From the IMG/VR virus record IMGVR_UViG_3300046323_000587, positions 1 through 64,000 of that record: 64,000 nt of DNA; one strand, given 5' to 3'. The notes beneath the pieces were generated by a model. That model had not been told where the DNA came from. It was given only the letters and a program-made list of their open reading frames with translations, and made no database searches. Position numbers and translations under genes: made by a program. This document shows, one piece after another, positions 1 through 64,000 of this stretch; position 1 is the first letter of the stretch, and each line of letters starts with the position of its first letter.

Positions 1-42
1 GGAACTCCAGTAACCAAGACGAAATTACGTTCATATACCAAA

Positions 43-435
43 ATGATAGGTAAGAATCACACTATTTTATCTCCTATCGATTATATCCAAATAGAAGTAG
101 ATTTTGAAGAAAATAAAAGCACTTTTGCCTGTATAATTCGCCTGAATAAACATAATATTGACTATTGTTTGAAAACTTTTTGTCACCCAAGTAACACTCT
201 TATTTTTTGTTCAGAACAAATTATTTTTCACCAAGATACTATTTTGAGTTTTGTAAAAAATGGTCTTTATCAAGACAACTATTGGACAATTAATTATGAA
301 AAAATGATTCCTCTATTGTGCGAAAAAGGGACTTTTATGCTCCAATCTTTAGCAGATGGAGGAAACCGTATTTTTTGGCGTATTTTTGCTCATCAAAGTG
401 ACAAAGAACGAATTTCACAAAATTTTAAACTTTAA
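43..435 (+). CDS. hypothetical protein
   Basis: 130-aa ORF with ATG after an A-rich leader; no motif recognised. Confidence 0.65.
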   Translation: MIGKNHTILSPIDYIQIEVDFEENKSTFACIIRLNKHNIDYCLKTFCHPSNTLIFCSEQIIFHQDTILSFVKNGLYQDNYWTINYEKMIPLLCEKGTFMLQSLADGGNRIFWRIFAHQSDKERISQNFKL

Positions 436-458
436 CCAATTAATTAATAAATAAAATT

Positions 459-950
459 ATGATAAAATATAAAAAAAGTAATTTACTTGATGCTTTTATT
501 GCAAAAGAAGTAAACATCATAGGGCATCAGTGCAATTTTTGTTGCGGTCTTGGTGCTGGCGTAGCTAAAAAAATAGCTGAATTATTTCCTAAGATTGCTT
601 CAGAAGATTATTTATTTAGAAATAATGTTGAGAATTCTATTGGAAAAATATTATTTGTAGAAGTAAAAGAAAATATGTACATATATAACCTATACGCTCA
701 AATTAATACATATTATACTCAACAAGATACATTTGAAAAAAGACTTTCTTGGTTAAAAACTTGTTTAAAAGAAATGAAAAAAACACTTTCTTTTGATGAT
801 CGTATAGGATTTCCTTTAATGGCTTCTGGATTAGCAGCTAATCAAGAATTAAAAGGAAGTATGTCTGATTTGGATTATTTTAAATTATATATTCATTCTA
901 TTGTTGATGAAGTATTGGGTCAATATAATGTAACTATCTATTATTTATAA
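459..950 (+). CDS. macro domain (ADP-ribose binding/processing) protein
   Basis: MIKYKKSNLLDAF..IIGHQCNFCCGLGAGVAKKIAELFP and IGFPLMASGLA match the macro-domain G-D/N-L, HxCN, GxGxGVA and PxIGxGL motifs. Confidence 0.8.
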   Translation: MIKYKKSNLLDAFIAKEVNIIGHQCNFCCGLGAGVAKKIAELFPKIASEDYLFRNNVENSIGKILFVEVKENMYIYNLYAQINTYYTQQDTFEKRLSWLKTCLKEMKKTLSFDDRIGFPLMASGLAANQELKGSMSDLDYFKLYIHSIVDEVLGQYNVTIYYL

Positions 951-1683
951 TTTTTATTTATAATAACACAAGAAAAATACTTAAATGCATAATTTATAAT
1001 TTATCAATACATAGAACAAGAGTCCAAGAATAGTATAATTGATTATAAAGGTTTTCTTCATTCTATAAAAGAAAGAGATGAAATATGTCAAGAACTCATA
1101 GAAAATGCAGGGTATATTTTTTATGACATGACTCTTATTGGACTTGGAGGCAGAAAAGATATGTATAATAGCATTAAAAAAGAATCTTTAGCACAAATAA
1201 TAAAAATCAACAATAAGTTAAAAAAGATAATAAAATCACTTTATGAACAATAAACATATTTTATTGTGACACAAAAAAATTTGAATTACTAATAAACAAG
1301 TTAATTAATAAAGAAGTAGAATCTGTTGAGATTCCTTCAATGATTATAGACGAATACGATAAATTATTTGATAAAGCTGGATTTAAATATACTCCTGAGC
1401 TAAGTGAATTTTATGGCTGGGACTTTTCATTTTATTATGAAAGAAATGAAGTAACTTATTGTTTTAGTGGAAGTACTTATTATGAAGGATATAATTTGTC
1501 TGTTAAATAATTTTTACTAAATCAAATGTCTCAACTAATTGAATCAACTGAATTACAAGAAGTGAGATCTATTTGGATTTTTATTAAACCTTTTTTAGGT
1601 AAAGATTTTGATGATATACTGCAACAATACTACAATTATCATCATTATGACGAATATAAGCTAATGTAATATAAATTAAAATT

Positions 1684-2013
1684 ATGCAAAAATACTTGTT
1701 AGAAATTACAGGATTTGATTATGTAGAATAAGTACAAGAATTGTTAGAATATATTAAAGAAAATTATGATTTACTCAAACAATACAAAAAAATATCAAAT
1801 GTAAATATTTTAAATAACAACCCTACAAAAGTTAAATTAATAAAATCTAAACCACACTAACTTAAATTCTTTCTAAATGATATTGAATCAAAAATATTTG
1901 AGTATAACAAAAGAACTTACGATAGTTATGAACATCTTATTCAAGAAATCGAGCAAGATAGGATAGAGTAAATACTTACTAATGTTGAATCAGGTTATAC
2001 AAAAATTAAATAA
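1684..2013 (+). pseudogene. probable decayed gene with three in-frame TAA
   Basis: One frame from ATG 1684 to TAA 2011 with coding-like text, interrupted by TAA at 1729, 1858 and 1969. Confidence 0.45.
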
Positions 2014-2033
2014 TAAATTAAACCGTAAATAAT

Positions 2034-3508
2034 TTGATTATGGGATTTAAAGAATGGGCAAAAAATAAAGTATTTTATAGTACACATGCTGATCTAATAA
2101 AAAAAATTTGTCAAGACTGTTCTGTTACAGAAATAAATTCTTTATTTAATGAAAATCTTTCTACTATAAATAGAGTAAAATTAGAATACGAAAAATACGA
2201 AGATTGGAACTGTGGTTATAACCAACCTGTAGAGACTAGAATAGAAAAACAATTAGAAGGTTGGTTATATAAAGAAGACTATAAAAAAGACATCGATAAA
2301 TATCAAGATCCTAGTCTTTGGAATGAAATTCCTTTAAGATTTAAAGGTATTAAATTAAAACAAAAATAATTGTGACAAAAGAAGAAGCAAATAAATTACA
2401 ACAAGAATGTATTGATTATATTGAAAATCTTCGAATAAATGTTAAATGGAGACATCAAAGGTTTATTAGATATTGGTTAATGAGTTATACAAAAAAAGGT
2501 GAGTTAGATTCAGATAATTTAGTTCCTTCTTGGGAAGAAGAAGATGGTAGAAATATGCATTTAACTATTGGTTTTATGGTGGACGATACAAATTATGATT
2601 CCAATAAAAGACAAAACTACAATGGGCTGTATGTAACTATACAAAGGTATTCATTTAGAAGCTATGTTTGGGACAGAAAACTGGGATTTCTTATCAAATC
2701 ATTAGAACAATTTAAACATATTATTACAGCTATTATTAAAATATAAATAAAAAATATATGTATTTTACTTTATCAGAAAAACAAAAAAATATCGTTGATG
2801 CTTTTATATCAACTACAGAAAAGAAGTTTTTTAGTGAATCATTAAATTGGTTGTTTAATAGAGATAAAAAAGAAATGATTGTTTCATTAGAAGATAAAAG
2901 TTTAATAGATCTTTATCAATATACGATTGATTACGATAAAAGAGGAATTTTTATTTGTGTAGAACACGGAAGTAAATTAAAGACAGGATTTAGTTTTGAT
3001 GTTACAATATTTGGTAAAATTGAGACAATGTCTTTTAGAGGATTTAAAAATAAAAAAGAAGTTTTAATTGCAGGAATTAAATATGTTATAGCAAATGATA
3101 ACAAATGAAAATTTAGATAAAGGTTATAAAGAATTTATAGAAATATTCAATACTTGGAAAAAAGTTGGTAAAACTGTTGCTCATATAAATAATGATGTAG
3201 ATTCTTTATTAAAATCTTGTGTAATTAAATATTCTGGTTTAAGTTGGAAAGATAAAAATATTTTAAAAAATACCTTAAAATTTGATGTGTATTTAGATTA
3301 TGAATCACTTTCTATAAGAGAAATTTCTGTAATATACTTAAATCGTCACACTTCTTTAATTTCTTTATATGAAGAAGTTAAAAACTATTTTAGTAAAATA
3401 AGTTTAATTCAATATAATAAAGAAGAGGTTGTTTTAGATACTACAACAAGTAATTCAAGTTGCTTAGAAATAAGTTTTGATTCAATAGAGTGTATTAAAT
3501 TTGAGTAA
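2034..3508 (+). other. run of four small hypothetical CDSs (2034-2369, 2372-2746, 2758-3108, 3095-3508)
   Basis: Abutting or overlapping 111-137 aa ORFs; no motif recognised. Confidence 0.7.
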
Positions 3509-3553
3509 GTAATTAAAGTGAATTAATTTTTAACCATTAAATAAATAATAATT

Positions 3554-3982
3554 ATGGAAAATGTAAATGTAAATGAAGTAGCAGCAAACAATAATGAGCA
3601 AAATCAAAATGGAGGAGAATTAGTAAAACAAACTAAGAAATTTGATACTAATATTCAAAAACTAATAGCTGTAATGGGAGGAAAAACTCTGGATAAGAAA
3701 GTATCTAATTCAGAAGTAGATGAACTTGTTACAGAACTTTTAGCAGAAAAAAGACAGCAAAATAAAAAAGTATTAAAAGAAGGGTTAAATAATTTATTAG
3801 ATCAAAAATCTAATTTAGATATTGAAATTACAAAGAAAAGAGCTGAATTTGATAAGCTAGTTGCTCAAAAATATAAAGAGTTTAACGAGTCTGCTGAGAA
3901 GTTGTTTAAATTAGTAGAAGATATGAATGCAATAGAACAAAGTTATAAAAATAATTTATCAGGTTTAAATAATAAAATTTAA
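3554..3982 (+). CDS. coiled-coil-rich hypothetical protein
   Basis: 142 aa, K/E/L heptad-like composition, followed by a terminator. Confidence 0.7.
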   Translation: MENVNVNEVAANNNEQNQNGGELVKQTKKFDTNIQKLIAVMGGKTLDKKVSNSEVDELVTELLAEKRQQNKKVLKEGLNNLLDQKSNLDIEITKKRAEFDKLVAQKYKEFNESAEKLFKLVEDMNAIEQSYKNNLSGLNNKI

Positions 3983-3995
3983 TAAATTTTAACTT

Positions 3996-4023
3996 AAAGA
4001 CTGTAGAAATACAGTCTTTTTTT
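3996..4023 (+). terminator. intrinsic terminator
   Basis: AAAGACTGTA-GAAA-TACAGTCTTT followed by a T run. Confidence 0.85.
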
Positions 4024-4035
4024 ATTTTATATACA

Positions 4036-4281
4036 ATGCTACCACAAGATATTGAAAAGAATTACGATAAAGATAGATTAAAATTAAGAGAAGAAAATAC
4101 TAGAAAGAAGTTAAAGGCTTTATCTATGGGTTATGAATATGTATTAAATGAGGGTTGGTATAATAATAAAGGAGAATTTCTTTGTAGAAATGGTAGTAAA
4201 TTAAACTTTAATATAACAGAATCAAATTATGCAAATTGGAGAAAACATAAAGAAGATAATATATTTAAAAGTCAAAACTAG
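4036..4281 (+). CDS. hypothetical protein
   Basis: 81-aa ORF overlapping the start of the next gene. Confidence 0.55.
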   Translation: MLPQDIEKNYDKDRLKLREENTRKKLKALSMGYEYVLNEGWYNNKGEFLCRNGSKLNFNITESNYANWRKHKEDNIFKSQN

Positions 4282-5131
4282 TTTATTAATAATCTTTTTA
4301 TTGGTAAGCTTTTATGGTATTTATAGAGTTGTAGTGAATATTTTGCAACCAAATCAAACAGTAGTTAATTTCAATAATATATTAAATAAATTACAAAATA
4401 CTCAACAAATAACTGTTTATGAGAAAATGGTGTTTTGTGATTCAATACATAAAAATAATGCTTTATTAAAAAGTTATAAACAATATTGTGAGTCAGGAAG
4501 TGAATTTATACAATTTGATTCAGTTTATAAAACCATACACAATAATAATCAATGGACAGATAGTTTAACTGTCCAAAAAACTAGTTATCAATCAACAATT
4601 AATTTTAAACAGGCTTATCAAAAAGAAAATATTTATTTAAATGGTTTATTAGTTTGGAAAGAATTTAAAATTTTAAGCGAAAATTACATAATTAATTCTT
4701 TTCAAGATTCTTTTAAAACTATTATTAATAAAAAAGATTTATTTCATATTTATTTTGGTCATCTATATTTTAATGATGCCTCTGAAACTTTCATCAAAAA
4801 ACTAAACTCGACTCAATTTATTGAAACTGATTTTAATTATGAGTTAAAAAACATTCTCTTTGATTTAGATATGTTATTTAAAAGAATTAACAATCAAAAT
4901 TTATTGTATTTTACAAGTAATGTAGGAAAAGATTCAACTAATTTTAGACTATATTTTAAAATAGATTTAAAACACTATTTATTATTCTTTGATTACAAAT
5001 CTATTATAAAACAACTTCAAATTAAATCATTTCTTGAAATAAAACAAAGTAAAATAAATACATTTATACATCAGAATAATGTTGATAGCTGTTTATTAAA
5101 ACACAATGTAAAATTATACTATAAAAAATAA
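4229..5131 (+). CDS. TM-anchored HIxxxH protein 1 (putative BECR/EndoU-like RNase toxin)
   Basis: Basic N-terminus, TM SLLIIFLLVSFYGIYRVVV, CX16C, DLFHIYFGH, late QIKSFLEI; function is inference. Confidence 0.55.
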   Translation: MQIGENIKKIIYLKVKTSLLIIFLLVSFYGIYRVVVNILQPNQTVVNFNNILNKLQNTQQITVYEKMVFCDSIHKNNALLKSYKQYCESGSEFIQFDSVYKTIHNNNQWTDSLTVQKTSYQSTINFKQAYQKENIYLNGLLVWKEFKILSENYIINSFQDSFKTIINKKDLFHIYFGHLYFNDASETFIKKLNSTQFIETDFNYELKNILFDLDMLFKRINNQNLLYFTSNVGKDSTNFRLYFKIDLKHYLLFFDYKSIIKQLQIKSFLEIKQSKINTFIHQNNVDSCLLKHNVKLYYKK

Positions 5132-5143
5132 ACCAAATTTGAA

Positions 5144-5845
5144 ATGTTTTCTACAAAAATATATACAGAAATATCTTTGATTTCAAGTCAAACAGCAAAA
5201 TATTTGTATTCTAGTTATAATATTCCAGTAACTTATGAAGAAGATTGTCCGTATATTGTAATACTAGAAATAGATATAAAAACAAAAGAGTACAGATTTT
5301 TATCAAAAAAAGAAAATAATGGTAATTATTTAAGATACACCTTAAAACAAATTAAATTTCTATTAGAAACACCTAATATAGAAGTATGTTCTTCAATAGA
5401 AGCTCTAGCAGATATTTTCTTTAAATACGATAATAAATTATATAGTTTTAACTCTTATGACATACAAAGACAAAGAATGTCTAATAAATTATTACATTAT
5501 AGAGATAGAGCTAAACCTTTATGGAATTTATTTAATGAAGGCGAATATTATTTATTTGATTTCGTATTATCACCAGAAACTATCGAGAATCTTGTACTTG
5601 ATAACAGAACTAAATTAATCAATGAAAAGTATTCTTTATCTCAGCAATATAAATCAATAGCTATTCCTGATTACATTGTTTCTCAAAAGCAATATGATTT
5701 TGTAATTGATTTATACAATAAAAACGGCTGGATTATTCAATATATTGATATAATGAATAATAGTGAAAATTGTTATATATCAAGTAATTTTTTAGATAAG
5801 TATTGTTTAGTTAAAGGTACAGACAAAATAATTAAAATTAAATAA
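5144..5845 (+). CDS. partner of toxin-like gene 1 (putative immunity)
   Basis: 233 aa, no signal or TM, starts 12 nt after gene 1. Confidence 0.45.
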   Translation: MFSTKIYTEISLISSQTAKYLYSSYNIPVTYEEDCPYIVILEIDIKTKEYRFLSKKENNGNYLRYTLKQIKFLLETPNIEVCSSIEALADIFFKYDNKLYSFNSYDIQRQRMSNKLLHYRDRAKPLWNLFNEGEYYLFDFVLSPETIENLVLDNRTKLINEKYSLSQQYKSIAIPDYIVSQKQYDFVIDLYNKNGWIIQYIDIMNNSENCYISSNFLDKYCLVKGTDKIIKIK

Positions 5846-5871
5846 ACTTAGTATAACTATAAAAAAAATTT

Positions 5872-6825
5872 ATGTTAGATACAATAAAAAAAGCAAATTC
5901 AAATAAAGTAAAGTTAGGTTTCGATAATAAATTATATAAAGTAAGTTCTCTATTAATAGTTATAACTATTTTATTAGCTTTAATATATTCTTATTTTATT
6001 ATTAAATCTGAAATTCCAGTTACACCCAAATACGAAGAGCAATTACTTCACAAACTTCAAAGTAAAGACGGAAATCTATCAAAAGAAGAAGTTCAAGTGT
6101 TATTAAATACTTATGGAAAATACAAGATACTTCAGATGCTTTTCACACAAGAGTTTATCGAAGAAAGTTATACTTATGAAGAATTTTTATTAGATTACAA
6201 AGAATTAAAAGATAAACCTATATTTAAAATAGCTTTGTTGTATGAAAAAATTAATTTAAATAAAAGTAGTAATAAAATTATTTTAAATCAATTATACAAT
6301 GAAAATAAAAGAAGAATAAATAAATCAAAACAAAAAAAGGAGTTAATAATTATAACTACTTGTTTAAAATATGTTTTATACAAAGAAATAATAAAAAATT
6401 TTAGGTCTGAACACATTTTTTACATAAAAGATATAAAAATAACTTTAAGTTTATTAAACTTCTTTCATATTTGGATTGGTCACGGTATAGATTATAAAAA
6501 AGATTTTAATATAATTATAGAAGAGCAAACTCTTACAAAAGTACCTGAGTTTAATTACTCTTCTCACAATTTAATATTAGATTTAGATTTTTTATTTTCT
6601 AAAGTAAATAGTTTAGATTTAGATATAAATAACGATTTAAATAAACATAATAAACTATATTTTAAATTTTGTAATTTAGATTATGTTATATCTTTACATA
6701 AAAATAAAGAAAAAGATTTTAATATTACTACAATGTATATAGAAAGCAATGATTATTTAATCAAGAATTTTAATGCATTTATCAGTGTAAACCATCAAAC
6801 AATATATTTTTATGGAAAAAAATAA
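5872..6825 (+). CDS. TM-anchored HIxxxH protein 2 (putative RNase toxin, clade A)
   Basis: TM LLIVITILLALIYSYFII, NFFHIWIGH, NITTMYIE; close paralog of 8631-9614. Confidence 0.6.
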   Translation: MLDTIKKANSNKVKLGFDNKLYKVSSLLIVITILLALIYSYFIIKSEIPVTPKYEEQLLHKLQSKDGNLSKEEVQVLLNTYGKYKILQMLFTQEFIEESYTYEEFLLDYKELKDKPIFKIALLYEKINLNKSSNKIILNQLYNENKRRINKSKQKKELIIITTCLKYVLYKEIIKNFRSEHIFYIKDIKITLSLLNFFHIWIGHGIDYKKDFNIIIEEQTLTKVPEFNYSSHNLILDLDFLFSKVNSLDLDINNDLNKHNKLYFKFCNLDYVISLHKNKEKDFNITTMYIESNDYLIKNFNAFISVNHQTIYFYGKK

Positions 6826-7231
6826 TAATTTTTATTTCTATTTTAAAGATTTTTTAAATAGAAATAAAATTTTAAATCTTTTAAAAGAAGAGAAAGTATT
6901 ATTAGAAGAAGATGAAGTTATCACAAATTGTAAAATAGAGAGTCTTGTTTTTTCTTTTAACACCATTAAAGAAAATAATACAAAATTTGGTAATGATATA
7001 CTAATAGAACAAGAAAATACAATAATAAATGTTGTAAAAGTATTAAAAAATATAAAAAATTTTACATATTTTAAGGATAGAATTGACATTTATCAACTAC
7101 CCAATGTGTTAAAATTTATTTCCAAATTTATCCTTACTAGCAAAGAATTAATAATAATAAAAAATCTTGATACTGAAGAAGAGTATTTAATAACTGAAAC
7201 AACAATTATAAATTGCCATAAATATTTATAA
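6812..7231 (+). CDS. family A partner (putative immunity)
   Basis: Overlaps the toxin stop; C-terminal SKELIIIKNLDTEEEYLITETTIINC. Confidence 0.55.
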   Translation: MEKNNNFYFYFKDFLNRNKILNLLKEEKVLLEEDEVITNCKIESLVFSFNTIKENNTKFGNDILIEQENTIINVVKVLKNIKNFTYFKDRIDIYQLPNVLKFISKFILTSKELIIIKNLDTEEEYLITETTIINCHKYL

Positions 7232-7232
7232 A

Positions 7233-7670
7233 ATGATAGACTTAAAAAATAGTTCTTTTTATTTTTCTTTTGTAGATATTATAGATAGAAATAGAATATT
7301 AAACATAGTAAAAAAGAATAATATTTTTATTTACTCTGACTACTTAATATTAAATCGCAACATACCTTATTTAATTTATTCAAATAATTATATTTCAGAT
7401 AAAACTACATTTTACGATAAAAAATATTATGTATTTGAAAATGAGTCTACTTTTTTTAATACAATTAAAATAATAAAAACATTAAAATCTTTCACTTATT
7501 TACAAATACCTGACAATTTTTTTGAATGTTTTGATTTAAGTAGACTTTTAACTAAATTTGTTTTTAATAGCAAAGAATTGATAGTAATTAAAGATCTTGA
7601 CACGAATGCAGAATATATTGTAACAGAAAAAACAACTATAAATTGTACTAGTTTTTTTATAAAATGTTAG
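7233..7670 (+). CDS. family A partner (putative immunity)
   Basis: SKELIVIKDLDTNAEYIVTEKTTINC. Confidence 0.55.
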   Translation: MIDLKNSSFYFSFVDIIDRNRILNIVKKNNIFIYSDYLILNRNIPYLIYSNNYISDKTTFYDKKYYVFENESTFFNTIKIIKTLKSFTYLQIPDNFFECFDLSRLLTKFVFNSKELIVIKDLDTNAEYIVTEKTTINCTSFFIKC

Positions 7671-8119
7671 ACTTAAAAAATAACTATTTTTATTTTTGTA
7701 TAAGAGATATAGAAAAAAATCAAGAACTTATAGAAAAAATAATGCTTAGACATAATTACACAGAACATTGGTTTTCTATTAATACAGAAGTATTTAAGAT
7801 AAATAACAAAACTAAAACAATCTCTGGTAATGGAAGTTCAACTTACTGTAATTATATATTAATAGAAAATCCTGCTGTATTAGACAATATATTAGATGTT
7901 TTAAATAAAGTAAATACTTTTGAATATCTTAAAGAAACTTATCCAAGAGAAGAACGTTATATACATAATAGTTTAACTACAGTTAATATGTTAGCTAGGT
8001 TTTTAATTAATTCAAAAGAATTAATCATTATTAAAGACCTAAAAACATTGAATGAATACATAGTAACAGAAAATAGAGTAATAGATTGCAATAAATATTT
8101 AACCACATTATCTAATTAA
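7664..8119 (+). CDS. family A partner (putative immunity)
   Basis: SKELIIIKDLKTLNEYIVTENRVIDC. Confidence 0.55.
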   Translation: MLDLKNNYFYFCIRDIEKNQELIEKIMLRHNYTEHWFSINTEVFKINNKTKTISGNGSSTYCNYILIENPAVLDNILDVLNKVNTFEYLKETYPREERYIHNSLTTVNMLARFLINSKELIIIKDLKTLNEYIVTENRVIDCNKYLTTLSN

Positions 8120-8124
8120 ATAAA

Positions 8125-8607
8125 ATGATAGACTATCCCACAAACAATAAATTAAATTTTGTATTAAGCACTTCTATTGATTTAGAAGAATTAGTTAATT
8201 TATTTGAATTAAATAAAGTAAAAATTCATTATAGACTTAAACACAACACTATATACAGATTAGTATTACTGAAAGAAGAAATTATATTAGATGTACCTAA
8301 CAGTAATATTTATTATACTATTACCAATATTAACACTTTTGTAAATTACTTTTCTGCAATAAAAGATACTGATACAACAACACCTATGTATATTATGAAT
8401 GGTGATGACGGTACAGGTGATTCAGAAATAGGTAAATTTCATTTTGATAAAGAACCAGAAGAAGAGGATTTTCCACAAACAAAAGCTTATATTAGTAAGT
8501 TTCTTTATGATGCAGTAGAGTTAATTATATTATCTGATGAACGGTTTAATTGGACATTGATAACAGAAAAAAGCATTGAAAATATAACTCTTACAGATGT
8601 AGAATAA
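8125..8607 (+). CDS. divergent family A partner (putative immunity)
   Basis: SKFLYDAVELIILSDERFNWTLITEKSI aligns with the family A C-terminus. Confidence 0.5.
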   Translation: MIDYPTNNKLNFVLSTSIDLEELVNLFELNKVKIHYRLKHNTIYRLVLLKEEIILDVPNSNIYYTITNINTFVNYFSAIKDTDTTTPMYIMNGDDGTGDSEIGKFHFDKEPEEEDFPQTKAYISKFLYDAVELIILSDERFNWTLITEKSIENITLTDVE

Positions 8608-8630
8608 TTAAACATTTAAATTTTACAATT

Positions 8631-9614
8631 ATGATAAAAACAAAAGAAAAAGTTGATAAGGTTGATAAGAAGAACAATTATAACCTAGGTTTTGATAACA
8701 AATTCTATAAAGCAAGTTCATTAGTAATAATTATTTCGATTTTATTAACAATAGTTTTTTCTATTTACCCAATAAAATCTGAAATTCCAATTACGCCTAG
8801 TTATGAAGAACAATTATTACAAAAATTACAGACTAAAGAGGGAAATTTATCAAAAGAAGAAGTTGAAATATTGTTGAATATTTATGGAAAATATAAAATT
8901 CTTCAAATGTTGTTTACTCAAGAGTTTATTGAGGAAGAATATACTTATGAAGAATTTTTATTAGATTACAAAGAGTTGAAAGATAAATTAATTTTTAAAA
9001 TTGCTTTGTTATATGATGAAAAAAATTTAATTGGCAAAAATGCTGTAACTAAAAACAAAGTTATTTTAAATATATTGGGTTCAGATAATAAAGCTAAATT
9101 AGAATATACAAAAGCAATTTATAAAGATTCTTTAAAAGCTGTATTAAATTGTTTAAAATATGTTGTTTATGGAGAAATTAGAAAAAAGTATGAACCTTTA
9201 TATATTTTTAAACTAAAAGATATAGAAATAAAATTTTATATAACCTATTTATACCATATTTGGACAGGACATTGTATAGACTATCAAAAAGATTTTAATA
9301 TTATGTTGAATAAAACAAATATTGTAGATACATTTTCAGAATTTAGAAGAATTAATATATTTTTAGATATTGGTTTTTACGTTCAAAAATTAAATGACTT
9401 GGATTTAGATTATAAGAAGATTTTAACTAACAATGAAAATTTATATTTTAAATTAGGAGAAGTTATATATTGTTTAAGAATTATTGTAAAAAACAATGAA
9501 TATATAATAGAAACTTATTATCCAAAGAATGAAATAGATCTTTCAAGTAAAAAAACAATTATTGAAATTAAACTTAACTATAAAACATATTTTTATTATG
9601 AACACAAAAAATAA
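8631..9614 (+). CDS. TM-anchored HIxxxH protein 3 (putative RNase toxin, clade A)
   Basis: TM SLVIIISILLTIVFSIYP, YLYHIWTGH, IIETYYPK (EndoU-like terminal strand). Confidence 0.6.
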   Translation: MIKTKEKVDKVDKKNNYNLGFDNKFYKASSLVIIISILLTIVFSIYPIKSEIPITPSYEEQLLQKLQTKEGNLSKEEVEILLNIYGKYKILQMLFTQEFIEEEYTYEEFLLDYKELKDKLIFKIALLYDEKNLIGKNAVTKNKVILNILGSDNKAKLEYTKAIYKDSLKAVLNCLKYVVYGEIRKKYEPLYIFKLKDIEIKFYITYLYHIWTGHCIDYQKDFNIMLNKTNIVDTFSEFRRINIFLDIGFYVQKLNDLDLDYKKILTNNENLYFKLGEVIYCLRIIVKNNEYIIETYYPKNEIDLSSKKTIIEIKLNYKTYFYYEHKK

Positions 9615-10044
9615 ATTTTATTTTTACATATACGATACAAAAGAAGACAAAACTCAAGTTGAAAATCTTTGTGTAAAGTATAATTTTATTTGTGACAATA
9701 CTCATCCTTGGTTTTCTGGAGATACAGAATTATATATTATTGATACAATAGAAAAAAATGTTTGGGGAGATAACATTTGTAGTTATGCTAATCGTATTAG
9801 TATAGAAGATATCAATTTTTTAGAAAACATTTTTATTGTATTGAGTAGTTTAACTCAGTTTGAATACTCTAAGAACACTTTTCACAGAGACGAAGATTAT
9901 CGTTACATAAATGGAAAAAAACTTTTAACTACTAGAGAAATGTTAGCTCAGTTTTTATTTAAAAGTAAAGAATTAGTTATTATAAAAGATTTAATAACAA
10001 AAAAAGAGTATTTAATAACAGAGAATAAAATAATTAAATGCTAA
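9598..10044 (+). CDS. family A partner (putative immunity)
   Basis: ATG at 9598 overlaps the toxin end (track start 9562 is TTG); SKELVIIKDLITKKEYLITENKIIKC. Confidence 0.55.
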   Translation: MNTKNKFYFYIYDTKEDKTQVENLCVKYNFICDNTHPWFSGDTELYIIDTIEKNVWGDNICSYANRISIEDINFLENIFIVLSSLTQFEYSKNTFHRDEDYRYINGKKLLTTREMLAQFLFKSKELVIIKDLITKKEYLITENKIIKC

Positions 10045-10048
10045 ATTA

Positions 10049-10495
10049 ATGAAAGATTACAATATACTTTCTTTTATAATATCCTATGAAATAAATAGAG
10101 AAAAATTACTAGCTTTATTAAAACAATCTAATGCAAATCTTCAAAATTTTTTTAACTTCGATGAACAGGAGCCTGGATATGTAATATACAATAATAAAAC
10201 TAATACTTTTTATAGTGATTTTAGTTATATTGTTACAAATACAATTAAAATAGAAAATGAAAATCTATTATTAAATGTATTGAAAGTATTAAAAACTCTA
10301 AATACATTTAATTATTTTATAGAAACAACTAGAATTTTAGAATTGCCTGATAAAAGTAAATTTATTTCTAGTCTTTTATTTAAAAGTAAACATTTAATCA
10401 TTATTAAAGATTTAGAAAATAATAAAGAATATTTAATAACAGAAGACAATATTGTTGATTGTAATGATTTTTTGTCTAAAAAAGTTTTAAACTAA
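10049..10495 (+). CDS. family A partner (putative immunity)
   Basis: SKHLIIIKDLENNKEYLITEDNIVDC. Confidence 0.55.
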   Translation: MKDYNILSFIISYEINREKLLALLKQSNANLQNFFNFDEQEPGYVIYNNKTNTFYSDFSYIVTNTIKIENENLLLNVLKVLKTLNTFNYFIETTRILELPDKSKFISSLLFKSKHLIIIKDLENNKEYLITEDNIVDCNDFLSKKVLN

Positions 10496-10497
10496 TT

Positions 10498-10956
10498 ATG
10501 GGTACAAAAAATAAATTTTATTTTTATATAGATTATAGAAAAGAAACAGAGGTTACTGAAATATGTAAAAAATATAAATTTTCTTATGACTATGATCCTC
10601 TTTGGTTTTCTTGTAATACAGAAATATATACTATTGATACAGAAAAAAAATACGTTTGGGGAGATACTGTTTATAATTACAATACTTCCATTGCGATAGA
10701 TAATCTAAATCTACTAGAAAATGTTTTTATTGTATTAAGCAATTTAATTGAATTTGAATACTCTAAAACTACTTTTCAAAGAGATGAAAAAGATTATAGT
10801 TATTTTAAAAATTCAACAACAAAAGAATTGATACCAAGAATCTTATTTAAAGATAAATATTTAATAATAATCAAGAATTTAATTACATTAGAGGAGTATC
10901 TAATTACTGAAAACAGAATTATAAATTGTATCGAATATTTAACTCAAAATAAATAA
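10498..10956 (+). CDS. family A partner (putative immunity)
   Basis: DKYLIIIKNLITLEEYLITENRIINC; close paralog of 9598-10044. Confidence 0.55.
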   Translation: MGTKNKFYFYIDYRKETEVTEICKKYKFSYDYDPLWFSCNTEIYTIDTEKKYVWGDTVYNYNTSIAIDNLNLLENVFIVLSNLIEFEYSKTTFQRDEKDYSYFKNSTTKELIPRILFKDKYLIIIKNLITLEEYLITENRIINCIEYLTQNK

Positions 10957-10958
10957 AA

Positions 10959-12329
10959 ATGGAAAATAACATTAATGAATTATTAGACGAAAATACATTA
11001 AAGAAAGTATATCAAGATACAGTATATCCTTTTAATGTGTATAGATATATGTATGCAAAGTATCCTGGAGTTTATGGATATTTTTATTATGATTATTTAG
11101 ATAAAGAAATAATAGACATAGAAAAAATGTTAAATATTATTAAAAGTATTAAAGGAACAAAAATAAAAACTTTATATAATCTATGTTTGAAATATAATAA
11201 AAATCACAAAAAACCTAGCAACTATCATTCTTACGATATTGTTAAATATAACAATATTTTTAATATTTCTTATATAGGGAAAATTAAAAGATTTTATTCA
11301 AATTATATATTAGATATTAATGATGTAGCTAATTTTCCTAGCACACTTGAATCTAGTGTCAATGGAGATCAAAATATAAATGGAATAAATTTGTTAGAAA
11401 TAAATGAGATTCTCAGCCCTTTACATAATGATGACAGCACTGAAATAAACGGTATTAAAATGCTTTTTGATGGTTGGAGTTTTATTGAAGTAGAAATTGA
11501 AGATTGTCAAGTTGGTTTTATATTTAATGGTACTTTATCTGGAGTATATAGAATTGATGATTTACGTTCTCAAGAGTTAGCTTATACAATTATAGAAGAG
11601 ATGCACAAACTAAAAGACGATTACGATAAACTAAACAAACAAAAGAAATCTAAAATTAATTTTATTACTCAAACCACACAAGGAATGAATTTACAAGAAG
11701 TTGATTTCTTTCTTAAAAATCCAATTAAAGATTTGAGTTTATATTATAACGACAACTTTATTTCTATTGATGCACAAATCAAAAAATTAGTTGATAATAA
11801 AGATAAAGGATTTGTATTACTTCACGGTAAACCAGGCACAGGAAAGTCTAATTACATTGAATATATTACTAAATATTGTATTGATAAAGAAGTTAATTGT
11901 GTGTATTTACCTAACTCTTGTTTATCTATTTTATCTTCACCTAATTTTATCTCTTTTGCATTAGAGCAATTAAAGAATTGTGTGTTGATTATTGAAGATG
12001 CAGAAGAAATACTATTAAATAGAGATGTTAATAGAAATTCAGCTGTAAGTAATTTATTAAATCTTACTGATGGATTGTTGTCTTCTACTATTCAATGTAA
12101 AGTTATTGCAACATTTAATACTAAATTAAAAAATATTGATCCAGCTTTATTAAGAAATGGAAGGTTGACTATTCTGTATGAATTTGATGAATTATCTATT
12201 GATAAAACTAATAATTTAAGAAAATCTCTTGGATTAGAAGAAGGCGTTAAAAAAGAAGTATTGGCTGATATTTTTAATAATGCTACAATAGAGAAGAATG
12301 TTAAAGAAGGAGTAAAGATTGGATTTTAA
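10959..12329 (+). CDS. AAA+ ATPase with an unknown N-terminal region
   Basis: Walker A GKPGTGKS, Walker B LIIEDAE, LLNLTDGLL, SRH IDPALLRNGRL. Confidence 0.9.
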   Translation: MENNINELLDENTLKKVYQDTVYPFNVYRYMYAKYPGVYGYFYYDYLDKEIIDIEKMLNIIKSIKGTKIKTLYNLCLKYNKNHKKPSNYHSYDIVKYNNIFNISYIGKIKRFYSNYILDINDVANFPSTLESSVNGDQNINGINLLEINEILSPLHNDDSTEINGIKMLFDGWSFIEVEIEDCQVGFIFNGTLSGVYRIDDLRSQELAYTIIEEMHKLKDDYDKLNKQKKSKINFITQTTQGMNLQEVDFFLKNPIKDLSLYYNDNFISIDAQIKKLVDNKDKGFVLLHGKPGTGKSNYIEYITKYCIDKEVNCVYLPNSCLSILSSPNFISFALEQLKNCVLIIEDAEEILLNRDVNRNSAVSNLLNLTDGLLSSTIQCKVIATFNTKLKNIDPALLRNGRLTILYEFDELSIDKTNNLRKSLGLEEGVKKEVLADIFNNATIEKNVKEGVKIGF

Positions 12330-12355
12330 TCTAAAATAAATTAAAATAAATTAAA

Positions 12356-12592
12356 ATGGAGATAAAAAAAATTGAAGATTGTGAAATAGAATTAAACAAA
12401 AGAATTTATCTACCTTTTGTTTTAAGTATTATTTGTGAGTGTAGTAATATACTAGAAAATAATTTATCAACTACTTGTTTAAATTATCCTATTATTGGAA
12501 AACCAGAAGAAATTTCTTTTTATTGTAATGAATGTGAAAGAGAATATATAAAAAAGATAAAAGTATTAATAAACATAGAAGAAGTATTATGA
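12356..12592 (+). CDS. small Cys-containing protein
   Basis: CEC and CNECERE motifs, 78 aa. Confidence 0.6.
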   Translation: MEIKKIEDCEIELNKRIYLPFVLSIICECSNILENNLSTTCLNYPIIGKPEEISFYCNECEREYIKKIKVLINIEEVL

Positions 12593-12630
12593 AAATTATT
12601 ACAGGTATGCAATTAAGTTGTAAAAGATGA
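12589..12630 (+). pseudogene. orphan N-terminus of the molybdenum-carrier-like (SLOG) gene
   Basis: ATGA-coupled MKIITGMQ, resembling the family start KIISGGQTGAD, cut off just before the endonuclease. Confidence 0.5.
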
Positions 12631-12653
12631 TCTTCATGTAATTAATTAATTAA

Positions 12654-13595
12654 TTGAAAGCCGTTATGGATAAAACAGAAATATTTTTAAAAAAATGTGT
12701 TAAAATACACGGAGTAAATAAATACGATTTTAGTAAAGTAAAATTTGTAAACAGTAAAACAAAAATAAATCTAACTTGTCTTATATGTAACTATAACTTT
12801 GAAGCATTGCCAGAAAACATATTTAAAATGAAAAATTGTAAAATTTTTACTTATAAAAATTTGAAACAAAATCAAAAAAAATCTAACGACTGGTTTTTAG
12901 AAAAAGTAAAACTAGTTCATAAAGATAAATATTCTTATTTAAATGATTATTTAGGAGCTAAGTCTGTTATTACTATAAAATGCAATATTTGTAATAATAT
13001 TTTTAATCAAAGAGCAAGTAGTCATTTGGAAGGGTTTGGTTGTAAAAAATGTGCTGATAATTTATCTACTAAGACACAACGAACACATTTTTTAGAATTT
13101 GAAAAAAAATGTGATGAATTACACAATAATAAATATATTTATTTTAATGATTTTGTAAATAACAAGTCAAGATTAAAAATACAATGTAAAACTTGTTTGA
13201 ATATATTTGAACAATCTGTATGCGGACATTACAATAAAAAACAAGGTTGTCCTATTTGTAAGTTTTCAAAAGGAGAAGTTGTAGTACAGAAATATTTAGA
13301 TATTAATAATATAAATTATGAAACTCAAAAAAAATTTAAAGATTGTAGAAACAAATTACCTTTAAGGTTTGATTTTTATTTGCCTGATTACAACACTTGT
13401 GTTGAATTTGATGGTCTTCAACATTTTGTGAACGTATCTATATTTAAAAACAGTTTTGAGTATGTTGCAAATAATGATAAAATAAAACAAGATTATTGCA
13501 ATAGTAAAAATATTAAATTATTAAGAATTTCTTATAAAGAAATAAAAAATGTTTGCAAAATACTAGATAATTTTATACTTAATTTTAAAAATTAA
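12654..13595 (+). mobile_element. homing endonuclease-like gene (zinc-ribbon repeats plus Vsr/EDxHD-type nuclease)
   Basis: Three repeats of H..KY.Y...I.CxxC..F...GCxxC; C-terminal SKGE..RFDFYLPDYNTCVEFDGLQHF. Confidence 0.75.
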
Positions 13596-14067
13596 AATAG
13601 TGTCTGGTTTTAATACAGGAGCAGATTTTGCAGCAATTAAAGCTGCAAAAGATAATGGAATGGAAACAAGTGGTTATATGCCGAAAGGTTATAGAACTGA
13701 GAAAGGAACTAAACCTGAGTATGCTGAATTATATGGAGCAGTAGAACATAGTAATTAGGATTATTTAAGCAGAACTTTACAAAATGTACTAGATAGTAAT
13801 TGTACCATTATATTTGAATATATTTTGTCGTCAGGTAGTTCTAATACAGTTTATTATTGTAATAAATATAATAAACCTTATATGAGATTATATGATTATG
13901 AAATAGATGATAAGCATATTGTAAATAAAATTCTTACTTTTATAATAATAAAAAACCCAAAAATATTAAACATTGCAGGTAATAGAGAATCAGTATGTAA
14001 TGGAATTGGAGATAAAGTTTACAAGATTATGAATGAAGTATTTAAACAATTAAATAATTTAAAATAA
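13588..14067 (+). pseudogene. putative molybdenum carrier / SLOG-family gene with in-frame TAG
   Basis: KIVSGFNTGADFAAIKAA..GYMPKGYRTE..HSN*DYLSRTLQNVLDS..ILNIAGNRES; TAG at 13756; no ATG in this frame. Confidence 0.75.
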
Positions 14068-14077
14068 CTTAAATAAT

Positions 14078-14719
14078 ATGGCAGGAATATTTACAGGAAC
14101 GGTAAGTAAAAGCATTACAGTTAGAAGAAACATTGTTATAACAGATATTTACAATATTATAAAATATCTTAATGTAAAAAGAAGAACTAAAAGTTAGTTT
14201 AATTAATAAAAGTAATTGGTTCAATTTAAATAGATAATAATTAAAAAAAAAATTAAACTCTAATGGATTTAATTCATATAAAATATTTGATGTTGGTAGT
14301 AATATTTGTATTTGCACAACTATACTAAATACAAAAGAAACAAAAGAAATTTTAAAACAGAAAAAAGCTTTATATTATGAATGTTTTCATAGATTAAATT
14401 TTTGGAATGGAGAGTATAGTGGTATTAAAGAATCAATCGAATTAAAAAAGACTATAAAAAAATAGATAAAGAATATTATGATTCTATTGTTCTAGGTGAA
14501 ATTTCTATTAAAAGTGGGATAATTGGAGCATTTTTATTAAGAGATATTTTAGAAATTATTCCTCATTTTAAAGAAGAGTTAGATAAAACTGATAATATAA
14601 CTATTATTAAGGATTTTCAAGACAAAATTTATATAAAAGCTGCCAACTATCCAAAAACAGAAATTTCTATTACAGGAAAAGAAAATATCAATTTTTATAC
14701 GTTACAAACAAAAATTTAA
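14078..14719 (+). pseudogene. multiply frameshifted hypothetical gene
   Basis: ATG 14078; coding-like segments switch frame at A runs; explains the minus-strand shadow ORF. Confidence 0.45.
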
Positions 14720-14726
14720 GATACTT

Positions 14727-15610
14727 ATGAAACCATTTGTAAATAACACAGTATTAAATAGTTTTGATGATTTAAAAGGTTTTGTTCTTTGTAGTAATTT
14801 CCCTAATACAGATTTATATTTATTTAATAAAGAAGATTTAGAACAGGGAGCTACACCTTTTTATGGAATAAACGATTTACCAGAAGAGATTTTAAAACAA
14901 TATAAAGAAGACAAAATTAACACGGTCAGTACATTTGAATTTGTTAAAGAATATGATCACAGTAAAGAAAAATCATTTTCCTTATTAAAAATCAATAAAG
15001 TATTAAAAGAAACAAATCATAAAAAACTATTAAATGAATCTGAAATCAATTTTATACTTGAATACAACAGATTTAATGAGCCTAGTGGAAACACCGAACA
15101 AGGTATTTATTATGGTGTAGTTGTTATAAATAAAACTGATTGTTTTATTATTAGCGTTTCTGATTGTGAATTAGATTGTTGTGGAAATTATGATTTAGCC
15201 TACAAGAAATATGATATTAAAGGATTTGATTTAAATAAAATCTTAAAAGAAACTAAATAAATTAAATTAGATATATTTTATATGACTGTAGGAGATATTT
15301 TATGGTTGCAATTGTAAAGTTACAAATAATTTAAAACAAATATTAAAATTATATGGATTTGTCTTATAAAGAATATAAAATATTTTTTGTTTCTAAATTA
15401 CCAGAACAAATAAAAGACTATTTTAAAAAATATAACGATTCAAAAACTAAATACATTGGATTATTTTTTGATATAGGAAAAAAAGACTCTGACAATAGTA
15501 TTTCTGTATATGGAGAACTTTTAACAAAATCAGAAGAGTTGTATAGTATTCATAATTACTTTATAAGATTTGAAGAAGAAACAATTATGATTTATTATGA
15601 TGAAGTTTAA
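14727..15610 (+). other. two hypothetical CDSs (14727-15260, 15353-15610)
   Basis: 177 and 85 aa; the second shares VYGELLTK with LYGEELTK of 24790-25062. Confidence 0.65.
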
Positions 15611-15658
15611 ATCTTCTAAATAAAAATTAAACATTTTAAACACTTTAATAATTAAACT

Positions 15659-16075
15659 ATGAGAACTATAAAATTTAATGTTTATGATAATTACTTAAAA
15701 CAATTTATTTGTAAAGGAATACATATCTTAGGAGAAACTCTATTATTTGGTATGATAGAAAACTATTGTGATAAAAATCCTAATACTAACTATAAATATT
15801 CTATTCAAAGATTTGATGATATTGTATTTATACAATTTATAGGCTTGTTTGATAAAAATGGAGTAGAGATATATGAAGGAGATATTGTTAAAGACACAAG
15901 AAACTTTAAAAAAGAGATAAATATAAGACAAGTTGTATTTAAAATAGAATGTGGAGGATATGTTCTTTGTGAAAAAGATTTGTATTATAACTTTTCAATA
16001 AGTGCTGCAAATACAGGAGAGTGTAATCATTTAGAAGTAATTGGAAATATTTATGAAAATTTTGAATTAATTTAA
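15659..16075 (+). CDS. YopX family protein
   Basis: MRTIKF..QFIGLFDKNGVEIYEGDIV..LEVIGNIYEN signature. Confidence 0.9.
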   Translation: MRTIKFNVYDNYLKQFICKGIHILGETLLFGMIENYCDKNPNTNYKYSIQRFDDIVFIQFIGLFDKNGVEIYEGDIVKDTRNFKKEINIRQVVFKIECGGYVLCEKDLYYNFSISAANTGECNHLEVIGNIYENFELI

Positions 16076-16087
16076 TCAAACAATTGT

Positions 16088-16462
16088 ATGATAAACAAAA
16101 TCACTATACACTTAATTACAATCTATTTTTTACATAAAATTTATTTACCAATAATTAAATTCTTAATTGTGTCTTATTTAAACATCTTTCACAATATAAA
16201 AATTGGTAGTAAATTCATTTATATTAAATTTGAAAACCATAAAACAGCTAATATTCAAGTTAGTCAAATTAAAGAATTTAATATTGATTGGGACGGAAAA
16301 ATTTTATTTGATGTAACTTTAATATTTTCTGTTCATTATAATGAATCTTATAGTAAAGGTTATTATAGTCTATCAGATATATTAGCAATAAAAGATAGTC
16401 AAAAATGGATCAATATTAAATTGAAAGATTACGATTATACATTACCAGAACATTTAAATTGA
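16088..16462 (+). CDS. hypothetical protein
   Basis: 124-aa ORF with a hydrophobic N-terminus. Confidence 0.6.
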   Translation: MINKITIHLITIYFLHKIYLPIIKFLIVSYLNIFHNIKIGSKFIYIKFENHKTANIQVSQIKEFNIDWDGKILFDVTLIFSVHYNESYSKGYYSLSDILAIKDSQKWINIKLKDYDYTLPEHLN

Positions 16463-16467
16463 GTTGT

Positions 16468-16502
16468 AAGCCTTTCTAATGTATTTTAGAAAGGTTTTTT
16501 TA
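16468..16502 (+). terminator. intrinsic terminator
   Basis: AAGCCTTTCTAA..TTAGAAAGGTTT plus T run, directly before toxin-like gene 4. Confidence 0.75.
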
Positions 16503-16528
16503 TTTTTTAATTTAAATCAAATACTATT

Positions 16529-17551
16529 ATGACTGTACTAATATTAAAAATTAATAAAAAAAAAGTTATTAGAAAACAACCAAAGAATAAATTAACTATT
16601 AAATTATTATTTATTGTTAGTACAATCCTTTCAATAGGAATTTATTTTGTTTATAAAGAATATAAAGAAAGTTATTACAATGATTTAGAAATAAGACTAA
16701 TAAATAAACTTCCATTATCTCAAAAAGAAAAAAACGATTTATGTAAATATTTTTTAGGTACTGATAAAGAAAAATATAAAAAATATTGTTTAAATCAAGA
16801 TACTTCTATTAATAATTTATTAGAGAAATACCTATACAATAGAACAAATATTTCTTATACAGATAGTATAAAAATAGATTCAATTTATCTAGATTTCTTT
16901 AAAAAATTAGACAAAGCTAGATCAATAGAAAATAAAACTGGTAAAAATTTACTAACAGAATCTAAAAAAGTGGTAAATAGTTACAAAGAATATATAAGAA
17001 GAATTAAACATAAAATAAAATACAATGTATCTACAAAAGATATTTATTTATTGACTTTATATGTATATACTCAAATAACAAATGAGAAAATTTTAAATAA
17101 TTATGAGTTTTTTGTTTCTTATAAAAAACATAAGATTATAGTAAATAAATTTTCTTTATTACATATAATAGTTAGACATTATTTTATAAGCAATTATTAC
17201 ATAAATAACAATTCTACTTTATATAAATATACTACTTATAATGAATTAATCATAGAACTACAAAAATTTTTAAAAGCTATTTCTTTTTCTGAACAAATTG
17301 ATAAAACTGTATTATTTGAAAGTAGTCAATCTAAAGATATACAGAATTATAGTGTTTATATGTTTAATGATTCTGTAAAATTAGATTTACATCTAATTAA
17401 ACTTAAAAATACTTTTTTTGTTGAAACATTTTTTGTTCACGATAGTAGTGCAGTATCTAATTTATCTGACAATAGAAAAATAAAAACAACCAATTGTAAT
17501 TATTATAATCTAATTAATAACGTAAAAATATTTTATAAAGATGATAAATAA
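16529..17551 (+). CDS. TM-anchored HIxxxH protein 4 (putative RNase toxin, clade B)
   Basis: K-rich N-terminus, TM LLFIVSTILSIGIYFVY, CX14C, SLLHIIVRH, LYKYTTYNELI, FVETFFVH. Confidence 0.6.
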   Translation: MTVLILKINKKKVIRKQPKNKLTIKLLFIVSTILSIGIYFVYKEYKESYYNDLEIRLINKLPLSQKEKNDLCKYFLGTDKEKYKKYCLNQDTSINNLLEKYLYNRTNISYTDSIKIDSIYLDFFKKLDKARSIENKTGKNLLTESKKVVNSYKEYIRRIKHKIKYNVSTKDIYLLTLYVYTQITNEKILNNYEFFVSYKKHKIIVNKFSLLHIIVRHYFISNYYINNNSTLYKYTTYNELIIELQKFLKAISFSEQIDKTVLFESSQSKDIQNYSVYMFNDSVKLDLHLIKLKNTFFVETFFVHDSSAVSNLSDNRKIKTTNCNYYNLINNVKIFYKDDK

Positions 17552-17903
17552 TAACATAAAAGTAATTTGTAAACATTCACAAGATTTTGAATATTTAATT
17601 TTAGAGAATAAATTACCAATAGCAACTAAATATGTAGAAGAATCTAAAATTTTAAAAGAATTGTTAAATTATAAAGACTTTCTACCTTCTAGTTTTTATC
17701 TAAATTTACTTGATTTATTTATTGAACCTTGTGAAACAATAGAAAATTGTGAAGTAAATCCATATTATTTTTATTATTTTGATGAAGAAAGTTTGTACTC
17801 AATTAATGAATTTAAAAATTTATTGTTTAATAAAGAGTATATAACTAAAATAATTGTTAATTATAATTCAATAGAGATAGTATACAATATTTATAAAAAT
17901 TGA
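17541..17903 (+). CDS. family B partner (putative immunity)
   Basis: IKVIC..LPI..YLNLLDL..ITKIIVNYNSIEIVY; overlaps the toxin stop. Confidence 0.55.
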   Translation: MINNNIKVICKHSQDFEYLILENKLPIATKYVEESKILKELLNYKDFLPSSFYLNLLDLFIEPCETIENCEVNPYYFYYFDEESLYSINEFKNLLFNKEYITKIIVNYNSIEIVYNIYKN

Positions 17904-17907
17904 CACA

Positions 17908-18666
17908 ATGAAAAATACAAAGATTAAAGTTTTTTGTTTTAATAAATCTGAAACAAACTATGCAGAATTTTCTAATTTAATTCCAATATATTTAAGTGAA
18001 TATGTAGAAGAGTTTAAAAATATTTTTGGATTTGAAAACATTACTTCAAATAAAGTATTGCTAAATATAGACTTGTTATCAATAAAGAATATTTCTTACG
18101 AAAACTATACTGAGATGTTTTGTTTTAATCCAAATAATTTTTTACAAATAAGATTATTAAGAGAACTGTTTGATTTTAGTAGACATATTTCTTCAATACA
18201 AATAAAGAAAAATTCAATAGCTATTACTAAAACCAGTAAAGAAAACTATATCTACAAAAAAAAAGAATATATTCCTTTAAATTTAAATGAAAATAAAGAT
18301 TGTAGAGTAAGATATTGGTTTAGTAAAGGTTATGTTGATGGAAGCTTTTACTATGAACAAGTAAATAAAGTAAATATTAATTTAGGAATATATTTAAAAG
18401 AATTTGAAGAACTGTTTGGATTTAAAGACATATCAACTTCGAATATAATTTTAGATATTGAAAATAATACAATAGAGCCTAATACTTTTATTGAATATCT
18501 TAAAAAAGACGGTACACCAGAAATAGAATTTAATCCTCACATTATTTTTATTGTAGGTATTTTGAAAGAGTTGATTTCCAGTGATAAAATAAAAGCAGTT
18601 GATATCTATTCAGATAAAATAAAAATCGAAAAACATTCTAATACAAATATTTGTAATTATTATTAA
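17908..18666 (+). CDS. family B partner, two tandem domains
   Basis: 252 aa with two copies (IPIYLSEYVEEFKNIFGF / LGIYLKEFEELFGF). Confidence 0.55.
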   Translation: MKNTKIKVFCFNKSETNYAEFSNLIPIYLSEYVEEFKNIFGFENITSNKVLLNIDLLSIKNISYENYTEMFCFNPNNFLQIRLLRELFDFSRHISSIQIKKNSIAITKTSKENYIYKKKEYIPLNLNENKDCRVRYWFSKGYVDGSFYYEQVNKVNINLGIYLKEFEELFGFKDISTSNIILDIENNTIEPNTFIEYLKKDGTPEIEFNPHIIFIVGILKELISSDKIKAVDIYSDKIKIEKHSNTNICNYY

Positions 18667-18672
18667 TGCTTT

Positions 18673-19011
18673 ATGAAAATAATTTGTAAACAGTTTATTG
18701 ACAATTCTTATAAAGCATATATAAATAAAATACCAATTTTAGCAAGACATAAAAAAGATTGTTATAATATATTAGATAACGATTTTTTATTAGAAAAAGA
18801 ATATATAACTAAAACTTTTTATTACTTAGATTTAACAGATTTATCTATACAAATTGCTTCTGAAATTTCAATTGAATATAATTATTATTTATTAGATCAA
18901 GAAAATCAACAATCGGTCGATTTTTTAAGTAATATTTTAATTGATTTATCTAGTATTTCTCAAATTATTATAGAAGAAAATAATATACAAATAACTTATA
19001 AATATAAATAA
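18673..19011 (+). CDS. family B partner (putative immunity)
   Basis: MKIIC..IPI..YYLDLTDL..ISQIIIEENNIQITYKY. Confidence 0.55.
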   Translation: MKIICKQFIDNSYKAYINKIPILARHKKDCYNILDNDFLLEKEYITKTFYYLDLTDLSIQIASEISIEYNYYLLDQENQQSVDFLSNILIDLSSISQIIIEENNIQITYKYK

Positions 19012-19012
19012 T

Positions 19013-19369
19013 ATGGATCAAGATAGAATAGAAGTAATTTGTTGGAATAACGAATTGAATACTTCTGAAAAATTTTATAATGAGATTCCTATCTATATTG
19101 GTGAATATAAAAAAGAGTTTAAAGATTTATTTGCTGTTTCTAGTATAATAGAAGATTATGTTTTTATAGATTTAGTAAATTTAAAAGTAAGTAATCTTAA
19201 AATATCAGAAGAGAATAAAAAATATTGGAAACAATGGATTCAATTTCATCCTGATAACAGTTTCTTAATTAAGAAACTAAAAGAGATTCTTAAATACTCT
19301 GAAAATGTTGATAAAATAGAAATAAAGCAAAATGAATTAATTATTCAGTATAAAATAAATAATAATTAA
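19013..19369 (+). CDS. family B partner (putative immunity)
   Basis: IEVIC..IPIYIGEY..FIDLVNL..VDKIEIKQNELIIQY. Confidence 0.55.
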   Translation: MDQDRIEVICWNNELNTSEKFYNEIPIYIGEYKKEFKDLFAVSSIIEDYVFIDLVNLKVSNLKISEENKKYWKQWIQFHPDNSFLIKKLKEILKYSENVDKIEIKQNELIIQYKINNN

Positions 19370-19371
19370 TT

Positions 19372-19746
19372 ATGATACAAGTAATATGCGAACACAGAAA
19401 TAATGAAGAACCTTTGATTTTAATTGATAAGTTACCTATATCAGGACCATTTCAAGAAGACATAAATAAATTAACTTCTTTTCTTAATATTTCTAAGATA
19501 AACCACACAGACTTTTATTTAAATTTAATTGACTTTACTGCAATAGAGACAGAGGAATTCTTTTTTGATGATAATAATTTATATTGCTATTTTTATTTAG
19601 ATACAGATTATCAAGATTCATTAAATCAATTGAAACATATTGTAAATAATGTATCTAATATAAAAAGTATAACAATAAAGTTTGAGTCTATTTTAATAGA
19701 ATATTATAGTCATACTAATTTTGTAGACGTACATAAATTAATGTAA
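19372..19746 (+). CDS. family B partner (putative immunity)
   Basis: IQVIC..LPI..YLNLIDF..IKSITIKFESILIEY. Confidence 0.55.
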   Translation: MIQVICEHRNNEEPLILIDKLPISGPFQEDINKLTSFLNISKINHTDFYLNLIDFTAIETEEFFFDDNNLYCYFYLDTDYQDSLNQLKHIVNNVSNIKSITIKFESILIEYYSHTNFVDVHKLM

Positions 19747-19790
19747 ATTTTACACTGAATTTTTAACCTCAAATCTTAATTTTAAATTTT

Positions 19791-20306
19791 ATGCTAAGAA
19801 AACTAAAAAGTAAGTCATTAGACGTTTATTATAATTTCAAATACGGTATTTCAAATCTTTTCACTTGGTTTAAAATCATTTGGAGTAATAGAGATTACGA
19901 CCAATGGTATATCTATGAAATACTTAAATTCAAACTTGAAAGACAATCTAAATATATTAGAAATCACGATACAATAGAAAGTAATAAAGAAATATCTGAT
20001 AAAATTAATTTAATTGTAAAATTAATTAAATTAGAACAAGAAGATTATTATTCTAATGAATATTCTGAATATTGTAAAGTCGAGTATAATTTAGACTTCT
20101 TTAACAGAAATATAGTAGAAGAAAGATTTGAAGATTACTTTAAAAAATATAAACGACAATACAAAATATTGTTGAAAACTTATCCAGAATTAAAAGAAGA
20201 ATCAAAAGAATGTATTGCAATTAATCTAGGACAACAAAACCAGAATCGTTGTAAAGAATTGATTTTTAAATTACTTTCTAGAAATATTAATACATTCTGG
20301 GATTAG
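19791..20306 (+). CDS. hypothetical protein
   Basis: 171 aa, YGISNLFTWFKIIWSNRDYD; function unknown. Confidence 0.7.
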   Translation: MLRKLKSKSLDVYYNFKYGISNLFTWFKIIWSNRDYDQWYIYEILKFKLERQSKYIRNHDTIESNKEISDKINLIVKLIKLEQEDYYSNEYSEYCKVEYNLDFFNRNIVEERFEDYFKKYKRQYKILLKTYPELKEESKECIAINLGQQNQNRCKELIFKLLSRNINTFWD

Positions 20307-20316
20307 TTTTAAAGTG

Positions 20317-20399
20317 ATTTTATTCGATTTGAGAGATTTTAAATGTTTTTTAGTACAAACACTAAGATAAAAAGTAAAATCTTTCAAATCGAATAAAAT
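20317..20399. repeat. long intergenic inverted repeat (25-bp arms)
   Basis: ATTTTATTCGATTTGAGAGATTTTA / TAAAATCTTTCAAATCGAATAAAAT; the single mismatch is a G-U pair. Confidence 0.9.
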
Positions 20400-20448
20400 T
20401 GATTGATTTAACATTTAATAAAATTGTTAACTTTACTTCAAATTAATT

Positions 20449-20769
20449 ATGAATGACTATTGGATTAAAGCAATTGATTACTTTAATAGTATAGAAGAAG
20501 ACACTAAATTAGAACTAAAATTTTATCTTACATTTTATCCAGAAGAAAGATATTATACAAAATATTTTAATTGTAAGTCAAATTGTATAAATCATATTAA
20601 TAAAATAGTGTACAGACAAATTCGTATTGAAGGTTTGTCACCGGATATTATGGATTGTATTTTTGCAACAGAAGAAGAAGATGAAGATTGTTCAGATACA
20701 TTCAAAATGGAAAGAAAATATTATTTACAAACTATTTTTAAAGAATTTGTTAAAATAGTAAAAGAATAA
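20449..20769 (+). CDS. hypothetical protein, paralog of 20912-21232
   Basis: IDYFNSI..YLTFYP..INKIV..IEGLSP. Confidence 0.75.
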   Translation: MNDYWIKAIDYFNSIEEDTKLELKFYLTFYPEERYYTKYFNCKSNCINHINKIVYRQIRIEGLSPDIMDCIFATEEEDEDCSDTFKMERKYYLQTIFKEFVKIVKE

Positions 20770-20779
20770 AATATTAAAT

Positions 20780-20854
20780 TAATTAATTTAAGACATTTTT
20801 ATACTCACTTGAAGTTTGATATTACTTTCGAAATTAAGTGTCTTAAATCGATTA
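20780..20854. repeat. long intergenic inverted repeat (19-bp arms)
   Basis: TAATTAATTTAAGACATTT / AAGTGTCTTAAATCGATTA; 16/19 Watson-Crick plus two G-U. Confidence 0.75.
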
Positions 20855-20911
20855 AAAATTATGTAAATCAGGTTTAATTTATTATTTATTTTAAAATTTC
20901 ATCATAAAATT

Positions 20912-21232
20912 ATGAATAATTACTATAAAAAATCAATAGAATATTTTAATTCAATTCAAGAAGTTGAACCATTAGTATTAGATATTTATCTTACTTATTA
21001 TCCATTAGATATTCATCACATTAAAGAATTTGAAACTAAACAAGAATGTATCGAATATATTAATAAAATAGTGTTTGGTGAAATTGTTATTGAAGGAATG
21101 GCACCAACAATAGAAGATTGTATTGGTATTATGACATATCCAGAAAATGAATTAGATGAACACGATATTTTATTAAAACAATATTATTTAGAAATAATTT
21201 TTAAAGGCTATGTCAAAAGAAAGAAAAATTAA
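20912..21232 (+). CDS. hypothetical protein, paralog of 20449-20769
   Basis: IEYFNSI..YLTYYP..INKIV..IEGMAP. Confidence 0.75.
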   Translation: MNNYYKKSIEYFNSIQEVEPLVLDIYLTYYPLDIHHIKEFETKQECIEYINKIVFGEIVIEGMAPTIEDCIGIMTYPENELDEHDILLKQYYLEIIFKGYVKRKKN

Positions 21233-22197
21233 TTTAGAAGAACTAAAAGATTTAGTAGATACAGGTATACATCCTATTATACATTACAACAGTAAATTAT
21301 CTGAATGTGATTTTTGTTGTGGAATTTCTGGGGATTTATTAACTCAATGTGACCATTATGTAATAGTTGAAAATTATTTAAGTGTTAAGAATTTAGTAGA
21401 AGTGAGAATGATTACTAATAGTAATAAATATAATAACATAAGAGCAAATTCTAAACAATTTTCTTTATTAAAAAATATTGGTATAGGATATTACACAGAA
21501 AGAACTTTTGTTATCAGCTTTGATTGTTTAGGTACAACAACTTATTTTGGATATTTTAAATTTCTTTAACTTTAAATCAAATTAAAATTTTGGCAATTGA
21601 TTACAGATTTAATAAATCAATTCTTTTAGAAGAGGTTGAAAAACAAACCAGTATTAAAGTAATATATATTAACAATGGATATTATTTAACATTAGAAGAT
21701 AATTATGGGCACATTTCTGAAATAGAAACTGATTTAGATAAGAGATTATCGATGATAGAAATAAGTGAATATGGTGGAAATATTCTTTATGATATTCTCA
21801 CAATATTAGTCGATACTTTTAAAGTTAAATTCATTACTGATGATGATTTAGAGAGAGCTTGTAGAGAACAGTTATCAAAAGAAAAAACTGAAAAGTTGTA
21901 TAGAGTTAAATAATTTAAACAAGCTTACCAATGAAAATTCGATTATTTAAATTAATAAATGACGGTAAATTGAATATATTTACTTTAAGTGTGTTTGATT
22001 ATATTTTAGAAATAAATTATTTTATTACTGACTATTATTCAAATAATATTTCACCGTATAGTAGATTAATATTTACTCTTTGGAAAGAAAATAAACCATT
22101 AAGAAAGAAAGTGTTTTATCCATTTAGATATCAATATAAAGTAGGTATAGATACATTGAATAAGATGAAAGAAGAAGATAAGTTTAGGAAATATTGA
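21210..22197 (+). other. three hypothetical CDSs (21210-21569, 21590-21913, 21931-22197)
   Basis: 21590-21913 is a paralog of 25494-25877 (L.EVE..T.IKV..HISEI..ITDDD/ED). Confidence 0.65.
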
Positions 22198-22223
22198 TAA
22201 TGAAGATATTTTTAGTAACTTTG
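22194..22223 (+). promoter_or_regulatory. Bacteroidota-type sigma70 promoter
   Basis: TTG(22194)-19 nt-TAACTTTG(22216) upstream of the helicase. Confidence 0.7.
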
Positions 22224-22261
22224 TAGGTATAAAATAAAAGTTAAATCATAACATTAAAAAT

Positions 22262-23971
22262 ATGAAAATAAACATTCCAAAAGAAATTAATTACTTAGGC
22301 GAATTTATAACTGATTTACCTAAAAATTGTATATTTGATAAAGGTAAGGTTGGTTGTGGCGGTACAACTGTAGCAATAAATAATCCAGAAAATTACATTA
22401 TTTGTGTTCCTTTTGTATCTCTTATTAAAAATAAGTTAGCTCAACACAATAACTTATTTGGTTTTTATGAAAAAGTTTCTATAAAAGAATTAAAAGCATT
22501 TATTAAAAATGGTGGAAATAAGATAATGGTTACTTATGATAGTCTTGAAAAGCTGATATCTTATATAAATCCTTTAGAATATAATTTATTAATTGATGAA
22601 TTACATATTCTATTCTTACAATATTCTTTTAGAAGAAATGCAGTTCAAAAAGTGTTACCAAACTATACAAAATTCAAGTCATTTTGTTTTATGACAGCTA
22701 CTCCTGTTGAAAATGATTTTATGTTAGAAGAATTGAAAAATTTACCTATTATAGAAGCTGTTTGGACAGATGTTAAAGAAGTAACAGTAAATTCTGTAAA
22801 ATGTGAAAAAGATGTTAAAGGAACTGTAATTAATATAGTAGAAAAGTTTCTTTCAGGTAAATACGAAGGAAATGGATACTTTTTTGTTAATTCAGTAGAA
22901 TTTATAAGAGAAGTAGCTGAATTTTGTGGTTTAACTGATGATACAACTAGAGTTATTTATTCAGATAACAATAAAACTCAATTACTTGTAAAAAGAGGTT
23001 ATACAACAGATCCGACTAAGAAAATTAATTTTGTTACTTCTACTGCATTTGAAGGAGCAGATATCTATGATGAGCAAGGTAGAATTTATATTATATCTGA
23101 TAATAAAAAACCACATACTTTAACAGACATATCAACGCAATTTCAACAGATAGCTGGTAGAATTAGAAATACAAAATATTGGAATACTATAACTCACATA
23201 TTTACAGAAACTAGATATTATAATAATCTTACTTATGAAGAATTTAAAACTATTTGTGGTAAACAAGTAGATAGAGTAGAAAGTAAATTAGTTCAGTTAG
23301 GTAATTTAGATCAAGATTTAAGAAAAGATGTAATGATGCCATTAGAGTCTTATGTTGTAAAAGAAGATGATTTATTTTCATTTGACCCTAATTTAGTCAA
23401 AATAGATTTGTATAATTTTAAAATCACTAAATGTTTATATAAACTTAGAGTTAATGTTGTTAAAGCTTTAAGAACAGAAAATTTTACTGTAAAAGAATTT
23501 GATTCTAGTATTAAAAATCCTATTATAGATGTATCAAAAGTAGAAATGTCTTTTAAAGATGTTGTAGAAGAACTAGAAAAAACTGAAGATGAAGAATTTA
23601 AGTTAGCTGCTTATGAGAAATATCCATTTTTAGAAAATGCAATTGAAAAAATTGGTTTTGATGGTATTAAAAAGAATGGTTATGTTATCACAAATATTAA
23701 AAGAGCTTTAATAAAATTTTTAGATGTTATGACTACTACTAAGATAGCTAAGCTATTAAAACTTTCTGGAAAACTTAATAATGGTGTATATATCTCAGCT
23801 AAAGATGCAAAAGAATTAGTTGCAAAATATTATAAAGAATATAATGTAGAAAAATCACCAAATATAAAAGATTTTTATGAAGTTAAAGAAAAAACTAAGT
23901 ATCTAAATAATACTTATATAAAAGGTTATATAATCATAATACCTAAAATTTTATTGGAAGAAGATTACTAA
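22262..23971 (+). CDS. SF2 helicase-like (origin-binding type) protein
   Basis: DKGKVGCGGTT, IDELH, MTATP, TSTAFEGADIY, QIAGRIRN. Confidence 0.8.
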   Translation: MKINIPKEINYLGEFITDLPKNCIFDKGKVGCGGTTVAINNPENYIICVPFVSLIKNKLAQHNNLFGFYEKVSIKELKAFIKNGGNKIMVTYDSLEKLISYINPLEYNLLIDELHILFLQYSFRRNAVQKVLPNYTKFKSFCFMTATPVENDFMLEELKNLPIIEAVWTDVKEVTVNSVKCEKDVKGTVINIVEKFLSGKYEGNGYFFVNSVEFIREVAEFCGLTDDTTRVIYSDNNKTQLLVKRGYTTDPTKKINFVTSTAFEGADIYDEQGRIYIISDNKKPHTLTDISTQFQQIAGRIRNTKYWNTITHIFTETRYYNNLTYEEFKTICGKQVDRVESKLVQLGNLDQDLRKDVMMPLESYVVKEDDLFSFDPNLVKIDLYNFKITKCLYKLRVNVVKALRTENFTVKEFDSSIKNPIIDVSKVEMSFKDVVEELEKTEDEEFKLAAYEKYPFLENAIEKIGFDGIKKNGYVITNIKRALIKFLDVMTTTKIAKLLKLSGKLNNGVYISAKDAKELVAKYYKEYNVEKSPNIKDFYEVKEKTKYLNNTYIKGYIIIIPKILLEEDY

Positions 23972-24102
23972 ATAACTAGCCTGTGACTTTATATAATTAA
24001 GGGTCTTAAAAATAAAATAAAAGTCAAAAACAGTTGTATAAAGACTACTTTGTTTCTTCTTTAATTTAAAGTAAATTTTGTTCAGTATTTTTTATTTCTA
24101 TT

Positions 24103-24136
24103 ATCGTATATCAAGAAATTGGTGTACGATTTTTTT
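24103..24136 (+). terminator. intrinsic terminator
   Basis: ATCGTATATCAA-GAAA-TTGGTGTACGAT plus T run. Confidence 0.8.
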
Positions 24137-24160
24137 ATTTTACGTTAATTCGTTTCAATT

Positions 24161-25877
24161 ATGACAAAAAGATACACTCAAATATCCTGTTTTTTAAGAA
24201 TACCTTATGTAAAAACTTTTACAGAATCAGATTCATACACTTGTAGTAAAGATTCTACTCACAATATAAATAAAAAACATTCATTTTGCTCTATTTGTGG
24301 TTCTACTATTGTTTGTAATAAAATTAAAAAAGAAAGCATAACTTCTCCAGAGGATCTTTATTTCTTAGCTTGTTTAAAAGTAGTTGATACGTATTCATTT
24401 GAAGAAATAGAAGAATTAGAACTAGATTTTATAGATGAATATATCTTAGAATATTACAATGAAATTAAAGAATCAGGTTTAGATTTTGTTAAAGAATCAA
24501 ACTATTCTGATGGAATTAATCATTGGTTTACTAATAATGAAAAGAATCAAGAATATTATTTAGATTTATTTGCTGATGACAGTAAATTATTACCAGATGA
24601 ATTTAAGAATCAGTATTATGAAGGATTATTTACAATTACACCAGAAGTAATAGAAAAATGTATAAAATTAATACCAGAAGATAAATTAAAATTAATAAAA
24701 TTACTTTCTTGGTATTTAAATATTGAATTGAAACCAGAGTTTGGTATTAAATTCTATTGTAATTAAACAAATTATATTTAAGTATTACTATGAATAATTA
24801 TTCGATATTTAAAACATTTGTATTTGATAAATTACGAAAATCAATTCAAAATGATATAAAAGAGTCTTTACAAGATAAATTTATAAATAACACTTTTACT
24901 ATTCAAAGAATTGGAGAACAATTAAATAATATTATAGTGTTATATGGAGAAGAATTAACAAAAGATAGTAGTAGTGTATATGAATTTCAAGAATGGTTTA
25001 TTTCACAAGGTTGTAAGAATGAAGATATATTAATATTAATAACTAATTTAACAGATAAATAACTAAATAAATTATGAATTACAAAGAATTAGAAATAGAA
25101 TGGAAATTTCCAAAAGAATCAACAGATGAAGAAGAATTGCTAGATTGTGGAAGTTTATTTTTAAATGATTTTACTAAAATAGCAGAATACAATAATTGTT
25201 TTGAATTGATTGTAGAAAATAAAGTCTATAAAGGAAGTGATACTCAATTTGAACAAATATTATTAATGTTTCCTAATCATAAATTTGAAATATTTGATTC
25301 AAGTGAAAAACTTATAGAATATTATGAAGGATATTTAGAATCTTCTTTTGACAATTATTTTATTATTAAATATCAAGGAAGTTATATAAGTAAATTTGAT
25401 TTGACTATTATTGAATTAAAAGGAAGTAAAGAAGCTTTTGAATTGATTAAAGAAAAGTATAATTTAAAATAACTCTTAAAATAAATAATTTATATGGGAA
25501 TGGAAATAAGTTTTAAGAAAGGAATTAAATTAAGTGAAGTAGAAGTAAAAACAAATATTAAAGTAAAATATAATAAAAGTTGTTTGTTATTGATTGATGG
25601 AGAGAATGAAGCTCATATATCTGAAATAGTTGTACAAAATTCTGAAGATCTTTACATTAATACAATTTCTGTCCGTGGTTCAGGATTAAGTATAGCTTTT
25701 AAATTAATACTTGCTTTTCAAGTAGAAGTAATAACAGACGAAGATTATGAAACTATAGCAAGAGGCGAAATAACTGATTATGAAACATTGTTTAAAAATA
25801 GAACAATTGAATTTGGATTTGAGATAAATGATAGATTTATTAGCTTAAGTAAACCTTTTTTAAATGATATACAATAA
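24161..25877 (+). other. four hypothetical CDSs (24161-24766, 24790-25062, 25074-25472, 25494-25877)
   Basis: The first has a C..CSIC zinc-finger-like motif; the others are unassigned. Confidence 0.7.
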
Positions 25878-27504
25878 AAGAGTAGAAGAATTTTTAAGTG
25901 CTCATTCTAATGAAGAGTATAGAAAATCTTCTTCAGTAAATTATATATTTGATAGTCAAATAGAAACAGCAAAAGAAGTCCTTTTAAATTTTACAAGTAG
26001 CAAAGGTGGAAAAAGTGAATATGAGACAAACAATAGACATATTATATTATATGCTCAAATGCAATCTGGAAAAACAGGAATTTGTTCAGCAATCATTAAT
26101 ATATTAAAAACAACTACATTAGAAAACTATTTTGGTATTAAACAATATATGTTTATTACTGGTATGAATGATAAAGGGTTACAAAAACAATCTAAAGATA
26201 GATTAATAGATCAAGTTTTTGATATGACTGCTTCTACAGTTAATGATGAAATAAAATATGAACACCCTTATTATTCTATTTATGTTTATAAAAACAGTGA
26301 ATTAAGATTTTCAAACTTAATTTTGAAAGACACTTTAATTTTAATAGATGAATCTCATTACGGAACAGACCAAGCAAGAAATATATTAAACCAATTTTTA
26401 GATAAAAGTAAAATAGATTGGAAAAATGAAGGAAGTTTAAAAATAAATAATAATTATTTAGTTAGTATTTCTGCTACACCATTTAATGAAATGTATTCTG
26501 ATATAGCTGATACAAAACCTAAAGTATTTTTAACTGTTTCTGAATCTTACTATGGTATAAAAGAATTTGATAGTTTAGGATTATTAAAATCTGCAAATAA
26601 TACAGAAAAAGAAATGGAATCTGTTATAGATGATGCTTATATAAGAATGAAACAAAATAAAATAAATGGAGCTGTTTTTGTTAGAACAAGAAAATTATTA
26701 AAAAATGTTAGTTCTTGTTGGGATATTCTATATCTTGATTCAAATAACGAACCTATCAGTTATTTATATGTTAATAGTAAAATAGAGAATTTGATTTACA
26801 GTCCTAATTCTAAACCTTTACTGATTATTATTAAAGGAGCTTATAGAGCAGGAATAACTATAGAATCAAAACATAAAGATTATATTTATGCTATCTATGA
26901 TATATCAAATAAAAGAGAAGCAACTTTACAAGGATTAATTGGTAGAATGTGTGGATATAGATCAAATGAAAATTTAGTTTCTAATACTTTGTTTTATGTT
27001 AATAAAAATCATTGTGAAGATTACATACAATTTATAAATGGTGTAAAAGAATATGAAAGAGCTGGAAAAGGAGATCCTAGTAGACTATTTTTTAAAGAAG
27101 ATATAGTAATACCAATAGATTTTAAACTTGTTTATGATAAAGAAAATAAAATAATTATTGATAAAAACTTTTTAAATGATTTTATTAAAAAAACAGACTT
27201 AGAATTTGATCCCGAAACTGTTTTAGAGTATAATATTTCTGGCAGAAATTCTTATTCGGAAGGTATGTTAAGAAGAAAATTTGATGGAAAAACTTTATCT
27301 TTTAATAAAAAAATTAAAGTTTATGAAGAAAATAAAGACAACATAGGGAAAAGATTATGTTCAATAATCTTAAATGATTTAGAAAGTAATCCTTCAATTA
27401 TAGTAAGATATGGAGAAATAAAAGAAAATGTGAAAACAGTTTCAATAGGAAAATTGACAGAAATAAAAAAAAACAATTTAACTTTTAAACAACATAAAAA
27501 TTAA
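25864..27504 (+). CDS. SF2 (DExH) helicase-like protein
   Basis: AQMQSGKTG, IDESHYG, SATP, QGLIGRMCGY. Confidence 0.8.
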   Translation: MIYNKRVEEFLSAHSNEEYRKSSSVNYIFDSQIETAKEVLLNFTSSKGGKSEYETNNRHIILYAQMQSGKTGICSAIINILKTTTLENYFGIKQYMFITGMNDKGLQKQSKDRLIDQVFDMTASTVNDEIKYEHPYYSIYVYKNSELRFSNLILKDTLILIDESHYGTDQARNILNQFLDKSKIDWKNEGSLKINNNYLVSISATPFNEMYSDIADTKPKVFLTVSESYYGIKEFDSLGLLKSANNTEKEMESVIDDAYIRMKQNKINGAVFVRTRKLLKNVSSCWDILYLDSNNEPISYLYVNSKIENLIYSPNSKPLLIIIKGAYRAGITIESKHKDYIYAIYDISNKREATLQGLIGRMCGYRSNENLVSNTLFYVNKNHCEDYIQFINGVKEYERAGKGDPSRLFFKEDIVIPIDFKLVYDKENKIIIDKNFLNDFIKKTDLEFDPETVLEYNISGRNSYSEGMLRRKFDGKTLSFNKKIKVYEENKDNIGKRLCSIILNDLESNPSIIVRYGEIKENVKTVSIGKLTEIKKNNLTFKQHKN

Positions 27505-27620
27505 AAAATTTGATGTTTTAAGAAAGCAGTTAGCTGATTCATTAAGAGAAAATGTTTATAAGTTTGGATTTTTGTATAGATAATTGAATTGAAAACTATA
27601 AATTTTAAGTTTAAAAACAG

Positions 27621-27664
27621 ATACATTAACAGAAAATATTTAAAAATCTGTTAATGTATTTTTT
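27621..27664 (+). terminator. intrinsic terminator
   Basis: ATACATTAACAGA..TCTGTTAATGTAT plus T run. Confidence 0.7.
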
Positions 27665-27855
27665 AATGAACATCAGTTCTTTAATATTTTATAGAATTTG
27701 CAATAAGTTTGAAATTTTCTATTTTAAGTAGTCTTTATAATTTTTAATAAAAATATTTAATTATAAAATAACTTTATATTAGTTAGTTTATAAGCATTTA
27801 AAGTCAAATAATACTTTTTATTAAAAATAATGCACTACCCCTACAAAAATATAAC

Positions 27856-27886
27856 TTGACAAGTTAGAAATAAATAACTAATTTTG
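27856..27886 (+). promoter_or_regulatory. Bacteroidota-type sigma70 promoter
   Basis: TTG(27856)-20 nt-TAATTTTG(27879). Confidence 0.7.
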
Positions 27887-27909
27887 AATCCTAATTAAAA
27901 TTTATAGCT

Positions 27910-28671
27910 ATGGATTTAAAAGATATAAAAAAAGTAAATTTAGAGCACAATATGTATATTTTAAGATGTTATGGATTAAATGGACAAACTTTAGTAAAAG
28001 TTGGATATTCTTCTAAAATTAGAAATAGGCTTTGTACATATAATCGTGCAAACCCTTTAATTGAATTTGTAACAAGTTTTTATGCAAACTTAGGACAAAA
28101 GTTTGAATTAATTTTACATTCTTCATTTCCAGGTTATAAAACAAATAAGGAATGGTATGAAGAAAAATATTTAGATTTAATATTGAATTTTATTGATAAA
28201 CATAACAATACAACAGATATTAAAAAACTATTAAAAGAAGCTGGAAAAATAAAAATAATCAAAGAATCTCCAAAACAATATGCTATGTATGTTAAAGAAA
28301 TAAGAAATTGTAATGATTTAAAAGAAAAACTAGAAGTGTTGGAAACTATTGATACTCAAACTTGGAAAAAGTATTTACAGTATGGAATTGAAACAAATAA
28401 TTTACAACTAAATATAACAGCAGCTAAAAAGCATTACGAAACTAAATTTAGTTATAATATACTTAAAGAAGTTATTTATGATAATTTCAAATTAAATACA
28501 TTTTATGTTGCAACAGAAATTAAAGAAATTTTAAATAAAATCTATAAAAATATGAAATTAAATAAATCTCCAAAATCAACTGATTTATATGAATTTTTTG
28601 AGATGAAAGTTACTCAGAAAATGAAAGAAGGTAAAAATTTAAAAGGATTTACATTAACTTTAAAAAAGTAA
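27910..28671 (+). CDS. T5orf172/GIY-YIG-like nuclease fused to a helicase-type C-terminal domain
   Basis: MYIL..VKVGYSSKIRNRLCTY..ELILH..NKEWY; C-terminus similar to that of 22262-23971. Confidence 0.65.
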   Translation: MDLKDIKKVNLEHNMYILRCYGLNGQTLVKVGYSSKIRNRLCTYNRANPLIEFVTSFYANLGQKFELILHSSFPGYKTNKEWYEEKYLDLILNFIDKHNNTTDIKKLLKEAGKIKIIKESPKQYAMYVKEIRNCNDLKEKLEVLETIDTQTWKKYLQYGIETNNLQLNITAAKKHYETKFSYNILKEVIYDNFKLNTFYVATEIKEILNKIYKNMKLNKSPKSTDLYEFFEMKVTQKMKEGKNLKGFTLTLKK

Positions 28672-28690
28672 ATAATAAATAATTTAAAAT

Positions 28691-29329
28691 ATGTATCTAC
28701 ACGAAAAAGTTAAATATCCAAGTACACCTCACTTAAATATAAGTCAAACAATAAATAATGACGATAAAATCATTAAAGACTATTCTCAACTTGAAGGCAA
28801 AGAAGTAGTAATTCTTATTAAAATGGACGGTGAAAATACAAGTTTTACTAATTCTTATATACACGCAAGAAGTCTTGATTCTAGTCATCATTCAAGTAGG
28901 AATTGGGTAAAAGGATTATGGGGTAATATTAAACATACAATACCTGATAATATTAGAATTTGTGGTGAAAATATGTTTGCTGTACATAGTTTAGAGTATT
29001 CAGACTTACTTAGTTATTTTTATGTATTCAATATATGGAAAGATAACTATACTTGTCTTAGTTATGATGATGCTATAAATACTTGTAAAGAATTAGGTTT
29101 ACTTCACGTACCAGAAGTATATAGAGGAACTTTTGATTTAAATAAGATAAAGGAGGTATATAATTCTTTAGATAAAATTAAACACGAAGGTATAGTGGTT
29201 AGAAATACTAATTCTTTTATGTTTCAAGATTTTAAATATAATGTTTGTAAAGTAGTAAGACCTAATCACGTGCAAACTGATGAAGATTGGTTAAATAACC
29301 CTATAATTAAAAATAGATTAAAACAGTGA
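28691..29329 (+). CDS. RNA ligase
   Basis: KYPSTPHL, KMDGENT (motif I), HARS, CGENMFAVHS, EGIVVR. Confidence 0.9.
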   Translation: MYLHEKVKYPSTPHLNISQTINNDDKIIKDYSQLEGKEVVILIKMDGENTSFTNSYIHARSLDSSHHSSRNWVKGLWGNIKHTIPDNIRICGENMFAVHSLEYSDLLSYFYVFNIWKDNYTCLSYDDAINTCKELGLLHVPEVYRGTFDLNKIKEVYNSLDKIKHEGIVVRNTNSFMFQDFKYNVCKVVRPNHVQTDEDWLNNPIIKNRLKQ

Positions 29330-29746
29330 AAAAGGTAAGAAACATTAAATAATTTAATCTAATTTAACTTTTAAACAATATAAATTTATGGCATTTAATG
29401 TCACAGCATACAATAACGATAGTAGTAGTGATTTATTTGGTCTTTATAATAATTATATAAAAGAAAATTCTAAGATTGAGTTTATGGAATTTGTAAAGAT
29501 TAGAGTATATAAACTTAATATACATTCATTCAATTAATAGAAGATAAATGGACAATAGTAGGTTGTGTTATAATAGCTTTAAGAGAAGGTTTGCCAGTAG
29601 ATAAAGAATCTATTTTAAAAGCAATAGAATATACAAAAGAAACAATTAAAAATTTTAATGAAAATACTACAATAGATTGGATTAAGGATAAAATAGAAGA
29701 AAAAGATTTTATTAAAACATTGAATTTTTTAAATCATTTTATATAA

Positions 29747-30610
29747 ATGTTTATAACTGAACAAGACATTCTTCGATTTGATTATTTATTAGAAAATACA
29801 AAATTCATATTAAGAAAATCACTAACAAACAAATTCAATATTAAAAATTTTTTATCAAAAACACAATACATTAATCACATCAGTTCATCTTTACTTGATA
29901 TTAATTTTATATCAAGTAAATTTCTTCATACAATTAAACTTTGTGAAAAAGATCAATCTAAAATTGTATATTATGTGTTTAAATATTTGACTATTATTGA
30001 TTTTTATTATAAAGAAAAAGAATATTATAAATCAATAGGCAATAATCCAATTACATTAAATATTCCATTAAAAAATTCTAATTATTGTAGCAAAGAATAC
30101 CAAAATTTAGATGAATTTTTTTATTTAGATTTTAAAAAAATATTAAAAAATAAGGAATTATTAAATTCATTTGATACAGATGTATTTAATAATATTAATA
30201 AATATAAAATTAATAAAACTAGGCTCACTCTTGTTAGAATTAAACAATTTATTGAAAATATAAAATATATTATTACTTATAAATTTATTAAAGAAGTTTA
30301 TTTAAAAAAAGAAATCTAGTATTATAATTCTATTAAAAAAGATACTAAATTAAAATTAAACTTTTATTTAGGTTGTTATGAACAAGAACAATATTTTACA
30401 AAATATTTCAATTCTAAATCAGATTGTGTAAGATTTATTGATAAAATAATAAACAAAGAAGTTGTTATAAATGGCTTAGACCCTAGTTTAGTTCAGATAA
30501 TACATTTTGTACACAATATCAATTACACTTTAACAGAAAAACAAGAGTTTTATAAAAATCGTTATAGAGAAATCTTTTTTTATTGTACTAATGAAGAGAA
30601 CTCAAATTAA
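29747..30610 (+). pseudogene. gene split by in-frame TAG; 3' part is a paralog of 20449/20912
   Basis: After TAG 30317 the frame continues YYNSIKKDTKLKLNFYL..TKYFNSKSDC..INGLDP to TAA 30608. Confidence 0.7.
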
Positions 30611-30852
30611 TATTTCAAATTATTATTTCAAAGATTATTACTTAATTTAACTTAAATTCATAGTAAAATGAAACCAAAAACAATTCTCAAACAATTAACA
30701 TTACTATTATTGGTAATAATAATCATTTTTATTGGCAATATAATAACTACTTTTCTTATTATATACACCAGAGACCCTATAATTACTTTTCAAAGAGCTA
30801 TAAATTTAACTTTAATAGTGGTCAATAAAATATTAGGATTAGAATAGAATTT

Positions 30853-30891
30853 AAGCTTAAACTATTCTTATGAATAATTTAAGCTTTTTTT
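30853..30891 (+). terminator. intrinsic terminator
   Basis: AAGCTTAAA.TATTC/GAATA.TTTAAGCTT plus T run. Confidence 0.7.
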
Positions 30892-30939
30892 ATTGTCATT
30901 AATAACAAATTAATTTAAATAATTAAAAAATTTAAAATT

Positions 30940-31413
30940 ATGAATTGGTTAGAAGATAGAAAATTATCAGCACCTATTTTAGAAGAAAATGTGCATTACT
31001 ATAGAAATTTAATTCCTTCATTTCAAGATTTAACTATATATGAAGAGCAAACTCAATATGCTTGGAAAAAAGATTATGGAGATATTGAATTTCTTAAAAA
31101 TTATTTTAAAGGAATGTTTACAGAAGAAGAATTTTTTGAAAAATGTCAAGATTGTTATAATAAAGAATTTAGGCTATACTTAGATTTAGATAAAAAATGT
31201 TTTACTTATAGAGATAGTGCAATTGATCATTATAATTTTGTTGAGTATACTACACCAAATAAAACAATAGAAGAGTTAATTAAAATGTACGAAGAAACAA
31301 AAGAATTAATAATATTTAATCCTGTATATAGTAGACATTTGTTTCAAGAAACTGATATTTTATCAGCTTATAATAAACCTTTTATAATAAAAAAATTTAA
31401 TATTTATTTTTAA
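30940..31413 (+). CDS. hypothetical protein
   Basis: 157-aa ORF. Confidence 0.7.
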   Translation: MNWLEDRKLSAPILEENVHYYRNLIPSFQDLTIYEEQTQYAWKKDYGDIEFLKNYFKGMFTEEEFFEKCQDCYNKEFRLYLDLDKKCFTYRDSAIDHYNFVEYTTPNKTIEELIKMYEETKELIIFNPVYSRHLFQETDILSAYNKPFIIKKFNIYF

Positions 31414-31432
31414 TCCTTAAATTAACTATATA

Positions 31433-32407
31433 ATGTTTAAACTTAATCATTTCCCAGAAAGTAAATTAAAATTTGATAAAAAGAATAGGAATAATAACAC
31501 TAAGTACAATAAAATAAAATATTTATTAATTGGTACAGTTATTTTACTAAGCTCTATTGGTATTTATTTTTCTATTTTAGAAACACCTTCAAAAGAAAAA
31601 CAATTACTTCAGAAATATATTAATAAAGAACCTCTTACTATCAATGAAAAACTGGAATTGTGTACGTGGCTTGATGGTAATGAAAGTTACAAAAAAGAGT
31701 TTGAAGAAATTTGTGGCGATAAAGCTGAAAGACCTGAATATACCAAAGTAAAAAAATATGTTGAAGATAATTCAGGAGGAGATTCTAAATTACAAAAAGA
31801 TTCTGTTGTTTTAGCTTTTAAAGAAAATTTAAAAGATATTCTAGCAAGTAGAACACCTTATCAAAAAGAATACATATATTTAACTGCCTATAATTATTAT
31901 AAACATTTAAAAAAACTATATCCAGATCAAATACTTTATAGAGATACTAAAAATGGTTATAGAGTTTATTTTAGCTTAGAAAGATTCTTTCATATTGTAA
32001 TTAAACACGATTTATATAAAAAGAAATTTGATTTCACCAATAGAAAAAATATTAGTCAGTTTAAAGACGGTGATTTTATTAGAACAGAACAACACGTTTT
32101 TGAAGATGTTTATAGAATATTTGATCATATTAATCAAAATAATGAAAGTAAATTTCTAGAACGTAAAGTACCAAATTCTGAAATACAAAATAATGAATTA
32201 TATTATCAGTATTTAAATAACAACAAAATTTTACAAAATTATGTGTTAAATTATAAAATAAAGAATAAGATTATTTATGTTCAAACATACTACGAAATAG
32301 AAGATTCGGTTATTAACAATGCAATAAATAGATATAAATTAATTAAAGAAATTTTAGATTCTACACAAATTTCAAATAAACATTTTATCTATAGACTAGA
32401 TAAATAA
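31433..32407 (+). CDS. TM-anchored HIxxxH protein 5 (putative RNase toxin, clade C)
   Basis: MFKLN start, TM YLLIGTVILLSSIGIYFSIL, CX16C, RFFHIVIKH, YVQTYYEI. Confidence 0.6.
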   Translation: MFKLNHFPESKLKFDKKNRNNNTKYNKIKYLLIGTVILLSSIGIYFSILETPSKEKQLLQKYINKEPLTINEKLELCTWLDGNESYKKEFEEICGDKAERPEYTKVKKYVEDNSGGDSKLQKDSVVLAFKENLKDILASRTPYQKEYIYLTAYNYYKHLKKLYPDQILYRDTKNGYRVYFSLERFFHIVIKHDLYKKKFDFTNRKNISQFKDGDFIRTEQHVFEDVYRIFDHINQNNESKFLERKVPNSEIQNNELYYQYLNNNKILQNYVLNYKIKNKIIYVQTYYEIEDSVINNAINRYKLIKEILDSTQISNKHFIYRLDK

Positions 32408-32437
32408 GTCATTAAATGTAAAACAATTTAATAAATT

Positions 32438-32929
32438 ATGGATATTTTAGAAAAAATAAAAGAAAAACATAATACTTGTGTAAATATATTAGAAATAGAT
32501 CCAAACAATCTTTTAGATTTACCAGAAGAGTATAGAAATTTTAGTAATTGTAAAGGCGTGGAAGACTCTTACGAAGCTTTAGATTATGCTAGTAGAATTG
32601 GTTATATTACAATAGTAGATTTGGAAAAAAATGAAATTTATATTGACAATGCATTAAAAAAATTCCCTAATTGTATAGATGTTGGATTTGAAAATACCTT
32701 ATTTTTAAAACATTTTTTAGATGAGTTTAATAAAACAAAATCTGTATTTTATTTTAAACATTGTCCAAAAGAAAGTCATTGGAGATACACTCTTATAATA
32801 GCGACATTTGATGAAGGAATATCTTGGAAATTATACCCTTATGAATCAACGTTATCAGAAATAGAAAAATACATTTCTGGAAAACAAATTATTAAAACAG
32901 TTTACGATCTTAAAGATATTATTAATTAA
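32438..32929 (+). CDS. family C partner (putative immunity)
   Basis: YRNFSNC..TIVDLEKNEI..LIIATFDEGISWKLYP. Confidence 0.55.
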   Translation: MDILEKIKEKHNTCVNILEIDPNNLLDLPEEYRNFSNCKGVEDSYEALDYASRIGYITIVDLEKNEIYIDNALKKFPNCIDVGFENTLFLKHFLDEFNKTKSVFYFKHCPKESHWRYTLIIATFDEGISWKLYPYESTLSEIEKYISGKQIIKTVYDLKDIIN

Positions 32930-32942
32930 AAATCAATCAGAT

Positions 32943-33041
32943 ATGTTTAAAATAAATACAGTTCCAAATAAAGTAAGACATTTTAGTTCTGAAATTAAAT
33001 GAAACTTCACATTAAACTATTTTATCTATATAAAACCATAA
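32943..33041 (+). pseudogene. internally deleted toxin-like gene (N- and C-termini joined)
   Basis: MFKINTVPNK..*NFTLNYFIYIKP*; 33851-34807 starts MFKINQEP and ends NYFIYIKP*. Confidence 0.8.
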
Positions 33042-33046
33042 AAAAT

Positions 33047-33821
33047 ATGAACAATTTATATTACACAAATAAAATTACTATAAAATCTGAATCTCTTTTA
33101 TATATATATATCAAAAATAAATAAAAAATTTTTAAACCTTGAAAATATAGAAGATATTAAAACAGACATAGTTGAATTAGATTTAATCAAAAAAACAATT
33201 AAAAATATTGATTCTAATGAAAATTTTGAAGATTTGATAGAATTTAAATCTAGTTTAGAATTTGATAAATTTTTAAATGAATTTAGAAAAACTAATTATG
33301 TAGCAATTCTAAAAGATTCAACATTTAAAGATTGCTTTAAAGATGTAAATAAAATTATCTGCACTTTTAATGAAAAAGATTAGATCAGTTTTGAGAGTAA
33401 AAAAGAAACAATTTATACGAAAAGAGAACATAAAATTTATATTAATAAACTATATCTAACTGGTCAACAAGTATTATTATTTGACTATAAATATAAAAAC
33501 TTTTCTAATTACCAAGATATAAAACAATTAAATATAGATTTATATCATTTTTATATGAATGATTGCGGAAATGTTACAATAAATTTAGAAACAAATGAAT
33601 TAATAATTCATTCAGAAACAGACGAAATAAATCCAAGAATAGATTTTTTGAGATTTAATCAAATAGGTGATATTTATGAAATCATTGATAACTATAAAAA
33701 ATTTGGTTATGTAATTGTATCACATAATTTTTTATCTGAATATACTTATAAAGATGGATTTAATATACTGTGTTCATTTGATAACGGCAATTTACATTGG
33801 AATAAATATTCTGCAAGCTAA
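33047..33821 (+). pseudogene. broken two-domain family C partner
   Basis: Early stop/frameshift; IICTFNEKD*ISF has TAG 33381 at the family's conserved Trp; frame continues to ILCSFDNGNLHWNKY. Confidence 0.7.
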
Positions 33822-33850
33822 ATAAGCACTAATAAATTAAATTACTTATT

Positions 33851-34807
33851 ATGTTTAAAATAAATCAAGAACCAGTAATAAAGAGAGAAAACTCTTCTAA
33901 TAAATTATTAAATAATAAACACTTAATATTCATTGGAATAATTTTAATCTCTATTGGAGTTTCTCAATGTTTAGGTTTAGTAGAATTTCATTCAAAAGAA
34001 AAGGAGTTATTACAACGTTATAAGAACAAGGAACCTTTAACTGAATTAGAGAAATTTGAATTATGTGAATGGTTAAGTGAAAATAAAAGTTATGAAAAGG
34101 AGTTTAAAGAGATTTGTGAGAGTAAGTTAGATACTACTGTAAAAGGTGGGGCAGAGTATGATAAAGAATTTATTCAGTTTATAAATAAAAATAATAAATA
34201 TCTTCTTACAAACAAAGAAATAAAGAAATTATATAAAAATCTAAGTCCTATGGTAAAAAAAAGAAATAAGTATGAAAGATCTTTTGTTTATAAAACAAGT
34301 CTTGATCTATGGTTTCAATTAAATAAAGAGGTTCCTAACGGGTTTATTTATTCTACTATGAGTAATGATTATAAAATTAAAATATCTATTGATGATTTTT
34401 TACATATTGTATTAAGACATCAAGTATTTGAAAATTATTTAAATTTTACATTAAATAAAAAAGAAACTCAATTTGAAACAGAAGACCAAAAATTTTATTT
34501 AAAAGATGTTTTATGGAGTATAGAAACTATTTTTAGATCTCTGACACCTCAGAGTTTATATAGGTTTGTAAGTAGGTTAAATATAAATTCTAGGCCTACA
34601 ACTTATCAACTAATTATTTGTTATCTTAACACAACCAAAGAAGAAGAATTTTATAACATACATTTTAGTATACAAACAGATACTCTTTATATTAAAACTT
34701 TTCATAGAAATAAAAACTATACAGAAAAAATCTTACTAGATTCAGGAAATATTAAAGAACAACTAAGTAAATTTCAACCTAACTACTTTATTTATATTAA
34801 ACCGTAA
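33851..34807 (+). CDS. TM-anchored HIxxxH protein 6 (putative RNase toxin, clade C)
   Basis: TM LIFIGIILISIGVSQCLGLV, CX16C, DFLHIVLRH, YIKTFHRN. Confidence 0.6.
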   Translation: MFKINQEPVIKRENSSNKLLNNKHLIFIGIILISIGVSQCLGLVEFHSKEKELLQRYKNKEPLTELEKFELCEWLSENKSYEKEFKEICESKLDTTVKGGAEYDKEFIQFINKNNKYLLTNKEIKKLYKNLSPMVKKRNKYERSFVYKTSLDLWFQLNKEVPNGFIYSTMSNDYKIKISIDDFLHIVLRHQVFENYLNFTLNKKETQFETEDQKFYLKDVLWSIETIFRSLTPQSLYRFVSRLNINSRPTTYQLIICYLNTTKEEEFYNIHFSIQTDTLYIKTFHRNKNYTEKILLDSGNIKEQLSKFQPNYFIYIKP

Positions 34808-34816
34808 AAAAATATT

Positions 34817-35215
34817 ATGCTAAATAAAAAAATACCTTTTATAGAAAATAAATTATTTGTCATAACAGAACAAATAAATCAACTTTCAGACAAGTATAAA
34901 AATTTTAATAATTTTAGTTCTGTTAAAGATGCTAATACTTATCTAAATTATTTAGAAATGGATGGAGAATTTGTTATAGTAGATTTTAATAAAAATATAT
35001 TATATAATGAAAGAGAAATTTTAGAAGAAAATTATTATAATTATTGTGAATTTTTTAGATTATCTGATTTAAAAGAAATATTTGATTTATTTAATTTACA
35101 TAAATCTGTTTTTTTTATAAAAACTGATTGGAGTTGTGATGTTTTAGGATGCTGTAGATTAATATGTCGATTTGGAGATAACGTATGGAAAAGTTACCCT
35201 ATTAATGTAATTTAA
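34817..35215 (+). CDS. family C partner (putative immunity)
   Basis: YKNFNNF..VIVDFNKNI..LICRFGDNVWKSYP. Confidence 0.55.
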   Translation: MLNKKIPFIENKLFVITEQINQLSDKYKNFNNFSSVKDANTYLNYLEMDGEFVIVDFNKNILYNEREILEENYYNYCEFFRLSDLKEIFDLFNLHKSVFFIKTDWSCDVLGCCRLICRFGDNVWKSYPINVI

Positions 35216-35238
35216 CTTTTAATTTATAAACAAATATT

Positions 35239-35634
35239 ATGTTAGATATTCCTTACACAGTAAATAAATTATATTTATCATCTGATATGATGAATATGTT
35301 AAAAGTAGAGAATTACAAAGAATTTAAAAACTTTAATTCTTTAAAAGAAGTTCATCAATTTATTACCTATCTTAGTAAAACACCTGATTATGCTATATTT
35401 GAATTAGATACTGGTAAAATCTATGAAAGCAGATTAGGTACATTTGAAGAAAAATATAAGACTGGTTATAGATTTCTTAAACTTGAAGATTACAATGCTT
35501 TTATGGAAATGTATAATCAGTATAAAGATGTTACTATTTTAGATATAGATTGGCTTTATGAAGTTATAGGATTTTATAGATTAATTTGTTGTTTTGGTGA
35601 AGATACTTGGGTAGGTTACAATATAATGAAGTAG
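35239..35634 (+). CDS. family C partner (putative immunity)
   Basis: YKEFKNF..AIFELDTGKI..LICCFGEDTWVGY. Confidence 0.55.
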   Translation: MLDIPYTVNKLYLSSDMMNMLKVENYKEFKNFNSLKEVHQFITYLSKTPDYAIFELDTGKIYESRLGTFEEKYKTGYRFLKLEDYNAFMEMYNQYKDVTILDIDWLYEVIGFYRLICCFGEDTWVGYNIMK

Positions 35635-35689
35635 TAATATATTAAATAGTGTAATAAATAAATAAGTAACAATTTAAATTTAGACTGAT

Positions 35690-36166
35690 ATGGAAAATAA
35701 AAAAGTAAAATTAATAGAGAAATTAACAAGTTTAAACAAAACTCTTTATGAATTTAATGATAAATTTGTTTTTAAACTTAATTTTAATGAATTATCAAAT
35801 GGAGATCATACAAAAATTGGAGATAATTTAGAAGAAAGAATAGATTTTATTATTGAACTATTTAACAATAAAATCTTAGTAGAAGGTTTTTACGAGAAAT
35901 TATTATTATTTTTAATAAATAATTATAAATCCTATTTTTATACTATGATAAAATTAGAAAAAAATACAAAAAACATAGAGTCTTTTGAAGATTTTATAGA
36001 CTATGAGATATTTTACAATACTTTTTATTTAAAAATAGATTTCAATAAAATAATATACGAAAGAGACCATTGTTTTTTAGGAAATACTATTGAGGAAAGA
36101 TTATAAAAAATAGTTGGTTGGTTTAAAAATGGAATTTTAGTAGAAGGATTTTATGAAAGAAAATAA
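35690..36166 (+). pseudogene. two-repeat protein truncated by in-frame TAA
   Basis: Repeat 1 EERIDFIIELFNNKILVEGFYEK; repeat 2 EERL*KIVGWFKNGILVEGFYERK, with TAA at 36104. Confidence 0.7.
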
Positions 36167-36184
36167 ATTTTAAAACAAACTGTT

Positions 36185-36703
36185 ATGAAAAAACAATCTG
36201 TAGAAGGAAATATTTATCAACACAAACTTACCAATATAAAGTATATTTATATTGGTAAAGTATTATTTGAAAAGCAAAACATAATTAAAAAAGCTTATAT
36301 TAAATTAGCTTCAAACAAAAAAATTTATTTTAATGTTAAAGGACTAAAACTAGTTAAAGAAAATCAAAAACATTTAATACCAAATAATTACATTTCTAAA
36401 ATAGAAGAATTAGGTTTAATTCCTTTATATTATAATTATATTATTGATAAAGAAGATTTATTTAAAAGACTTGATTTATATTTTAGCAAGAACTTGGAAT
36501 GCGTAGGTTTTAGAGCATTTAATCCTTTTTGGGCAAAAGATTATATAAATAATGTGTTTAAACCAGACTATTATGAAATAAACTCAGATGTAAAATATTA
36601 TCATATTTCTGATGAATTTAGTAAAGAATGTAGTAAACGTTCTTATTATTTTTATTTAACAGGCGAAGTATATAGTATTGAGTATAGAGAAAAAGCTATT
36701 TAA
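36185..36703 (+). CDS. hypothetical protein
   Basis: 172-aa ORF. Confidence 0.7.
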   Translation: MKKQSVEGNIYQHKLTNIKYIYIGKVLFEKQNIIKKAYIKLASNKKIYFNVKGLKLVKENQKHLIPNNYISKIEELGLIPLYYNYIIDKEDLFKRLDLYFSKNLECVGFRAFNPFWAKDYINNVFKPDYYEINSDVKYYHISDEFSKECSKRSYYFYLTGEVYSIEYREKAI

Positions 36704-36740
36704 TTAAATTTTTAAATATCTAAAAGTTAAATTTTATATT

Positions 36741-37736
36741 GTGTTTAGATTAAATCAACTACCAAAAGAAGTAAACACTAAAAAATCAAATTTAGCTACT
36801 AAAATACTAATTCTAGTTTCTATTATAGTATCTATTTATTATTGGGAAGATCTATTAAAGTTGCTCACTGATTTGTTTAGTAGTAACAATATTGAAAAAC
36901 AATACATTAAAAAACTAGAAAACAATGAACGACTAAATGATTCAGAAAGACAATATATTTGTAACTATTTCTTAAATATTGGAGATACAAGTAGTTACAA
37001 TAAATACTGTTTAAATGTTGTAGATGATAAATTTCAAGTTTTGTTTGAAAGATATGTTCAAGATGAAAATTCTATTTCACAAGAAGAATTTGAATATATA
37101 TTTAACACAGCAGAAACCTTTAAATACTTATGTGAACAAGTAAGTGGAGACACTATAAAAGGCGATAAATTACAGAGAGAATGTCAAAAAACAATGAAAA
37201 GTATAACAAAAAATAAAGATGTAAAACATTTAAAAAAACATCTTTTAAAGTGGTATTATATGTTTTATATTTATAACGAGATTGTAAAAGAAGCTAATTT
37301 AAATGGTCTCAATCTAAAATATAAGGTGTATAAAACAGATTCTACTTATATTTATGTTAAACTATTAAATACTTCTTTATTACATATTAAATATAAACAC
37401 TATGAACTAAAAAGTTTTACAGAATCTGAAATTTCTTTATTTAAAAATTATACTTATTACGATGAATTAATAAGAGATTTAAATGAAATCTTTAAATATA
37501 TTACACTAAATAGATTGAAATTAAATAAAATTAATTTTAATACACTTGATCTAGACCTTTATTTAATTTATTTAATTATTAATGATTTGCCGATGACTCT
37601 ATACATTGATAAAGCAACTAATGTTATTACTACTTTTTATATAGAAGAAAAAGATTTTGATAATAAACTGTTGAAAATACAAAATAGTGACACTTTAAAA
37701 TTAAATAAGTATATTAAAATTCTAATTAAAAAATGA
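36741..37736 (+). CDS. TM-anchored HIxxxH protein 7 (putative RNase toxin, clade B)
   Basis: GTG start MFRLNQLP, TM ILILVSIIVSIYYW, CX15C, SLLHIKYKH, YTYYDELIRDL, VITTFYIE. Confidence 0.6.
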   Translation: MFRLNQLPKEVNTKKSNLATKILILVSIIVSIYYWEDLLKLLTDLFSSNNIEKQYIKKLENNERLNDSERQYICNYFLNIGDTSSYNKYCLNVVDDKFQVLFERYVQDENSISQEEFEYIFNTAETFKYLCEQVSGDTIKGDKLQRECQKTMKSITKNKDVKHLKKHLLKWYYMFYIYNEIVKEANLNGLNLKYKVYKTDSTYIYVKLLNTSLLHIKYKHYELKSFTESEISLFKNYTYYDELIRDLNEIFKYITLNRLKLNKINFNTLDLDLYLIYLIINDLPMTLYIDKATNVITTFYIEEKDFDNKLLKIQNSDTLKLNKYIKILIKK

Positions 37737-38080
37737 GACATATTCCAGTAAAATATTATTTTGGTAATACACCAGACACAGAATATAAAGTATACGATGA
37801 AATTATATTGTATGATACACTTTGTTTACATACTTTTAATGGTGAAGAATGGGTAGAATATGTTTTAAATTTAAATACATTTAAATTAATATGCACACCT
37901 TTTTTTCTATCTGTTTATCTATTTAATAATCACCGTACTTACGAATCAGTAATTTTTTATATTAAACAACACATTTCTAAAATTAGTTCTATGGAAATTA
38001 ATCGAGAAAGTGACTTAATTATTAATTTTAATGATGGTAGAATTAAAACATTCGAAGCTTATTACCAATATTATATATAA
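37733..38080 (+). CDS. family B-like partner (putative immunity)
   Basis: ATGA overlap with the toxin stop; YVLNLNTF..ISKISSMEI. Confidence 0.55.
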   Translation: MRHIPVKYYFGNTPDTEYKVYDEIILYDTLCLHTFNGEEWVEYVLNLNTFKLICTPFFLSVYLFNNHRTYESVIFYIKQHISKISSMEINRESDLIINFNDGRIKTFEAYYQYYI

Positions 38081-38091
38081 TTAAATATTCT

Positions 38092-38451
38092 ATGAGAAAT
38101 ATACCTGTTACTTATCCTACATCATTAGCAGAAACTTTTATTATTAAATATCAAACAAGACTTCCTGTTAATATTACAACATTAACTTTATCAAATACTT
38201 TATTTTACACATATAAACATAAAGATTACATATTAAATTTAAATACCTTGGAATCAATACAAATTTCTTTTTATTTAGATATACAATACTACGAAAATGA
38301 GATATATTGTAAATATAGTTTAGATTGTATAAAAAAAGAAATACACAAGATAAAATCAATTAAAGTAATTACACATTTACAAGATTGCAATAAAGAAATA
38401 ATAAAATTATTAGTAACGTATAAAGATAATTCAACAAAAATTTATGTTTAG
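38092..38451 (+). CDS. family B-like partner (putative immunity)
   Basis: MRNIPV..YILNLNTL..IHKIKSIKV. Confidence 0.55.
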   Translation: MRNIPVTYPTSLAETFIIKYQTRLPVNITTLTLSNTLFYTYKHKDYILNLNTLESIQISFYLDIQYYENEIYCKYSLDCIKKEIHKIKSIKVITHLQDCNKEIIKLLVTYKDNSTKIYV

Positions 38452-38794
38452 AACTTGTTTACATGAAATACAATATAATTCAATATGGTGTTTACATCAC
38501 ACAGATTATAATAAATTAAATAGAATTTATGACGAAGAAAATGTATCATTAGGTAATACAATTTGTATGTATTTTCAAGGTCGTCAACAAATATTTGATA
38601 CAGAATTACTAGAAATTAAAGAAATCCCTTTTGATTTTGGTGTTTATTATTTTAATAATCTAGAAAAAGAAGAAGAAGTTGTAAATACTGTTTTAGAACA
38701 TTATTTAAATATTGATTCTGTTGAAATAACAAAAGAGTCTATGATTATTACATTAAAAGATAAAACAGCATTTACTTTTGAATCTAAATTTTAA
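38444..38794 (+). CDS. family B-like partner (putative immunity)
   Basis: IFDTELL..PFDFGVYYF..IDSVEITKESMIITL. Confidence 0.5.
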   Translation: MFRTCLHEIQYNSIWCLHHTDYNKLNRIYDEENVSLGNTICMYFQGRQQIFDTELLEIKEIPFDFGVYYFNNLEKEEEVVNTVLEHYLNIDSVEITKESMIITLKDKTAFTFESKF

Positions 38795-38833
38795 TCATTT
38801 AAATATTAAATCAAACTTTAAAATTCTATAACT

Positions 38834-39034
38834 ATGAAAAAATCACACGAATACAATAAATTGTCTATTAATGTTACTTGTAACTCTTGTAGTAGACCAT
38901 TAAAAGAAAGACACTCTCATACACATAATTTGTGTTATTATTGTTATCTATTAAAAAGTGGTAAAACAATGTTCAAAGGAAATCATCTTGATATTATAGT
39001 AAAAAAACAACACTTACAGTACTCTAATAGATAA
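38834..39034 (+). CDS. small zinc-finger-like protein
   Basis: CNSC..HSHTH.LCYYC. Confidence 0.6.
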   Translation: MKKSHEYNKLSINVTCNSCSRPLKERHSHTHNLCYYCYLLKSGKTMFKGNHLDIIVKKQHLQYSNR

Positions 39035-39055
39035 TTAGCAAAATTAATTAATTAG

Positions 39056-39128
39056 AAGCCTTTTAAAGAATTTTTTTATTAAGTTGGTACTTTGTATTAC
39101 TTTTTAAATTGATTTCGTTAGAAAGCTT
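39056..39128. repeat. degenerate intergenic inverted repeat
   Basis: AAGCCTTTTAAAGAATT versus the reverse complement of ATTTCGTTAGAAAGCTT, 13/17. Confidence 0.45.
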
Positions 39129-39164
39129 TATTTATGTATAAAATAACTTAAGTCATTTATTAAA

Positions 39165-39506
39165 ATGGAAAAACCAGAACGACTAGTTAAAGATTTAGCA
39201 AATAAAATTTCTTTTAAAGAAATATCAAATTCTTTTGTAGCAGGATTAGCAGCAAGAATGAATAGCAATAAAGTTGAATTTGGAGGTAAGTATGGACAAA
39301 TGAGTTTTATAGATTCAAATCCAATAGATTTAATTGATGCAATTAAAAGACATCTTCAAGATTTAGAAGAACAGTTAAATAATAAACCAGAAATTCATTC
39401 AAAAGGAGAGAATAAAGATACCATTAAAGATAATATTTTAGCTATTGGAGTTAATGCTAATATGTTATTTGAAGTGTGTAAAAAATTAAATAAATTTTAT
39501 TTTTAA
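39165..39506 (+). CDS. possible dATP/dGTP diphosphohydrolase (DUF5664-like)
   Basis: GGKYG....IDAIKRHL....ILAIGVNANML resembles the family's KY..DA..RHL..A..N pattern. Confidence 0.5.
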   Translation: MEKPERLVKDLANKISFKEISNSFVAGLAARMNSNKVEFGGKYGQMSFIDSNPIDLIDAIKRHLQDLEEQLNNKPEIHSKGENKDTIKDNILAIGVNANMLFEVCKKLNKFYF

Positions 39507-39526
39507 ATCTTAAACATTATTAAACT

Positions 39527-39790
39527 ATGCAAAATAAAACAAGTTCTATTATAGAAGCTATTATAAATACATTCATAGGATTATTATTAAGTATTACAAT
39601 TACTACATTTTATTATTGGTTAAATGATATTCAAATATCTGCACAACAAAACATTTCATTAACTATAATTATGACTACTGCTTCTATTTTAAGAGGTTAT
39701 TGGATTAGAAGATATTGCAATAATTATCTTGAAATAGTGAAACATAAAATAGAGTTAATTTGGATTAAAGTAATTAATTTAAAATTTTAA
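39527..39790 (+). CDS. small two-TM phage membrane protein
   Basis: SIIEAIINTFIGLLLS..QNISLTIIMT.ASILRGYWIRR; common phage family. Confidence 0.7.
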   Translation: MQNKTSSIIEAIINTFIGLLLSITITTFYYWLNDIQISAQQNISLTIIMTTASILRGYWIRRYCNNYLEIVKHKIELIWIKVINLKF

Positions 39791-39916
39791 TAGTTTTATT
39801 TATATTATGAAAAAAAAAAGTTTATTTCAATCTTATAAAATCTATAAAACATTTATAAATCTAAAAGAAGTTATTACAGAATTTAATTTACTTATTAATC
39901 ATAAAATACTTTAACT

Positions 39917-41461
39917 ATGTATAAACACAAATTAATTAAAGAACTACCTAATCATAAAATAGGTGAAGTAGTTCAATTTTTTGGTTTTTGTGAAAAAGAG
40001 CCTTATAAATCAATATTAAAAGAAAGTCAGATTATTCCAGAAATAGGTTGGTATTGGAAAGATGATATTGAAAGAAAAGGTTGTATAACTAATTATAGTG
40101 AATATTGTAAATGTAAGTATAATGTAGATACATTACCTGATTGGTTTGCACCTTATTTATTTACAACAGAAGATGGTATTGAATATTACGATTGTTATAA
40201 TGACTTTGATAAAAAGTATTTTTACATACATAGATTAGATAATAAATTAAATTGGTCAAGAAGTTTTGATACAATTAAACTTAAACATCAATCTTATAAT
40301 GAATGGAGAGAACAATATAAAATATTTTCAACTAAAAAATCAGCTGAACAATATTTACAATCATTGAAATTTAAATTTAAAGTAGGAAATATTGTTGTTG
40401 TTGATTGTTTTACTTATGAAATATTTGGAAAAGTAAATAAAATAAAAGAAAATCAATTACTTGTAGATAAAATTTGGGTTAATGATGAACATATTAAATT
40501 AGCCAATTCTAAACAAATTATCAAATATTATACACAACAAGGTTGGCAAGAAGGAGCTTTACTTAATACACCTGAAGGAAATAGAAAGTTGTATTACCTT
40601 TTTATTGAAAACAATCAAACAATTTGTTGTTTTATAAAAGGTTTAGGTATTCAATCGTACGAACTATCTTTATGTACATTAATTAAATATAAAATTGGAG
40701 ATTTTATTATTGTCAATAATATTTTTAAAGATATTTGTAAAATTACAAGTGTTTCTGATAGTTATTATTATAGCGTAGAAATGTATGATAAAGAAAAAGC
40801 TTCAGTAAATATAAAAAAAGTTCTTAGAAAAGCTACTGAAAAAGAAATTGTACAATACTATGAAAATCAAGGTTGGATTAAAGGAGCTGAGTTTATTTGG
40901 AAAAATACATATCTAGAAAAAACCTATTATAATCATACTGTAGACCATTTAGAATTTATTAATAATGTTTTACACATTGTTTTTGACAAAAATTTTAAAT
41001 ATAAACTTGTTGAAGAGTGTGAATTATCTAAACCTATTATTAAGAATGTGAAATATGGTTCTAAAGTTTGTTATACATCAAATTTTGATTTAATTTTAAG
41101 TTATCCAATAAATATAGAAAAGGTTCAATTAAATACATTATCTAATTGTTATTCAGAAAATAATCGAGAAATGGTGACAGGAACACAATCACAATATAAA
41201 AATATAAAAGCTTTTATGAAATTAAGTATTCTTAACAAAGAAATAATTTCAATTTATAATAAATTAAATAATTATGATTGGAAACCTAATTGGAATAACC
41301 ATTTTGGAAAAAATTATGTAATTAAAAGATTTCACAATAAATTAATTATTATAAAAGATAATGAAATGTATTTTTCTTTGAGTTTTCCTAGTAAAGAATT
41401 GGCAGAATTTTCTTTGTTACATCATAAAGAACTATGGGAACAATATTATGAATTAAAATAA
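39917..41461 (+). CDS. 514-aa protein with internal repeats
   Basis: Two KF/YKxG..YY..QGW..GA units; C-terminal WKPNW..FPSKELAE domain. Confidence 0.75.
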   Translation: MYKHKLIKELPNHKIGEVVQFFGFCEKEPYKSILKESQIIPEIGWYWKDDIERKGCITNYSEYCKCKYNVDTLPDWFAPYLFTTEDGIEYYDCYNDFDKKYFYIHRLDNKLNWSRSFDTIKLKHQSYNEWREQYKIFSTKKSAEQYLQSLKFKFKVGNIVVVDCFTYEIFGKVNKIKENQLLVDKIWVNDEHIKLANSKQIIKYYTQQGWQEGALLNTPEGNRKLYYLFIENNQTICCFIKGLGIQSYELSLCTLIKYKIGDFIIVNNIFKDICKITSVSDSYYYSVEMYDKEKASVNIKKVLRKATEKEIVQYYENQGWIKGAEFIWKNTYLEKTYYNHTVDHLEFINNVLHIVFDKNFKYKLVEECELSKPIIKNVKYGSKVCYTSNFDLILSYPINIEKVQLNTLSNCYSENNREMVTGTQSQYKNIKAFMKLSILNKEIISIYNKLNNYDWKPNWNNHFGKNYVIKRFHNKLIIIKDNEMYFSLSFPSKELAEFSLLHHKELWEQYYELK

Positions 41462-41683
41462 TTAAAATATTTCAATAGAGAGAACTCTAAAATAATCAAC
41501 CCATCAAATTTTAGAGTTTTTTTAAGTAACTTCTATTAACTATTAAATATATGGTAACAAAAGAAATTGTAGATAATCAATTATTTGTTTATATGAATGG
41601 TGTATTAATATATAAAAGATGGTTGAAACAGAATTGTGGTATGATATTTTGTAAATTTGGTAATTTTAAACCTACTGATAGAG

Positions 41684-42079
41684 ATGGAAAATAGAGATTT
41701 TGCTGATTTTGAATTAACTAAATTATTACCTGATAAAAACAATGTCTATAAAAGAGATAAACGATTTAAGTGTGTTCATATAAATTCTAATAATACATTG
41801 ATTTATTGTGCTTATAATGAACTTATTGCTTGGTCTTGGGAAGATATTAGACTTTTTTTAAAAAATAAGAATATAGAATATTGTATCTCAGTTAATAACT
41901 TTAAACACGATGAATGTAAAGTAACTTATAAAGCTGTGATTGATTTATATGGAGATTTAGTAAAATCTAATAATTACACAGATGTTATTGTTTTAGATGA
42001 AAAAGAGTATGAATTTTATGAAGAAGCTCGTGTAGCTGCTATAAAATATTGTTTAGAATTAATTAAATCTAATAAATAA
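41684..42079 (+). CDS. hypothetical protein, paralog of 44515-44952
   Basis: DFADFELTKLL..WEDIRLFL..YEEARVAAIKYCLELI. Confidence 0.7.
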   Translation: MENRDFADFELTKLLPDKNNVYKRDKRFKCVHINSNNTLIYCAYNELIAWSWEDIRLFLKNKNIEYCISVNNFKHDECKVTYKAVIDLYGDLVKSNNYTDVIVLDEKEYEFYEEARVAAIKYCLELIKSNK

Positions 42080-42110
42080 ATTTTAATCAAAACTTTTAAT
42101 CAAAATAATT

Positions 42111-42388
42111 ATGTGGAATTACAAAATTGGTACTAGATTAAATAAAACATTATTAAAAGGTTGTAGTGAAGAATTATCAAGACAGTTCTTTATTTTTGAG
42201 TGTTATTACGATGAAAAAGGTATTCCTGATGGACATTTTGAAGAAGTAGAAACTGATATAATCCACCTAATCCTTTTGATGGTTGTGATAGCTTAAAAGA
42301 CTTGAAAGATACTTATGAATTACTTGCTAAAGCTTTTAATAAACCAGTAATAGATATTGATAATTTTCCTAATGATTATTTAACTTAA
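42111..42388 (+). pseudogene. frameshifted hypothetical gene
   Basis: MWNYKI..CYYDEKGIP, then a second frame GCDSLKDLKDTYELLAKAFNKPVID to TAA 42386. Confidence 0.6.
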
Positions 42389-42404
42389 TTAAATAATATA
42401 AATA

Positions 42405-43361
42405 TTGAAAACAGATAATTTACATAAAGCCAAAAAAGTAAAAAATGACGAATTTTATACTTTTTATGAAGACATTGAAAAAGAATTACAACATTATAAA
42501 GAAGAATTAAAGAATAAAATTATTTATTGTAATTGTGATGATTATAAAATATCTAATTTTTATAACTATTTTCTTAATAATTTCAAAGAATTAGAGATCG
42601 CTAAACTGATTACAACTCATTATAACAATAATAATTCAATTGCTTATAAAACAGAAACCACATTTGAAAATGATGAAGTCGTTATAACAATACAGGCATT
42701 AAAAGAAGACGGAGATTTTGCTAGTCAAGAATGTGTTGATATATTAATCAATTCAGATGTTATTGTTACTAATCCACCTTTTAGTTTATTTAATAAATAC
42801 ATTTCTTTATTAGAAGACCACAATAAAAAATATCTTGTAGTTGGTAATTTTGGAGCTGTTTCTTATAAAAAGATATTTAAGTTAATAAAGTCAAATAATC
42901 TTTATATAGGAGTAAATAAAATTAAAACTTTTCTTCAACCTGATAATACAATTAAAAAATTTGGAAATATTTGTTGGTTTACTAACATTAAAAATAAAAC
43001 AAACGATTTTATTAAATTGACTAAACTTTATAGTCCAACAAATTATATAAAATATGAAAATTTTGATGCTATTGACGTTGATAAACTAAAAAATATTCCA
43101 AAAGATTTTACAGGTGTTCTTGGAGTCCCTATTACTATTTTAGAACAATTTAATTCTTTACAATTTACTATTATAGGTTTAGGTAGTGGAAAATCTTTAC
43201 AAGAAATTGCTCCTAATTGTACCTACCCTAAACAATTTTTAATTGATTATTTTAATTCAGGTAAGAAAGGACATTTATCAGAAGGTATGTTTGGTTTAGC
43301 TTTATATAAGAATGGAATACCTATTGCACCTTATAGTAGAATATTAATCAAAATAAATTAA
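42405..43361 (+). CDS. adenine-specific DNA methyltransferase, EcoRI-methylase type
   Basis: AKKVKNDEFYT, IYCNCDD, GDFASQEC, VTNPPFSLF, GVPIT. Confidence 0.85.
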   Translation: MKTDNLHKAKKVKNDEFYTFYEDIEKELQHYKEELKNKIIYCNCDDYKISNFYNYFLNNFKELEIAKLITTHYNNNNSIAYKTETTFENDEVVITIQALKEDGDFASQECVDILINSDVIVTNPPFSLFNKYISLLEDHNKKYLVVGNFGAVSYKKIFKLIKSNNLYIGVNKIKTFLQPDNTIKKFGNICWFTNIKNKTNDFIKLTKLYSPTNYIKYENFDAIDVDKLKNIPKDFTGVLGVPITILEQFNSLQFTIIGLGSGKSLQEIAPNCTYPKQFLIDYFNSGKKGHLSEGMFGLALYKNGIPIAPYSRILIKIN

Positions 43362-43374
43362 TTTATTTAAAATT

Positions 43375-44380
43375 ATGAAATTACCAACTAAAAAAGGGAA
43401 GTATTTAATTAAATATTATACTTCTATACCACCTAGTACAGGATTTAGATTTTCATATAAAATTTATCATACATTCTTTTCATATTTTGACGGAAAAAAG
43501 TTTGATAAAGAGAATGTAGTAGAATATCAAGAAGTAAATTGGGAAGTCTATACTTAAATAATTTAAATTATGTTAAAATGAACATTTTAATAAAAAATGA
43601 TTTAATATTCTCTGATGGAGAACAAGTAGTTTGTGAACAATGTAGTGTTATATTAAAATGTGGATTGTATAAATACTCTGATAAAAGAATTGGAGTAGTA
43701 TATGTAGAAGATAAACCAGAATATGTAATACACAATGATTTTCCTGTATGGCTACACGGTTGGTATTTAGAATGGAATAATGGCGGTATAGAAACACTAG
43801 AACATCATTTATATTTAAGTTTAGAAAAATTATCTGAATATGATAACATTTAAAGAGTTACAAGAATATAAAGAAGACCACAAACATCTTTTGTATGATT
43901 ATTTACAATGTAAAAAGAATCAAAAGAATTTTAATTACAAAGAAGAATTATGGAAAGGAAGATATGGAGAATCTGATACACGATATGACGGTTCTTGGAG
44001 TGATCCACAACTACAAGGTGTACTCACTAAATTTCAACAGTTGTGCGTATTAAAAGAGTTAGTCAAAATATCTCAAAAAAGATTAATTCAATTGAATAAA
44101 GAATATAAACAACAAAATATTTTAAAATCTAAAAATGTCAAGAACACTTAAAATAAATACAATAACTTTTACCAAAGAAGATGAAAAGTATAGACGTACA
44201 AGAGATTTTTTAGAAGGTAGAAGATTAAAAGCTTATACTGAAAATGGTAAAAGAGGTAAACGACTAACACCAAGTGGAGCTCGCAGTATATTGTTAAAGA
44301 ATAATATCAATAGAGCTGCTAAAAAACAATTAAGAAGTCTTATTAAAAATGAATTAAGAAATTATGATAAAACAGATTAG
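43375..44380 (+). other. run of small hypothetical CDSs (43375, 43539, 43840, 44135)
   Basis: Overlapping 60-104 aa ORFs. Confidence 0.6.
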
Positions 44381-44514
44381 TATTTCATTCACAATAGAAA
44401 CTGAAGAAGAAGCCTTTAAAAATAATATTACTTATAAAAAGTTTGTAGCACAATTTGAAAGTTTTATTAATAATTTTGATTATTTTACTATTAATGATTT
44501 AAAAATAGAAATAA

Positions 44515-44952
44515 ATGAAACATAATTTTGCTGATTGGGAAATTACTCAAAAACTAACTAAAAAAAATCCTTACATAAATAGAGAAAAATCTAATTTAAC
44601 TTGGGCTTATTGGTTTGTAAAAGATAAACCAGAGATAATTACAGTTGATTATTTTATTGATGAATCTACATCAAGAGATGTTTGGACTTTTGAAGATATT
44701 AGATTGTATTTAGATAGTAATAGATGTTATATTAATGTTTGGTATCACTTGTATCCGCATAATAGATATTTTACTCAGTCTATACATAGAAACGATGTTC
44801 AAGTTGTTCAAAATATGGACATTCAAGAGAAGTTAAGTTTAAAAAAAGGTAACTTATATTTTACTTACGAAGAAGCTCGAAAAGAAGCAATTATTTATTG
44901 TTTAAATTTAATCAACAATGATACACTGGAAACAAATAAAATTACAGAATAA
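44515..44952 (+). CDS. hypothetical protein, paralog of 41684-42079
   Basis: NFADWEITQKL..FEDIRLYL..YEEARKEAIIYCLNLI. Confidence 0.7.
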   Translation: MKHNFADWEITQKLTKKNPYINREKSNLTWAYWFVKDKPEIITVDYFIDESTSRDVWTFEDIRLYLDSNRCYINVWYHLYPHNRYFTQSIHRNDVQVVQNMDIQEKLSLKKGNLYFTYEEARKEAIIYCLNLINNDTLETNKITE

Positions 44953-45209
44953 TGAATCAATTATAGAAACTTCTGAAAAAGGAAATTATATGATTCCTTT
45001 GATTAAATCAGGTCAGAGACACAATTTAGAACCTATTAAATTAGAAGATATTAAAGTTGGTGATATACTCTTTTGTAAGTGTAAAGGAAGTTATTATACT
45101 TACTTAGTGTTAACTTTACACGAAACAAAAGGTTGTCAAATTAGTAATAAAAGATAGAATTAATAGTTAGATTAAACAAGTATTTGGTAAAGTAATTAAA
45201 ATATATTAA
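44918..45209 (+). pseudogene. S24/S26 peptidase-like pseudogene
   Basis: SEKGNYMIPLIKSG..VGDIL..; frameshift near 45152, then RINS*IKQVFGKVIKIY with TAG 45168; the expected catalytic Ser reads Tyr. Confidence 0.55.
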
Positions 45210-45540
45210 AAAATATTTATCCGTTATACAATAAAAAGTAATTTAAATTTAATTTTAAATGTTACTCACAATGGTTCGTAAAGCAAATTTAGTAAATTCA
45301 GAAATAAAATCAGCTTCAGTAGCACAAGAGTCAGTAGTTTGTACATTAGCAAAAATAGTAGATATTTTTAAAAAATTATATAGTTAAGATTGTGATTAAG
45401 CAAAAAATTATATAAAAAGTATATTATTAGAATCAAATTCACCAACAACTTTTTTAAGCTACTCAAATAACAAAAGAGTTTTTATTAGAATATAATGATG
45501 ATGAAGAACTTATTAAACGTATAAACAAAGTAAATTAACT

Positions 45541-45800
45541 ATGAAAGATTTTAATGAAAATGTGCTCAATATTTAGGTTGGATTAGAACAAAACAAACAA
45601 AAAATGGCGTACAATTAATTTGGTGGACTGATAATACTAATAATAATTACTTTGATTTAAAATTTGATTCTGATTGGAACTGGACCATTATTTTATTAGA
45701 AGCTATTTTACAACAGTGTGTAAATAATGATGACTTAGAATCTTATTCTGTTATACTAGATTGTATTCCTTATTTAAATTCAGTTAAAAAAAATTTATAA
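45541..45800 (+). pseudogene. frameshifted hypothetical gene
   Basis: MKDFNE, a 1-nt loss in an A run, then CAQYLGW..LKFDSDWNW. Confidence 0.55.
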
Positions 45801-45817
45801 ATATATAACAAAAACCA

Positions 45818-46973
45818 ATGAATAAATATAAAATAATACCTTCTAGTAATTATGCAGCTTTTACAAATTTTATTTACAATAAAATAAAAACAAGTGATTT
45901 ATATGATTATACGATACAACATAAAAGTTGTAATATAGCTAATGAAATTTTAGAAGAATCAGAAGAAGTTTCTCAAGAGAATAATAATATTTCATTAATT
46001 GCTGTAGAACAAATTTCTAATGAATATTTAAAAGAATTTACAGAACTGTTGAATTTAAAAGAAAATTATTACATTATATTTACGGACTAACAATGAATAA
46101 ACTATATAAATATTTACCATTTGATATTAAAGTCTGTATTAAGTCTATTTCAGATAGAACTTCTTATTTAGGTACACTAATTAGCTTAGATCAAGATTGT
46201 TGTTATATTATAGATGAAAACGGTATTAAAAGAGACAGTAAATTATCTCAAACTATTCCTTTATTAAAACCTTTTAAAAATGTTTTTAAACCCTTAATTA
46301 TTAATAAATTCCAAGCTAGTTTAATTAAAAAGAAAAATAAAAGTACAATAAATGTATTAGTAGAGTTTTTTACTATTCTTCTTAATATACCTAAACACTG
46401 TTCTACTATTAATGAAGAATATATTTTCTATAATGAAAAACAGACTTATTTTAGTTATTGTACAAATAACATCTGTATTACTTTTTATAAAGATTGGAAT
46501 TATATAATTGAAAATTGTGTAAATCATTCGTTTAATTTTGAAAAAGCATTTGATTTTTTAAGAGCTATGAAATTTGCAGTAGATTTTAAAGAAGATAGAT
46601 ATATTAAATTTGAAGATTAATGAAAACTAAATTAAGAATAGCTTTTGAGATATCTTATAATATAGAAGGCAATTATGAGTATATTTTAAATTATATTTAT
46701 GAAAACAAATATAGATTAATTGATAAAGTTCCTACTAAAATATTTTTTCTAGGTCTTTTAAATAGATTTAATTACAAAACACTAGAAGAAGCTAATAGAT
46801 TATTAAAGTTAATAAAAGAAGTTGTTGTTGAATGTTTAGAAATCTCAGGAATAGAATTATCTTTTGTAGATATTGAATGGAGTAATTTACAAATAGTTTA
46901 TAATCGATATAATCGTATTGATATATCTGACATTGAAAATAAACCTTACTTAATGAATTTTTACGAATTTTAA
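45818..46973 (+). other. three hypothetical CDSs (45818, 46093, 46620)
   Basis: Abutting 90-175 aa ORFs. Confidence 0.65.
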
Positions 46974-46989
46974 TTTACACTTTAAACCA

Positions 46990-47338
46990 AAACTACTAGA
47001 AGAAGACTATTTAACAGTAAAACAATTAAGAAATTTTCTTAATACTTGTAATTTACCAGATAATACAAAGGTATTTACTCAAAGATTAAAAGATATATAT
47101 GTTGAAAGAGATGATTCTTGAGTAATTAAAAAAAAGTGAACAATATCATAATGCTAAAAACTAGAATGAGTATATTGATAATTATAACAATTTTCTAGAA
47201 GATGAAAAATTAGATAATAAACTCAACGAAAAATATACAGAACAACAGCTTGATAAGCTTAAGACTGAGTATGTTCTGGTATGGAGAATGATTCAATATC
47301 TAGAAAAAAATCGATTATTTTTAAATATACACTATTAA
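46990..47338 (+). pseudogene. decayed hypothetical gene
   Basis: LTVKQLRNFL..LPDNTKVFTQR..DDS*VIKK with TGA 47119, then a frameshift to ..LFLNIHY*. Confidence 0.5.
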
Positions 47339-47350
47339 ACTTTAAAAGTA

Positions 47351-47548
47351 ATGAAAATAAAAAATAAACTAATTAAAAATCCAGATACTTGAATTGTAAA
47401 TGAGTTTGATGATTGGGGAAGAGGTATTGGTATAGAAATTGTTGTAGTGCCGCCTTTTGATTTAGATATTGATACAGTTGATGTAAGATGGGAAGATGGT
47501 AAATATTTTGAATTTATTAAACAATTAACTAAACTTGAGAAACAATGA
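47351..47548 (+). pseudogene. small gene with in-frame TGA
   Basis: KNPDT*IVNEFDDWGRGIG..VDVRWEDG, TGA at 47390. Confidence 0.6.
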
Positions 47549-47971
47549 AAAAGAAAATTGGTTTTATTTTATTATTAATTACTATGTTCTTATATCTCTT
47601 GATGATTTAAGAATAGAATTTACAGGAAATATTAATAATAAAACCAAAGATAAAAAGATTTATCAAGAAGCTATTTTAAGAACAATAGTAGCTTTAAAAC
47701 AAAATAAAAATGTGATATTTGATTCTACAAATTTAACAAAAGAGAGAAGATTGCCTTTTATAGAATCTGTTAAAAAAAGTTGCCAAATAGTATAATTAAG
47801 TATAAATTATTTGATATAGGTTCTTCAACAGCTAAACAAAGAATACAAAATGATATTCAAAGTGGAATTAGTAGAGCTTCTGTACCAGATTCTTCAATAG
47901 ATAGACATTTTGAATCTTATAAACAAATGCTTGAAGACATTAAAAATGAAAATATAATTATTATGAATTAA
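47545..47971 (+). pseudogene. polynucleotide kinase-like (AAA_33) pseudogene
   Basis: ISLDDLRIEFTG..VIFDSTNL..R and KQRI..RASVPDSSIDRH lie in different frames; no GxxGSGKS P-loop present. Confidence 0.65.
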
Positions 47972-47975
47972 TAAC

Positions 47976-48005
47976 TTGAACTAGAATTTTTTTATTTTAT
48001 ATTTG
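47976..48005 (+). promoter_or_regulatory. Bacteroidota-type sigma70 promoter
   Basis: TTG(47976)-19 nt-TATATTTG(47998). Confidence 0.7.
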
Positions 48006-48035
48006 TGTAACAATTTAATTTAAACTTAAATTAAA

Positions 48036-48269
48036 ATGGAAAAACGTAATGAAGTAGTAAATGATGTTATTTTCAATTTTTTAGGTAAAGTGGCAGAAGA
48101 TTTTCAAAAGAAATATCGTTCAAAAGGCTATTTAACAGTTATTGGTACATTTGAGAGAGATGTTAATAACAATAGACTTTCAAGTAGTATTATTGGACAC
48201 AAAACACCTAATTTAAATGAAAACAAGCCAAGCGATTATACTAGACTTATTGAATTTAAAACAACGTAA
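48036..48269 (+). CDS. small protein in its own transcription unit
   Basis: 77 aa, flanked by a promoter and a terminator. Confidence 0.7.
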   Translation: MEKRNEVVNDVIFNFLGKVAEDFQKKYRSKGYLTVIGTFERDVNNNRLSSSIIGHKTPNLNENKPSDYTRLIEFKTT

Positions 48270-48288
48270 GAAGATTATTAAATCAATT

Positions 48289-48321
48289 AATCCTTTTAGA
48301 GAAATCTAAAAGGATTTTTTT
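48289..48321 (+). terminator. intrinsic terminator
   Basis: AATCCTTTTAGA-GAAA-TCTAAAAGGATT plus T run. Confidence 0.9.
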
Positions 48322-48745
48322 ATGTAAAATTTTAATCATTATTTACTATGAACATTGATATAAAACAAACTCTTATTCAAAAGAATGAAAAAATAATTAC
48401 TAAAATAGAATTATTAAAAGAAGAAATATATAATCTTAAACAACAATCACATTATTTATGGAAACACCTATTAAAAAAAAGTAGTTGATTTTACTAAAAC
48501 ATATCAAAATTATATTGGTAAATATTATGAATATGATGAAAGTAGAATTAAAATTATTAGAGTGTGTACTGAATTTGAATGTACTAGGATTCGTTGTATT
48601 AATGGAGTGTATTGTGTTCAATACAATATTGAAGGAATTGATCGGTATAAATATTTTAAAATCTACTATGAAAGTAACTTTTTAAATTTGATAAAAAATG
48701 GAGTAGAGTTAAGTGAAGAAGAGTTTTATAAATTTAACGAAAAAT

Positions 48746-50089
48746 ATGAAAAACATTAAAGAATTATACAAACAACATTGTCTTGAATATAACATTGAAT
48801 TTCAAGACCAAGAATTAACGGTAAAACCATATAATGATTCTACATTATTTTGTCCAGCAGGTATTCAGCAATTTAATCATTTAATTAATACTGGTTTTAA
48901 AGGTACATTTGCTAATATACAACCTTGTATTAGATTAAATGATTTAGAAGAGATTGGAGATGGTTCTCATTTATTATATTTTAATATGATTGGTCTATTT
49001 TCTTTTAGAGAATTGACATTACAACAAGCTATTGATTTTTGGATGAGTTTTATATCAAATAAATTAGAATTGAAGTTAAGTAAAATTACTATTCATCCTG
49101 ATAAACCTGAATAGAGAGAATTATATAATGACTATAAAGAAAAAGAGTTAATTCAATTTGATGAAGGTTGTATTTGGAAAGATGGGGTTAGTGAAGGATA
49201 TTGTACTGAATTTTATGTTGAATATTTAAGTGAAGATTTAGAAATTGAAAATATTGTAAATCCTAATGGAAATTCGATAGATGTGGGATTTAGTTGAGAA
49301 AAGAGTGATATAGCTGTCAAATACCAAGAATTAGAAAAAGAAACAGTAAAATTTTTGATTGAAAAAAGAGAATAGAAAAAGTTATTACAATACAAACTTA
49401 AGGATCAAAAAAATAACTTAATCAACTACAATAGTATTATAAAACAAATTAACCCTGCAGTAAGTCCAAATACTATTTATTATTGGTATTCTACAACTGA
49501 TAAACAACGTCAAATAGACCGCCAAAATAAACTACAAAAATGGTTAGAAGTTAATCAACGTGAAGGAGTTGAATATGATCTTCCAGGTTTATCACATACA
49601 TTTGAAAAATATTTATTAAATAGTGTTCTAAGTAAATATTTAGTAATAACAAAAAATAATGTGAGCTTATTTATTCAATATTTTGATAATTTATATAAAA
49701 AATTACAATAAATAAACGTCAGTAAAAAACAAACTCTTATTAATATTATTAATGAATTATTAGATTCTGAATATTTACCTTCTAATAAACTACAAGGTTA
49801 TGTTACAAGAAAATTAATTAGATTGTAGTATAAAGAATATAGTAAAAATGATAAAAAATATATTGAATCTAAATTTTTATCAATTTCTTTATATAATAGT
49901 ATTAAATTAGAACAATTAGCAATGTTTAAATCTTCAATATATAATGTGTTACCTGTACAAAAAGAAGTTGAAATCTATGAAAAAGCAAAAGAAACTTATT
50001 TAAGAAATAAAGATAAAGCTAAATTTAAAGATAAATCAAGTGACTGGTGGCAAGATTCGTTTGGAGTACGTCCAGAAGATTTTGAATAA
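48746..50089 (+). pseudogene. alanyl-tRNA synthetase-like gene with five in-frame stops
   Basis: STLFCPAG.QQF, NIQPCIRLND, GDGSHLLYFNMIG.FSF, IDVGFS*E, PSNKLQGYV.RKL; stops at 49112, 49295, 49373, 49709 and 49826, all in one frame. Confidence 0.8.
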
Positions 50090-50525
50090 TTAAAACTATG
50101 CTTATTAACTTATATAATTAACTATAAATAACATACAACAAGAAATACTCGATAAAAATTCTCGCAGAAAAGAACAAGTAAAATTATTAATTCAAACTTA
50201 TAATTAATACGAAACAAATACAAGAAAAAACATCAAAATATATTATATTTCTTGATACAGAAGAATTTAAATATTATAAACAATTAAAATCTAATCCAGA
50301 ACAATTAATAGAAGTTAAACAATTTCCTAAGATATTTTATGTTTGGGAAGAAGTTAATACAAAAGAATATCTTGTTAATACTGAATATAGAGATATTTGT
50401 TATAACATAGCGGAAGAAGTGCACGAAAATATGGATTACGATGATATTGAAATTGGTAACATTAATAGTTTATATTTAGATTATTTTAACTATGAACCAG
50501 AAGAGTTAGTAGAAAATATTAAACA

Positions 50526-51337
50526 TTGGAATTTACCAATAGAATTAATAGAAAGATTAGAAAAATTAACTTAATTCCTAACAAGATGGAGCTATATAAA
50601 CATCAAATAACAGTAACAATATTAACTGATAAACCTATTGAGAATTTAGACGAGTTGCCTTTAACAGAAATAGAAGAGACTTATACAACAGGTCATTGGT
50701 TAGGTTTAAGTAAAATAAAATTTATTAATCAAGAAATAAAAGGAAAACAAAATCAATTAAAAGAATGTAAAAAATTAAATAATGGCGGTGAATTTTTTGA
50801 TTTATAGATTGTAATTATAGAAAAACTAAATAGTTTTATTGATAAACTAATTTTAGAATATCAAAAACATTTATTAAAAAGTAATAAAACACTAAGAAGT
50901 TTACCTAATGACTGAAAAATAGAATTACAAGAAATAGTTGAAGAATTAATTGAAAATACTAAATAAATATGAATAATCCTTCACAAATATTAAAAGAATA
51001 GTTATTTAAATTTTGTTTGATAGAACTTAAAAAATTTGAAGAATTTAAAGAAGAAGAGATTAAACCTAATAATTTTGATGAGTTTACTTCTTTTATTGAT
51101 AAATCTTTTAAAGAAGAAAAATGTAGATTATTTATAGACATTTTACACGAAGTAATTGAAAATAAAATAATTTCTCACTTATTTATAGGAGAATATAGTA
51201 TTAAATATACTTTTAAAATAAAAAAAGATTGTATACAAATCTATAACTCAATAAATGACGAAACTATTATAAATAGTATTGAAAAAACATATTTTGTGAA
51301 ACCTATTAAAATTACTACTTATGTAAGAATATACTAA
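50526..51337 (+). other. hypothetical CDSs (50526-50807, 51017-51337) flanking a TGA-interrupted ORF
   Basis: LPND*KIELQEIVEELI with TGA at 50913 lies between the two ORFs. Confidence 0.5.
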
Positions 51338-51429
51338 TTTATTTGTACTATAAAGTAATAATTAAAACTACTAAAAATTAAAAATAACTAGTAATTTGAC
51401 TGGTATTAAACAATTAATAATTTAAATTT

Positions 51430-51935
51430 ATGATAAACAAAATAAACGATTTAGAATTTAAGTATATTACAATAGAAGAATTAGAAACATTTAAACAATT
51501 TATTGAAAATAAAATTGAATCTGTAAAAATGATAAAGAAGTTATAAAAAAAGTATTAATATATTTTGCTAATGTAGGCATAATGTATGGTGATACAGATG
51601 GGTATTCAATATTTACGGAGGAAATTAATAGAGACGATTATATTAAACTACAACTGTTTAATTTTTTAGATATTACATTTAGTCACGAACAAATGGGCGA
51701 TACAGAAGGGCAAATAAGTGACTTCATTGATGTTGAAAAATTTTATTTTGATTTAAAAACAAGGTCTAGTATAAAACCTCGTTATTTGGAAGTTGAAAAA
51801 GCTTTAGATAGTATTTCTGACTATATTGAAGAACATTATTCTGATGATTTAAATTATGAAAATTTGTATAAATTATATTTAAATAACGATAATTTTGATA
51901 TAGAAAACTACAAATTAAATTCGGAAGAATCTTAA
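51430..51935 (+). pseudogene. frameshifted gene, paralog of 53377
   Basis: MINKINDLEFKY..EELETFK joins the 51582 ORF through a frameshift near 51525. Confidence 0.6.
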
Positions 51936-51953
51936 AGATAAAAATCAAATTAA

Positions 51954-52271
51954 ATGATTCACATAGTTAATAAATACAAACACACACCTAGCTCTACTGA
52001 CTATTATTGCGGTAGAGGTTCTTTATTTGGTAATCCTTACACTCATATTAGAGATAAGCAAACATTAGCTCAATTTATTGTTGATACAAGAGAAGAAGCA
52101 ATAAATAAATATGCAGAATATTTTAATAGTGTTATATTAAATAATGAATCAGCAAGAATTAAATTAAATAGTATGAAAGAAGTAGCTAAACATAATGATA
52201 TTTATTTGTTATGTTTTTGCGTTCCAAAGAAGTGTCATTGTGAGGTAATTAAACAATATTTAGAACAATGA
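51954..52271 (+). CDS. DUF4326 family protein
   Basis: YCGRGSLFGNPY..REEAINKY..LCFCVPKKCHCEVI. Confidence 0.85.
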   Translation: MIHIVNKYKHTPSSTDYYCGRGSLFGNPYTHIRDKQTLAQFIVDTREEAINKYAEYFNSVILNNESARIKLNSMKEVAKHNDIYLLCFCVPKKCHCEVIKQYLEQ

Positions 52272-52909
52272 AACCAATAAAAATATTTGAAATTTATTAA
52301 AACAAAATAATTTAAGTTTTGATTCTGATATATCAGAATTGCTTGAATTCATAGAATTGAAATCGGTATCTGTAAAAATTATTGATATTAATTTAATTAA
52401 ATCTTATTATATAAAAGAGTATTTATTTTATATTGGTGGAAATGAACCAAATATAAAATTAAATTTGCTATTTAATGCTGATAATATTATTAAAGAACAG
52501 TTAAATAATTCTGATAACTGTGAGAAAATTAAATTAAAAGAAGAGTTAGTAACAACATTTACTTATGAAAGATTATGATAACAAAAGAATTTTATGATAA
52601 GTTATTTAATAAAATAAATATAGAAATTAAAAAAGAGTTAAAAGATATAGAGGAAAAAGATCAATTTAGAAATGATTTACTAGTTGATTCTACTTTATGT
52701 TATATAGAGAATAATTGTATATAAGAAGGAACAGAAAATATTGATTTGCAGCATTCTGCTGAAGATAGGTATTATATATTTAAATGTGAAGATGAATATT
52801 TTAAATTGATTTTACCTTATTGTGAATATAAAAGTTTATTGGAAGAAATTGAAAGATTAAATGTACATTCTATAAAAAAAGTAACACCTAAACAAATAAC
52901 TAAAATAAT

Positions 52910-53374
52910 ATGGGAATTGTTATAACAAAACTAGATGAAATAGTAAACAAATACAGAGAATATAAAAAAGTAGATAATTATTGTAAAGGTTCTAATACCT
53001 TCTTTAATTTCTCAGATAAAGGATTTTTACTTGATTCAATAATTATTGGTTCATTTGTACTTATTCAAATATACTTACATCACAGCAATTGGAGAGAATC
53101 TGCTTTATTAAGTAAACCTTTATTATGTATTTATTTAGGTAGAACTGTATGGCAACAAAGTATAGTTGCAAAATTATTTGAAATACCTAGAAGGTATCAT
53201 TATGAAAATTGCGTAGATTTACAAGACGAAAGTTTAAATTCTCATTTATTTTACTCTAAAGAAAAAATTGCTTATATTCCTGAATGGTATGGAGACGATG
53301 TGGTATTATTAGAACAGTGGCAAAGTAAACCTAGTTTTAAAGAATTATTAAACGCTTGTAGAAAAAAGATATAA
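52910..53374 (+). CDS. hypothetical protein
   Basis: 154-aa ORF. Confidence 0.65.
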   Translation: MGIVITKLDEIVNKYREYKKVDNYCKGSNTFFNFSDKGFLLDSIIIGSFVLIQIYLHHSNWRESALLSKPLLCIYLGRTVWQQSIVAKLFEIPRRYHYENCVDLQDESLNSHLFYSKEKIAYIPEWYGDDVVLLEQWQSKPSFKELLNACRKKI

Positions 53375-53376
53375 CT

Positions 53377-54186
53377 ATGATAAAAGAAATCAATAAATTA
53401 AGTTTTAAATACTTCGATAAAGAAGAGTTATTAACTTTTAAAGAAATTATTAATAATACTAAGCTTGAAAAAATTAAATCAGGATTAGAAATAAAGAAAA
53501 GACTTTTAAAATATTTTGCTGAAGTAGATATATTGTATGAAGATGCTAGCCAACATTCTCTATACTATTAAAATAAGCAGAAGAAATTATATTTTACTTT
53601 AAGTATTTTCTAAAGAATACATTTCTTTTTCTAGTGTATATAAAGATAAAGATGAAATAGTTAGTGCTTTTATTGGTGTTATAATTTCTTATGTAGATAT
53701 TAGTACAAGTGAACTTGAAAGTGAATTAGACAATTGTTTATACTCATTAATTGATATTATTGAAACACACTATTTAAAAAAAAATCAAATTATTTTAGAT
53801 TTTGTTTATGAATATTACTATAAGTTACTTAAAAAAAATAAAAATTTTAATTTAGCTGAATATAGAATAAACTCTACTAAACCTGAAAACTATAGTATAT
53901 TTTTTAAAAGTTTTATTATTCGTTCATATTATATTTATGATACTGATGAATATTTATTACTTAAATATAATTCTTTTATTGTAACTAATTTAAGTAAAAT
54001 ATTAAATTTTAGTATTACTAAAAAGCATCTTTTATTAGATTGTCGTAAATTAAATGATAATATATTAAGTATATACGAATCGGATAGCGATAATAATATA
54101 ATGAAACCAGAACGTTATTATATTGTTCCTACACCTGATTTAATTAAAGAATATGATTTAAATGATTTAATTATTAAATTAAAATA
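53377..54186 (+). pseudogene. decayed gene, paralog of 51430
   Basis: MIKEINKLSFKY..EELLTFK..YFAEVDILY, then stops and frameshifts in coding-like sequence. Confidence 0.5.
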
Positions 54187-54416
54187 ATTATGGAAATACT
54201 AGCTAAATTTAGAATGGGAATAGATTCAAGACCTGATTAGTTTTGTGATAAAGCTAGTAGAAATGAAATAACACCTCATTATGTCAATGAAAAGGAACAA
54301 CATCAAAAAAATACTAATCCTTTTGAATTTAAAGAAACTTATGTTAAAATTAGAGAAGTAATAATAAATTGTGGAGAATGGGTAGGTTTAACAGAAGCTA
54401 ATAAAATTATTAAATT

Positions 54417-54659
54417 ATGAAAATAAACTATAAATTTAATAAAAGTATTGAAAGTAGAGATTGTGTTGTAGAAAGTGTAGAGTTAGAAATTCTAGTGTAT
54501 ACACTATATAAAAAATTAACTTTACAAACATTTACAGAAGCATTAAACAATGCTAAGGAATCAAAAGATAATTTTTTAATTGGTGGTAATAAAGGAGAAG
54601 GAATTTGTAAACAGTTGGAATCTTTATATAAACAAGAAACTAAGCAATTTACATCTTAA
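54417..54659 (+). CDS. hypothetical protein
   Basis: 80-aa ORF. Confidence 0.55.
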   Translation: MKINYKFNKSIESRDCVVESVELEILVYTLYKKLTLQTFTEALNNAKESKDNFLIGGNKGEGICKQLESLYKQETKQFTS

Positions 54660-54859
54660 CAAGACCTAAAATACTACATCAACACAATACAAGAACCAAT
54701 AGAGTTTATAGCTGAATCTGATATAGATCAAGTGTTAATGAAAGAATGGGTTGGTGAATGGGAATATAAAACTATACCCTTATCTACTAAACATTTGAGT
54801 ATAGTTAAAACAGGTTCACCAAAACTTAATTCAAATTGGACACTTAAAATTAAATAATT

Positions 54860-55870
54860 ATGGAAATTAAAGAATCGAGCAATAAAACTAAAATAGGTTT
54901 TAATAAATTAACTATTAAGTATTCAAAATATGTGATTATAGTAGCTATACTTTTATCTAGTATAGTCGCTATTTTTTACAATCAAGAAAATAATGAAATT
55001 ACTTATATTAAAAGTTTAGAATTAAAATTAGATAGGAAAGAAGATTTAACTAATGAAGAACATCATTATTTATGTAGACATTACTTAAATTATAACTTAG
55101 ATAAATATTATCTACACTGTCTAAATCAAACAGAACAAGAATCTAAGTTTGTTTCATTATTTGAAATGTTTCTAAATGATTCTAATAGTATTTCAGATGT
55201 AGAAAAGAAATTTTTAGATAGTTTAACTCAAGATTTTATTGTTAAGTGTACAAAAGAAACTTCTTATAATAAGAAAAATTTATATGTAGAAGCAACAAAA
55301 ATATATAAAAGTTTTACATCTGTTGAACAAGATAAATTAAAGAAAAATGTAAATTATGTACCAAAAACCAAACTAAATATCTATAAAATACTTTATTATG
55401 TGTTCATTAAATTATCAAGAGAAAAAAGCTTATTGACATTAAATTATGTGTATAATATAAATGATATTGTAATTACAATAGACACAACAAGTTTATATCA
55501 TATAATTTCTAGACATTATCAATATAAGTATTTAAATGATAACAAATCAAGTTTATATAAATATGAAAACTACGATGAATTGATTTTAGATTTAAATAGA
55601 ATTTTGTTTGCTTTACAATTAAATAAAGAAATATTTAAAGATGTATTTTATCTTAATGGAAACAATGGAACAATATATTTGTTTACACAAGAGTATCAAT
55701 TAGATATACATTTTAATAGAATTAATAATTTTCACTATAAAGTAATTACTTTTTATATCTATGATCCAAGTGAAGTAATAAGAAAAGATCATAGACCTAA
55801 TAGAATTTTAAATAAAAAAGAAATAAAATTATTTAACGATTGTAAAATATATAAAGTAAATGAAAATTAA
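54860..55870 (+). CDS. TM-anchored HIxxxH protein 8 (putative RNase toxin, clade B)
   Basis: TM YVIIVAILLSSIVAIFY, CX14C, SLYHIISRH, LYKYENYDELILDL, KVITFYIY. Confidence 0.6.
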   Translation: MEIKESSNKTKIGFNKLTIKYSKYVIIVAILLSSIVAIFYNQENNEITYIKSLELKLDRKEDLTNEEHHYLCRHYLNYNLDKYYLHCLNQTEQESKFVSLFEMFLNDSNSISDVEKKFLDSLTQDFIVKCTKETSYNKKNLYVEATKIYKSFTSVEQDKLKKNVNYVPKTKLNIYKILYYVFIKLSREKSLLTLNYVYNINDIVITIDTTSLYHIISRHYQYKYLNDNKSSLYKYENYDELILDLNRILFALQLNKEIFKDVFYLNGNNGTIYLFTQEYQLDIHFNRINNFHYKVITFYIYDPSEVIRKDHRPNRILNKKEIKLFNDCKIYKVNEN

Positions 55871-56168
55871 TTATTGCGGTTCTTACTACTACAATTCTAA
55901 AATAGTAGAAGAAAATAAATTATTTGTTTGTTTTATTACAGAAGATGAAAAACCTTTTGAAGAATTTGAACATTTTGAAGAATATTGGTTTGATTTTAGT
56001 ACAAACACAAAAATTAAAGAGCTTACTCAAATAGAGCTTAATCCTTTATATGTAGATTGTTCAATACCAATTGAAAAAGAGATATATACTACAATTAAGA
56101 AACACAATAAAAACATATCTGAAATAGATATTCAGCAGAATAAAGTTAAAATAACTTATAAGTATTAA
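55860..56168 (+). CDS. family B-like partner (putative immunity)
   Basis: Overlaps the toxin stop; WFDFST..PLYVD..ISEIDIQQNKVKITYKY. Confidence 0.55.
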   Translation: MKINYCGSYYYNSKIVEENKLFVCFITEDEKPFEEFEHFEEYWFDFSTNTKIKELTQIELNPLYVDCSIPIEKEIYTTIKKHNKNISEIDIQQNKVKITYKY

Positions 56169-56173
56169 TTATA

Positions 56174-56512
56174 ATGGAAAGTAATTATTCTGAATACAAT
56201 GGAAAAAATCTAAATGTTTATTATGAAAAACATTGTAATACATTCTACAATGACAGCATTTTTGTACACTTTATTAATTGTTTAGATGATTCTATTAATA
56301 ATAGATCTTTTTGGATAAATTTAAATACATTAGAAAGAGTAGAAGAACTTAAACAAGTAAATATTATTCCTTTTTATGTAGATTTTAATTCTGAATTAGT
56401 TAAAGATATTTATTATTTATTACTAAATTATTACAAATCAATAGAAAAAGTAAGTTTTAATGAATTTGAAATAGAAGTAACTTATAATTATTATAATGTA
56501 CAAGATTTTTAA
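56174..56512 (+). CDS. family B-like partner (putative immunity)
   Basis: FWINLNTL..PFYVD..IEKVSFNEFEIEVTY. Confidence 0.55.
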   Translation: MESNYSEYNGKNLNVYYEKHCNTFYNDSIFVHFINCLDDSINNRSFWINLNTLERVEELKQVNIIPFYVDFNSELVKDIYYLLLNYYKSIEKVSFNEFEIEVTYNYYNVQDF

Positions 56513-56608
56513 AATAAAAACTAAATTTTACATTAAATTACGTTAAATAGTTTATTACATTGTTATTAAATTTTAATTAATCATTTAACTCTTTTAACAA
56601 TTATTATT

Positions 56609-56761
56609 ATGAAAAAATATACAATTACTTATGAAATTTCAGCATTTCCAGTACCAGTAGTAAAAACAACAACAGTTAAAGCAAGTTCTGATAAAGAAGC
56701 AAAAAGTAAATATGAATCTGAAAACCCTTCTACAAAAGTTGTGGGTGTACATCAACAATAA
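56609..56761 (+). CDS. 50-aa small protein (not in the ORF track)
   Basis: MKKYTITYEISAFPVPVVKTTTVKASSDKEAKSKYESENPSTKVVGVHQQ, followed by a terminator. Confidence 0.6.
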   Translation: MKKYTITYEISAFPVPVVKTTTVKASSDKEAKSKYESENPSTKVVGVHQQ

Positions 56762-56772
56762 TTAATATAATT

Positions 56773-56809
56773 AAAAAGACTAGATTAATCATTTTAGTTT
56801 AGTCTTTTT
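56773..56809 (+). terminator. intrinsic terminator
   Basis: AAAAAGACTAGATTAA..TTAGTTTAGTCTTTTT. Confidence 0.75.
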
Positions 56810-56840
56810 ATTAAAACTTTCAATTAACCTTAGACAAACT

Positions 56841-57188
56841 ATGAAAATATTATTTATAACAATATTATTGAGTTTTTTATTAGGTTTAATTACTGAATTA
56901 ACTGAACCTGTTAGTCAAATAATTATTGAATACAATAAAGAATCGTTGAAATTAAAAGTAGATAGTTTAATTGCTAGTAATGAAAACTTATTAGATAAAT
57001 ATCAAGAAATTAAACAACTAAATCAAAAATTAAATTTTGAAAAAGATTCTTTGATTCAAATTAATCTAGAACTAAAAGAAAAATTAAATGAACAATCTAC
57101 CAATGTCTCTGTACTACAAACTATTATTTACACTGTTTTGGTGATTATAGTAGGTGTAATATTTTATAAAAACTTTAAACTAAATTAA
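56841..57188 (+). CDS. TM-coiled coil-TM protein
   Basis: Hydrophobic ends with a central heptad region. Confidence 0.7.
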   Translation: MKILFITILLSFLLGLITELTEPVSQIIIEYNKESLKLKVDSLIASNENLLDKYQEIKQLNQKLNFEKDSLIQINLELKEKLNEQSTNVSVLQTIIYTVLVIIVGVIFYKNFKLN

Positions 57189-57210
57189 TTTAAAATAAAC
57201 TATAAAAAAT

Positions 57211-58083
57211 ATGTCTGCATCAGAAAAAATCAACAATTTATCTAAAAACTTTTCAAGATTAGTAACTCTTATTGGAGGTATTCCTTTTATTATATTAGTA
57301 TCAGTTCCTTCATTGGTATTTATTGGATTCAATTTATATTTTACTTCTGGTATTACTTCTCTTATTATTACTTCTCTTGGTATAGCTTCTTTATTTGGTA
57401 AAATGTTAAAAGGATTTCTTATTCTTTCTACTGCATTGTTAATTATGATGCCTTTATTAAGAATGATGTTTACTAAAACAGGAGGAGAATTGACTAAACA
57501 AGAGAGTTCTGATTTAAATATGTTTAATATTGTAGCAGGAAGTATTTTGTTATCAATGTTATTTCTTTTTATTATTTGTGCAATGGGTTATATAGGGAAA
57601 GGAATTACTGTTGATATTATGTCACCTAAAAAAACTTTAACAAACTTTGAGACTTTTATAAATATTTTTTCAACAGTAGAAGAAAAAGTGGGAGAGCGTC
57701 CAATATTTTTTGTAGAAGGGTTATTAGCAGCAGCTTGTTTTGCATTAATTTTCTTTACTGATAAAGCAGCAGGTATTTGTTTAATTACTATGAAAGATAT
57801 TCTTTTTCCTGATTTATTGAATAATAGCAAAGAAGAGTCAGGAGAAGAAAATTTACAAGAGTTACGTAAAAAATTTGACGAAACTGAAAGTAATGCATTA
57901 AAAATAACTTCTTTATCTAAACCTAATCCTACTCAAATAGAAGAGTTAAAAGATTTATTAGTTAATTTAGATAAATATTCTGGAAAAATTGGACATTTTG
58001 GAAGTTCTAAAGAAGAAACTGAACTTAAAATAAGAATTAAACCAATAAAAAATAAATTGAAAGATTTTACTACAGCAAAGTAA
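57211..58083 (+). CDS. multi-pass membrane protein
   Basis: About four or five hydrophobic segments, then a charged tail; the -1 frame at its end runs into 58194-58658. Confidence 0.75.
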   Translation: MSASEKINNLSKNFSRLVTLIGGIPFIILVSVPSLVFIGFNLYFTSGITSLIITSLGIASLFGKMLKGFLILSTALLIMMPLLRMMFTKTGGELTKQESSDLNMFNIVAGSILLSMLFLFIICAMGYIGKGITVDIMSPKKTLTNFETFINIFSTVEEKVGERPIFFVEGLLAAACFALIFFTDKAAGICLITMKDILFPDLLNNSKEESGEENLQELRKKFDETESNALKITSLSKPNPTQIEELKDLLVNLDKYSGKIGHFGSSKEETELKIRIKPIKNKLKDFTTAK

Positions 58084-58193
58084 CAGAGGAGAAGAGTTCA
58101 GAAACTACTTCTTCTCCTTTTAATAATATTTCAACAGAAGAAAACAACCTTACAGGAGCTTTTAGTGAATTTACTACATTTAATTTTAAATCG

Positions 58194-58658
58194 ATGGGAG
58201 TTGTATATAGAAAATTAAAGATGTGGTTTCCATTAAATTTTGATATACATCTGGCTCCTCAAAAAATAATAACTATTGCTGATAGAGAATATATTGCAAC
58301 TCTATGTAATCAATTTTATGATACAACATATTGTAATTATAATTCAAATGCTTTTGAAGCTATAAGAGAACAAATAGCAGATTTTCTAACTCAAAAATCT
58401 TGTTGGAATGCTATAAAACACACAGAGTCTTGGGAACAATCTTGCTTTATGGAATTAAAATCTATTTATGCTAAAAAACTACCTTTTAGTAATACAGCTC
58501 AATTAAAAGATTCCATCAATTATAGTGAATTACAACATTTAATAGGGCTTATTCATAATATGAATATTACAAATGACAAAGAAACTTCAAGAAATACTAT
58601 TAAGTTCTTTTGTAAAGCTGCAAAAATAGTTAGTGATTACGTTGATATGTATATCTAA
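58194..58658 (+). CDS. probable C-terminal extension of 57211 (frameshift-linked)
   Basis: Frame is open from 58077 through an S/T-rich linker into this ORF. Confidence 0.55.
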   Translation: MGVVYRKLKMWFPLNFDIHLAPQKIITIADREYIATLCNQFYDTTYCNYNSNAFEAIREQIADFLTQKSCWNAIKHTESWEQSCFMELKSIYAKKLPFSNTAQLKDSINYSELQHLIGLIHNMNITNDKETSRNTIKFFCKAAKIVSDYVDMYI

Positions 58659-58660
58659 TT

Positions 58661-59071
58661 ATGAATAAAACAATTATATTTCTTGATTTTGATGGAGCAA
58701 TTAACTTTAATTCTGGTATACTATCATTCAATAAAGATTGTTTAAATAATATACTAGAATTATGTTATTATCTTAATGCTAAAATAGTAATTTCAAGTAA
58801 TTAGAAACATTTTAAATCAATAAAAGAATGAAATAAAATATTTTTTAATTATGTAATTGATATTACTGAGTTTTTTAATGAATTACCTGCTACAGAAGCT
58901 CGATATGAAGAAATAAATAGTTATATAATAAAGTATTCAATTAAAGAATATCTTATAATAGACGATATGAAAGAATTGGAAAAATATTTTAAAAAGAATT
59001 TAGTTTTATGTAATTTAAATACAGGGTTTACCAAAGAATTATTAACACAAACTTTAAATGAGTATTTATGA
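58661..59071 (+). pseudogene. HAD-family phosphatase (Swiss-army-knife RNA-repair type) with two in-frame stops
   Basis: IFLDFDG..KIVISSN*K..IKE*N..R.EEI..YLIIDD..GFT; TAG 58802, TGA 58829. Confidence 0.75.
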
Positions 59072-59398
59072 TAAGTAATTTAAATAAACCAACCAATGGA
59101 ATATACTAACATATTTACACTTGAACAACAAAAAGCCTTAGATTTGCTTGATAAATATTTTTCTACTACACCAAAAAAAATAATTCAAGTTGAAATTAAT
59201 GAAATATTTTCTCAATCTTTTGAAGGTGTTACAATAGACGAGTATTTTAAATTATTTGGAAATACTATTCAAACTAATTCAATAGAATAGATTTAAGAAA
59301 TTATCTCAATAAAGTAATATCATTAATTAACTTATTACAAAACTCTCTTAAATCTAATAAAAATTGCAAATTAACAAATTAGTTATTTTATTAAAATT

Positions 59399-61583
59399 AT
59401 GAACATTAAAATAGAATTTTTAGATAAATTATTTAATAGAGTAGAATTAGAAATTAATTTTGATAAATATTTTTCTATTTCAGGACAATATCAAAATTCT
59501 TGTGGTCAAGTATTAGATTCTATTACACCAGCAAATATATTTCAAGCACAATTAATTAGTTTACACAGTAAATATCATTTAAAATCAATAGAAGAAATAG
59601 AATTAGATTTCAATAGTTTTGAACAACAAGTAAAAGAATTGTTATTAAAAATTGAAGAGTACGAACAAATTTTACAAGACAAGTCTTTAACAGAAGAGGA
59701 TTTAAATAATGAAAATATTCAATTTATTATAGAAGAAGAGTTTTCTTTTATAGATTATGATAGAATGTGTGCAATTTGTTTAATGTTTAATTTAAGTTTA
59801 CAGACTTTATTAAGAGTTGAAATAGAAGGAAGAACAAATTATATTACAGTTGAAGGAGTAGAGTATATCTTTGGAACAGAATCAGAAGTAGACGAATTAG
59901 AAAGAGAATCAGTAAAAAATATAATAGAAGATTGTTATTTACCTAATATTGACAAAGATCACCCTATATTAAATTATATTGATATGGAAAAATGGTTAGA
60001 TGATTGGTGTGGTAATCGTGGAGATAATCTTAATAGATATGATGGTACAGAAGATTACATTGAATATAAAGGAGTTTGGTATTTTGCTTATAAACAATAA
60101 ATAAAAGTTATAAGACTAAATTTATGGAAAAAGATTTACACAAAACAAAAGTAATATTTAGAATTGATATTAAAGGCGATTTTACAAGACCTGTTGATGT
60201 ATTTGCAATGTTTCCTGAACATAAAGAAAATAATGATTGTGTTTCAGGTTATACTCACATAGGACAACATAGTGCTTATCATTATGAAGGTTGTATTAAA
60301 GATTCTAGATTTGCAACAGAAGAAGAATATTTATCATTAAAACAAGAATTAGAATCATTAGGTTATAACTTACAAATTATTAAATCTCTTAAAAATTATT
60401 ATAGTAATTATTCAAATCTCTCACTTTAAATATTATAAATATAACTATGTTCTCATTAAACACTTTAGATTGGCATTTAGAATTTAATGTTTACCCACCT
60501 TTAAATTCAGAGGCTATTAATTGGATTAAAACTTTAATTGAAAATTATAATAACAATAAATTAGATTACGATACTATTATTACAAATGAATCAGAAGAAA
60601 AAAATAATATAACTTTTGGAGAGTTAATTGAAGATTTAAAATTAGAAAGTTATTTATTTGATTTAGAAGACAATCTTGAAATTGAATTAGAGTAATTTCA
60701 TTAAAAATTAAAATTGATTTTAAACTAAACTAAACTTAAAATAATGAAAATCTTAGCTGAAAAATATAGTATAGATAAAAACTATAATTCTAATTATATT
60801 TTAAAATTAATTAAACAAAATAAATTTCAACTATCTTTTATAATAGATAAAAATAGAGAATACTTAGAATTTACTTTATTATTGTTTTTTGGTATTCAGT
60901 TTATCTATTATATTAGAAATAAATACTTTTGGAAAATATTAAATTATTTCTCTATTACTAAATTATATAGACTTGTCACTGAAATTTCTATTGTTGATTT
61001 TAAATTATTTTGGTATTGGTTTATTAATGAATATAATATAAAAAAAGAGTATTCTAATAAAAGGTATTATTTTATTAATCTTTTATATAAATTTTGTACT
61101 AAAATAGTTGAAGATTCTTCTATTGTAAGAGAAAAACTGTTTGTATTTCATACTAATAAAGAATATTCAATATTTATTCAACAACAAAATATTTATATTG
61201 ATTACTATTTTTATTGGTTTAAATTATCTAAACTAGAAAAAAGATTTAATTGTATTAGTGGCTATGTTTCTATAACAGAAAATTCTAATAGTTTTCGTAA
61301 TTTGGGTGAATTGGAGTTTCATTCTATGGAAGAAAACTTAAAATTAAATACTGTTATAGAATATTTTATTGAAACAATTATTGAGCAATATGAAACAACA
61401 AAACCTTTTTATAAAGTGTATAAAAATTATGATTCTATTGAAACTGTATTAGAAGATTTAAAAAATATATTTTATATAGAAGAATCAAAAAAAGATTTGA
61501 ACGAAGAATTTGTATACTTAGAAAATTTAAATGATTTACTTGATACAAACAATTCAAATCTGTCATTATTACCTAATATGTAA
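59399..61583 (+). other. four hypothetical CDSs (59399, 60124, 60447, 60744)
   Basis: 60124 has a phage-like FAMFPE..HIGQHS..ELESLGY pattern; functions unknown. Confidence 0.65.
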
Positions 61584-61663
61584 TTTAATACAATTTGGCA
61601 TATTATTTGTTTACTAATTTTTAATTAATTTTAAAAATCACTTTTAACTTTATTTTAATATTT

Positions 61664-62044
61664 ATGAAAAATTTATGTTATTCAAGTTATCCAGAACACT
61701 ACATTAATAATTCAAAAATAAATTATTTAGTAGAAGATTTATTTTACACAGAAAGGAAAAGAGTTTTTCCAAAAGTTCAATTAAAAACAGAAGACGGTTT
61801 TACTACAATTTCAATTGAATTAGTTAAGGCGGATAAAACTAAAATTAAAATTGCAATTGAAGATTCTTTATTAAGGATTATTTATGATAATTCAAAAGAC
61901 AATAGAAATAAATATTTAGATTATTCATTAAAAATTTTAGCTAAATTTGATATTTCAAAAATTTCTTCTAAGTATGAAGACGGAGAATTATTGGTTACAA
62001 TTCCTCACAAAGAAAAAGAAATTAAATATATTACGATAGAATAA
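61664..62044 (+). CDS. Hsp20/alpha-crystallin small heat-shock protein
   Basis: IKIAIEDSLLRI..FDISKISSKYEDGELLVTIPHKEK. Confidence 0.75.
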   Translation: MKNLCYSSYPEHYINNSKINYLVEDLFYTERKRVFPKVQLKTEDGFTTISIELVKADKTKIKIAIEDSLLRIIYDNSKDNRNKYLDYSLKILAKFDISKISSKYEDGELLVTIPHKEKEIKYITIE

Positions 62045-62053
62045 AGTAACAAT

Positions 62054-62089
62054 AAAACTCTAACGATTTAATTATTGTTAGAGTTTTTT
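62054..62089 (+). terminator. intrinsic terminator
   Basis: AAAACTCTAACGAT-TTAATT-ATTGTTAGAGTTTT plus T run. Confidence 0.85.
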
Positions 62090-62141
62090 ATTTATTAAGA
62101 ATACTAGTATTAATCAAATTAAAAATAATTTACTTATATTT

Positions 62142-62546
62142 ATGGAAAATCAATTAGCTATTTGGAATGAAGAATCAAGAAAATCTTTTACTGATGTAGA
62201 AAAAAGTGAAGAATATTTTAATTTGAGTCCAAGAGAAGATGAAGGAAATATTGGAACAATGTATTGTATTAGTAATAAATACAATTTAGGAGACTCTCAT
62301 ACATTAAATCAAGAAGAGATTATCGAATTAACTAAATCTGTTCCTCATCTACCTTTATTTATTTATGCTCATAGTGGAATATCTATGAATACTTACAAAC
62401 AATGTCAATGGGATAGTAGTATGGTAGGATTTATTATCTATGATCAAAAGAAAGCTACTGCTCTTGATTTACATTTATCAGAAGAACAGATTTATAAAAA
62501 TTTACAGCAAGAAATTGATGAGTATTCTAATTATTTATCTTATTAG
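62142..62546 (+). CDS. hypothetical phage protein
   Basis: LPLFIYAHSGISM..WDSSMVGFI motif seen in phage/plasmid early proteins. Confidence 0.65.
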   Translation: MENQLAIWNEESRKSFTDVEKSEEYFNLSPREDEGNIGTMYCISNKYNLGDSHTLNQEEIIELTKSVPHLPLFIYAHSGISMNTYKQCQWDSSMVGFIIYDQKKATALDLHLSEEQIYKNLQQEIDEYSNYLSY

Positions 62547-62549
62547 AAT

Positions 62550-62580
62550 AAAAAAACCTGTTAGAATTATTTAACAGGTT
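62550..62580 (-). terminator. terminator for the minus-strand gene
   Basis: AACCTGTTA..TAACAGGTT preceded by an A run (U tail on the minus strand). Confidence 0.7.
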
Positions 62581-62845
62581 CGTTTGGTTTATTTAAATCA
62601 TCTTCTTTTTGTTTCTCTTTGCCTGAAAAATAAAAATTAACTAAATTGCTTTGTGTAGTAATTATAGCACCTATTAACATACCTATTGCAGCATTAGTTT
62701 CAGGTTTTAAAGAATTAGGATTAGTTACTAATGTAAGTAATATAATACCCATAAATAATGTATTTAATCCTAGAAGAAAAGCCCTACTATAAAAGTAATG
62801 ATTGACTCTTAATTTATTGTAAGCGTTTTTTATTAGCTCTCCCAT
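62567..62845 (-). CDS. two-TM small membrane protein (holin-like topology)
   Basis: The only credible minus-strand gene; two hydrophobic helices, charged C-terminus, own terminator. Confidence 0.7.
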   Translation of the reverse strand: MGELIKNAYNKLRVNHYFYSRAFLLGLNTLFMGIILLTLVTNPNSLKPETNAAIGMLIGAIITTQSNLVNFYFSGKEKQKEDDLNKPNEPVK

Positions 62846-63025
62846 AATTGATATGTTTTAAATTGTAATAAGTAAAATAAAATACACTTATTGGTATAAT
62901 AAATAATTCTATAACAAATAATCTGTTGTTTAACATAATAGAAGTATTTTAATTGTTTTTAAACATATCTATTTTTAATAATTTGTAATCAAAATTAATT
63001 TTAATTATTTTAAATTATTTTAAAA

Positions 63026-63247
63026 ATGTTTTATACGTATAGAAATTCAATAACAAATGAAGTAGTAGAGATAAGTCATTCAATGAATTATTGTATTGAT
63101 TTAAATAATGAAGAGTTGTTTAATAAATTGCCAGAAAATTTAAAAGAGAGATTGATTATTAACGGAGTAAAATTAAAAAGAATTATAGCTTACGCTCCAG
63201 CTGTTTTAAGTATGAATAGATTTGGTTCAAGTGAACTTAAAAAGTAA
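63026..63247 (+). CDS. small protein resembling FmdB-type ribbon proteins but lacking the Cys ligands
   Basis: MFYTYR..VVEISHSMN..LKRIIAYAP. Confidence 0.4.
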   Translation: MFYTYRNSITNEVVEISHSMNYCIDLNNEELFNKLPENLKERLIINGVKLKRIIAYAPAVLSMNRFGSSELKK

Positions 63248-63265
63248 TTTTATATTTTAAATTAT

Positions 63266-64000
63266 ATGACAATATTAGAAGAATTGAATAAGTATAAAAA
63301 AGAGAATTTATTTAGTCAAGAGATAATTGAACCAATTTTAAGTAGAACCAACAATGAAATATATCTTAATATCTGTTCTATATTTTCTGTTGTGTTTGGT
63401 TTATCTATTATCACAGTCATTACTGAAAATCAAGAAATAGGGTTTACTGTTGTAGGAATATTTATATTTTTATTATTTATTTTAATTATAAATGAAAAAG
63501 TAAAAGTAAATTATCTTAAAGAATATGGTAAAAATCAATTAACAAAAGATTTAATTGTATCTTTAATTTCTATTGGAATTTCTTTAATTAGTTTGTTTGG
63601 TATTTACGTTAATGTAAATAATTATAATAAGTCTTTAGGTTCTGTAAATCAATTAACACTCAAAGAAGATTCTATGCTAATAAATAAAGTTAATGAAGTA
63701 GAATTAAATAGAAAAACTGTTTTAGAGCGTGTTAATAAAAATAATGAAAGTTATCTAAAAATTAGAAAAGATTACGAAGATCGTAAAAAACAGAATAAAT
63801 TTGAACTTACAGAAGATGATAAAAACATATATAATAAAGCAAATGAAAAATTGCAAGAAGCAATAGATAAAGAAATTAAAAAAATTGATGATAAAATTAT
63901 TGAGTTAAAAAAATCAAATGAATTAAAAAAACAACAGTTAATTCAAAATATTTCAAATAGTTCTAGTAGAACTTTATATGTAGCATTAATCTTTATGGGT
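63266..64000 (+). CDS. partial multi-TM / coiled-coil protein (runs off the window)
   Basis: ATG 63266, three hydrophobic segments then a long K/E-rich helix; no stop before 64000. Confidence 0.75.
   Translation, partial: MTILEELNKYKKENLFSQEIIEPILSRTNNEIYLNICSIFSVVFGLSIITVITENQEIGFTVVGIFIFLLFILIINEKVKVNYLKEYGKNQLTKDLIVSLISIGISLISLFGIYVNVNNYNKSLGSVNQLTLKEDSMLINKVNEVELNRKTVLERVNKNNESYLKIRKDYEDRKKQNKFELTEDDKNIYNKANEKLQEAIDKEIKKIDDKIIELKKSNELKKQQLIQNISNSSSRTLYVALIFMG

What the first reader, a model, noticed from the sequence alone, without database searches (positions are those of the whole stretch)
4229..55870. Topology paradox: nuclease-like domain predicted outside the cytoplasm, partners inside
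Seen: Lys-rich N-termini precede the single TM, and six of the eight proteins carry a CX14-16C pair just after it (absent in clade A). No partner has a signal peptide or TM. Established: the positive-inside rule predicts N-in/C-out, and conserved Cys pairs in exported domains often form disulfides. Inference: the effector is exported or displayed (periplasm, membrane vesicle or virion) and acts in another cell's cytoplasm, where partners protect. Alternatively it is a membrane-parked latent effector released on superinfection.
Basis: inference. Interest (0 to 1): 0.62.

Follow-up and report, generated by a model that had tools for sequence, protein, structure and literature searches.

The report
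Membrane-anchored toxin-like cassettes in jumbo phage
A 226-kb crAss-like phage carries eight old, diverged copies of a membrane-anchored protein whose end resembles a bacterial RNA-cutting toxin, each followed by small acidic cytoplasmic proteins that look like antidotes; toxin outside and antidote inside is the usual layout of exported bacterial toxins, but it has not been described in a phage in this form.

Summary
Exactly eight paralogs (300-340 aa) lie at 4229-55870 and nowhere else in the 226-kb genome. Each has a Lys/Arg-rich N-tail, one uncharged hydrophobic stretch of 14-21 residues, no conserved signal-peptidase site, and an invariant H-I-x3-H motif. Six of the eight carry an aligned CX14-16C pair. 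None of the 24 small downstream ORFs has a membrane-grade segment, and 19 of them are acidic.

The genome is a jumbo crAss-like phage, so the host is probably a diderm Bacteroidota.

The C-terminal domain is probably a BECR/PBECR-type RNase fold. It has the His and Thr/Ser motifs, and weak but consistent fold and HMM hits. Its TM-less bacterial homologs sit beside HTH genes and in defence islands. No single test of the fold reaches significance.

Partner families track the effector clades. In all 13 TM-bearing members, the downstream ORF overlaps the effector or starts within 30 nt of it.

The "paradox" is the normal logic of CDI and colicin-type nucleases. CdiA-CT also combines a helical, disulfide-stapled entry domain with a BECR RNase and a cytoplasmic immunity protein.

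Against the disulfide argument, one TM-less bacterial homolog keeps the Cys pair.

I rate this a new variant of a known kind, interest 0.6.

The parts
4229..5131 (+). Effector paralog 1 (300 aa; unplaced clade). TM 4280-4336; Cys pair 4436-4489; H-I-x3-H 4745-4762.
5144..5845 (+). Partner of paralog 1 (233 aa). Soluble, net charge 0. Starts 12 nt after the effector's stop.
5872..6825 (+). Effector paralog 2 (317 aa; clade A, no Cys pair). TM 5947-6003; H-I-x3-H 6466-6483.
6812..8607 (+). Partner array of paralog 2. Three pA-family ORFs (6812-7231, 7233-7670, 7664-8119) plus a distant, very acidic member (8125-8607). The first overlaps the effector by 14 nt.
8631..9614 (+). Effector paralog 3 (327 aa; clade A, no Cys pair). 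TM 8718-8774; H-I-x3-H 9255-9272.
9562..10956 (+). Partner array of paralog 3. Three pA-family ORFs (9562/9598-10044, 10049-10495, 10498-10956). The first overlaps the effector's end.
16468..16497 (+). Intrinsic-terminator-like hairpin with a T-run just upstream of effector 4. It is the only one on either strand in 4000-20500, so effectors and their partner arrays are probably co-transcribed.
16529..17551 (+). Effector paralog 4 (340 aa; clade B). TM 16595-16651; Cys pair 16742-16789; H-I-x3-H 17162-17179.
17541..19746 (+). Partner array of paralog 4. Five related ORFs (17541-17903, 17908-18666, 18673-19011, 19013-19369, 19372-19746) of families pB/pF. The first overlaps the effector by 11 nt.
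31433..32407 (+). Effector paralog 5 (324 aa; clade C). TM 31523-31579; Cys pair 31661-31714; H-I-x3-H 31991-32008.
32438..32929 (+). Partner of paralog 5 (163 aa; family pC; net charge -8).
33851..34807 (+). Effector paralog 6 (318 aa; clade C). TM 33926-33982; Cys pair 34064-34117; H-I-x3-H 34403-34420.
34817..35634 (+). Partner array of paralog 6. Two pC-family ORFs (34817-35215, 35239-35634). Two further unclassified small ORFs follow (35690-36106, 36185-36703).
36741..37736 (+). Effector paralog 7 (331 aa; clade B; GTG start). TM 36786-36842; Cys pair 36960-37010, plus a second CX16C at residues 131 and 148; H-I-x3-H 37383-37400.
37733..38794 (+). Partner array of paralog 7. Three pD-family ORFs (37733-38080, 38092-38451, 38444-38794). 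The first overlaps the effector by 4 nt.
54860..55870 (+). Effector paralog 8 (336 aa; clade B). TM 54920-54976; Cys pair 55073-55120; H-I-x3-H 55499-55516. The weak PBECR3 match lies at 55451-55627.
55860..56512 (+). Partner array of paralog 8. Two pE-family ORFs (55860-56168, 56174-56512). The first overlaps the effector by 11 nt.

Best explanation
These are phage-borne toxin-immunity-like cassettes. Each effector has three parts. The first is an uncleaved N-terminal signal anchor (shown: a hydrophobic segment with positive-inside asymmetry). The second is a helical region of about 150 residues, usually carrying a Cys pair on a helix-turn-helix (shown in the model). The third is a basic C-terminal alpha/beta domain of the BECR/PBECR kind (inferred). 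BECR folds are metal-independent RNases; PBECR-type families have a catalytic His on the helix and a Thr/Ser on the last core strand.

The Sec machinery would insert the effector N-in/C-out (inferred). That removes the toxic domain from the cytoplasm of the infected Bacteroidota cell. The small, mostly acidic, soluble proteins encoded immediately downstream are clade-specific and present in arrays of one to five. They would act as cytoplasmic neutralisers of the cognate toxin and related toxins (inferred).

The arrangement works like CdiA-CT/CdiI or colicin/immunity pairs. The nuclease is outside the producer's cytoplasm and its target is a cytoplasm. The antidote therefore sits in the cytoplasm of every cell that carries the phage. 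The weapon is most plausibly used in competition: against cells that lack the phage, or against cells or phages with other cassette sets.
For: - Eight full-length paralogs and no others.
- TM segment and charge asymmetry in 8 of 8 window proteins and 5 of 5 external phage-type homologs. No conserved SPase site.
- H-x4-H is invariant in 16 of 16 family members, and Thr/Ser in the 'I-x-T-F-Y' strand is present in 16 of 16. This matches the PBECR active-site description (PMC5512222) and the H-x4-H and T-T-M-Y motifs of PBECR3 proteins.
- PF18812 hits exactly the motif region (E 0.01).
- An Atlas cluster of PBECR2/3 proteins matches residues 195-325 (TM 0.58 by the target, rmsd 3.2).
- The best structural matches that cover the alpha/beta core are almost all BECR/RelE toxins (Z 2.7-4.4).
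- TM-less homologs sit in bacteria beside HTH_3 and Type III R-M and GmrSD genes, beside SIR2_2, or opposite an XRE-like gene.
- C-domains are net +4 to +9, while 19 of 24 partners are net acidic (-1 to -14).
- The downstream ORF overlaps or lies within 30 nt in 13 of 13 TM-bearing members.
- Partner families follow effector clades.
- The flank of the P0008/54860 positional pair is about 82% identical in nucleotides, while the effectors are about 25% identical in amino acids.
- CdiA-CT(EC3006) has the same build, with a hairpin disulfide needed for entry.
Against: - No test of the BECR fold is significant on its own. Foldseek found nothing at E <= 0.001. The VIA Z values are within the noise range. 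hhalign against PBECR3 gives P 0.09. Pfam, NCBIfam and PADLOC give no consistent hit.
- The models are of middling confidence (pLDDT 70-72).
- Effector-partner binding is untested; the complex job gave no verdict.
- Partners of homologs in other phages are not detectably related to those here.
- P0014 keeps the Cys pair without a TM.
- There is no outer-membrane crossing or receptor-binding module, and no obvious benefit to a lytic phage from killing neighbouring cells.
Confidence: 0.5

Rival explanations
1. Membrane-parked latent toxin acting on the producing cell. The effector is stored on the periplasmic face. A trigger such as superinfection, envelope damage or the approach of lysis releases it by proteolysis near the conserved juxtamembrane motif. 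Its helical domain then carries the nuclease back across the inner membrane, as CdiA-CT entry domains do. The partners set the threshold. The outcome would be superinfection exclusion, abortive-type killing, or timed host shut-off.
For: - Same anatomy as in the best explanation.
- A conserved juxtamembrane motif (T-P-x-Y-E-E-Q-L-L...) follows the TM directly.
- CdiA-CT needs cleavage and a disulfide-stabilised helical entry domain to pass from the periplasm to the cytosol.
- The genes lie in the early/replication-type block.
- This reading needs no outer-membrane crossing.
- The phage has an rIIA-like gene, so it takes part in exclusion-type conflicts.
Against: - No protease or trigger has been identified.
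- The arrays of several diverged partners per effector are easier to explain as protection against foreign toxins.
- The juxtamembrane motif is also present in TM-less P0014.
- There is no evidence that the helical region is an entry domain: fold searches of it return only generic helical matches.
Confidence: 0.2
2. The topology prediction is wrong. The hydrophobic helix tethers the protein to the cytoplasmic face (N-out/C-in, or a monotopic or oligomerisation helix). The pair is then an ordinary cytoplasmic toxin-antitoxin or host-takeover RNase with its inhibitor, localised at the membrane.
For: - Bacterial homologs lack the TM and must act in the cytoplasm.
- P0014 keeps the Cys pair in a cytoplasmic protein.
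- Partners are cytoplasmic.
- The overlap of the genes suggests co-translation at one site.
Against: - The N-tails of 15-30 residues carry net +3 to +8, and the C-flanks are neutral or acidic, in all 13 TM-bearing members. Moving such a tail across an energised membrane is strongly disfavoured under the positive-inside rule (established knowledge).
- The segments are of membrane-spanning length and hydrophobicity.
Confidence: 0.15
3. This is not a toxin system. The eight proteins would be periplasmic or envelope proteins of another function, such as blocking entry of competing phages, sensing or envelope remodelling. In that case the H-x4-H motif is not an RNase site, and the downstream small ORFs are unrelated early genes that duplicate in the same region.
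For: - All fold and profile evidence for BECR is below significance.
- The partners have no recognisable family.
- Phages commonly encode signal-anchored exclusion and lysis-control proteins (own knowledge: T4 Sp and RI).
Against: - Both motifs align collinearly with PBECR3.
- BECR toxins dominate the core-covering structural matches.
- TM-less homologs sit in TA-like and defence contexts.
- The partners are tightly and universally coupled, match the effector clades, and are mostly opposite in charge.
Confidence: 0.15

Closest known systems
CdiA-CT/CdiI of contact-dependent inhibition, e.g. CdiA-CT(EC3006), PDB 6VEK (PMC9424206)
   Same: - Two-part toxin: a helical region with an alpha-hairpin Cys pair, followed by a basic BECR-type RNase domain.
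- A small cytoplasmic immunity protein is encoded immediately downstream.
- The toxin passes through or resides in the periplasm while the antidote stays in the cytoplasm.
- 6VEK is the top second-look structural match of the C-domain model (Z 4.2, 109 residues aligned).
   Different: - No CdiA filament, VENN motif, CdiB transporter or receptor-binding part; there is only an N-terminal signal anchor.
- Encoded by a phage, in eight anciently diverged copies.
- The whole protein diverges, not only its tip.
- Similarity is weak, and the helical regions are not demonstrably related.
PBECR domains (Pfam PF18809, PF18810, PF18812-PF18814) of phage polyvalent and MuF proteins (Iyer et al. 2017, PMC5512222)
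   Same: - Phage-encoded, predicted metal-independent RNase of the BECR fold.
- A His on the helix and a Thr/Ser on a C-terminal strand.
- The H-x4-H and T-x-Y motifs align collinearly with PBECR3.
- Weak PF18812 hit on the motif and a match to an Atlas PBECR2/3 cluster.
   Different: - PBECR domains are solo, or fused to MuF, portal or polyvalent virion proteins, and are thought to be injected. They are not membrane-anchored.
- No immunity arrays were noted in the passages read.
- This family fails every Pfam cut-off.
RelE/HigB/ParE-type type II toxin-antitoxin modules
   Same: - A compact alpha/beta toxin core (HigB2, BrnT, RelE, ParE2 and YoeB are among the best matches, Z 2.7-3.9).
- An adjacent small neutralising-protein gene.
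- The TM-less homolog P0011 follows an HTH_3 gene in a defence island.
   Different: - The phage proteins are three times larger and carry a signal anchor and a helical domain.
- The partners have no DNA-binding domain and lie downstream in arrays.
Signal-anchored phage proteins of lysis control and exclusion (T4 RI antiholin, Sp; own knowledge)
   Same: An N-terminal membrane anchor with a periplasmic C-terminal domain, expressed by lytic phages and involved in responses to superinfection.
   Different: - Those proteins are small and have no nuclease-like domain.
- They have no cognate cytoplasmic partner arrays.
- No sequence or fold relation was found.

Membership tests
PBECR / BECR-fold RNase | Significant match to a family profile (Pfam gathering score) | tested here: not met
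   PF18812 scores 13.4 bits against a cut-off of 30 (E 0.01, at 55451-55627). PF18809, PF18810, PF18813 and PF18814 give no match. hmmscan of all 16 C-domains gives no PBECR hit. hhalign against 14 PBECR3 proteins gives P 0.09.
PBECR / BECR-fold RNase | Core of an N-terminal helix followed by a four- or five-stranded sheet | tested here: inconclusive
   The AF2 C-domain model (pLDDT 72) shows a beta-hairpin, the motif helix, two helices, three long strands and two short strands. Matches covering the core are CdiA-CT, HigB, BrnT, RelE and ParE, with Z 2.7-4.4. An Atlas PBECR2/3 cluster matches with TM 0.58 by the target. All of these are below a safe threshold.
PBECR / BECR-fold RNase | Active-site His in the helix and Thr/Ser on a C-terminal strand (PMC5512222) | tested here: met
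   H-I-x3-H is invariant, and Thr or Ser in 'I-x-[TS]-[FYM]-[YF]' is present in 16 of 16 members. The same spacing and order occur in PBECR3. This holds at motif level only.
PBECR / BECR-fold RNase | Endoribonuclease activity | not testable with these tools
   Needs purified protein and RNA substrates.
Polymorphic toxin-immunity systems (CDI, colicin-like) | C-terminal toxin domain followed directly by its immunity gene | tested here: met
   The downstream ORF overlaps the effector or lies within 30 nt in 8 of 8 window effectors and 5 of 5 external TM-bearing homologs. That these ORFs are immunity genes is inferred.
Polymorphic toxin-immunity systems (CDI, colicin-like) | Dedicated trafficking module (T5SS/T6SS/T7SS domain, receptor-binding or translocation domains) | tested here: not met
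   Only a signal anchor is present. Pfam finds no trafficking domain.
Polymorphic toxin-immunity systems (CDI, colicin-like) | Conserved N-terminal part with swapped C-terminal tips | tested here: not met
   The paralogs diverge along their whole length (16-33% identity). No orphan tips were found.
Polymorphic toxin-immunity systems (CDI, colicin-like) | Immunity protein binds and neutralises the toxin | tested here: inconclusive
   The complex prediction gave no verdict. The opposite net charges are only suggestive.
Type II (signal-anchor) membrane protein, N-in/C-out | One uncleaved hydrophobic segment of membrane-spanning length near the N-terminus | tested here: met
   Kyte-Doolittle 19-mer means are 1.6-2.6. 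Uncharged runs are 17-24 residues in most members and 14 in 36741. No conserved small-x-small site is present.
Type II (signal-anchor) membrane protein, N-in/C-out | Positive-inside charge asymmetry | tested here: met
   The N-minus-C flank charge difference is +2 to +8 in all eight, against a background mean of 0. The external homologs agree.
Type II (signal-anchor) membrane protein, N-in/C-out | Experimentally determined location of the C-terminal domain | not testable with these tools
   Needs reporter fusions or protease accessibility assays. No DeepTMHMM or SignalP was available here.
Type II toxin-antitoxin module | Cytoplasmic toxin paired with a DNA-binding antitoxin in a two-gene operon | tested here: not met
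   The phage partners have no HTH or other Pfam domain, and the effectors are predicted membrane proteins. Only the bacterial homolog P0011 has an HTH_3 neighbour.

The most novel reading that the evidence does not exclude
A lineage of jumbo crAss-like phages has turned a cytoplasmic BECR toxin of its Bacteroidota hosts into a periplasm-parked weapon by adding a signal anchor. The helical, Cys-stapled region would act like a CdiA-CT entry domain. After release it would drive the nuclease back across an inner membrane, either of the same cell on superinfection or of a neighbour after lysis. Only cells expressing the matching partner arrays would survive. That would be a phage-encoded kin-discrimination or superinfection-exclusion system built on self-delivering nucleases, kept as eight ancient cassette types.
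Probability: 0.2. Interest if true: 0.85.

Novelty: new variant of a known kind. Interest (0 to 1): 0.6.

Why it matters
If the reading holds, more than a tenth of a jumbo crAss-like genome (about 25 kb) is spent on eight signal-anchored nuclease-antidote cassettes. These cassettes predate the phage's split from its relatives.

This would extend the logic of bacterial polymorphic toxins (toxin exported, antidote cytoplasmic) to lytic phages of Bacteroidota. It points to phage-phage or infected-versus-uninfected cell warfare in the communities these phages inhabit.

It would also offer a minimal model for how a nuclease domain crosses an inner membrane, because there is no large delivery machine to account for. 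The family is almost unsampled: eight relatives among the representatives of about 15 billion proteins. Its fold, target and antidotes would all be new reagents.

Tried and rejected
- Effector annotation. Pfam, PHROGs, NCBIfam and PADLOC scans of the effectors gave nothing consistent. Isolated PADLOC hits (P0011 to CARF_PDDEXK, P0008 to PDC-S03, E about 1e-4) are not shared by other members and are taken as chance.
- Partner annotation. Pfam on ten partners gave nothing. Atlas look-alikes of two partners gave only sub-threshold leads. The Imm70 lead was tested with PF15601 on the genome and found nothing.
- Sequence searches. The word-index protein searches with A1 and A5 returned only the window's own proteins. 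A PDB sequence profile search returned only chance hits. tblastn of an effector against 50,697 phage records found no match.
- Whole-model fold searches were dominated by the long helices and gave no information.
- Complex prediction (effector C-domain with partner 55860-56168) gave no verdict, score 0.00. It counts neither for nor against binding.
- Partner homology across phages is not significant by HMM or hhalign (prob 4%), despite a shared C-terminal motif seen by eye.
- Considered and rejected:
  - cleaved Sec signal peptide: the hydrophobic regions are too long and there is no conserved cleavage site;
  - lipoprotein: only one paralog has a Cys in the segment;
  - another genetic code: table 11 gives uninterrupted ORFs of up to 3,833 aa, so none was used.

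Full report
**Source.** The window is the first 64 kb of a 226,480-bp virus record estimated at about 95% complete. GC content is 21-25%. Nearly all window genes are on the + strand. Outside the window the genome encodes a portal protein, a large terminase, a major head protein, an rIIA-like protein, a ribonucleotide reductase and a DNA polymerase, and ORFs of up to 3,833 aa under table 11. The terminase finds crAss-like phages of Bacteroides, Flavobacterium, Cellulophaga and Azobacteroides at about 30-34% identity. This is therefore a jumbo crAss-like phage, and its host is most probably a diderm Bacteroidota. The lack of Shine-Dalgarno-like sequences upstream of the genes fits that host (own knowledge of Bacteroidota translation initiation). 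No other genetic code was needed or used.

**The observation.** Eight paralogs of 300-340 aa are present at the stated places. Profile searches of all ORFs and of the six-frame translation of the whole genome find these eight only, with no fragments.
- Each has one hydrophobic segment (Kyte-Doolittle 19-mer mean 1.6-2.6) starting at residues 16-31 and no second one.
- N-tails are net +3 to +8, and the following 15 residues are net -2 to +1. The flank charge difference is +2 to +8 in all eight. Random 15-mers of this proteome, which is 10% Lys, have mean 0 and sd 1.9. The asymmetry is therefore more than the Lys-rich background gives.
- Uncharged runs are 14-24 residues, and no small-x-small site is conserved. 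This points to a signal anchor, not a cleaved signal peptide.
- A CX14-16C pair sits in aligned columns in six of the eight. It is absent from 5872 and 8631. It lies 30-45 residues past the segment.
- In the AF2 model of the 54860 protein, the two Cys fall on consecutive helices, 65-78 and 80-87. I could not measure their distance.
- The 24 downstream ORFs have no 19-mer above 1.48, and 19 of them are net acidic.

**Rarity and relatives.** An exhaustive HMMER search of 1.84 billion cluster representatives found only eight outside relatives.
- Five carry the same anchor. P0007 and P0008 lie on one 23-kb phage-like contig. P0009 lies on a 272-kb phage contig. P0010 and P0013 lie on short contigs.
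- Three lack the anchor and are bacterial. P0011 follows an HTH_3 gene in an island with Type III restriction-modification genes and two GmrSD genes. P0012 lies next to a SIR2_2 gene. P0014 lies in a Bacteroidetes MAG opposite an XRE-like gene, and no TM is encoded upstream in frame.
- A maximum-likelihood tree gives three well-supported clades: A (5872, 8631, P0009), B (16529, 36741, 54860, P0007, P0008) and C (31433, 33851, P0010). Terminal branches exceed one change per site.
- The cassette types are therefore older than this phage. The anchor goes with the phage context.

**What the C-terminal domain is.**
- Conserved motifs. Across all 16 proteins the invariant residues are H, I and H of H-I-x3-H. 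A Thr or Ser is also present throughout in an 'I-x-T-F-Y' strand. [quoted passage not shown]
- Comparison with PBECR3. I collected PBECR3 proteins from Flavobacterium and other Bacteroidota. They carry H-x4-H after a 'v-I-D' strand and end in 'T-T-M-Y'. The order and spacing are the same as here; paralog 5872 even reads I-T-T-M-Y.
- Profile results. hhalign aligns both motifs collinearly over 105 columns, but with P 0.09. PF18812 hits 55451-55627 at E 0.01, far under its cut-off. The other PBECR models give nothing.
- Structure results. The C-domain model (pLDDT 72) has no significant Foldseek match. The matches that cover its alpha/beta core are almost all BECR or RelE/ParE toxins: CdiA-CT of four systems, HigB1/2, BrnT, RelE, ParE2 and YoeB, at Z 2.7-4.4. 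An Atlas cluster annotated PBECR2/PBECR3 matches residues 195-325 (TM 0.58 by the target, rmsd 3.2).
- Weighing. Each item is weak. Together with the TA-like and defence contexts of the TM-less homologs and the basic charge of the domain (+4 to +9), I put the BECR-type RNase reading at about 0.7.

**The partners.**
- All-against-all BLAST and HMMs group the downstream ORFs into families: pA (six, plus one distant), pB/pF (five), pC (three), pD (three) and pE (two). There are faint links among pB, pD, pE and pF.
- pA follows clade A effectors only. The pB/pD/pE/pF group follows clade B, and pC follows clade C.
- The first partner overlaps the effector's end in five of the eight and starts within 30 nt in the rest. 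All five external anchored homologs have the same arrangement.
- The only terminator-like site in 4000-20500 lies just upstream of effector 16529, so effectors and arrays are probably co-transcribed.
- Upstream of 54860, the flank is about 82% identical in nucleotides to the flank of P0008 in the other phage. The two effectors share about 25% of residues, and the partners are not alignable. This contrast is typical of loci under conflict-driven divergence.
- Partners have no recognisable family. The single complex job gave no verdict.

**The 'paradox'.** Under the positive-inside rule (established knowledge), all 13 anchored members should insert N-in/C-out. A nuclease outside with an antidote inside is not paradoxical. 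It is how CDI toxins and nuclease colicins are organised, because their target is a cytoplasm.

The closest worked example is CdiA-CT(EC3006). [quoted passage not shown] One hairpin is stapled by a Cys55-Cys65 disulfide that is needed for passage from periplasm to cytosol. A BECR tRNase follows, and it is neutralised by cytoplasmic CdiI (PMC9424206). The phage proteins repeat this build behind a signal anchor.

What is unusual is the carrier (a lytic-type jumbo phage), the anchor, the absence of any outer-membrane delivery part, and the eight ancient copies.

**What remains open.** Nothing here shows where the toxin acts.
- The genes sit in the replication/early-type strand block, which argues against virion packaging.
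- Release by lysis or vesicles, and re-entry into the same cell after a trigger, both remain possible.
- P0014 keeps the Cys pair and the juxtamembrane motif without an anchor. The pair is therefore not proof of an oxidising compartment.

I therefore commit to the general mechanism at 0.5: an exported BECR-like toxin with clade-matched cytoplasmic neutralisers, used in competition. Three rivals stay in play: the membrane-parked self-acting version (0.2), wrong topology (0.15) and no toxin system at all (0.15).

Noticed in passing
window 54417-54842: The gene just upstream of effector 54860 has an in-frame TAA at 54657-54659. Its homolog in the related phage contig (L019:7510-7920, 136 aa) is intact, and similarity continues past the stop. 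It is either a nonsense-split gene or a pseudogene; TAA is also the main stop codon of this genome.
   Followed up: partly
window 48746-50086: An alanyl-tRNA-synthetase-like (tRNA-synt_2c) gene matches a 360-aa ORF of the 272-kb relative (L005:1193-2275) in two in-frame pieces, 48746-49267 and 49721-50086. About 450 nt lie between them, and residues 175-235 are missing. This could be an inserted element or intron, or decay; ORF calls in 47500-49400 are fragmentary.
   Followed up: partly
window 28691-29329; L003:10279-11157: The window encodes an RNA ligase (PF09414, E 3e-28). The related contig carrying P0007 and P0008 encodes a polynucleotide kinase-phosphatase. Both are RNA-repair enzymes, in phages that also carry many RNase-like toxins.
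   Followed up: no
window 10959-12329: An AAA ATPase (456 aa, PF00004 at residues 286-410) starts 3 nt after the last clade-A partner. It may belong to the same transcription unit.
   Followed up: no
window 42405-43361: An EcoRI-type adenine methyltransferase (PF13651, E 9e-84), presumably for protection against host restriction.
   Followed up: no
window 12654-13595 and 27910-28671; genome 217162-218001: A treble-clef zinc-finger protein (DUF4379) has a paralog near the other end of the genome, and there is a T5orf172 protein. Both are homing-endonuclease-like mobile genes.
   Followed up: no
window 52910-53374, 56841-57188, 57211-58083, 63266-64000: Further predicted membrane proteins unrelated to the eight effectors. 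One is a multi-span 290-aa protein lying about 0.7 kb downstream of the last cassette.
   Followed up: no
genome 116123-138593, minus strand (outside the window): Two adjacent ORFs of 3,655 and 3,833 aa, with others of 1,400-2,300 aa nearby. They were not analysed here.
   Followed up: no
L004:209-2999; L020:1713-10888: TM-less bacterial homologs of the effector domain lie next to a SIR2_2 gene (P0012), and behind an HTH_3 gene in an island with Type III R-M genes and two GmrSD genes (P0011). They may form an undescribed defence or TA module.
   Followed up: partly

Follow-up and report, generated by a model that had tools for sequence, protein, structure and literature searches.

Where every clade of a long gene has its own family of small genes downstream, does this co-variation reflect physical specificity, as expected for toxins and their immunity proteins, or does it record common descent? 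The question is raised by the first 64 kb (the window, i.e., the whole stretch of DNA analysed) of a 226-kb phage genome of about 21-25% GC from freshwater metagenomes. Here, a sequence-only reading had distinguished three clades of putative toxin genes, each followed exclusively by its own family of small partner genes, and had explained the pairing by the duplication of whole cassettes and by toxin-immunity co-evolution.

The T family and its partner arrays

The seven putative toxin genes listed by that reading are all real open reading frames (317-340 aa) and by alignment belong to one family, hereafter called T; however, an eighth member at 4229-5131 (T0) had been missed. A T family HMM run against the whole 226-kb genome retrieved eight members, 8/8 of them inside the window and none elsewhere, and the phage carries eight intact T genes and one deleted copy. 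A maximum likelihood tree of the eight window copies and seven outside homologues recovered the proposed clades: clade A comprises the copies starting at 5872 and 8631 (support 100/99) with the outside homologue P0009 as sister (98/96), clade B those at 16529, 36741 and 54860 together with P0007 and P0008 (94/96), and clade C those at 31433 and 33851 together with P0010 (88/88); T0 found no placement in any clade. The T genes, assigned to clades A to C by alignment and tree, and the small genes following them are:

4229-5131, plus strand: T0, eighth T family member, without placement in the tree; TM helix, Cys pair, HIYFGH, Ser in the terminal strand
5144-5845, plus strand: singleton gene of 233 aa behind T0, a candidate for a fourth partner type
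5872-6825, plus strand: T clade A, copy 1
6812-8607, plus strand: family A array 1 (6812-7231 alpha, 7233-7670 alpha, 7664-8119 beta, 8125-8607 divergent, acidic)
8631-9614, plus strand: T clade A, copy 2
9598-10956, plus strand: family A array 2 (9598-10044 beta, 10049-10495 alpha, 10498-10956 beta)
16529-17551, plus strand: T clade B, copy 1
17541-19746, plus strand: family B array 1 (17541-17903, 17908-18666, 18673-19011, 19013-19369, 19372-19746)
31433-32407, plus strand: T clade C, copy 1
32438-32929, plus strand: family C partner of T clade C copy 1, by HMM
32943-33041, plus strand: remnant of a third clade C T gene (first 19 codons, in-frame TGA, last ~11 codons reading NYFIYIKP and stop; body deleted)
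33087-33821, plus strand: relics of two family C partners sharing a frame (33087-33383 and 33384-33821)
33851-34807, plus strand: T clade C, copy 2
34817-35634, plus strand: family C array (34817-35215, 35239-35634)
36741-37736, plus strand: T clade B, copy 2, with a GTG start
37733-38794, plus strand: family B array 2 (37733-38080, 38092-38451, 38444-38794)
54860-55870, plus strand: T clade B, copy 3, the copy used for modelling
55860-56512, plus strand: family B array 3 (55860-56168, 56174-56512)

The cassettes reside in a single-strand block of small genes, of a type usual for early regions, and other pairs of paralogues are scattered across the same region. Genes for an RNA ligase and a PNK-like protein are found near the cassettes, and a terminator-like hairpin (16468-16497) is located just upstream of clade B copy 1 (16529).

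At every intact cassette the first small gene lies directly downstream of T on the same strand, and the small genes behind a T gene all belong to the family specific to its clade, as had been proposed. Family A consists of seven genes, i.e., six clear members and the divergent 8125-8607 (E = 2.5e-4), and is made up of two subtypes, alpha and beta, that are interleaved between arrays 1 and 2; for ORF 9562 the ATG at 9598 is the more likely start. Family B comprises ten genes carrying 11 domains, 17908-18666 being a fusion of two B domains, and family C comprises three intact genes after clade C plus two relics that had escaped the sequence-only reading. The arrays contain two to five genes and up to six domains, with gaps of at most 23 nt or overlaps. 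No relatives were found for the singleton 5144-5845.

The three families are also separable by profile alignment, in that hhalign leaves each pair of families unlinked (B-A E = 0.5, B-C E = 0.05, C-A E = 0.011; probability at most 4%). The cohesion of family B across its three loci is weak: its BLAST and HMM links all lie within one locus, and the loci are joined only by profile-profile scores with E-values of 8e-5 to 2e-3 (probability 13-61%). When family B HMMs were built with one locus left out and ranked among 388 sequences (386 ORFs and the two halves of 17908-18666), a left-out member took first place in two runs (E = 2.6e-4 and 5.3e-5) and second place in the third (E = 0.028).

A functional coupling of T and partner is indirectly supported by gene overlaps, by a contrast in charge and by the decay of the T-deleted cassette. 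In particular, the end of T overlaps the start of the first partner by 14 (A1), 17 (A2), 11 (B1), 4 (B2, ATGA) and 11 nt (B3), the gaps in the remaining cassettes being 30 (C1), 9 (C2) and 12 nt (T0). The isoelectric points of the T proteins are 8.7-9.6, those of the partners are at most 5.5 in 16 of the 20 intact genes, and the genome median is 6.6. Finally, a ninth cassette has lost its T body, and both of its partner genes are decaying: 33087-33383 lacks an ordinary start and its frame is closed by a TAG at the conserved Trp, and 33384-33821, which matches the family C HMM (E = 2.4e-7), has no ATG, GTG or TTG at the start position of the family.

Co-variation and descent of the cassettes

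Over the eight cassettes, the perfect match of clades to families has a permutation probability of 24/40320, or of 1/120 when the two tandem pairs, A and C, are entered as single cassettes. Since linked genes descend together, chance need not be invoked to account for this match, and because adjacent genes co-vary by shared ancestry, the physical specificity that the sequence-only reading had deduced does not follow from co-variation alone.

Its suggestion of whole-cassette duplication is supported, with A and C forming tandem cassette pairs and the three B cassettes, spaced about 20 kb from one another, all carrying B partners. The B3 cassette (54860) and the P0008 cassette of another phage contig are syntenic behind the same upstream gene; therefore, the linkage of T and partner is older than the split of these phages. 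The partner arrays themselves were not copied intact, and the confinement of detectable family B relationships to single loci points to local expansion after dispersal. In the explanation preferred below, T and its partner were duplicated together, side by side in the case of A and C and to distant sites in that of B, and local duplication, fusion and decay of partners followed.

In the clade A pair, the N-terminal ~120 aa are 70-90% identical, whereas the C-terminal domains are 25-35% identical (in 40-residue blocks, 27/40 and 37/40 identical positions in the N-terminal part as compared to 9-15/40 in the C-terminal part), and the first partners of the two copies belong to different subtypes. 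This pattern of a conserved N-terminal and a variable C-terminal part with a matching change of partner is less marked in clade C, and clade B does not show it.

Alternatively, T and the partners might simply be linked multigene families that do not interact, i.e., independent early or accessory genes serving, e.g., host takeover or anti-defence, which expanded together in the manner of an accordion, with the co-variation merely recording which neighbours were copied together. Block-duplicated adjacent genes co-vary by descent, the family B relationships and the scattered paralogue pairs mentioned above fit such a history, no homologues of the partner families were found outside this genome, and the partners match neither known Imm families nor immunity folds. 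The complex prediction for T 54860 with 55860 returned no answer (score 0.00) and lent no support to an interaction, and the partner itself scored 43 in this run. However, T and partner have stayed linked while T diverged to about 30% identity, both at three loci far apart in this genome and at the syntenic position in a second phage; in five cassettes the T stop overlaps the partner start; and broken partner genes occur solely in the one cassette that has lost its T body, so that we regard independence as rather unlikely. Also counting against the immunity reading preferred below, the Atlas models of the partners have a pLDDT of 0.37-0.38, and the partners beside T homologues in other phages have no significant match to the A, B or C profiles (best E = 0.006).

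Predicted fold of the T C-terminal domain

In T proteins, a membrane helix at the N-terminus is followed by a helical region and then by the C-terminal domain, and the motif H-I-x3-H as well as the Thr/Ser in I-x-[TS]-[FYM] are invariant in 15/15 T homologues. The model of the C-terminal domain of T 54860 (pLDDT 73.5, pTM 0.69) predicts a beta-hairpin, a helix with both His residues, then another helix and a run of four strands, the last of which bears the Thr (E30-35, E38-43, H44-60, H73-89(-97), E98-101, E104-110, E115-124, E127-136), domain residues H49 and H54 being located within H44-60 and T132 within E127-136. The BECR/PBECR core consists of a pre-alpha helix followed by alpha-beta1-4, extra strands before pre-alpha being allowed (bioRxiv 10.64898/2026.08.28.747851). 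In colicin-like BECR and in PBECR domains, the residues of the active site are described as lying on pre-alpha and on beta4 (bioRxiv 10.64898/2026.08.28.747851; PMC5512222), and a conserved His on the N-terminal (pre-alpha) helix together with a Thr/Ser on the terminal strand is a trait of the group (PMC5512222). The predicted T model has this core topology, and the alignment of the 15 homologues, read together with the model, places the His and Thr/Ser residues at these positions.

Among AFDB clusters, the matches (E = 2e-3 to 2e-2, probability 0.89-1.00; TM 0.31-0.45 by query and up to 0.60 by hit) include a MuF-type phage head morphogenesis protein, Ntox35, bacterial EndoU (TM 0.44/0.60) and PBECR3, and the best neighbours in BFVD and AFDB are MuF-type, PBECR3, EndoU and Ntox35 proteins together with polyvalent-protein nucleases. 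A comparison with 48,161 PDB chains by VIA-align yielded BECR toxins (RelE, ParE, HigB, YoeB, BrnT, CdiA-CT or colicin D) in 30 of the top 35 rows, at Z-scores of at most 4.7, a range in which according to the tool perhaps only a common arrangement is shared; an Atlas search pointed independently to the same set. Foldseek found nothing significant in the PDB (best HigB2, E = 0.08). With respect to sequence, the Pfam models of BECR, PBECR1-5, EndoU_bacteria, Ntox and colicin D matched none of the window T copies at E <= 1 and none of the outside T homologues at E <= 5, an HMM search of PDB sequences with T gave no match, and no known toxin family was matched significantly. The fold matches are consistent with, albeit weak pointers to, a BECR RNase topology of the C-terminal domain (colicin D/PBECR/EndoU/RelE-like). 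On the basis of this predicted topology and of the His/His/Thr-Ser set a role of T as toxin is plausible, and T looks like a new family of membrane-anchored, RNase-toxin-like proteins.

The PBECR/MuF-C domains of phages (PMC5512222; 10.64898/2026.08.28.747851) resemble T in their phage origin, in the predicted topology of hairpin, pre-alpha, alpha and four strands, and in the His on the N-terminal and the Thr/Ser on the C-terminal element. In contrast to them, T lacks a significant PBECR Pfam match, has a second invariant His, is fused to a membrane helix and a helical region instead of MuF, portal or polyvalent proteins, and resides among small early-type and not virion genes, in eight to nine paralogous copies with small-gene arrays. 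Type II RelE/HigB/ParE pairs, the top solved structural neighbours, are likewise adjacent and often overlapping genes, and just as HigB adjoins HigA, the cellular T homologues, one of which sits in a restriction/GmrSD island, adjoin Xre-type HTH genes; however, T is three times longer, membrane-anchored and accompanied by up to six partner domains per T, and its conserved residues differ from those of RelE. Pfam recognised no DNA-binding domain in the phage partners.

Proposed toxin-immunity cassettes and alternative roles

The explanation that we tentatively prefer, at slightly less than even confidence, is that the genome of the phage contains a diversified set of toxin-immunity-like cassettes with BECR RNase-type T proteins and partner inhibitors. 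T would be tethered through its N-terminal membrane helix, and its C-terminal domain, with a BECR fold like that of colicin D and PBECR, would be toxic as a metal-independent endoribonuclease that uses the two conserved His of the helix preceding the core and the Thr/Ser of the final core strand. The downstream partners, which we infer to be clade-specific inhibitors (immunity proteins) of this domain, would be co-translated with T and would have grown into tandem arrays resembling homogeneous polyimmunity loci, as known from polymorphic toxin systems in bacteria.

A basic BECR-type domain and a small acidic downstream gene are also found in colicin D/ImmD, colicin E5 and CdiA-CT/CdiI, and the clade A pair, with clade C showing this more weakly and clade B not at all, recalls polymorphic toxins (PMC3482391) in its conserved N-part and divergent C-terminal domain. 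Like homogeneous polyimmunity loci (PMC3482391), the arrays, with their putative immunity role, consist of tandem same-strand paralogues with short spacing, include a fused two-domain partner (17908-18666) resembling polyimmunity proteins, and contain orphan partners after loss of the toxin. However, by definition no toxin genes intervene in polyimmunity loci (PMC3482391), whereas here each array follows its own T, and A and C arrays alternate with T. Moreover, T resides in a large phage and not in a bacterial secretion locus, has no recognisable module for secretion, delivery or import (T5SS, T6SS, T7SS, colicin translocation or receptor-binding domains, MuF), and has partners outside the known Imm families.

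Alternatively, T might be exported and membrane-anchored and act outside the cytoplasm, e.g., for superinfection exclusion, to remodel the envelope or, after release, as a weapon of the bacteriocin type, the downstream proteins being pre-export chaperones or inhibitors, or unrelated to T. Lys/Arg counts flanking the helix predict an N-in/C-out orientation by the positive-inside rule in 11 of the 13 TM-bearing T copies, the region ahead of the helix comprises 15-37 residues and is therefore too long for a cleaved signal peptide, and a Cys pair 14-17 residues apart (15-17 in window copies) is conserved in clades B and C and in T0, including P0007, P0008 and P0010. Such a Cys pair and orientation would suit an exported domain, which export would then part from its cytoplasmic partners, and BECR-domain colicins and CdiA toxins are also exported while their immunity proteins remain cytoplasmic (PMC3482391). 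However, export is in our view unlikely: Lys is abundant throughout the AT-rich proteome, which makes the charge rule weak here, the Cys pair is missing from clade A, a membrane helix is missing from the cellular homologues P0012 and P0013, and a delivery or import module is not recognisable. Most partners have no signal peptide, and the predicted N-in/C-out orientation sits awkwardly with cytoplasmic partners in the preferred immunity reading as well.

It is very unlikely that T is an RNA-processing BECR RNase like T4 RegB, cutting particular host or phage RNAs to steer infection with the small proteins as specificity or timing factors and not immunity proteins: RegB, a phage BECR-fold RNase acting on mRNAs during infection, is the precedent for such use of a BECR RNase by a phage, solo PBECR domains occur in phages (PMC5512222), and the early-type block with the RNA ligase and PNK-like gene nearby would fit, but eight divergent copies with private partner families and up to six partner domains suit diversifying conflict better, RegB, which is single, small, soluble and free of partners or a membrane anchor, requires no partner array, the membrane anchor of T is left unexplained, and RegB gave neither a sequence match nor a top structural match to T.

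What speaks against the preferred reading as toxin-immunity-like cassettes is that a virulent-looking jumbo phage has no obvious need for eight self-neutralised toxins. A bolder and rather doubtful idea is that this virulent-type jumbo phage runs a polymorphic toxin system of its own, with eight diversified, membrane-presented or exported RNase toxins and private immunity arrays for conflicts among phages that co-infect a cell or of infected cells with their neighbours. If this were true, the cassettes would serve superinfection exclusion or the killing of competitors rather than simple host shut-off, and the partner arrays would also guard against T variants of related phages.

The T family and its candidate RNase domain

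The seven putative toxins listed in the sequence-only reading all proved real: they belong to one family of membrane-helix, RNase-toxin-like proteins, here called T, and align end to end with an eighth copy at 4229-5131 (T0), which that reading had missed together with the candidate inhibitor gene at 5144-5845 and a dead ninth cassette. Invariant in this alignment are Glu65, His173, Ile174 and His178 (numbered as in the first sequence). When ORFs and six-frame fragments of the whole 226-kb genome were searched, the T HMM matched exactly these eight members and none beyond the window. Among 1.84 billion cluster representatives the T profile found 13 matches, six being the window's own and seven coming from outside (P0007 to P0013), and with one to three members in each of their clusters, the family is real, though very rare. 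IMG/VR scans with P0009 and P0008 found no relatives, tblastn against phage GenBank gave no match, and word-indexed homologue searches returned P0013 and the window's own proteins only.

The three toxin clades proposed earlier were recovered in a maximum likelihood tree of the window copies and the outside homologues, in which the 4229 copy remained unplaced.

Clades of the T family in the maximum likelihood tree
5872 and 8631: clade A (T_A1 and T_A2; support 100/99), with the outside homologue P0009 as sister (98/96)
16529, 36741 and 54860: clade B (support 94/96), with the outside homologues P0007 and P0008
31433 and 33851: clade C (support 88/88), with the outside homologue P0010

Since outside homologues fall within them, the clades predate this phage. 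The contig of P0009 is 272 kb long; P0007 and P0008 share one of 23 kb with phage genes.

None of the T proteins has a credible match in Pfam, PHROGs or the PDB sequences. In all phage copies a single hydrophobic helix follows a Lys-rich N-terminus (15-37 residues), and next comes a helical region with the motif EEQLL-x-KL...E-x-L, which in clades B, C and T0 contains a Cys pair at a spacing of 15-17 residues (14-16 in P0007, P0008 and P0010). The C-terminal domain, modelled over the last ~170 residues from a 15-sequence alignment (pLDDT 73.5, pTM 0.69), is predicted to consist, from N to C, of a beta-hairpin, a helix with both invariant His residues, a second helix and four strands, the last of which carries an invariant Thr/Ser. 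In colicin-like BECR RNases and phage PBECR domains the catalytic residues are located on the pre-alpha helix and beta4, and extra strands often precede this helix (PMC5512222; 10.64898/2026.08.28.747851); the arrangement predicted for T would be the same.

A search of the AFDB clusters with the T domain returned a MuF-type protein, Ntox35, a bacterial EndoU and PBECR3 (E 2e-3 to 2e-2, probability 0.89-1.00), and in a VIA-align comparison with 48,161 PDB chains RelE, ParE, HigB, YoeB, BrnT, CdiA-CT and colicin D took 30 of the top 35 rows, at Z values of at most 4.7. The best Foldseek match in the PDB had an E value of 0.08, the BFVD and Swiss-Prot structure searches gave weak matches of the BECR kind, and the Atlas search, based on its own model of T, listed EndoU, PBECR1-4, Gp49/RelE and Ntox35. 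With the full-length model, Foldseek against the PDB gave noise and VIA-align was dominated by long-helix matches. Each weak by itself, the domain searches point in the same direction, and the C-terminal domain of T is likely to be a BECR-type RNase domain. The cellular homologues P0012 and P0013, which have no membrane helix and adjoin small Xre-type HTH genes, the former within an island that also contains type III restriction and GmrSD genes, are consistent with a toxin-like role for T.

Lys/Arg counts flanking the membrane helix predict an N-in/C-out orientation in 11 of 13 copies, by a charge rule that has little force where the proteome is this rich in Lys. The conserved Cys pair would be in keeping with export of the domain. 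If this is right, the putative RNase domain would lie outside the cytoplasm and the partners inside, as do toxin and immunity protein, respectively, in colicin and CDI producers. No delivery module is visible here.

Partner families and a dead ninth cassette

With respect to the small partner genes directly 3' of each T gene, BLAST clustering and HMMs bear out the earlier counts of seven family A and ten family B genes. Family A comprises six clear members and the divergent 8125-8607 (E 2.5e-4), family C three intact members and two relics, while family B, of which one gene (17908-18666) consists of two fused B domains, splits into locus-specific groups. Across loci, these groups are linked solely by profile-profile E values of 8e-5 to 2e-3, as against 0.0034 to 0.45 for unrelated pairs in the same test, and in leave-one-locus-out searches a left-out member ranked first in two and second in one. 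The sequence-only reading had staked its pairing on families that can be separated by profile alignment, and so they can: profile-profile comparison gives no link among A, B and C (E 0.5, 0.05 and 0.011, probability at most 4%). From sequence, the partners have neither signal peptide nor membrane helix; no homologues were found beyond this genome, ten partner or flanking proteins scanned against Pfam and PHROGs gave no credible match, and the Atlas models of A and C partners were too poor for use.

The dead ninth cassette, flanked by the two clade C copies, reads at 32943 MFKINTVPNKVRHFSSEIK, TGA, NFTLNYFIYIKP, stop. The N-terminal motif [MV]F[KR][IL]N..P occurs four times in the six frames of the whole genome, namely at three T starts and at 32943, and the 3' part of the remnant is identical at 28 of 32 nt to the end of 33851-34807, from which it follows that a clade C gene has lost its body by deletion. 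Two family C units follow in one reading frame.

Family C relics downstream of the remnant at 32943
33087-33383, + strand: relic with no ordinary start and a TAG exactly at the family's conserved Trp
33384-33821, + strand: relic matching the C HMM (E 2.4e-7), with no ATG, GTG or TTG at the family start position

The relic stretch is identical in contigs from three metagenome runs, some of them possibly the source sample, and comparison of 31400-37390 with the fragmentary metagenome contigs yielded no informative variants.

In-frame TAGs at 33381, 49112 and 49826 all align with Trp of relatives: the one at 33381 with the W that the family C motif conserves, the other two with W positions of an AlaRS-like orthologue in the 272-kb phage relative L003. 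Stop-codon recoding, considered because of these alignments, was not adopted: TAA and TGA interrupt genes too, and TAG terminates three partner genes at family-typical C-termini. Therefore, decay of TGG to TAG is the simple reading.

Evolution and coupling of the cassettes

That cassettes were duplicated as whole units, as claimed from the sequence, is supported by the tandem cassette pairs of clades A and C and by the clade B cassettes at 16.5, 36.7 and 54.9 kb. The gene 5' of T 54860 (54417-54859) is homologous to the gene 5' of P0008 (9510-9920 of L002, from the 23-kb relative), so this cassette is positionally conserved between two phages; compared with that homologue, 54417-54859 carries a deletion, and a TAA interrupts its frame at 54657. 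As T 54860 and P0008 share ~25-30% identity whereas their partners are barely comparable (P0008 pair versus family B, hhalign E 0.006), partner evolution is much faster than that of T. All clear relationships in family B lie within single loci, so the arrays expanded locally after cassette dispersal. The partners after P0007, P0008 and P0009 have no match to the A, B and C HMMs, and that of P0009 reaches family A with an hhalign E of 0.21, at the family's C-terminal motif; for co-variation in other phages the two hhalign values are suggestive but no evidence. In the 23-kb relative, paralogous ~217-aa proteins with a nucleotidyltransferase look lie 3' of both T cassettes (L001 2380-3036, L002 11869-12519), and no counterpart follows the window's cassettes.

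In clade A the partner subtypes interleave between the two arrays.

Family A arrays, in order of partner subtypes
After T_A1: alpha, alpha, beta, divergent
After T_A2: beta, alpha, beta

Between T_A1 and T_A2, identity is 68-92% in alignment columns 41-120 but only 24-38% in the C-terminal domain, and the two arrays begin with partners of different subtypes. A conserved N-terminal part, a divergent C-terminal part and a change of partner subtype are the pattern of polymorphic toxins, which is suggestive in this single pair.

The co-variation of toxin clades and partner families is confirmed and extended. It had been read as a sign of physical specificity; however, adjacent genes that are copied together must co-vary, and it is therefore no evidence of this. 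Better arguments for a putative coupling of T and partner are the persistence of linkage between phages and despite deep divergence, translational coupling and charge complementarity, and that the toxin-less cassette is the one with decaying partners. The end of T and the start of its first partner overlap by 4-17 nt in each of the five A and B cassettes and are 9-30 nt apart in those of C and T0, and the pI is 5.5 or lower in 16 of 20 intact partners, compared to 8.7-9.6 in T proteins. Complex prediction for T 54860 (residues 60-336) and partner 55860, both with alignments, scored 0.00 and speaks neither for nor against binding. Tandem same-family arrays and two-domain fusions resemble the homogeneous polyimmunity loci and polyimmunity proteins, respectively, of Zhang et al. 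(PMC3482391), but in contrast to those loci every array here follows its own toxin. The set is best read as BECR-like toxin cassettes carried by a phage, whose candidate immunity arrays are specific to the clade; toxicity, inhibition and specificity are putative.

Phage setting and significance

The source is an IMG/VR virus record whose first 64 kb form the window; it comprises 226,480 bp with linear ends and is 95% complete (CheckV), with a G + C content of ~21% in the window versus 25% in the whole genome. Nearly all window ORFs are on the + strand, recognisable phage-type genes code for YopX, an Rnl2-type RNA ligase, a T5orf172 nuclease, an EcoRI-type methylase, SF2 helicase-like proteins and an AAA ATPase, and the sequence is present in several freshwater metagenome runs. 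The window has no Rfam match and no tRNA; the sole tRNA-like gene of the genome, at 213761-213830, has a 6-nt anticodon loop and was called 'Stop|Ile (ta)' by ARAGORN. A promoter scan gave fewer matches than in shuffled sequence and is thus uninformative.

The AAA ATPase (456 aa, 10959-12329; PF00004, E 1.6e-13) lies immediately 3' of the second family A array, and two unrelated genes without any family match, 35690-36106 (138 aa, acidic) and 36185-36703 (172 aa, basic), separate the second C array from T 36741. Small paralogue pairs nearby (20449-20769 and 20912-21232; 21590-21913 and 25494-25877) indicate that local gene duplication is common beyond the T cassettes. A polynucleotide-kinase-like gene (47535-47971) is split between two ORFs that overlap and differ in frame, the Rnl2-type ligase is intact at 28691-29329, and the 23-kb relative has a full PNKP (L001 10279-11157); such RNA-repair genes may be of relevance next to putative RNase toxins. 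The AlaRS-like (tRNA-synt_2c) gene at 48713-49850, 82-91% identical to its 360-aa orthologue in L003, is interrupted by TAG, TGA, TAG, TAA and TAG and has ~270 extra bases mid-gene, being probably a pseudogene or insertion-bearing.

Should T not be bound by its partners, the locus would still illustrate clearly how long genes can stay linked in the accessory region of a phage. If these are real toxin-immunity pairs, ~19 kb (~8% of 226 kb) of the phage genome would be a self-neutralised RNase arsenal, in the layout of the polymorphic toxin and polyimmunity loci of bacteria. There would then be a new, very rare BECR family and three to four new candidate inhibitor families, and for studies of specificity evolution one genome would offer eight naturally occurring variants of the toxin along with 27 genes for candidate inhibitors (28 domains in all, with 5144-5845 and both relics included). 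The logic of polymorphic toxins would reach membrane-anchored early phage proteins, beyond bacteria and virion-packaged PBECR effectors.

What the first reader, a model, noticed from the sequence alone, without database searches (positions are those of the whole stretch)
32943..33821. Deletion scar of a ninth toxin gene with an orphaned, decaying immunity gene
Seen: 99 nt read MFKINTVPNKVRHFSSEIK*NFTLNYFIYIKP*. The neighbouring intact toxin 33851 starts MFKINQEP and ends NYFIYIKP*, with a similar TAAAAA(A)ATA(TTA)TG junction to the next gene. About 850-900 nt, including the TM and HIxxxH, are missing. The following two-domain family C gene carries a frameshift and a TAG at the family's conserved Trp. 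Inference: this is cassette turnover caught in progress. The toxin was lost first and the partner then decayed, which is the order expected if the partner exists to neutralise the toxin.
Basis: partly seen in the sequence, partly recalled or inferred. Interest (0 to 1): 0.75.

Follow-up and report, generated by a model that had tools for sequence, protein, structure and literature searches.

The report
Deleted nuclease gene, decaying partner gene
In a 226-kb freshwater crAss-like phage, one of nine copies of a membrane-anchored, RNase-like gene has shrunk to a 99-base head-to-tail stub and its neighbouring partner gene is freshly broken; this is ordinary gene-family turnover, but in a gene family nobody has described.

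Summary
Bases 32943-33041 keep the first 12 or more codons and the last 8 codons plus stop of a gene family ("T") that has eight intact copies of 300-340 aa, all in this window. About 0.9 kb is missing, including the membrane anchor and the HIxxxH motif. In the six-frame translation of the whole 226-kb genome, MF[KR][IL]N and YFIYIKP occur only at T-gene ends and in this stub.

The join is not an assembly error. A second JGI sample and a Logan contig from a third run carry it letter for letter.

The next gene (33047-33821) is a disabled family-C gene with two C-like domains. It has a frame change at about 33100-33122 and a TAG exactly where four other C domains have an invariant Trp.

The genome is a jumbo crAss-like phage that uses the standard code, so the stops are real.

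"Toxin" is partly supported. No Pfam or PHROG family matches. Models of the C-terminal domain repeatedly, though weakly, match BECR-fold RNase toxins (CdiA-CT, EndoU, PBECR, colicin D, RelE), with a fitting His and Thr/Ser pattern.

"Immunity" rests only on gene order and co-variation. The complex prediction gave no answer. The proposed order of events (toxin lost first) cannot be tested, and no relative with an intact copy was found.

The parts
32943..33041 (+). Head-to-tail remnant (99 nt) of a ninth T-family gene. About 0.9 kb of interior is missing.
32943..32978 (+). Retained head (MFKINTVPNKVR). 25 of 36 nt are identical to the starts of 33851 and 36741, and the first 15 nt are identical to 33851.
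33000..33002 (+). In-frame TGA between head and tail. It is a real stop under the genome's standard code.
33015..33041 (+). Retained tail (NYFIYIKP plus TAA). 23 of 27 nt are identical to the end of 33851, and all four differences are synonymous.
33047..33124 (+). 5' end of the disabled C-family gene. The ATG follows the usual A-rich spacer, 25 codons are C-like at the N-terminus, then TAA.
33100..33122 (+). Stretch in which the reading frame changes. It holds (AT)6 at 33100-33111 and A-runs. The 33111 T/A polymorphism and several contig ends lie here.
33084..33380 (+). C-like domain 1 in the +1 frame, matching profile positions 51-124 at E = 1e-4.
33381..33383 (+). TAG at the position of the family's invariant Trp. 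It is also present in contigs L009 and L011.
33384..33821 (+). C-like domain 2, complete (profile positions 5-129, E = 6e-10) and still open. No ATG, GTG or TTG start lies before 33555.
33851..34807 (+). Nearest intact T paralogue (318 aa): N-terminal membrane helix, helical domain, and a BECR-like domain with HIxxxH.
34817..35634 (+). Two intact tandem C genes (34817-35215 and 35239-35634) that follow 33851.
31433..32929 (+). Upstream cassette of the same subfamily: T gene 31433-32407 and C gene 32438-32929.

Best explanation
**What it is.** The window is the early-gene arm of a 226-kb crAss-like phage from fresh water. This arm carries an array of cassettes. Each cassette has one T gene followed by one to four small soluble partner genes, and the partner family changes with the T subfamily.

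**The T protein.** It has an N-terminal membrane helix, a helical domain, and a C-terminal BECR-fold (PBECR/EndoU/CdiA-CT-like) domain. That domain has an invariant HIxxxH in its first helix and an invariant Thr/Ser in a late strand.

**The scar.** At 32943-33041 one such T gene, closest to 33851-34807, lost about 0.9 kb of its interior in one or more deletions. Only 12 or more head codons and 8 tail codons remain, in one frame and now interrupted by TGA.

**The partner.** The partner gene(s) of that cassette (33047-33821, two family-C domains) then or meanwhile lost function through a frame change near an (AT)6/A-run and a nonsense change at the conserved Trp. Both frames are otherwise still open, so the decay is recent, at roughly 0.02 substitutions per site.

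**Shown:** the homology of the stub and of the broken gene, the reality of the join in several assemblies, the standard code, and the BECR-like fold at weak scores.

**Inferred:** that T is an RNase toxin or effector, that C neutralises it, and that relaxed selection on C followed the loss of T.

**Confidence.** The overall figure of 0.7 blends about 0.9 for the scar and the broken partner gene, about 0.6 for the BECR RNase assignment, and about 0.4 for C being a cognate inhibitor.
For: **Family and motifs**
- Eight intact paralogues, all within the window.
- HIxxxH is invariant in 16 sequences, including outside relatives.

**Head and tail homology and its rarity:**

**Broken C gene:**

**Standard code**
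- 91% of the genome is covered by ORFs of 100 aa or more under table 11.
- TGA and TAG end 47 of 223 long ORFs.
- No credible tRNA gene is found, so no suppressor tRNA.

**Phage identity:** portal, large terminase and ribonucleotide reductase (RNR) are present, and the terminase is closest to crAss-like phages at 30-33% identity.

**Independent support for the join**
- JGI 3300046328 contig L013 covers window 30370-33237 with one SNP and one 24-nt indel, both outside the stub.
- A Logan contig of run X3 covers 32957-33601 with no difference.
- The TAG is present in L009 and L011.

**Fold**
- The domain model has pLDDT 76.
- The VIA-align list is dominated by BECR toxins: CdiA-CT 7m5f at Z 5.1, then BrnT, RelE, colicin D, ParE, HigB, YoeB and Nsp15.
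- AFDB cluster hits include bacterial EndoU (probability 1.0, TM 0.57-0.61) and PBECR3/4.
- Atlas leads are EndoU, RNAse_A_bac, PBECR3 and DUF4258.
- A His in the first helix plus a C-terminal Thr/Ser is the active-site pattern described for PBECR and colicin D (PMC5512222). Extra strands before that helix are described for PBECR and CDI toxins (bioRxiv 10.64898/2026.08.28.747851).

**Partner families co-vary with T subfamilies:**

**Recent decay:** 134 stop-creating single changes are available in 245 codons, and only one has happened.
Against: - No Pfam, PHROG or PDB sequence match for T or C.
- Foldseek against the PDB found nothing.
- All fold scores lie in the range the tool itself calls common (Z 5.1 or less; E 1e-3 to 3e-2).
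- The complex prediction of T33851 with C34817 scored 0.01, which is no answer.
- No relative with an intact copy at the same place was found, so the ancestral state is inferred from paralogues only.
- The charge pattern around the membrane helix and a conserved Cys pair suggest the catalytic domain may face outwards. That does not fit a simple intracellular toxin-antitoxin picture.
- T4229 belongs to the same subfamily, but its neighbour is not recognisably family C.
- In run X2, contig depth drops from 24 to about 4.7 upstream of 33442. This hints at another, unseen haplotype.
Confidence: 0.7

Rival explanations
1. This is neutral loss of a redundant cassette with no toxin-immunity logic. 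T and C are ordinary early phage genes, for example host-takeover or anti-defence RNases with helper proteins. One of nine redundant cassettes is decaying, and the deletion and the point lesions came in no meaningful order.
For: - Eight other copies remain.
- There is no evidence of binding.
- PBECR domains in phages have been proposed to act on host or phage RNAs rather than as self-poisoning toxins (PMC5512222).
- All lesions co-occur in every haplotype seen.
Against: - T is tightly followed by small genes, with spacers of 5-31 nt or overlaps, at every copy. The partner families switch with the T subfamily. This is the hallmark of cognate pairs.
- Outside relatives P0010 and P0011 also have an overlapping downstream gene.
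Confidence: 0.3
2. The stub is an empty cassette site. The conserved head and tail sequences would serve as recombination handles through which T interiors are swapped in and out among co-infecting phages, and the 99-nt form would be the unoccupied state.
For: - Head and tail are joined in frame.
- Run X2 shows a drop in depth upstream of 33442, and several assemblies break at 33094-33102.
- Two haplotypes differ by a 24-nt indel in the neighbouring spacer.
Against: - Heads and tails are not conserved at the DNA level across the eight intact genes.
- No occupied allele was found in any sample or database.
- The contig breaks are explained by the 33111 SNP and the 32419 indel between two haplotypes, both of which carry the stub.
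Confidence: 0.05
3. The broken frames are still expressed by recoding, that is by frameshifting at the A/T-rich run, by TAG or TGA read-through, or by an alternative genetic code of the kind known in some crAss-like phages.
For: - Stop-codon reassignment occurs in some crAss-like lineages (my own knowledge).
- The frame change lies in a slippery (AT)6/A-run.
- Both frames stay open over long stretches.
Against: - Table 11 already gives 91% coding.
- Reading TGA or TAG as sense adds little.
- No credible tRNA gene, so no suppressor tRNA, is found in 226 kb.
- TAG as Trp is not a known reassignment.
- The T stub would still lack its entire functional interior.
Confidence: 0.03
4. The join is a misassembly, a chimeric join of two T-gene ends.
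For: Paralogous families can mislead assemblers. Several contigs end at 33094-33102.
Against: - Paralogues share only 17-28% protein identity, so there are no long shared words.
- The same join is present in a separate JGI assembly (L013) and in a Logan contig of run X3.
Confidence: 0.02

Closest known systems
PBECR / colicin-like BECR-fold RNase domains of phages and polymorphic toxins (Pfam PBECR1-5, EndoU_bacteria; CdiA-CT toxins, colicin D)
   Same: - The predicted core has a helix followed by five strands, with two extra strands before the helix.
- There is an invariant His in that helix and an invariant Thr/Ser in a late strand.
- The genes are phage-borne.
- Each is followed by small, fast-evolving genes (PMC5512222).
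   Different: - No sequence-profile match to any Pfam BECR family.
- A second invariant His gives HIxxxH.
- The domain is fused to an N-terminal membrane helix and a helical domain with a Cys pair, rather than to MuF, portal, CdiA or Rhs carriers.
- It is present in nine copies in one phage.
Orphan toxin-immunity modules and orphan immunity genes of CDI, Rhs and T6SS loci
   Same: - Arrays of diversified toxin and small cognate gene cassettes.
- Truncated toxin remnants that keep only short conserved ends.
- Immunity genes that outlive their toxin.
   Different: - Here the array lies in the early region of a lytic-type crAss-like phage.
- There is no delivery apparatus.
- Each T is a complete gene with its own start.
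- The surviving partner is itself decaying rather than being retained.
Type II toxin-antitoxin pairs of the RelE/ParE (BECR) superfamily
   Same: BECR-like fold (RelE, ParE, HigB and YoeB are among the structural hits) and a two-gene unit.
   Different: - The gene order is large protein first.
- The partner has no recognisable DNA-binding domain.
- T is about 320 aa and membrane-anchored.
- The catalytic pattern is colicin-like rather than RelE-like.

Membership tests
T-family remnant (deletion-derived pseudogene) | Homology to both ends of intact family members, in the right order, orientation and frame | tested here: met
   The head and tail peptide motifs are unique to T-gene ends in 226 kb.
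T-family remnant (deletion-derived pseudogene) | Absence of the interior (membrane helix, helical domain, HIxxxH domain) | tested here: met
   The stub is 99 nt against 903-1023 nt in the intact genes. The T profile finds nothing else there.
T-family remnant (deletion-derived pseudogene) | The join is real in the DNA and not an assembly product | tested here: met
   L013 from a second JGI sample and a Logan contig of run X3 cover it exactly. Only contigs, not raw reads, were available.
T-family remnant (deletion-derived pseudogene) | An intact orthologue at the same place in a related genome | tested here: inconclusive
   Only near-identical population variants, all with the scar, and one distant relative without this cassette were found.
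Family C (partner genes 32438, 34817, 35239) | Profile match over the domain, including the invariant N, Y, F and W positions | tested here: met
   Domain 2 gives E = 6e-10 and keeps the Trp. Domain 1 gives E = 1e-4 and has TAG at the Trp position.
BECR-fold RNases (PBECR/EndoU/colicin-like) | [quoted passage not shown] | tested here: met
   The AF2 domain model has pLDDT 76 and pTM 0.74. The top VIA-align hits are almost all BECR toxins, but Z is 5.1 or less. AFDB hits include EndoU and PBECR.
BECR-fold RNases (PBECR/EndoU/colicin-like) | Active-site His in the first helix and a Thr/Ser (or His) in a C-terminal strand | tested here: met
   H185 and H190 are invariant in helix 180-192. Thr/Ser is invariant in the I-x-[TS]-[FY]-[FY] strand in 16 of 16 sequences. 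The criterion comes from PMC5512222.
BECR-fold RNases (PBECR/EndoU/colicin-like) | Sequence-profile membership in a curated family (PF18812 and others, PF14436) | tested here: not met
   No Pfam hit for any of the 16 members, even at E up to 5. No PDB sequence hit.
BECR-fold RNases (PBECR/EndoU/colicin-like) | Metal-independent endoribonuclease activity | not testable with these tools
   Needs an enzyme assay.
Toxin-immunity pair (polymorphic-toxin type) | A small gene directly downstream whose family co-varies with the toxin subfamily | tested here: met
   The exception is T4229, whose neighbour is not recognisably family C.
Toxin-immunity pair (polymorphic-toxin type) | Specific binding and neutralisation of the toxin by the partner | tested here: inconclusive
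   Complex prediction scored 0.01, with the verdict 'no answer'.
Toxin-immunity pair (polymorphic-toxin type) | A trafficking or delivery module (CdiA, Rhs, T6SS, colicin translocation domains) | tested here: not met
   Only an N-terminal membrane helix and a helical domain are present. There are no Pfam hits.

The most novel reading that the evidence does not exclude
A lytic-type jumbo crAss-like phage carries its own polymorphic toxin system. This would be nine diversified, membrane-anchored and possibly outward-facing BECR RNases, each with cognate cytoplasmic immunity genes. They would be used against co-infecting phages (superinfection exclusion) or against neighbouring cells. The scar with its freshly decaying partner would be a snapshot of cassette turnover in which the immunity gene loses its purpose once its toxin is gone.
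Probability: 0.25. Interest if true: 0.75.

Novelty: new variant of a known kind. Interest (0 to 1): 0.45.

Why it matters
On its own, the scar is an ordinary pseudogene. It matters because it marks active birth-and-death turnover in a multi-copy family that no database describes. The family has eight intact copies plus this remnant in one phage and only about nine remote relatives among 1.8 billion representative proteins.

If the T proteins are RNase effectors and the small neighbours are their cognate inhibitors, this would be a phage-borne counterpart of bacterial polymorphic toxin arrays. It would give a simple set of natural toxin-inhibitor pairs to test for specificity. The paired loss of T and decay of C would then be natural evidence that C has no role apart from T.

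Tried and rejected
1. **Alternative genetic codes.** Tables 4 and 15 barely extend ORFs, and table 11 gives 91% coding. Rejected; all stops were read as stops or as X.
2. **Pfam and PHROGs for T, C and neighbours.** Nothing usable.
3. **PDB by sequence profile and by Foldseek.** Nothing.
4. **Word-seeded protein searches** with T33851, with pseudo-C domain 2 and with the C alignment. Only the window's own proteins came back.
5. **The search for related loci.** T33851 found nothing in the metagenome or viral contigs.
6. **RNA-ligase neighbours in 37 viral contigs.** None carries T or C.
7. **Test of 5144-5845 as an intact two-domain C gene.** No relation found.
8. **Complex prediction of T33851 with C34817.** No answer.
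9. **Atlas search for C34817.** The model was poor and gave no lead.
10. **Read laying.** It returned only Logan contigs, not raw reads, and left some out. For example, it did not list L019, which exists in run X1. Depth holes upstream of 33095 were therefore not interpreted.
11. **(TA)n length variation as the cause of contig breaks.** Rejected. The difference between haplotypes there is a T/A substitution at 33111.

Full report
**1. What the window is.**
- The window is the first 64 kb of a single 226,480-base contig. The contig is JGI freshwater metagenome 3300046323, contig Ga0456308_0000001.
- GC content is 20-30%.
- Genes run on the + strand for the first 100 kb and on the - strand for the next 110 kb.
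- ARAGORN reports only one doubtful call and no credible tRNA. No Rfam family is found in the window.
- PHROG profiles identify a portal, a large terminase and a ribonucleotide reductase.
- The terminase is closest, at 30-33% identity, to crAss-like phages of Bacteroides, to uncultured gut phages, and to Flavobacterium and Cellulophaga phages.
- It is therefore a jumbo crAss-like phage, and the window is its early-gene arm.
- The standard code applies. Table 11 ORFs of 100 aa or more cover 91% of the genome. 176 end in TAA, 27 in TAG and 20 in TGA. Reading TGA or TAG as sense adds little. I read every internal stop as a stop, or as X in searches.

**2. The gene family.**
- An iterated profile search of all ORFs finds eight paralogues of 300-340 aa. 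All are in the window: 4229, 5872, 8631, 16529, 31433, 33851, 36741 and 54860.
- They share only 17-28% identity. Invariant positions are a Glu and the motif H-I-x-x-x-H.
- Each has one N-terminal hydrophobic helix with a positively charged N-flank. Six of the eight have a conserved Cys pair about 30 and 45 residues behind the helix.

**3. The stub.**
- Bases 32943-33041 read MFKINTVPNKVRHFSSEIK-stop-NFTLNYFIYIKP-stop.
- Head: 15 of 15 nt are identical to the start of 33851. 25 of 36 nt match both 33851 and 36741.
- Tail: 23 of 27 nt match the end of 33851, and all four differences are synonymous. The same A-rich spacer then leads to the next ATG.
- Each half taken alone is only moderately unusual at the DNA level. 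Scores were reached by 73 and 6 of 5000 shuffles, and by 5 and 1 of 378 real gene ends.
- The peptide motifs are decisive. MF[KR][IL]N occurs three times and YFIYIKP twice in all six frames of 226 kb, always at T-gene ends or in the stub.
- The middle 36 nt cannot be assigned, so the deletion endpoints are known only to within about 12 codons.
- Roughly 860-920 nt are missing, including the membrane helix, the helical domain and nearly all of the HIxxxH domain.
- The synonymous-only divergence of the tail suggests the gene was kept under selection long after it diverged from 33851, and was cut down later.

**4. The gene behind it.**
- An ATG at 33047 sits behind the usual spacer. It opens 25 codons with a C-like N-terminus, ending at TAA 33122-33124.
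- The +1 frame is open over 33084-33380. It meets TAG at 33381-33383 and is open again over 33384-33818.
- A profile of the three intact C genes (32438, 34817, 35239) matches twice. Domain 1 matches profile positions 51-124 (E = 1e-4) and stops at the TAG. Domain 2 matches positions 5-129 (E = 6e-10).
- In the alignment the Trp is invariant in the three intact genes and in domain 2. By spacing from the conserved Phe, the TAG of domain 1 occupies that same position.
- No ATG, GTG or TTG precedes domain 2. It was therefore either fused to domain 1 or has lost its start.
- No intact two-domain C gene exists in the genome. The 233-aa neighbour of T4229 is unrelated at the profile level. "Two-domain gene" is therefore one of two readings, and the other is a former tandem pair like 34817 and 35239.
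- The two pseudo-domains are no closer to 34817 or 35239 than to 32438. This cassette is an old one, not a recent copy of its neighbour.
- 245 codons offer 134 stop-creating single changes, yet only one nonsense change has occurred. The loss of constraint is therefore recent, at roughly 0.02 substitutions per site with wide limits.

**5. Is the join real?**
- A 2,892-base contig from a second JGI sample (3300046328, L013) covers window 30370-33237. Its only differences are a T/A change at 33111 and a 24-nt insertion after 32418. The stub and the frame-0 stop are identical.
- A Logan contig of a third run (X3) covers 32957-33601 without any difference.
- Contigs L009 and L011 carry the TAG.
- The contig ends at 33094-33102 and at 32423 are explained by two co-existing haplotypes that differ at 33111 and 32419. 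Both haplotypes carry the scar.
- Only contigs were available, not raw reads, and read laying omits some records.
- One point stays open. In run X2 the contigs covering 33094-33450 have depth about 4.7, against 24 downstream of 33442. This may mean a further haplotype that I could not recover.

**6. What the T proteins are.**
- No Pfam, PHROG or PDB sequence match exists.
- An exhaustive profile search of 1.84 billion representatives finds only nine outside relatives.
  - Two of them sit together on a 23-kb contig of a distantly related phage that shares at least nine other early genes with this one.
  - Two more sit on short contigs, each with an overlapping downstream gene.
  - One, without the membrane helix, lies in a bacterial chromosome.
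- AlphaFold models of the full protein (pLDDT 69) and of the C-terminal domain alone (pLDDT 76, pTM 0.74) agree on the domain layout. It has two short strands, a helix carrying HIxxxH, then five strands.
- Foldseek against the PDB finds nothing.
- VIA-align against 48,161 chains gives only 115 hits with Z of 2 or more. The top of the list is almost entirely BECR-fold toxins:
  - CdiA-CT of Serratia (Z 5.1) and five other CdiA-CTs;
  - BrnT, RelE, colicin D and ParE;
  - HigB, YafQ, YoeB, MqsR and Nsp15 EndoU.
- AlphaFold DB clusters give bacterial EndoU nuclease (probability 1.0, TM 0.57-0.61) and several PBECR3, PBECR4 and MuF-C entries.
- The language-model search independently lists EndoU_bacteria, RNAse_A_bac, PBECR3 and DUF4258.
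- Every score is weak by the tools' own notes, but the agreement is striking.
- The conserved residues fit. A His in the first helix plus a Thr/Ser in a late strand (I-x-[TS]-[FY]-[FY], 16 of 16 sequences) is the configuration described for PBECR and colicin D (PMC5512222). Extra strands before that helix are described for PBECR and CDI toxins (bioRxiv 10.64898/2026.08.28.747851).
- I conclude, with moderate confidence, that T carries a colicin-like BECR RNase domain. It works like such a domain on present evidence, but it is not a member of any curated family.

**7. Are the small genes immunity genes?**
- Each T is followed within 5-31 nt, or with overlap, by one to four small soluble proteins.
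- All-against-all clustering shows that partner families switch with the T subfamily. Genes 5872 and 8631 have three paralogous partners each. Genes 16529, 36741 and 54860 each have their own partner sets. Genes 31433 and 33851, and the stub, are followed by family C.
- This is the pattern of cognate pairs, but nothing more could be shown. The complex prediction gave no answer, C has no relatives or usable model, and T4229's neighbour is not family C.
- The predicted N-in/C-out topology and the Cys pair suggest the RNase domain may be exported. That would fit a colicin/CDI-type logic, with an exported toxin and a cytoplasmic inhibitor, or a superinfection-exclusion role, better than an intracellular toxin-antitoxin pair. 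This is inference only.

**8. Order of events.** All haplotypes seen carry the deletion, the frame change and the TAG together. No intermediate exists in the data, so "toxin first, partner second" remains an expectation drawn from the toxin-immunity model. It cannot be used as evidence for that model.

**9. Verdict.**
- The reading as a deletion scar with a freshly decaying partner is well supported.
- The functional labels are plausible for T and unproven for C.
- The event is ordinary gene-family turnover. The family and its nine-cassette array in a crAss-like jumbo phage appear to be undescribed.

Noticed in passing
window 1-64000 and the whole contig (226,480 bases): The genome is a jumbo crAss-like phage from fresh water. 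It has two opposed gene arms, no credible tRNA gene, and three giant ORFs of 2,342-3,833 aa on the - strand (104614-138593 in contig coordinates).
   Followed up: partly
window 32418/32419 and 33111: Two co-existing haplotypes. One has a 24-nt insertion in the spacer between 31433-32407 and 32438-32929, plus A instead of T at 33111. It is seen in JGI 3300046328 (L013) and in run X1 (L019). This explains the contig breaks at 32423 and 33094-33102.
   Followed up: yes
window 33094-33450 against 33442 onward, run X2: Logan contig depth is about 4.7 upstream and 24 downstream of 33442. Most genomes in that sample may carry a different sequence upstream. I could not recover it.
   Followed up: partly
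window, 30 nt upstream of + strand starts: TTAAAT occurs within 30 nt upstream of 40 of 129 gene starts in the first 100 kb, against about 9% expected. It lies before 6 of the 8 T genes, typically at -14 to -18. It may be an early promoter or an initiation element.
   Followed up: partly
window 5872-10956: Two neighbouring cassettes each consist of a T gene followed by three paralogous partners: 6812, 7233 and 7664 after 5872, and 9562, 10049 and 10498 after 8631. This looks like a duplicated four-gene unit.
   Followed up: partly
all eight T proteins, for example residues 26-44, 72 and 89 of 33851-34807: A single N-terminal membrane helix with a positively charged N-flank, plus a conserved Cys pair behind it in six of the eight copies. 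The Cys pair is also present in outside relatives. This suggests an outward-facing, disulfide-bonded domain.
   Followed up: partly
L016/L017 (Logan SRR19629880 contig 1332, 23 kb): A distantly related phage fragment shares at least nine early genes with this phage. These include the gene upstream of T54860. It carries two T-family copies of its own (P0007, P0008).
   Followed up: partly
window 27910-29329 and 42405-43361: A T5orf172/MUG113-like gene and an RNA ligase lie just upstream of the cassette block, and an EcoRI-type methyltransferase lies downstream. An RNA ligase next to predicted RNases may matter for RNA repair.
   Followed up: no
L058 5001-5906 (JGI 3300003757, 125-kb contig): A T-like protein without the membrane helix (P0013) lies in a bacterial chromosomal context. 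An 87-aa gene on the opposite strand overlaps its end.
   Followed up: no
contig 213761-213830: ARAGORN reports one odd tRNA-like call with an undetermined anticodon. It was not examined.
   Followed up: no
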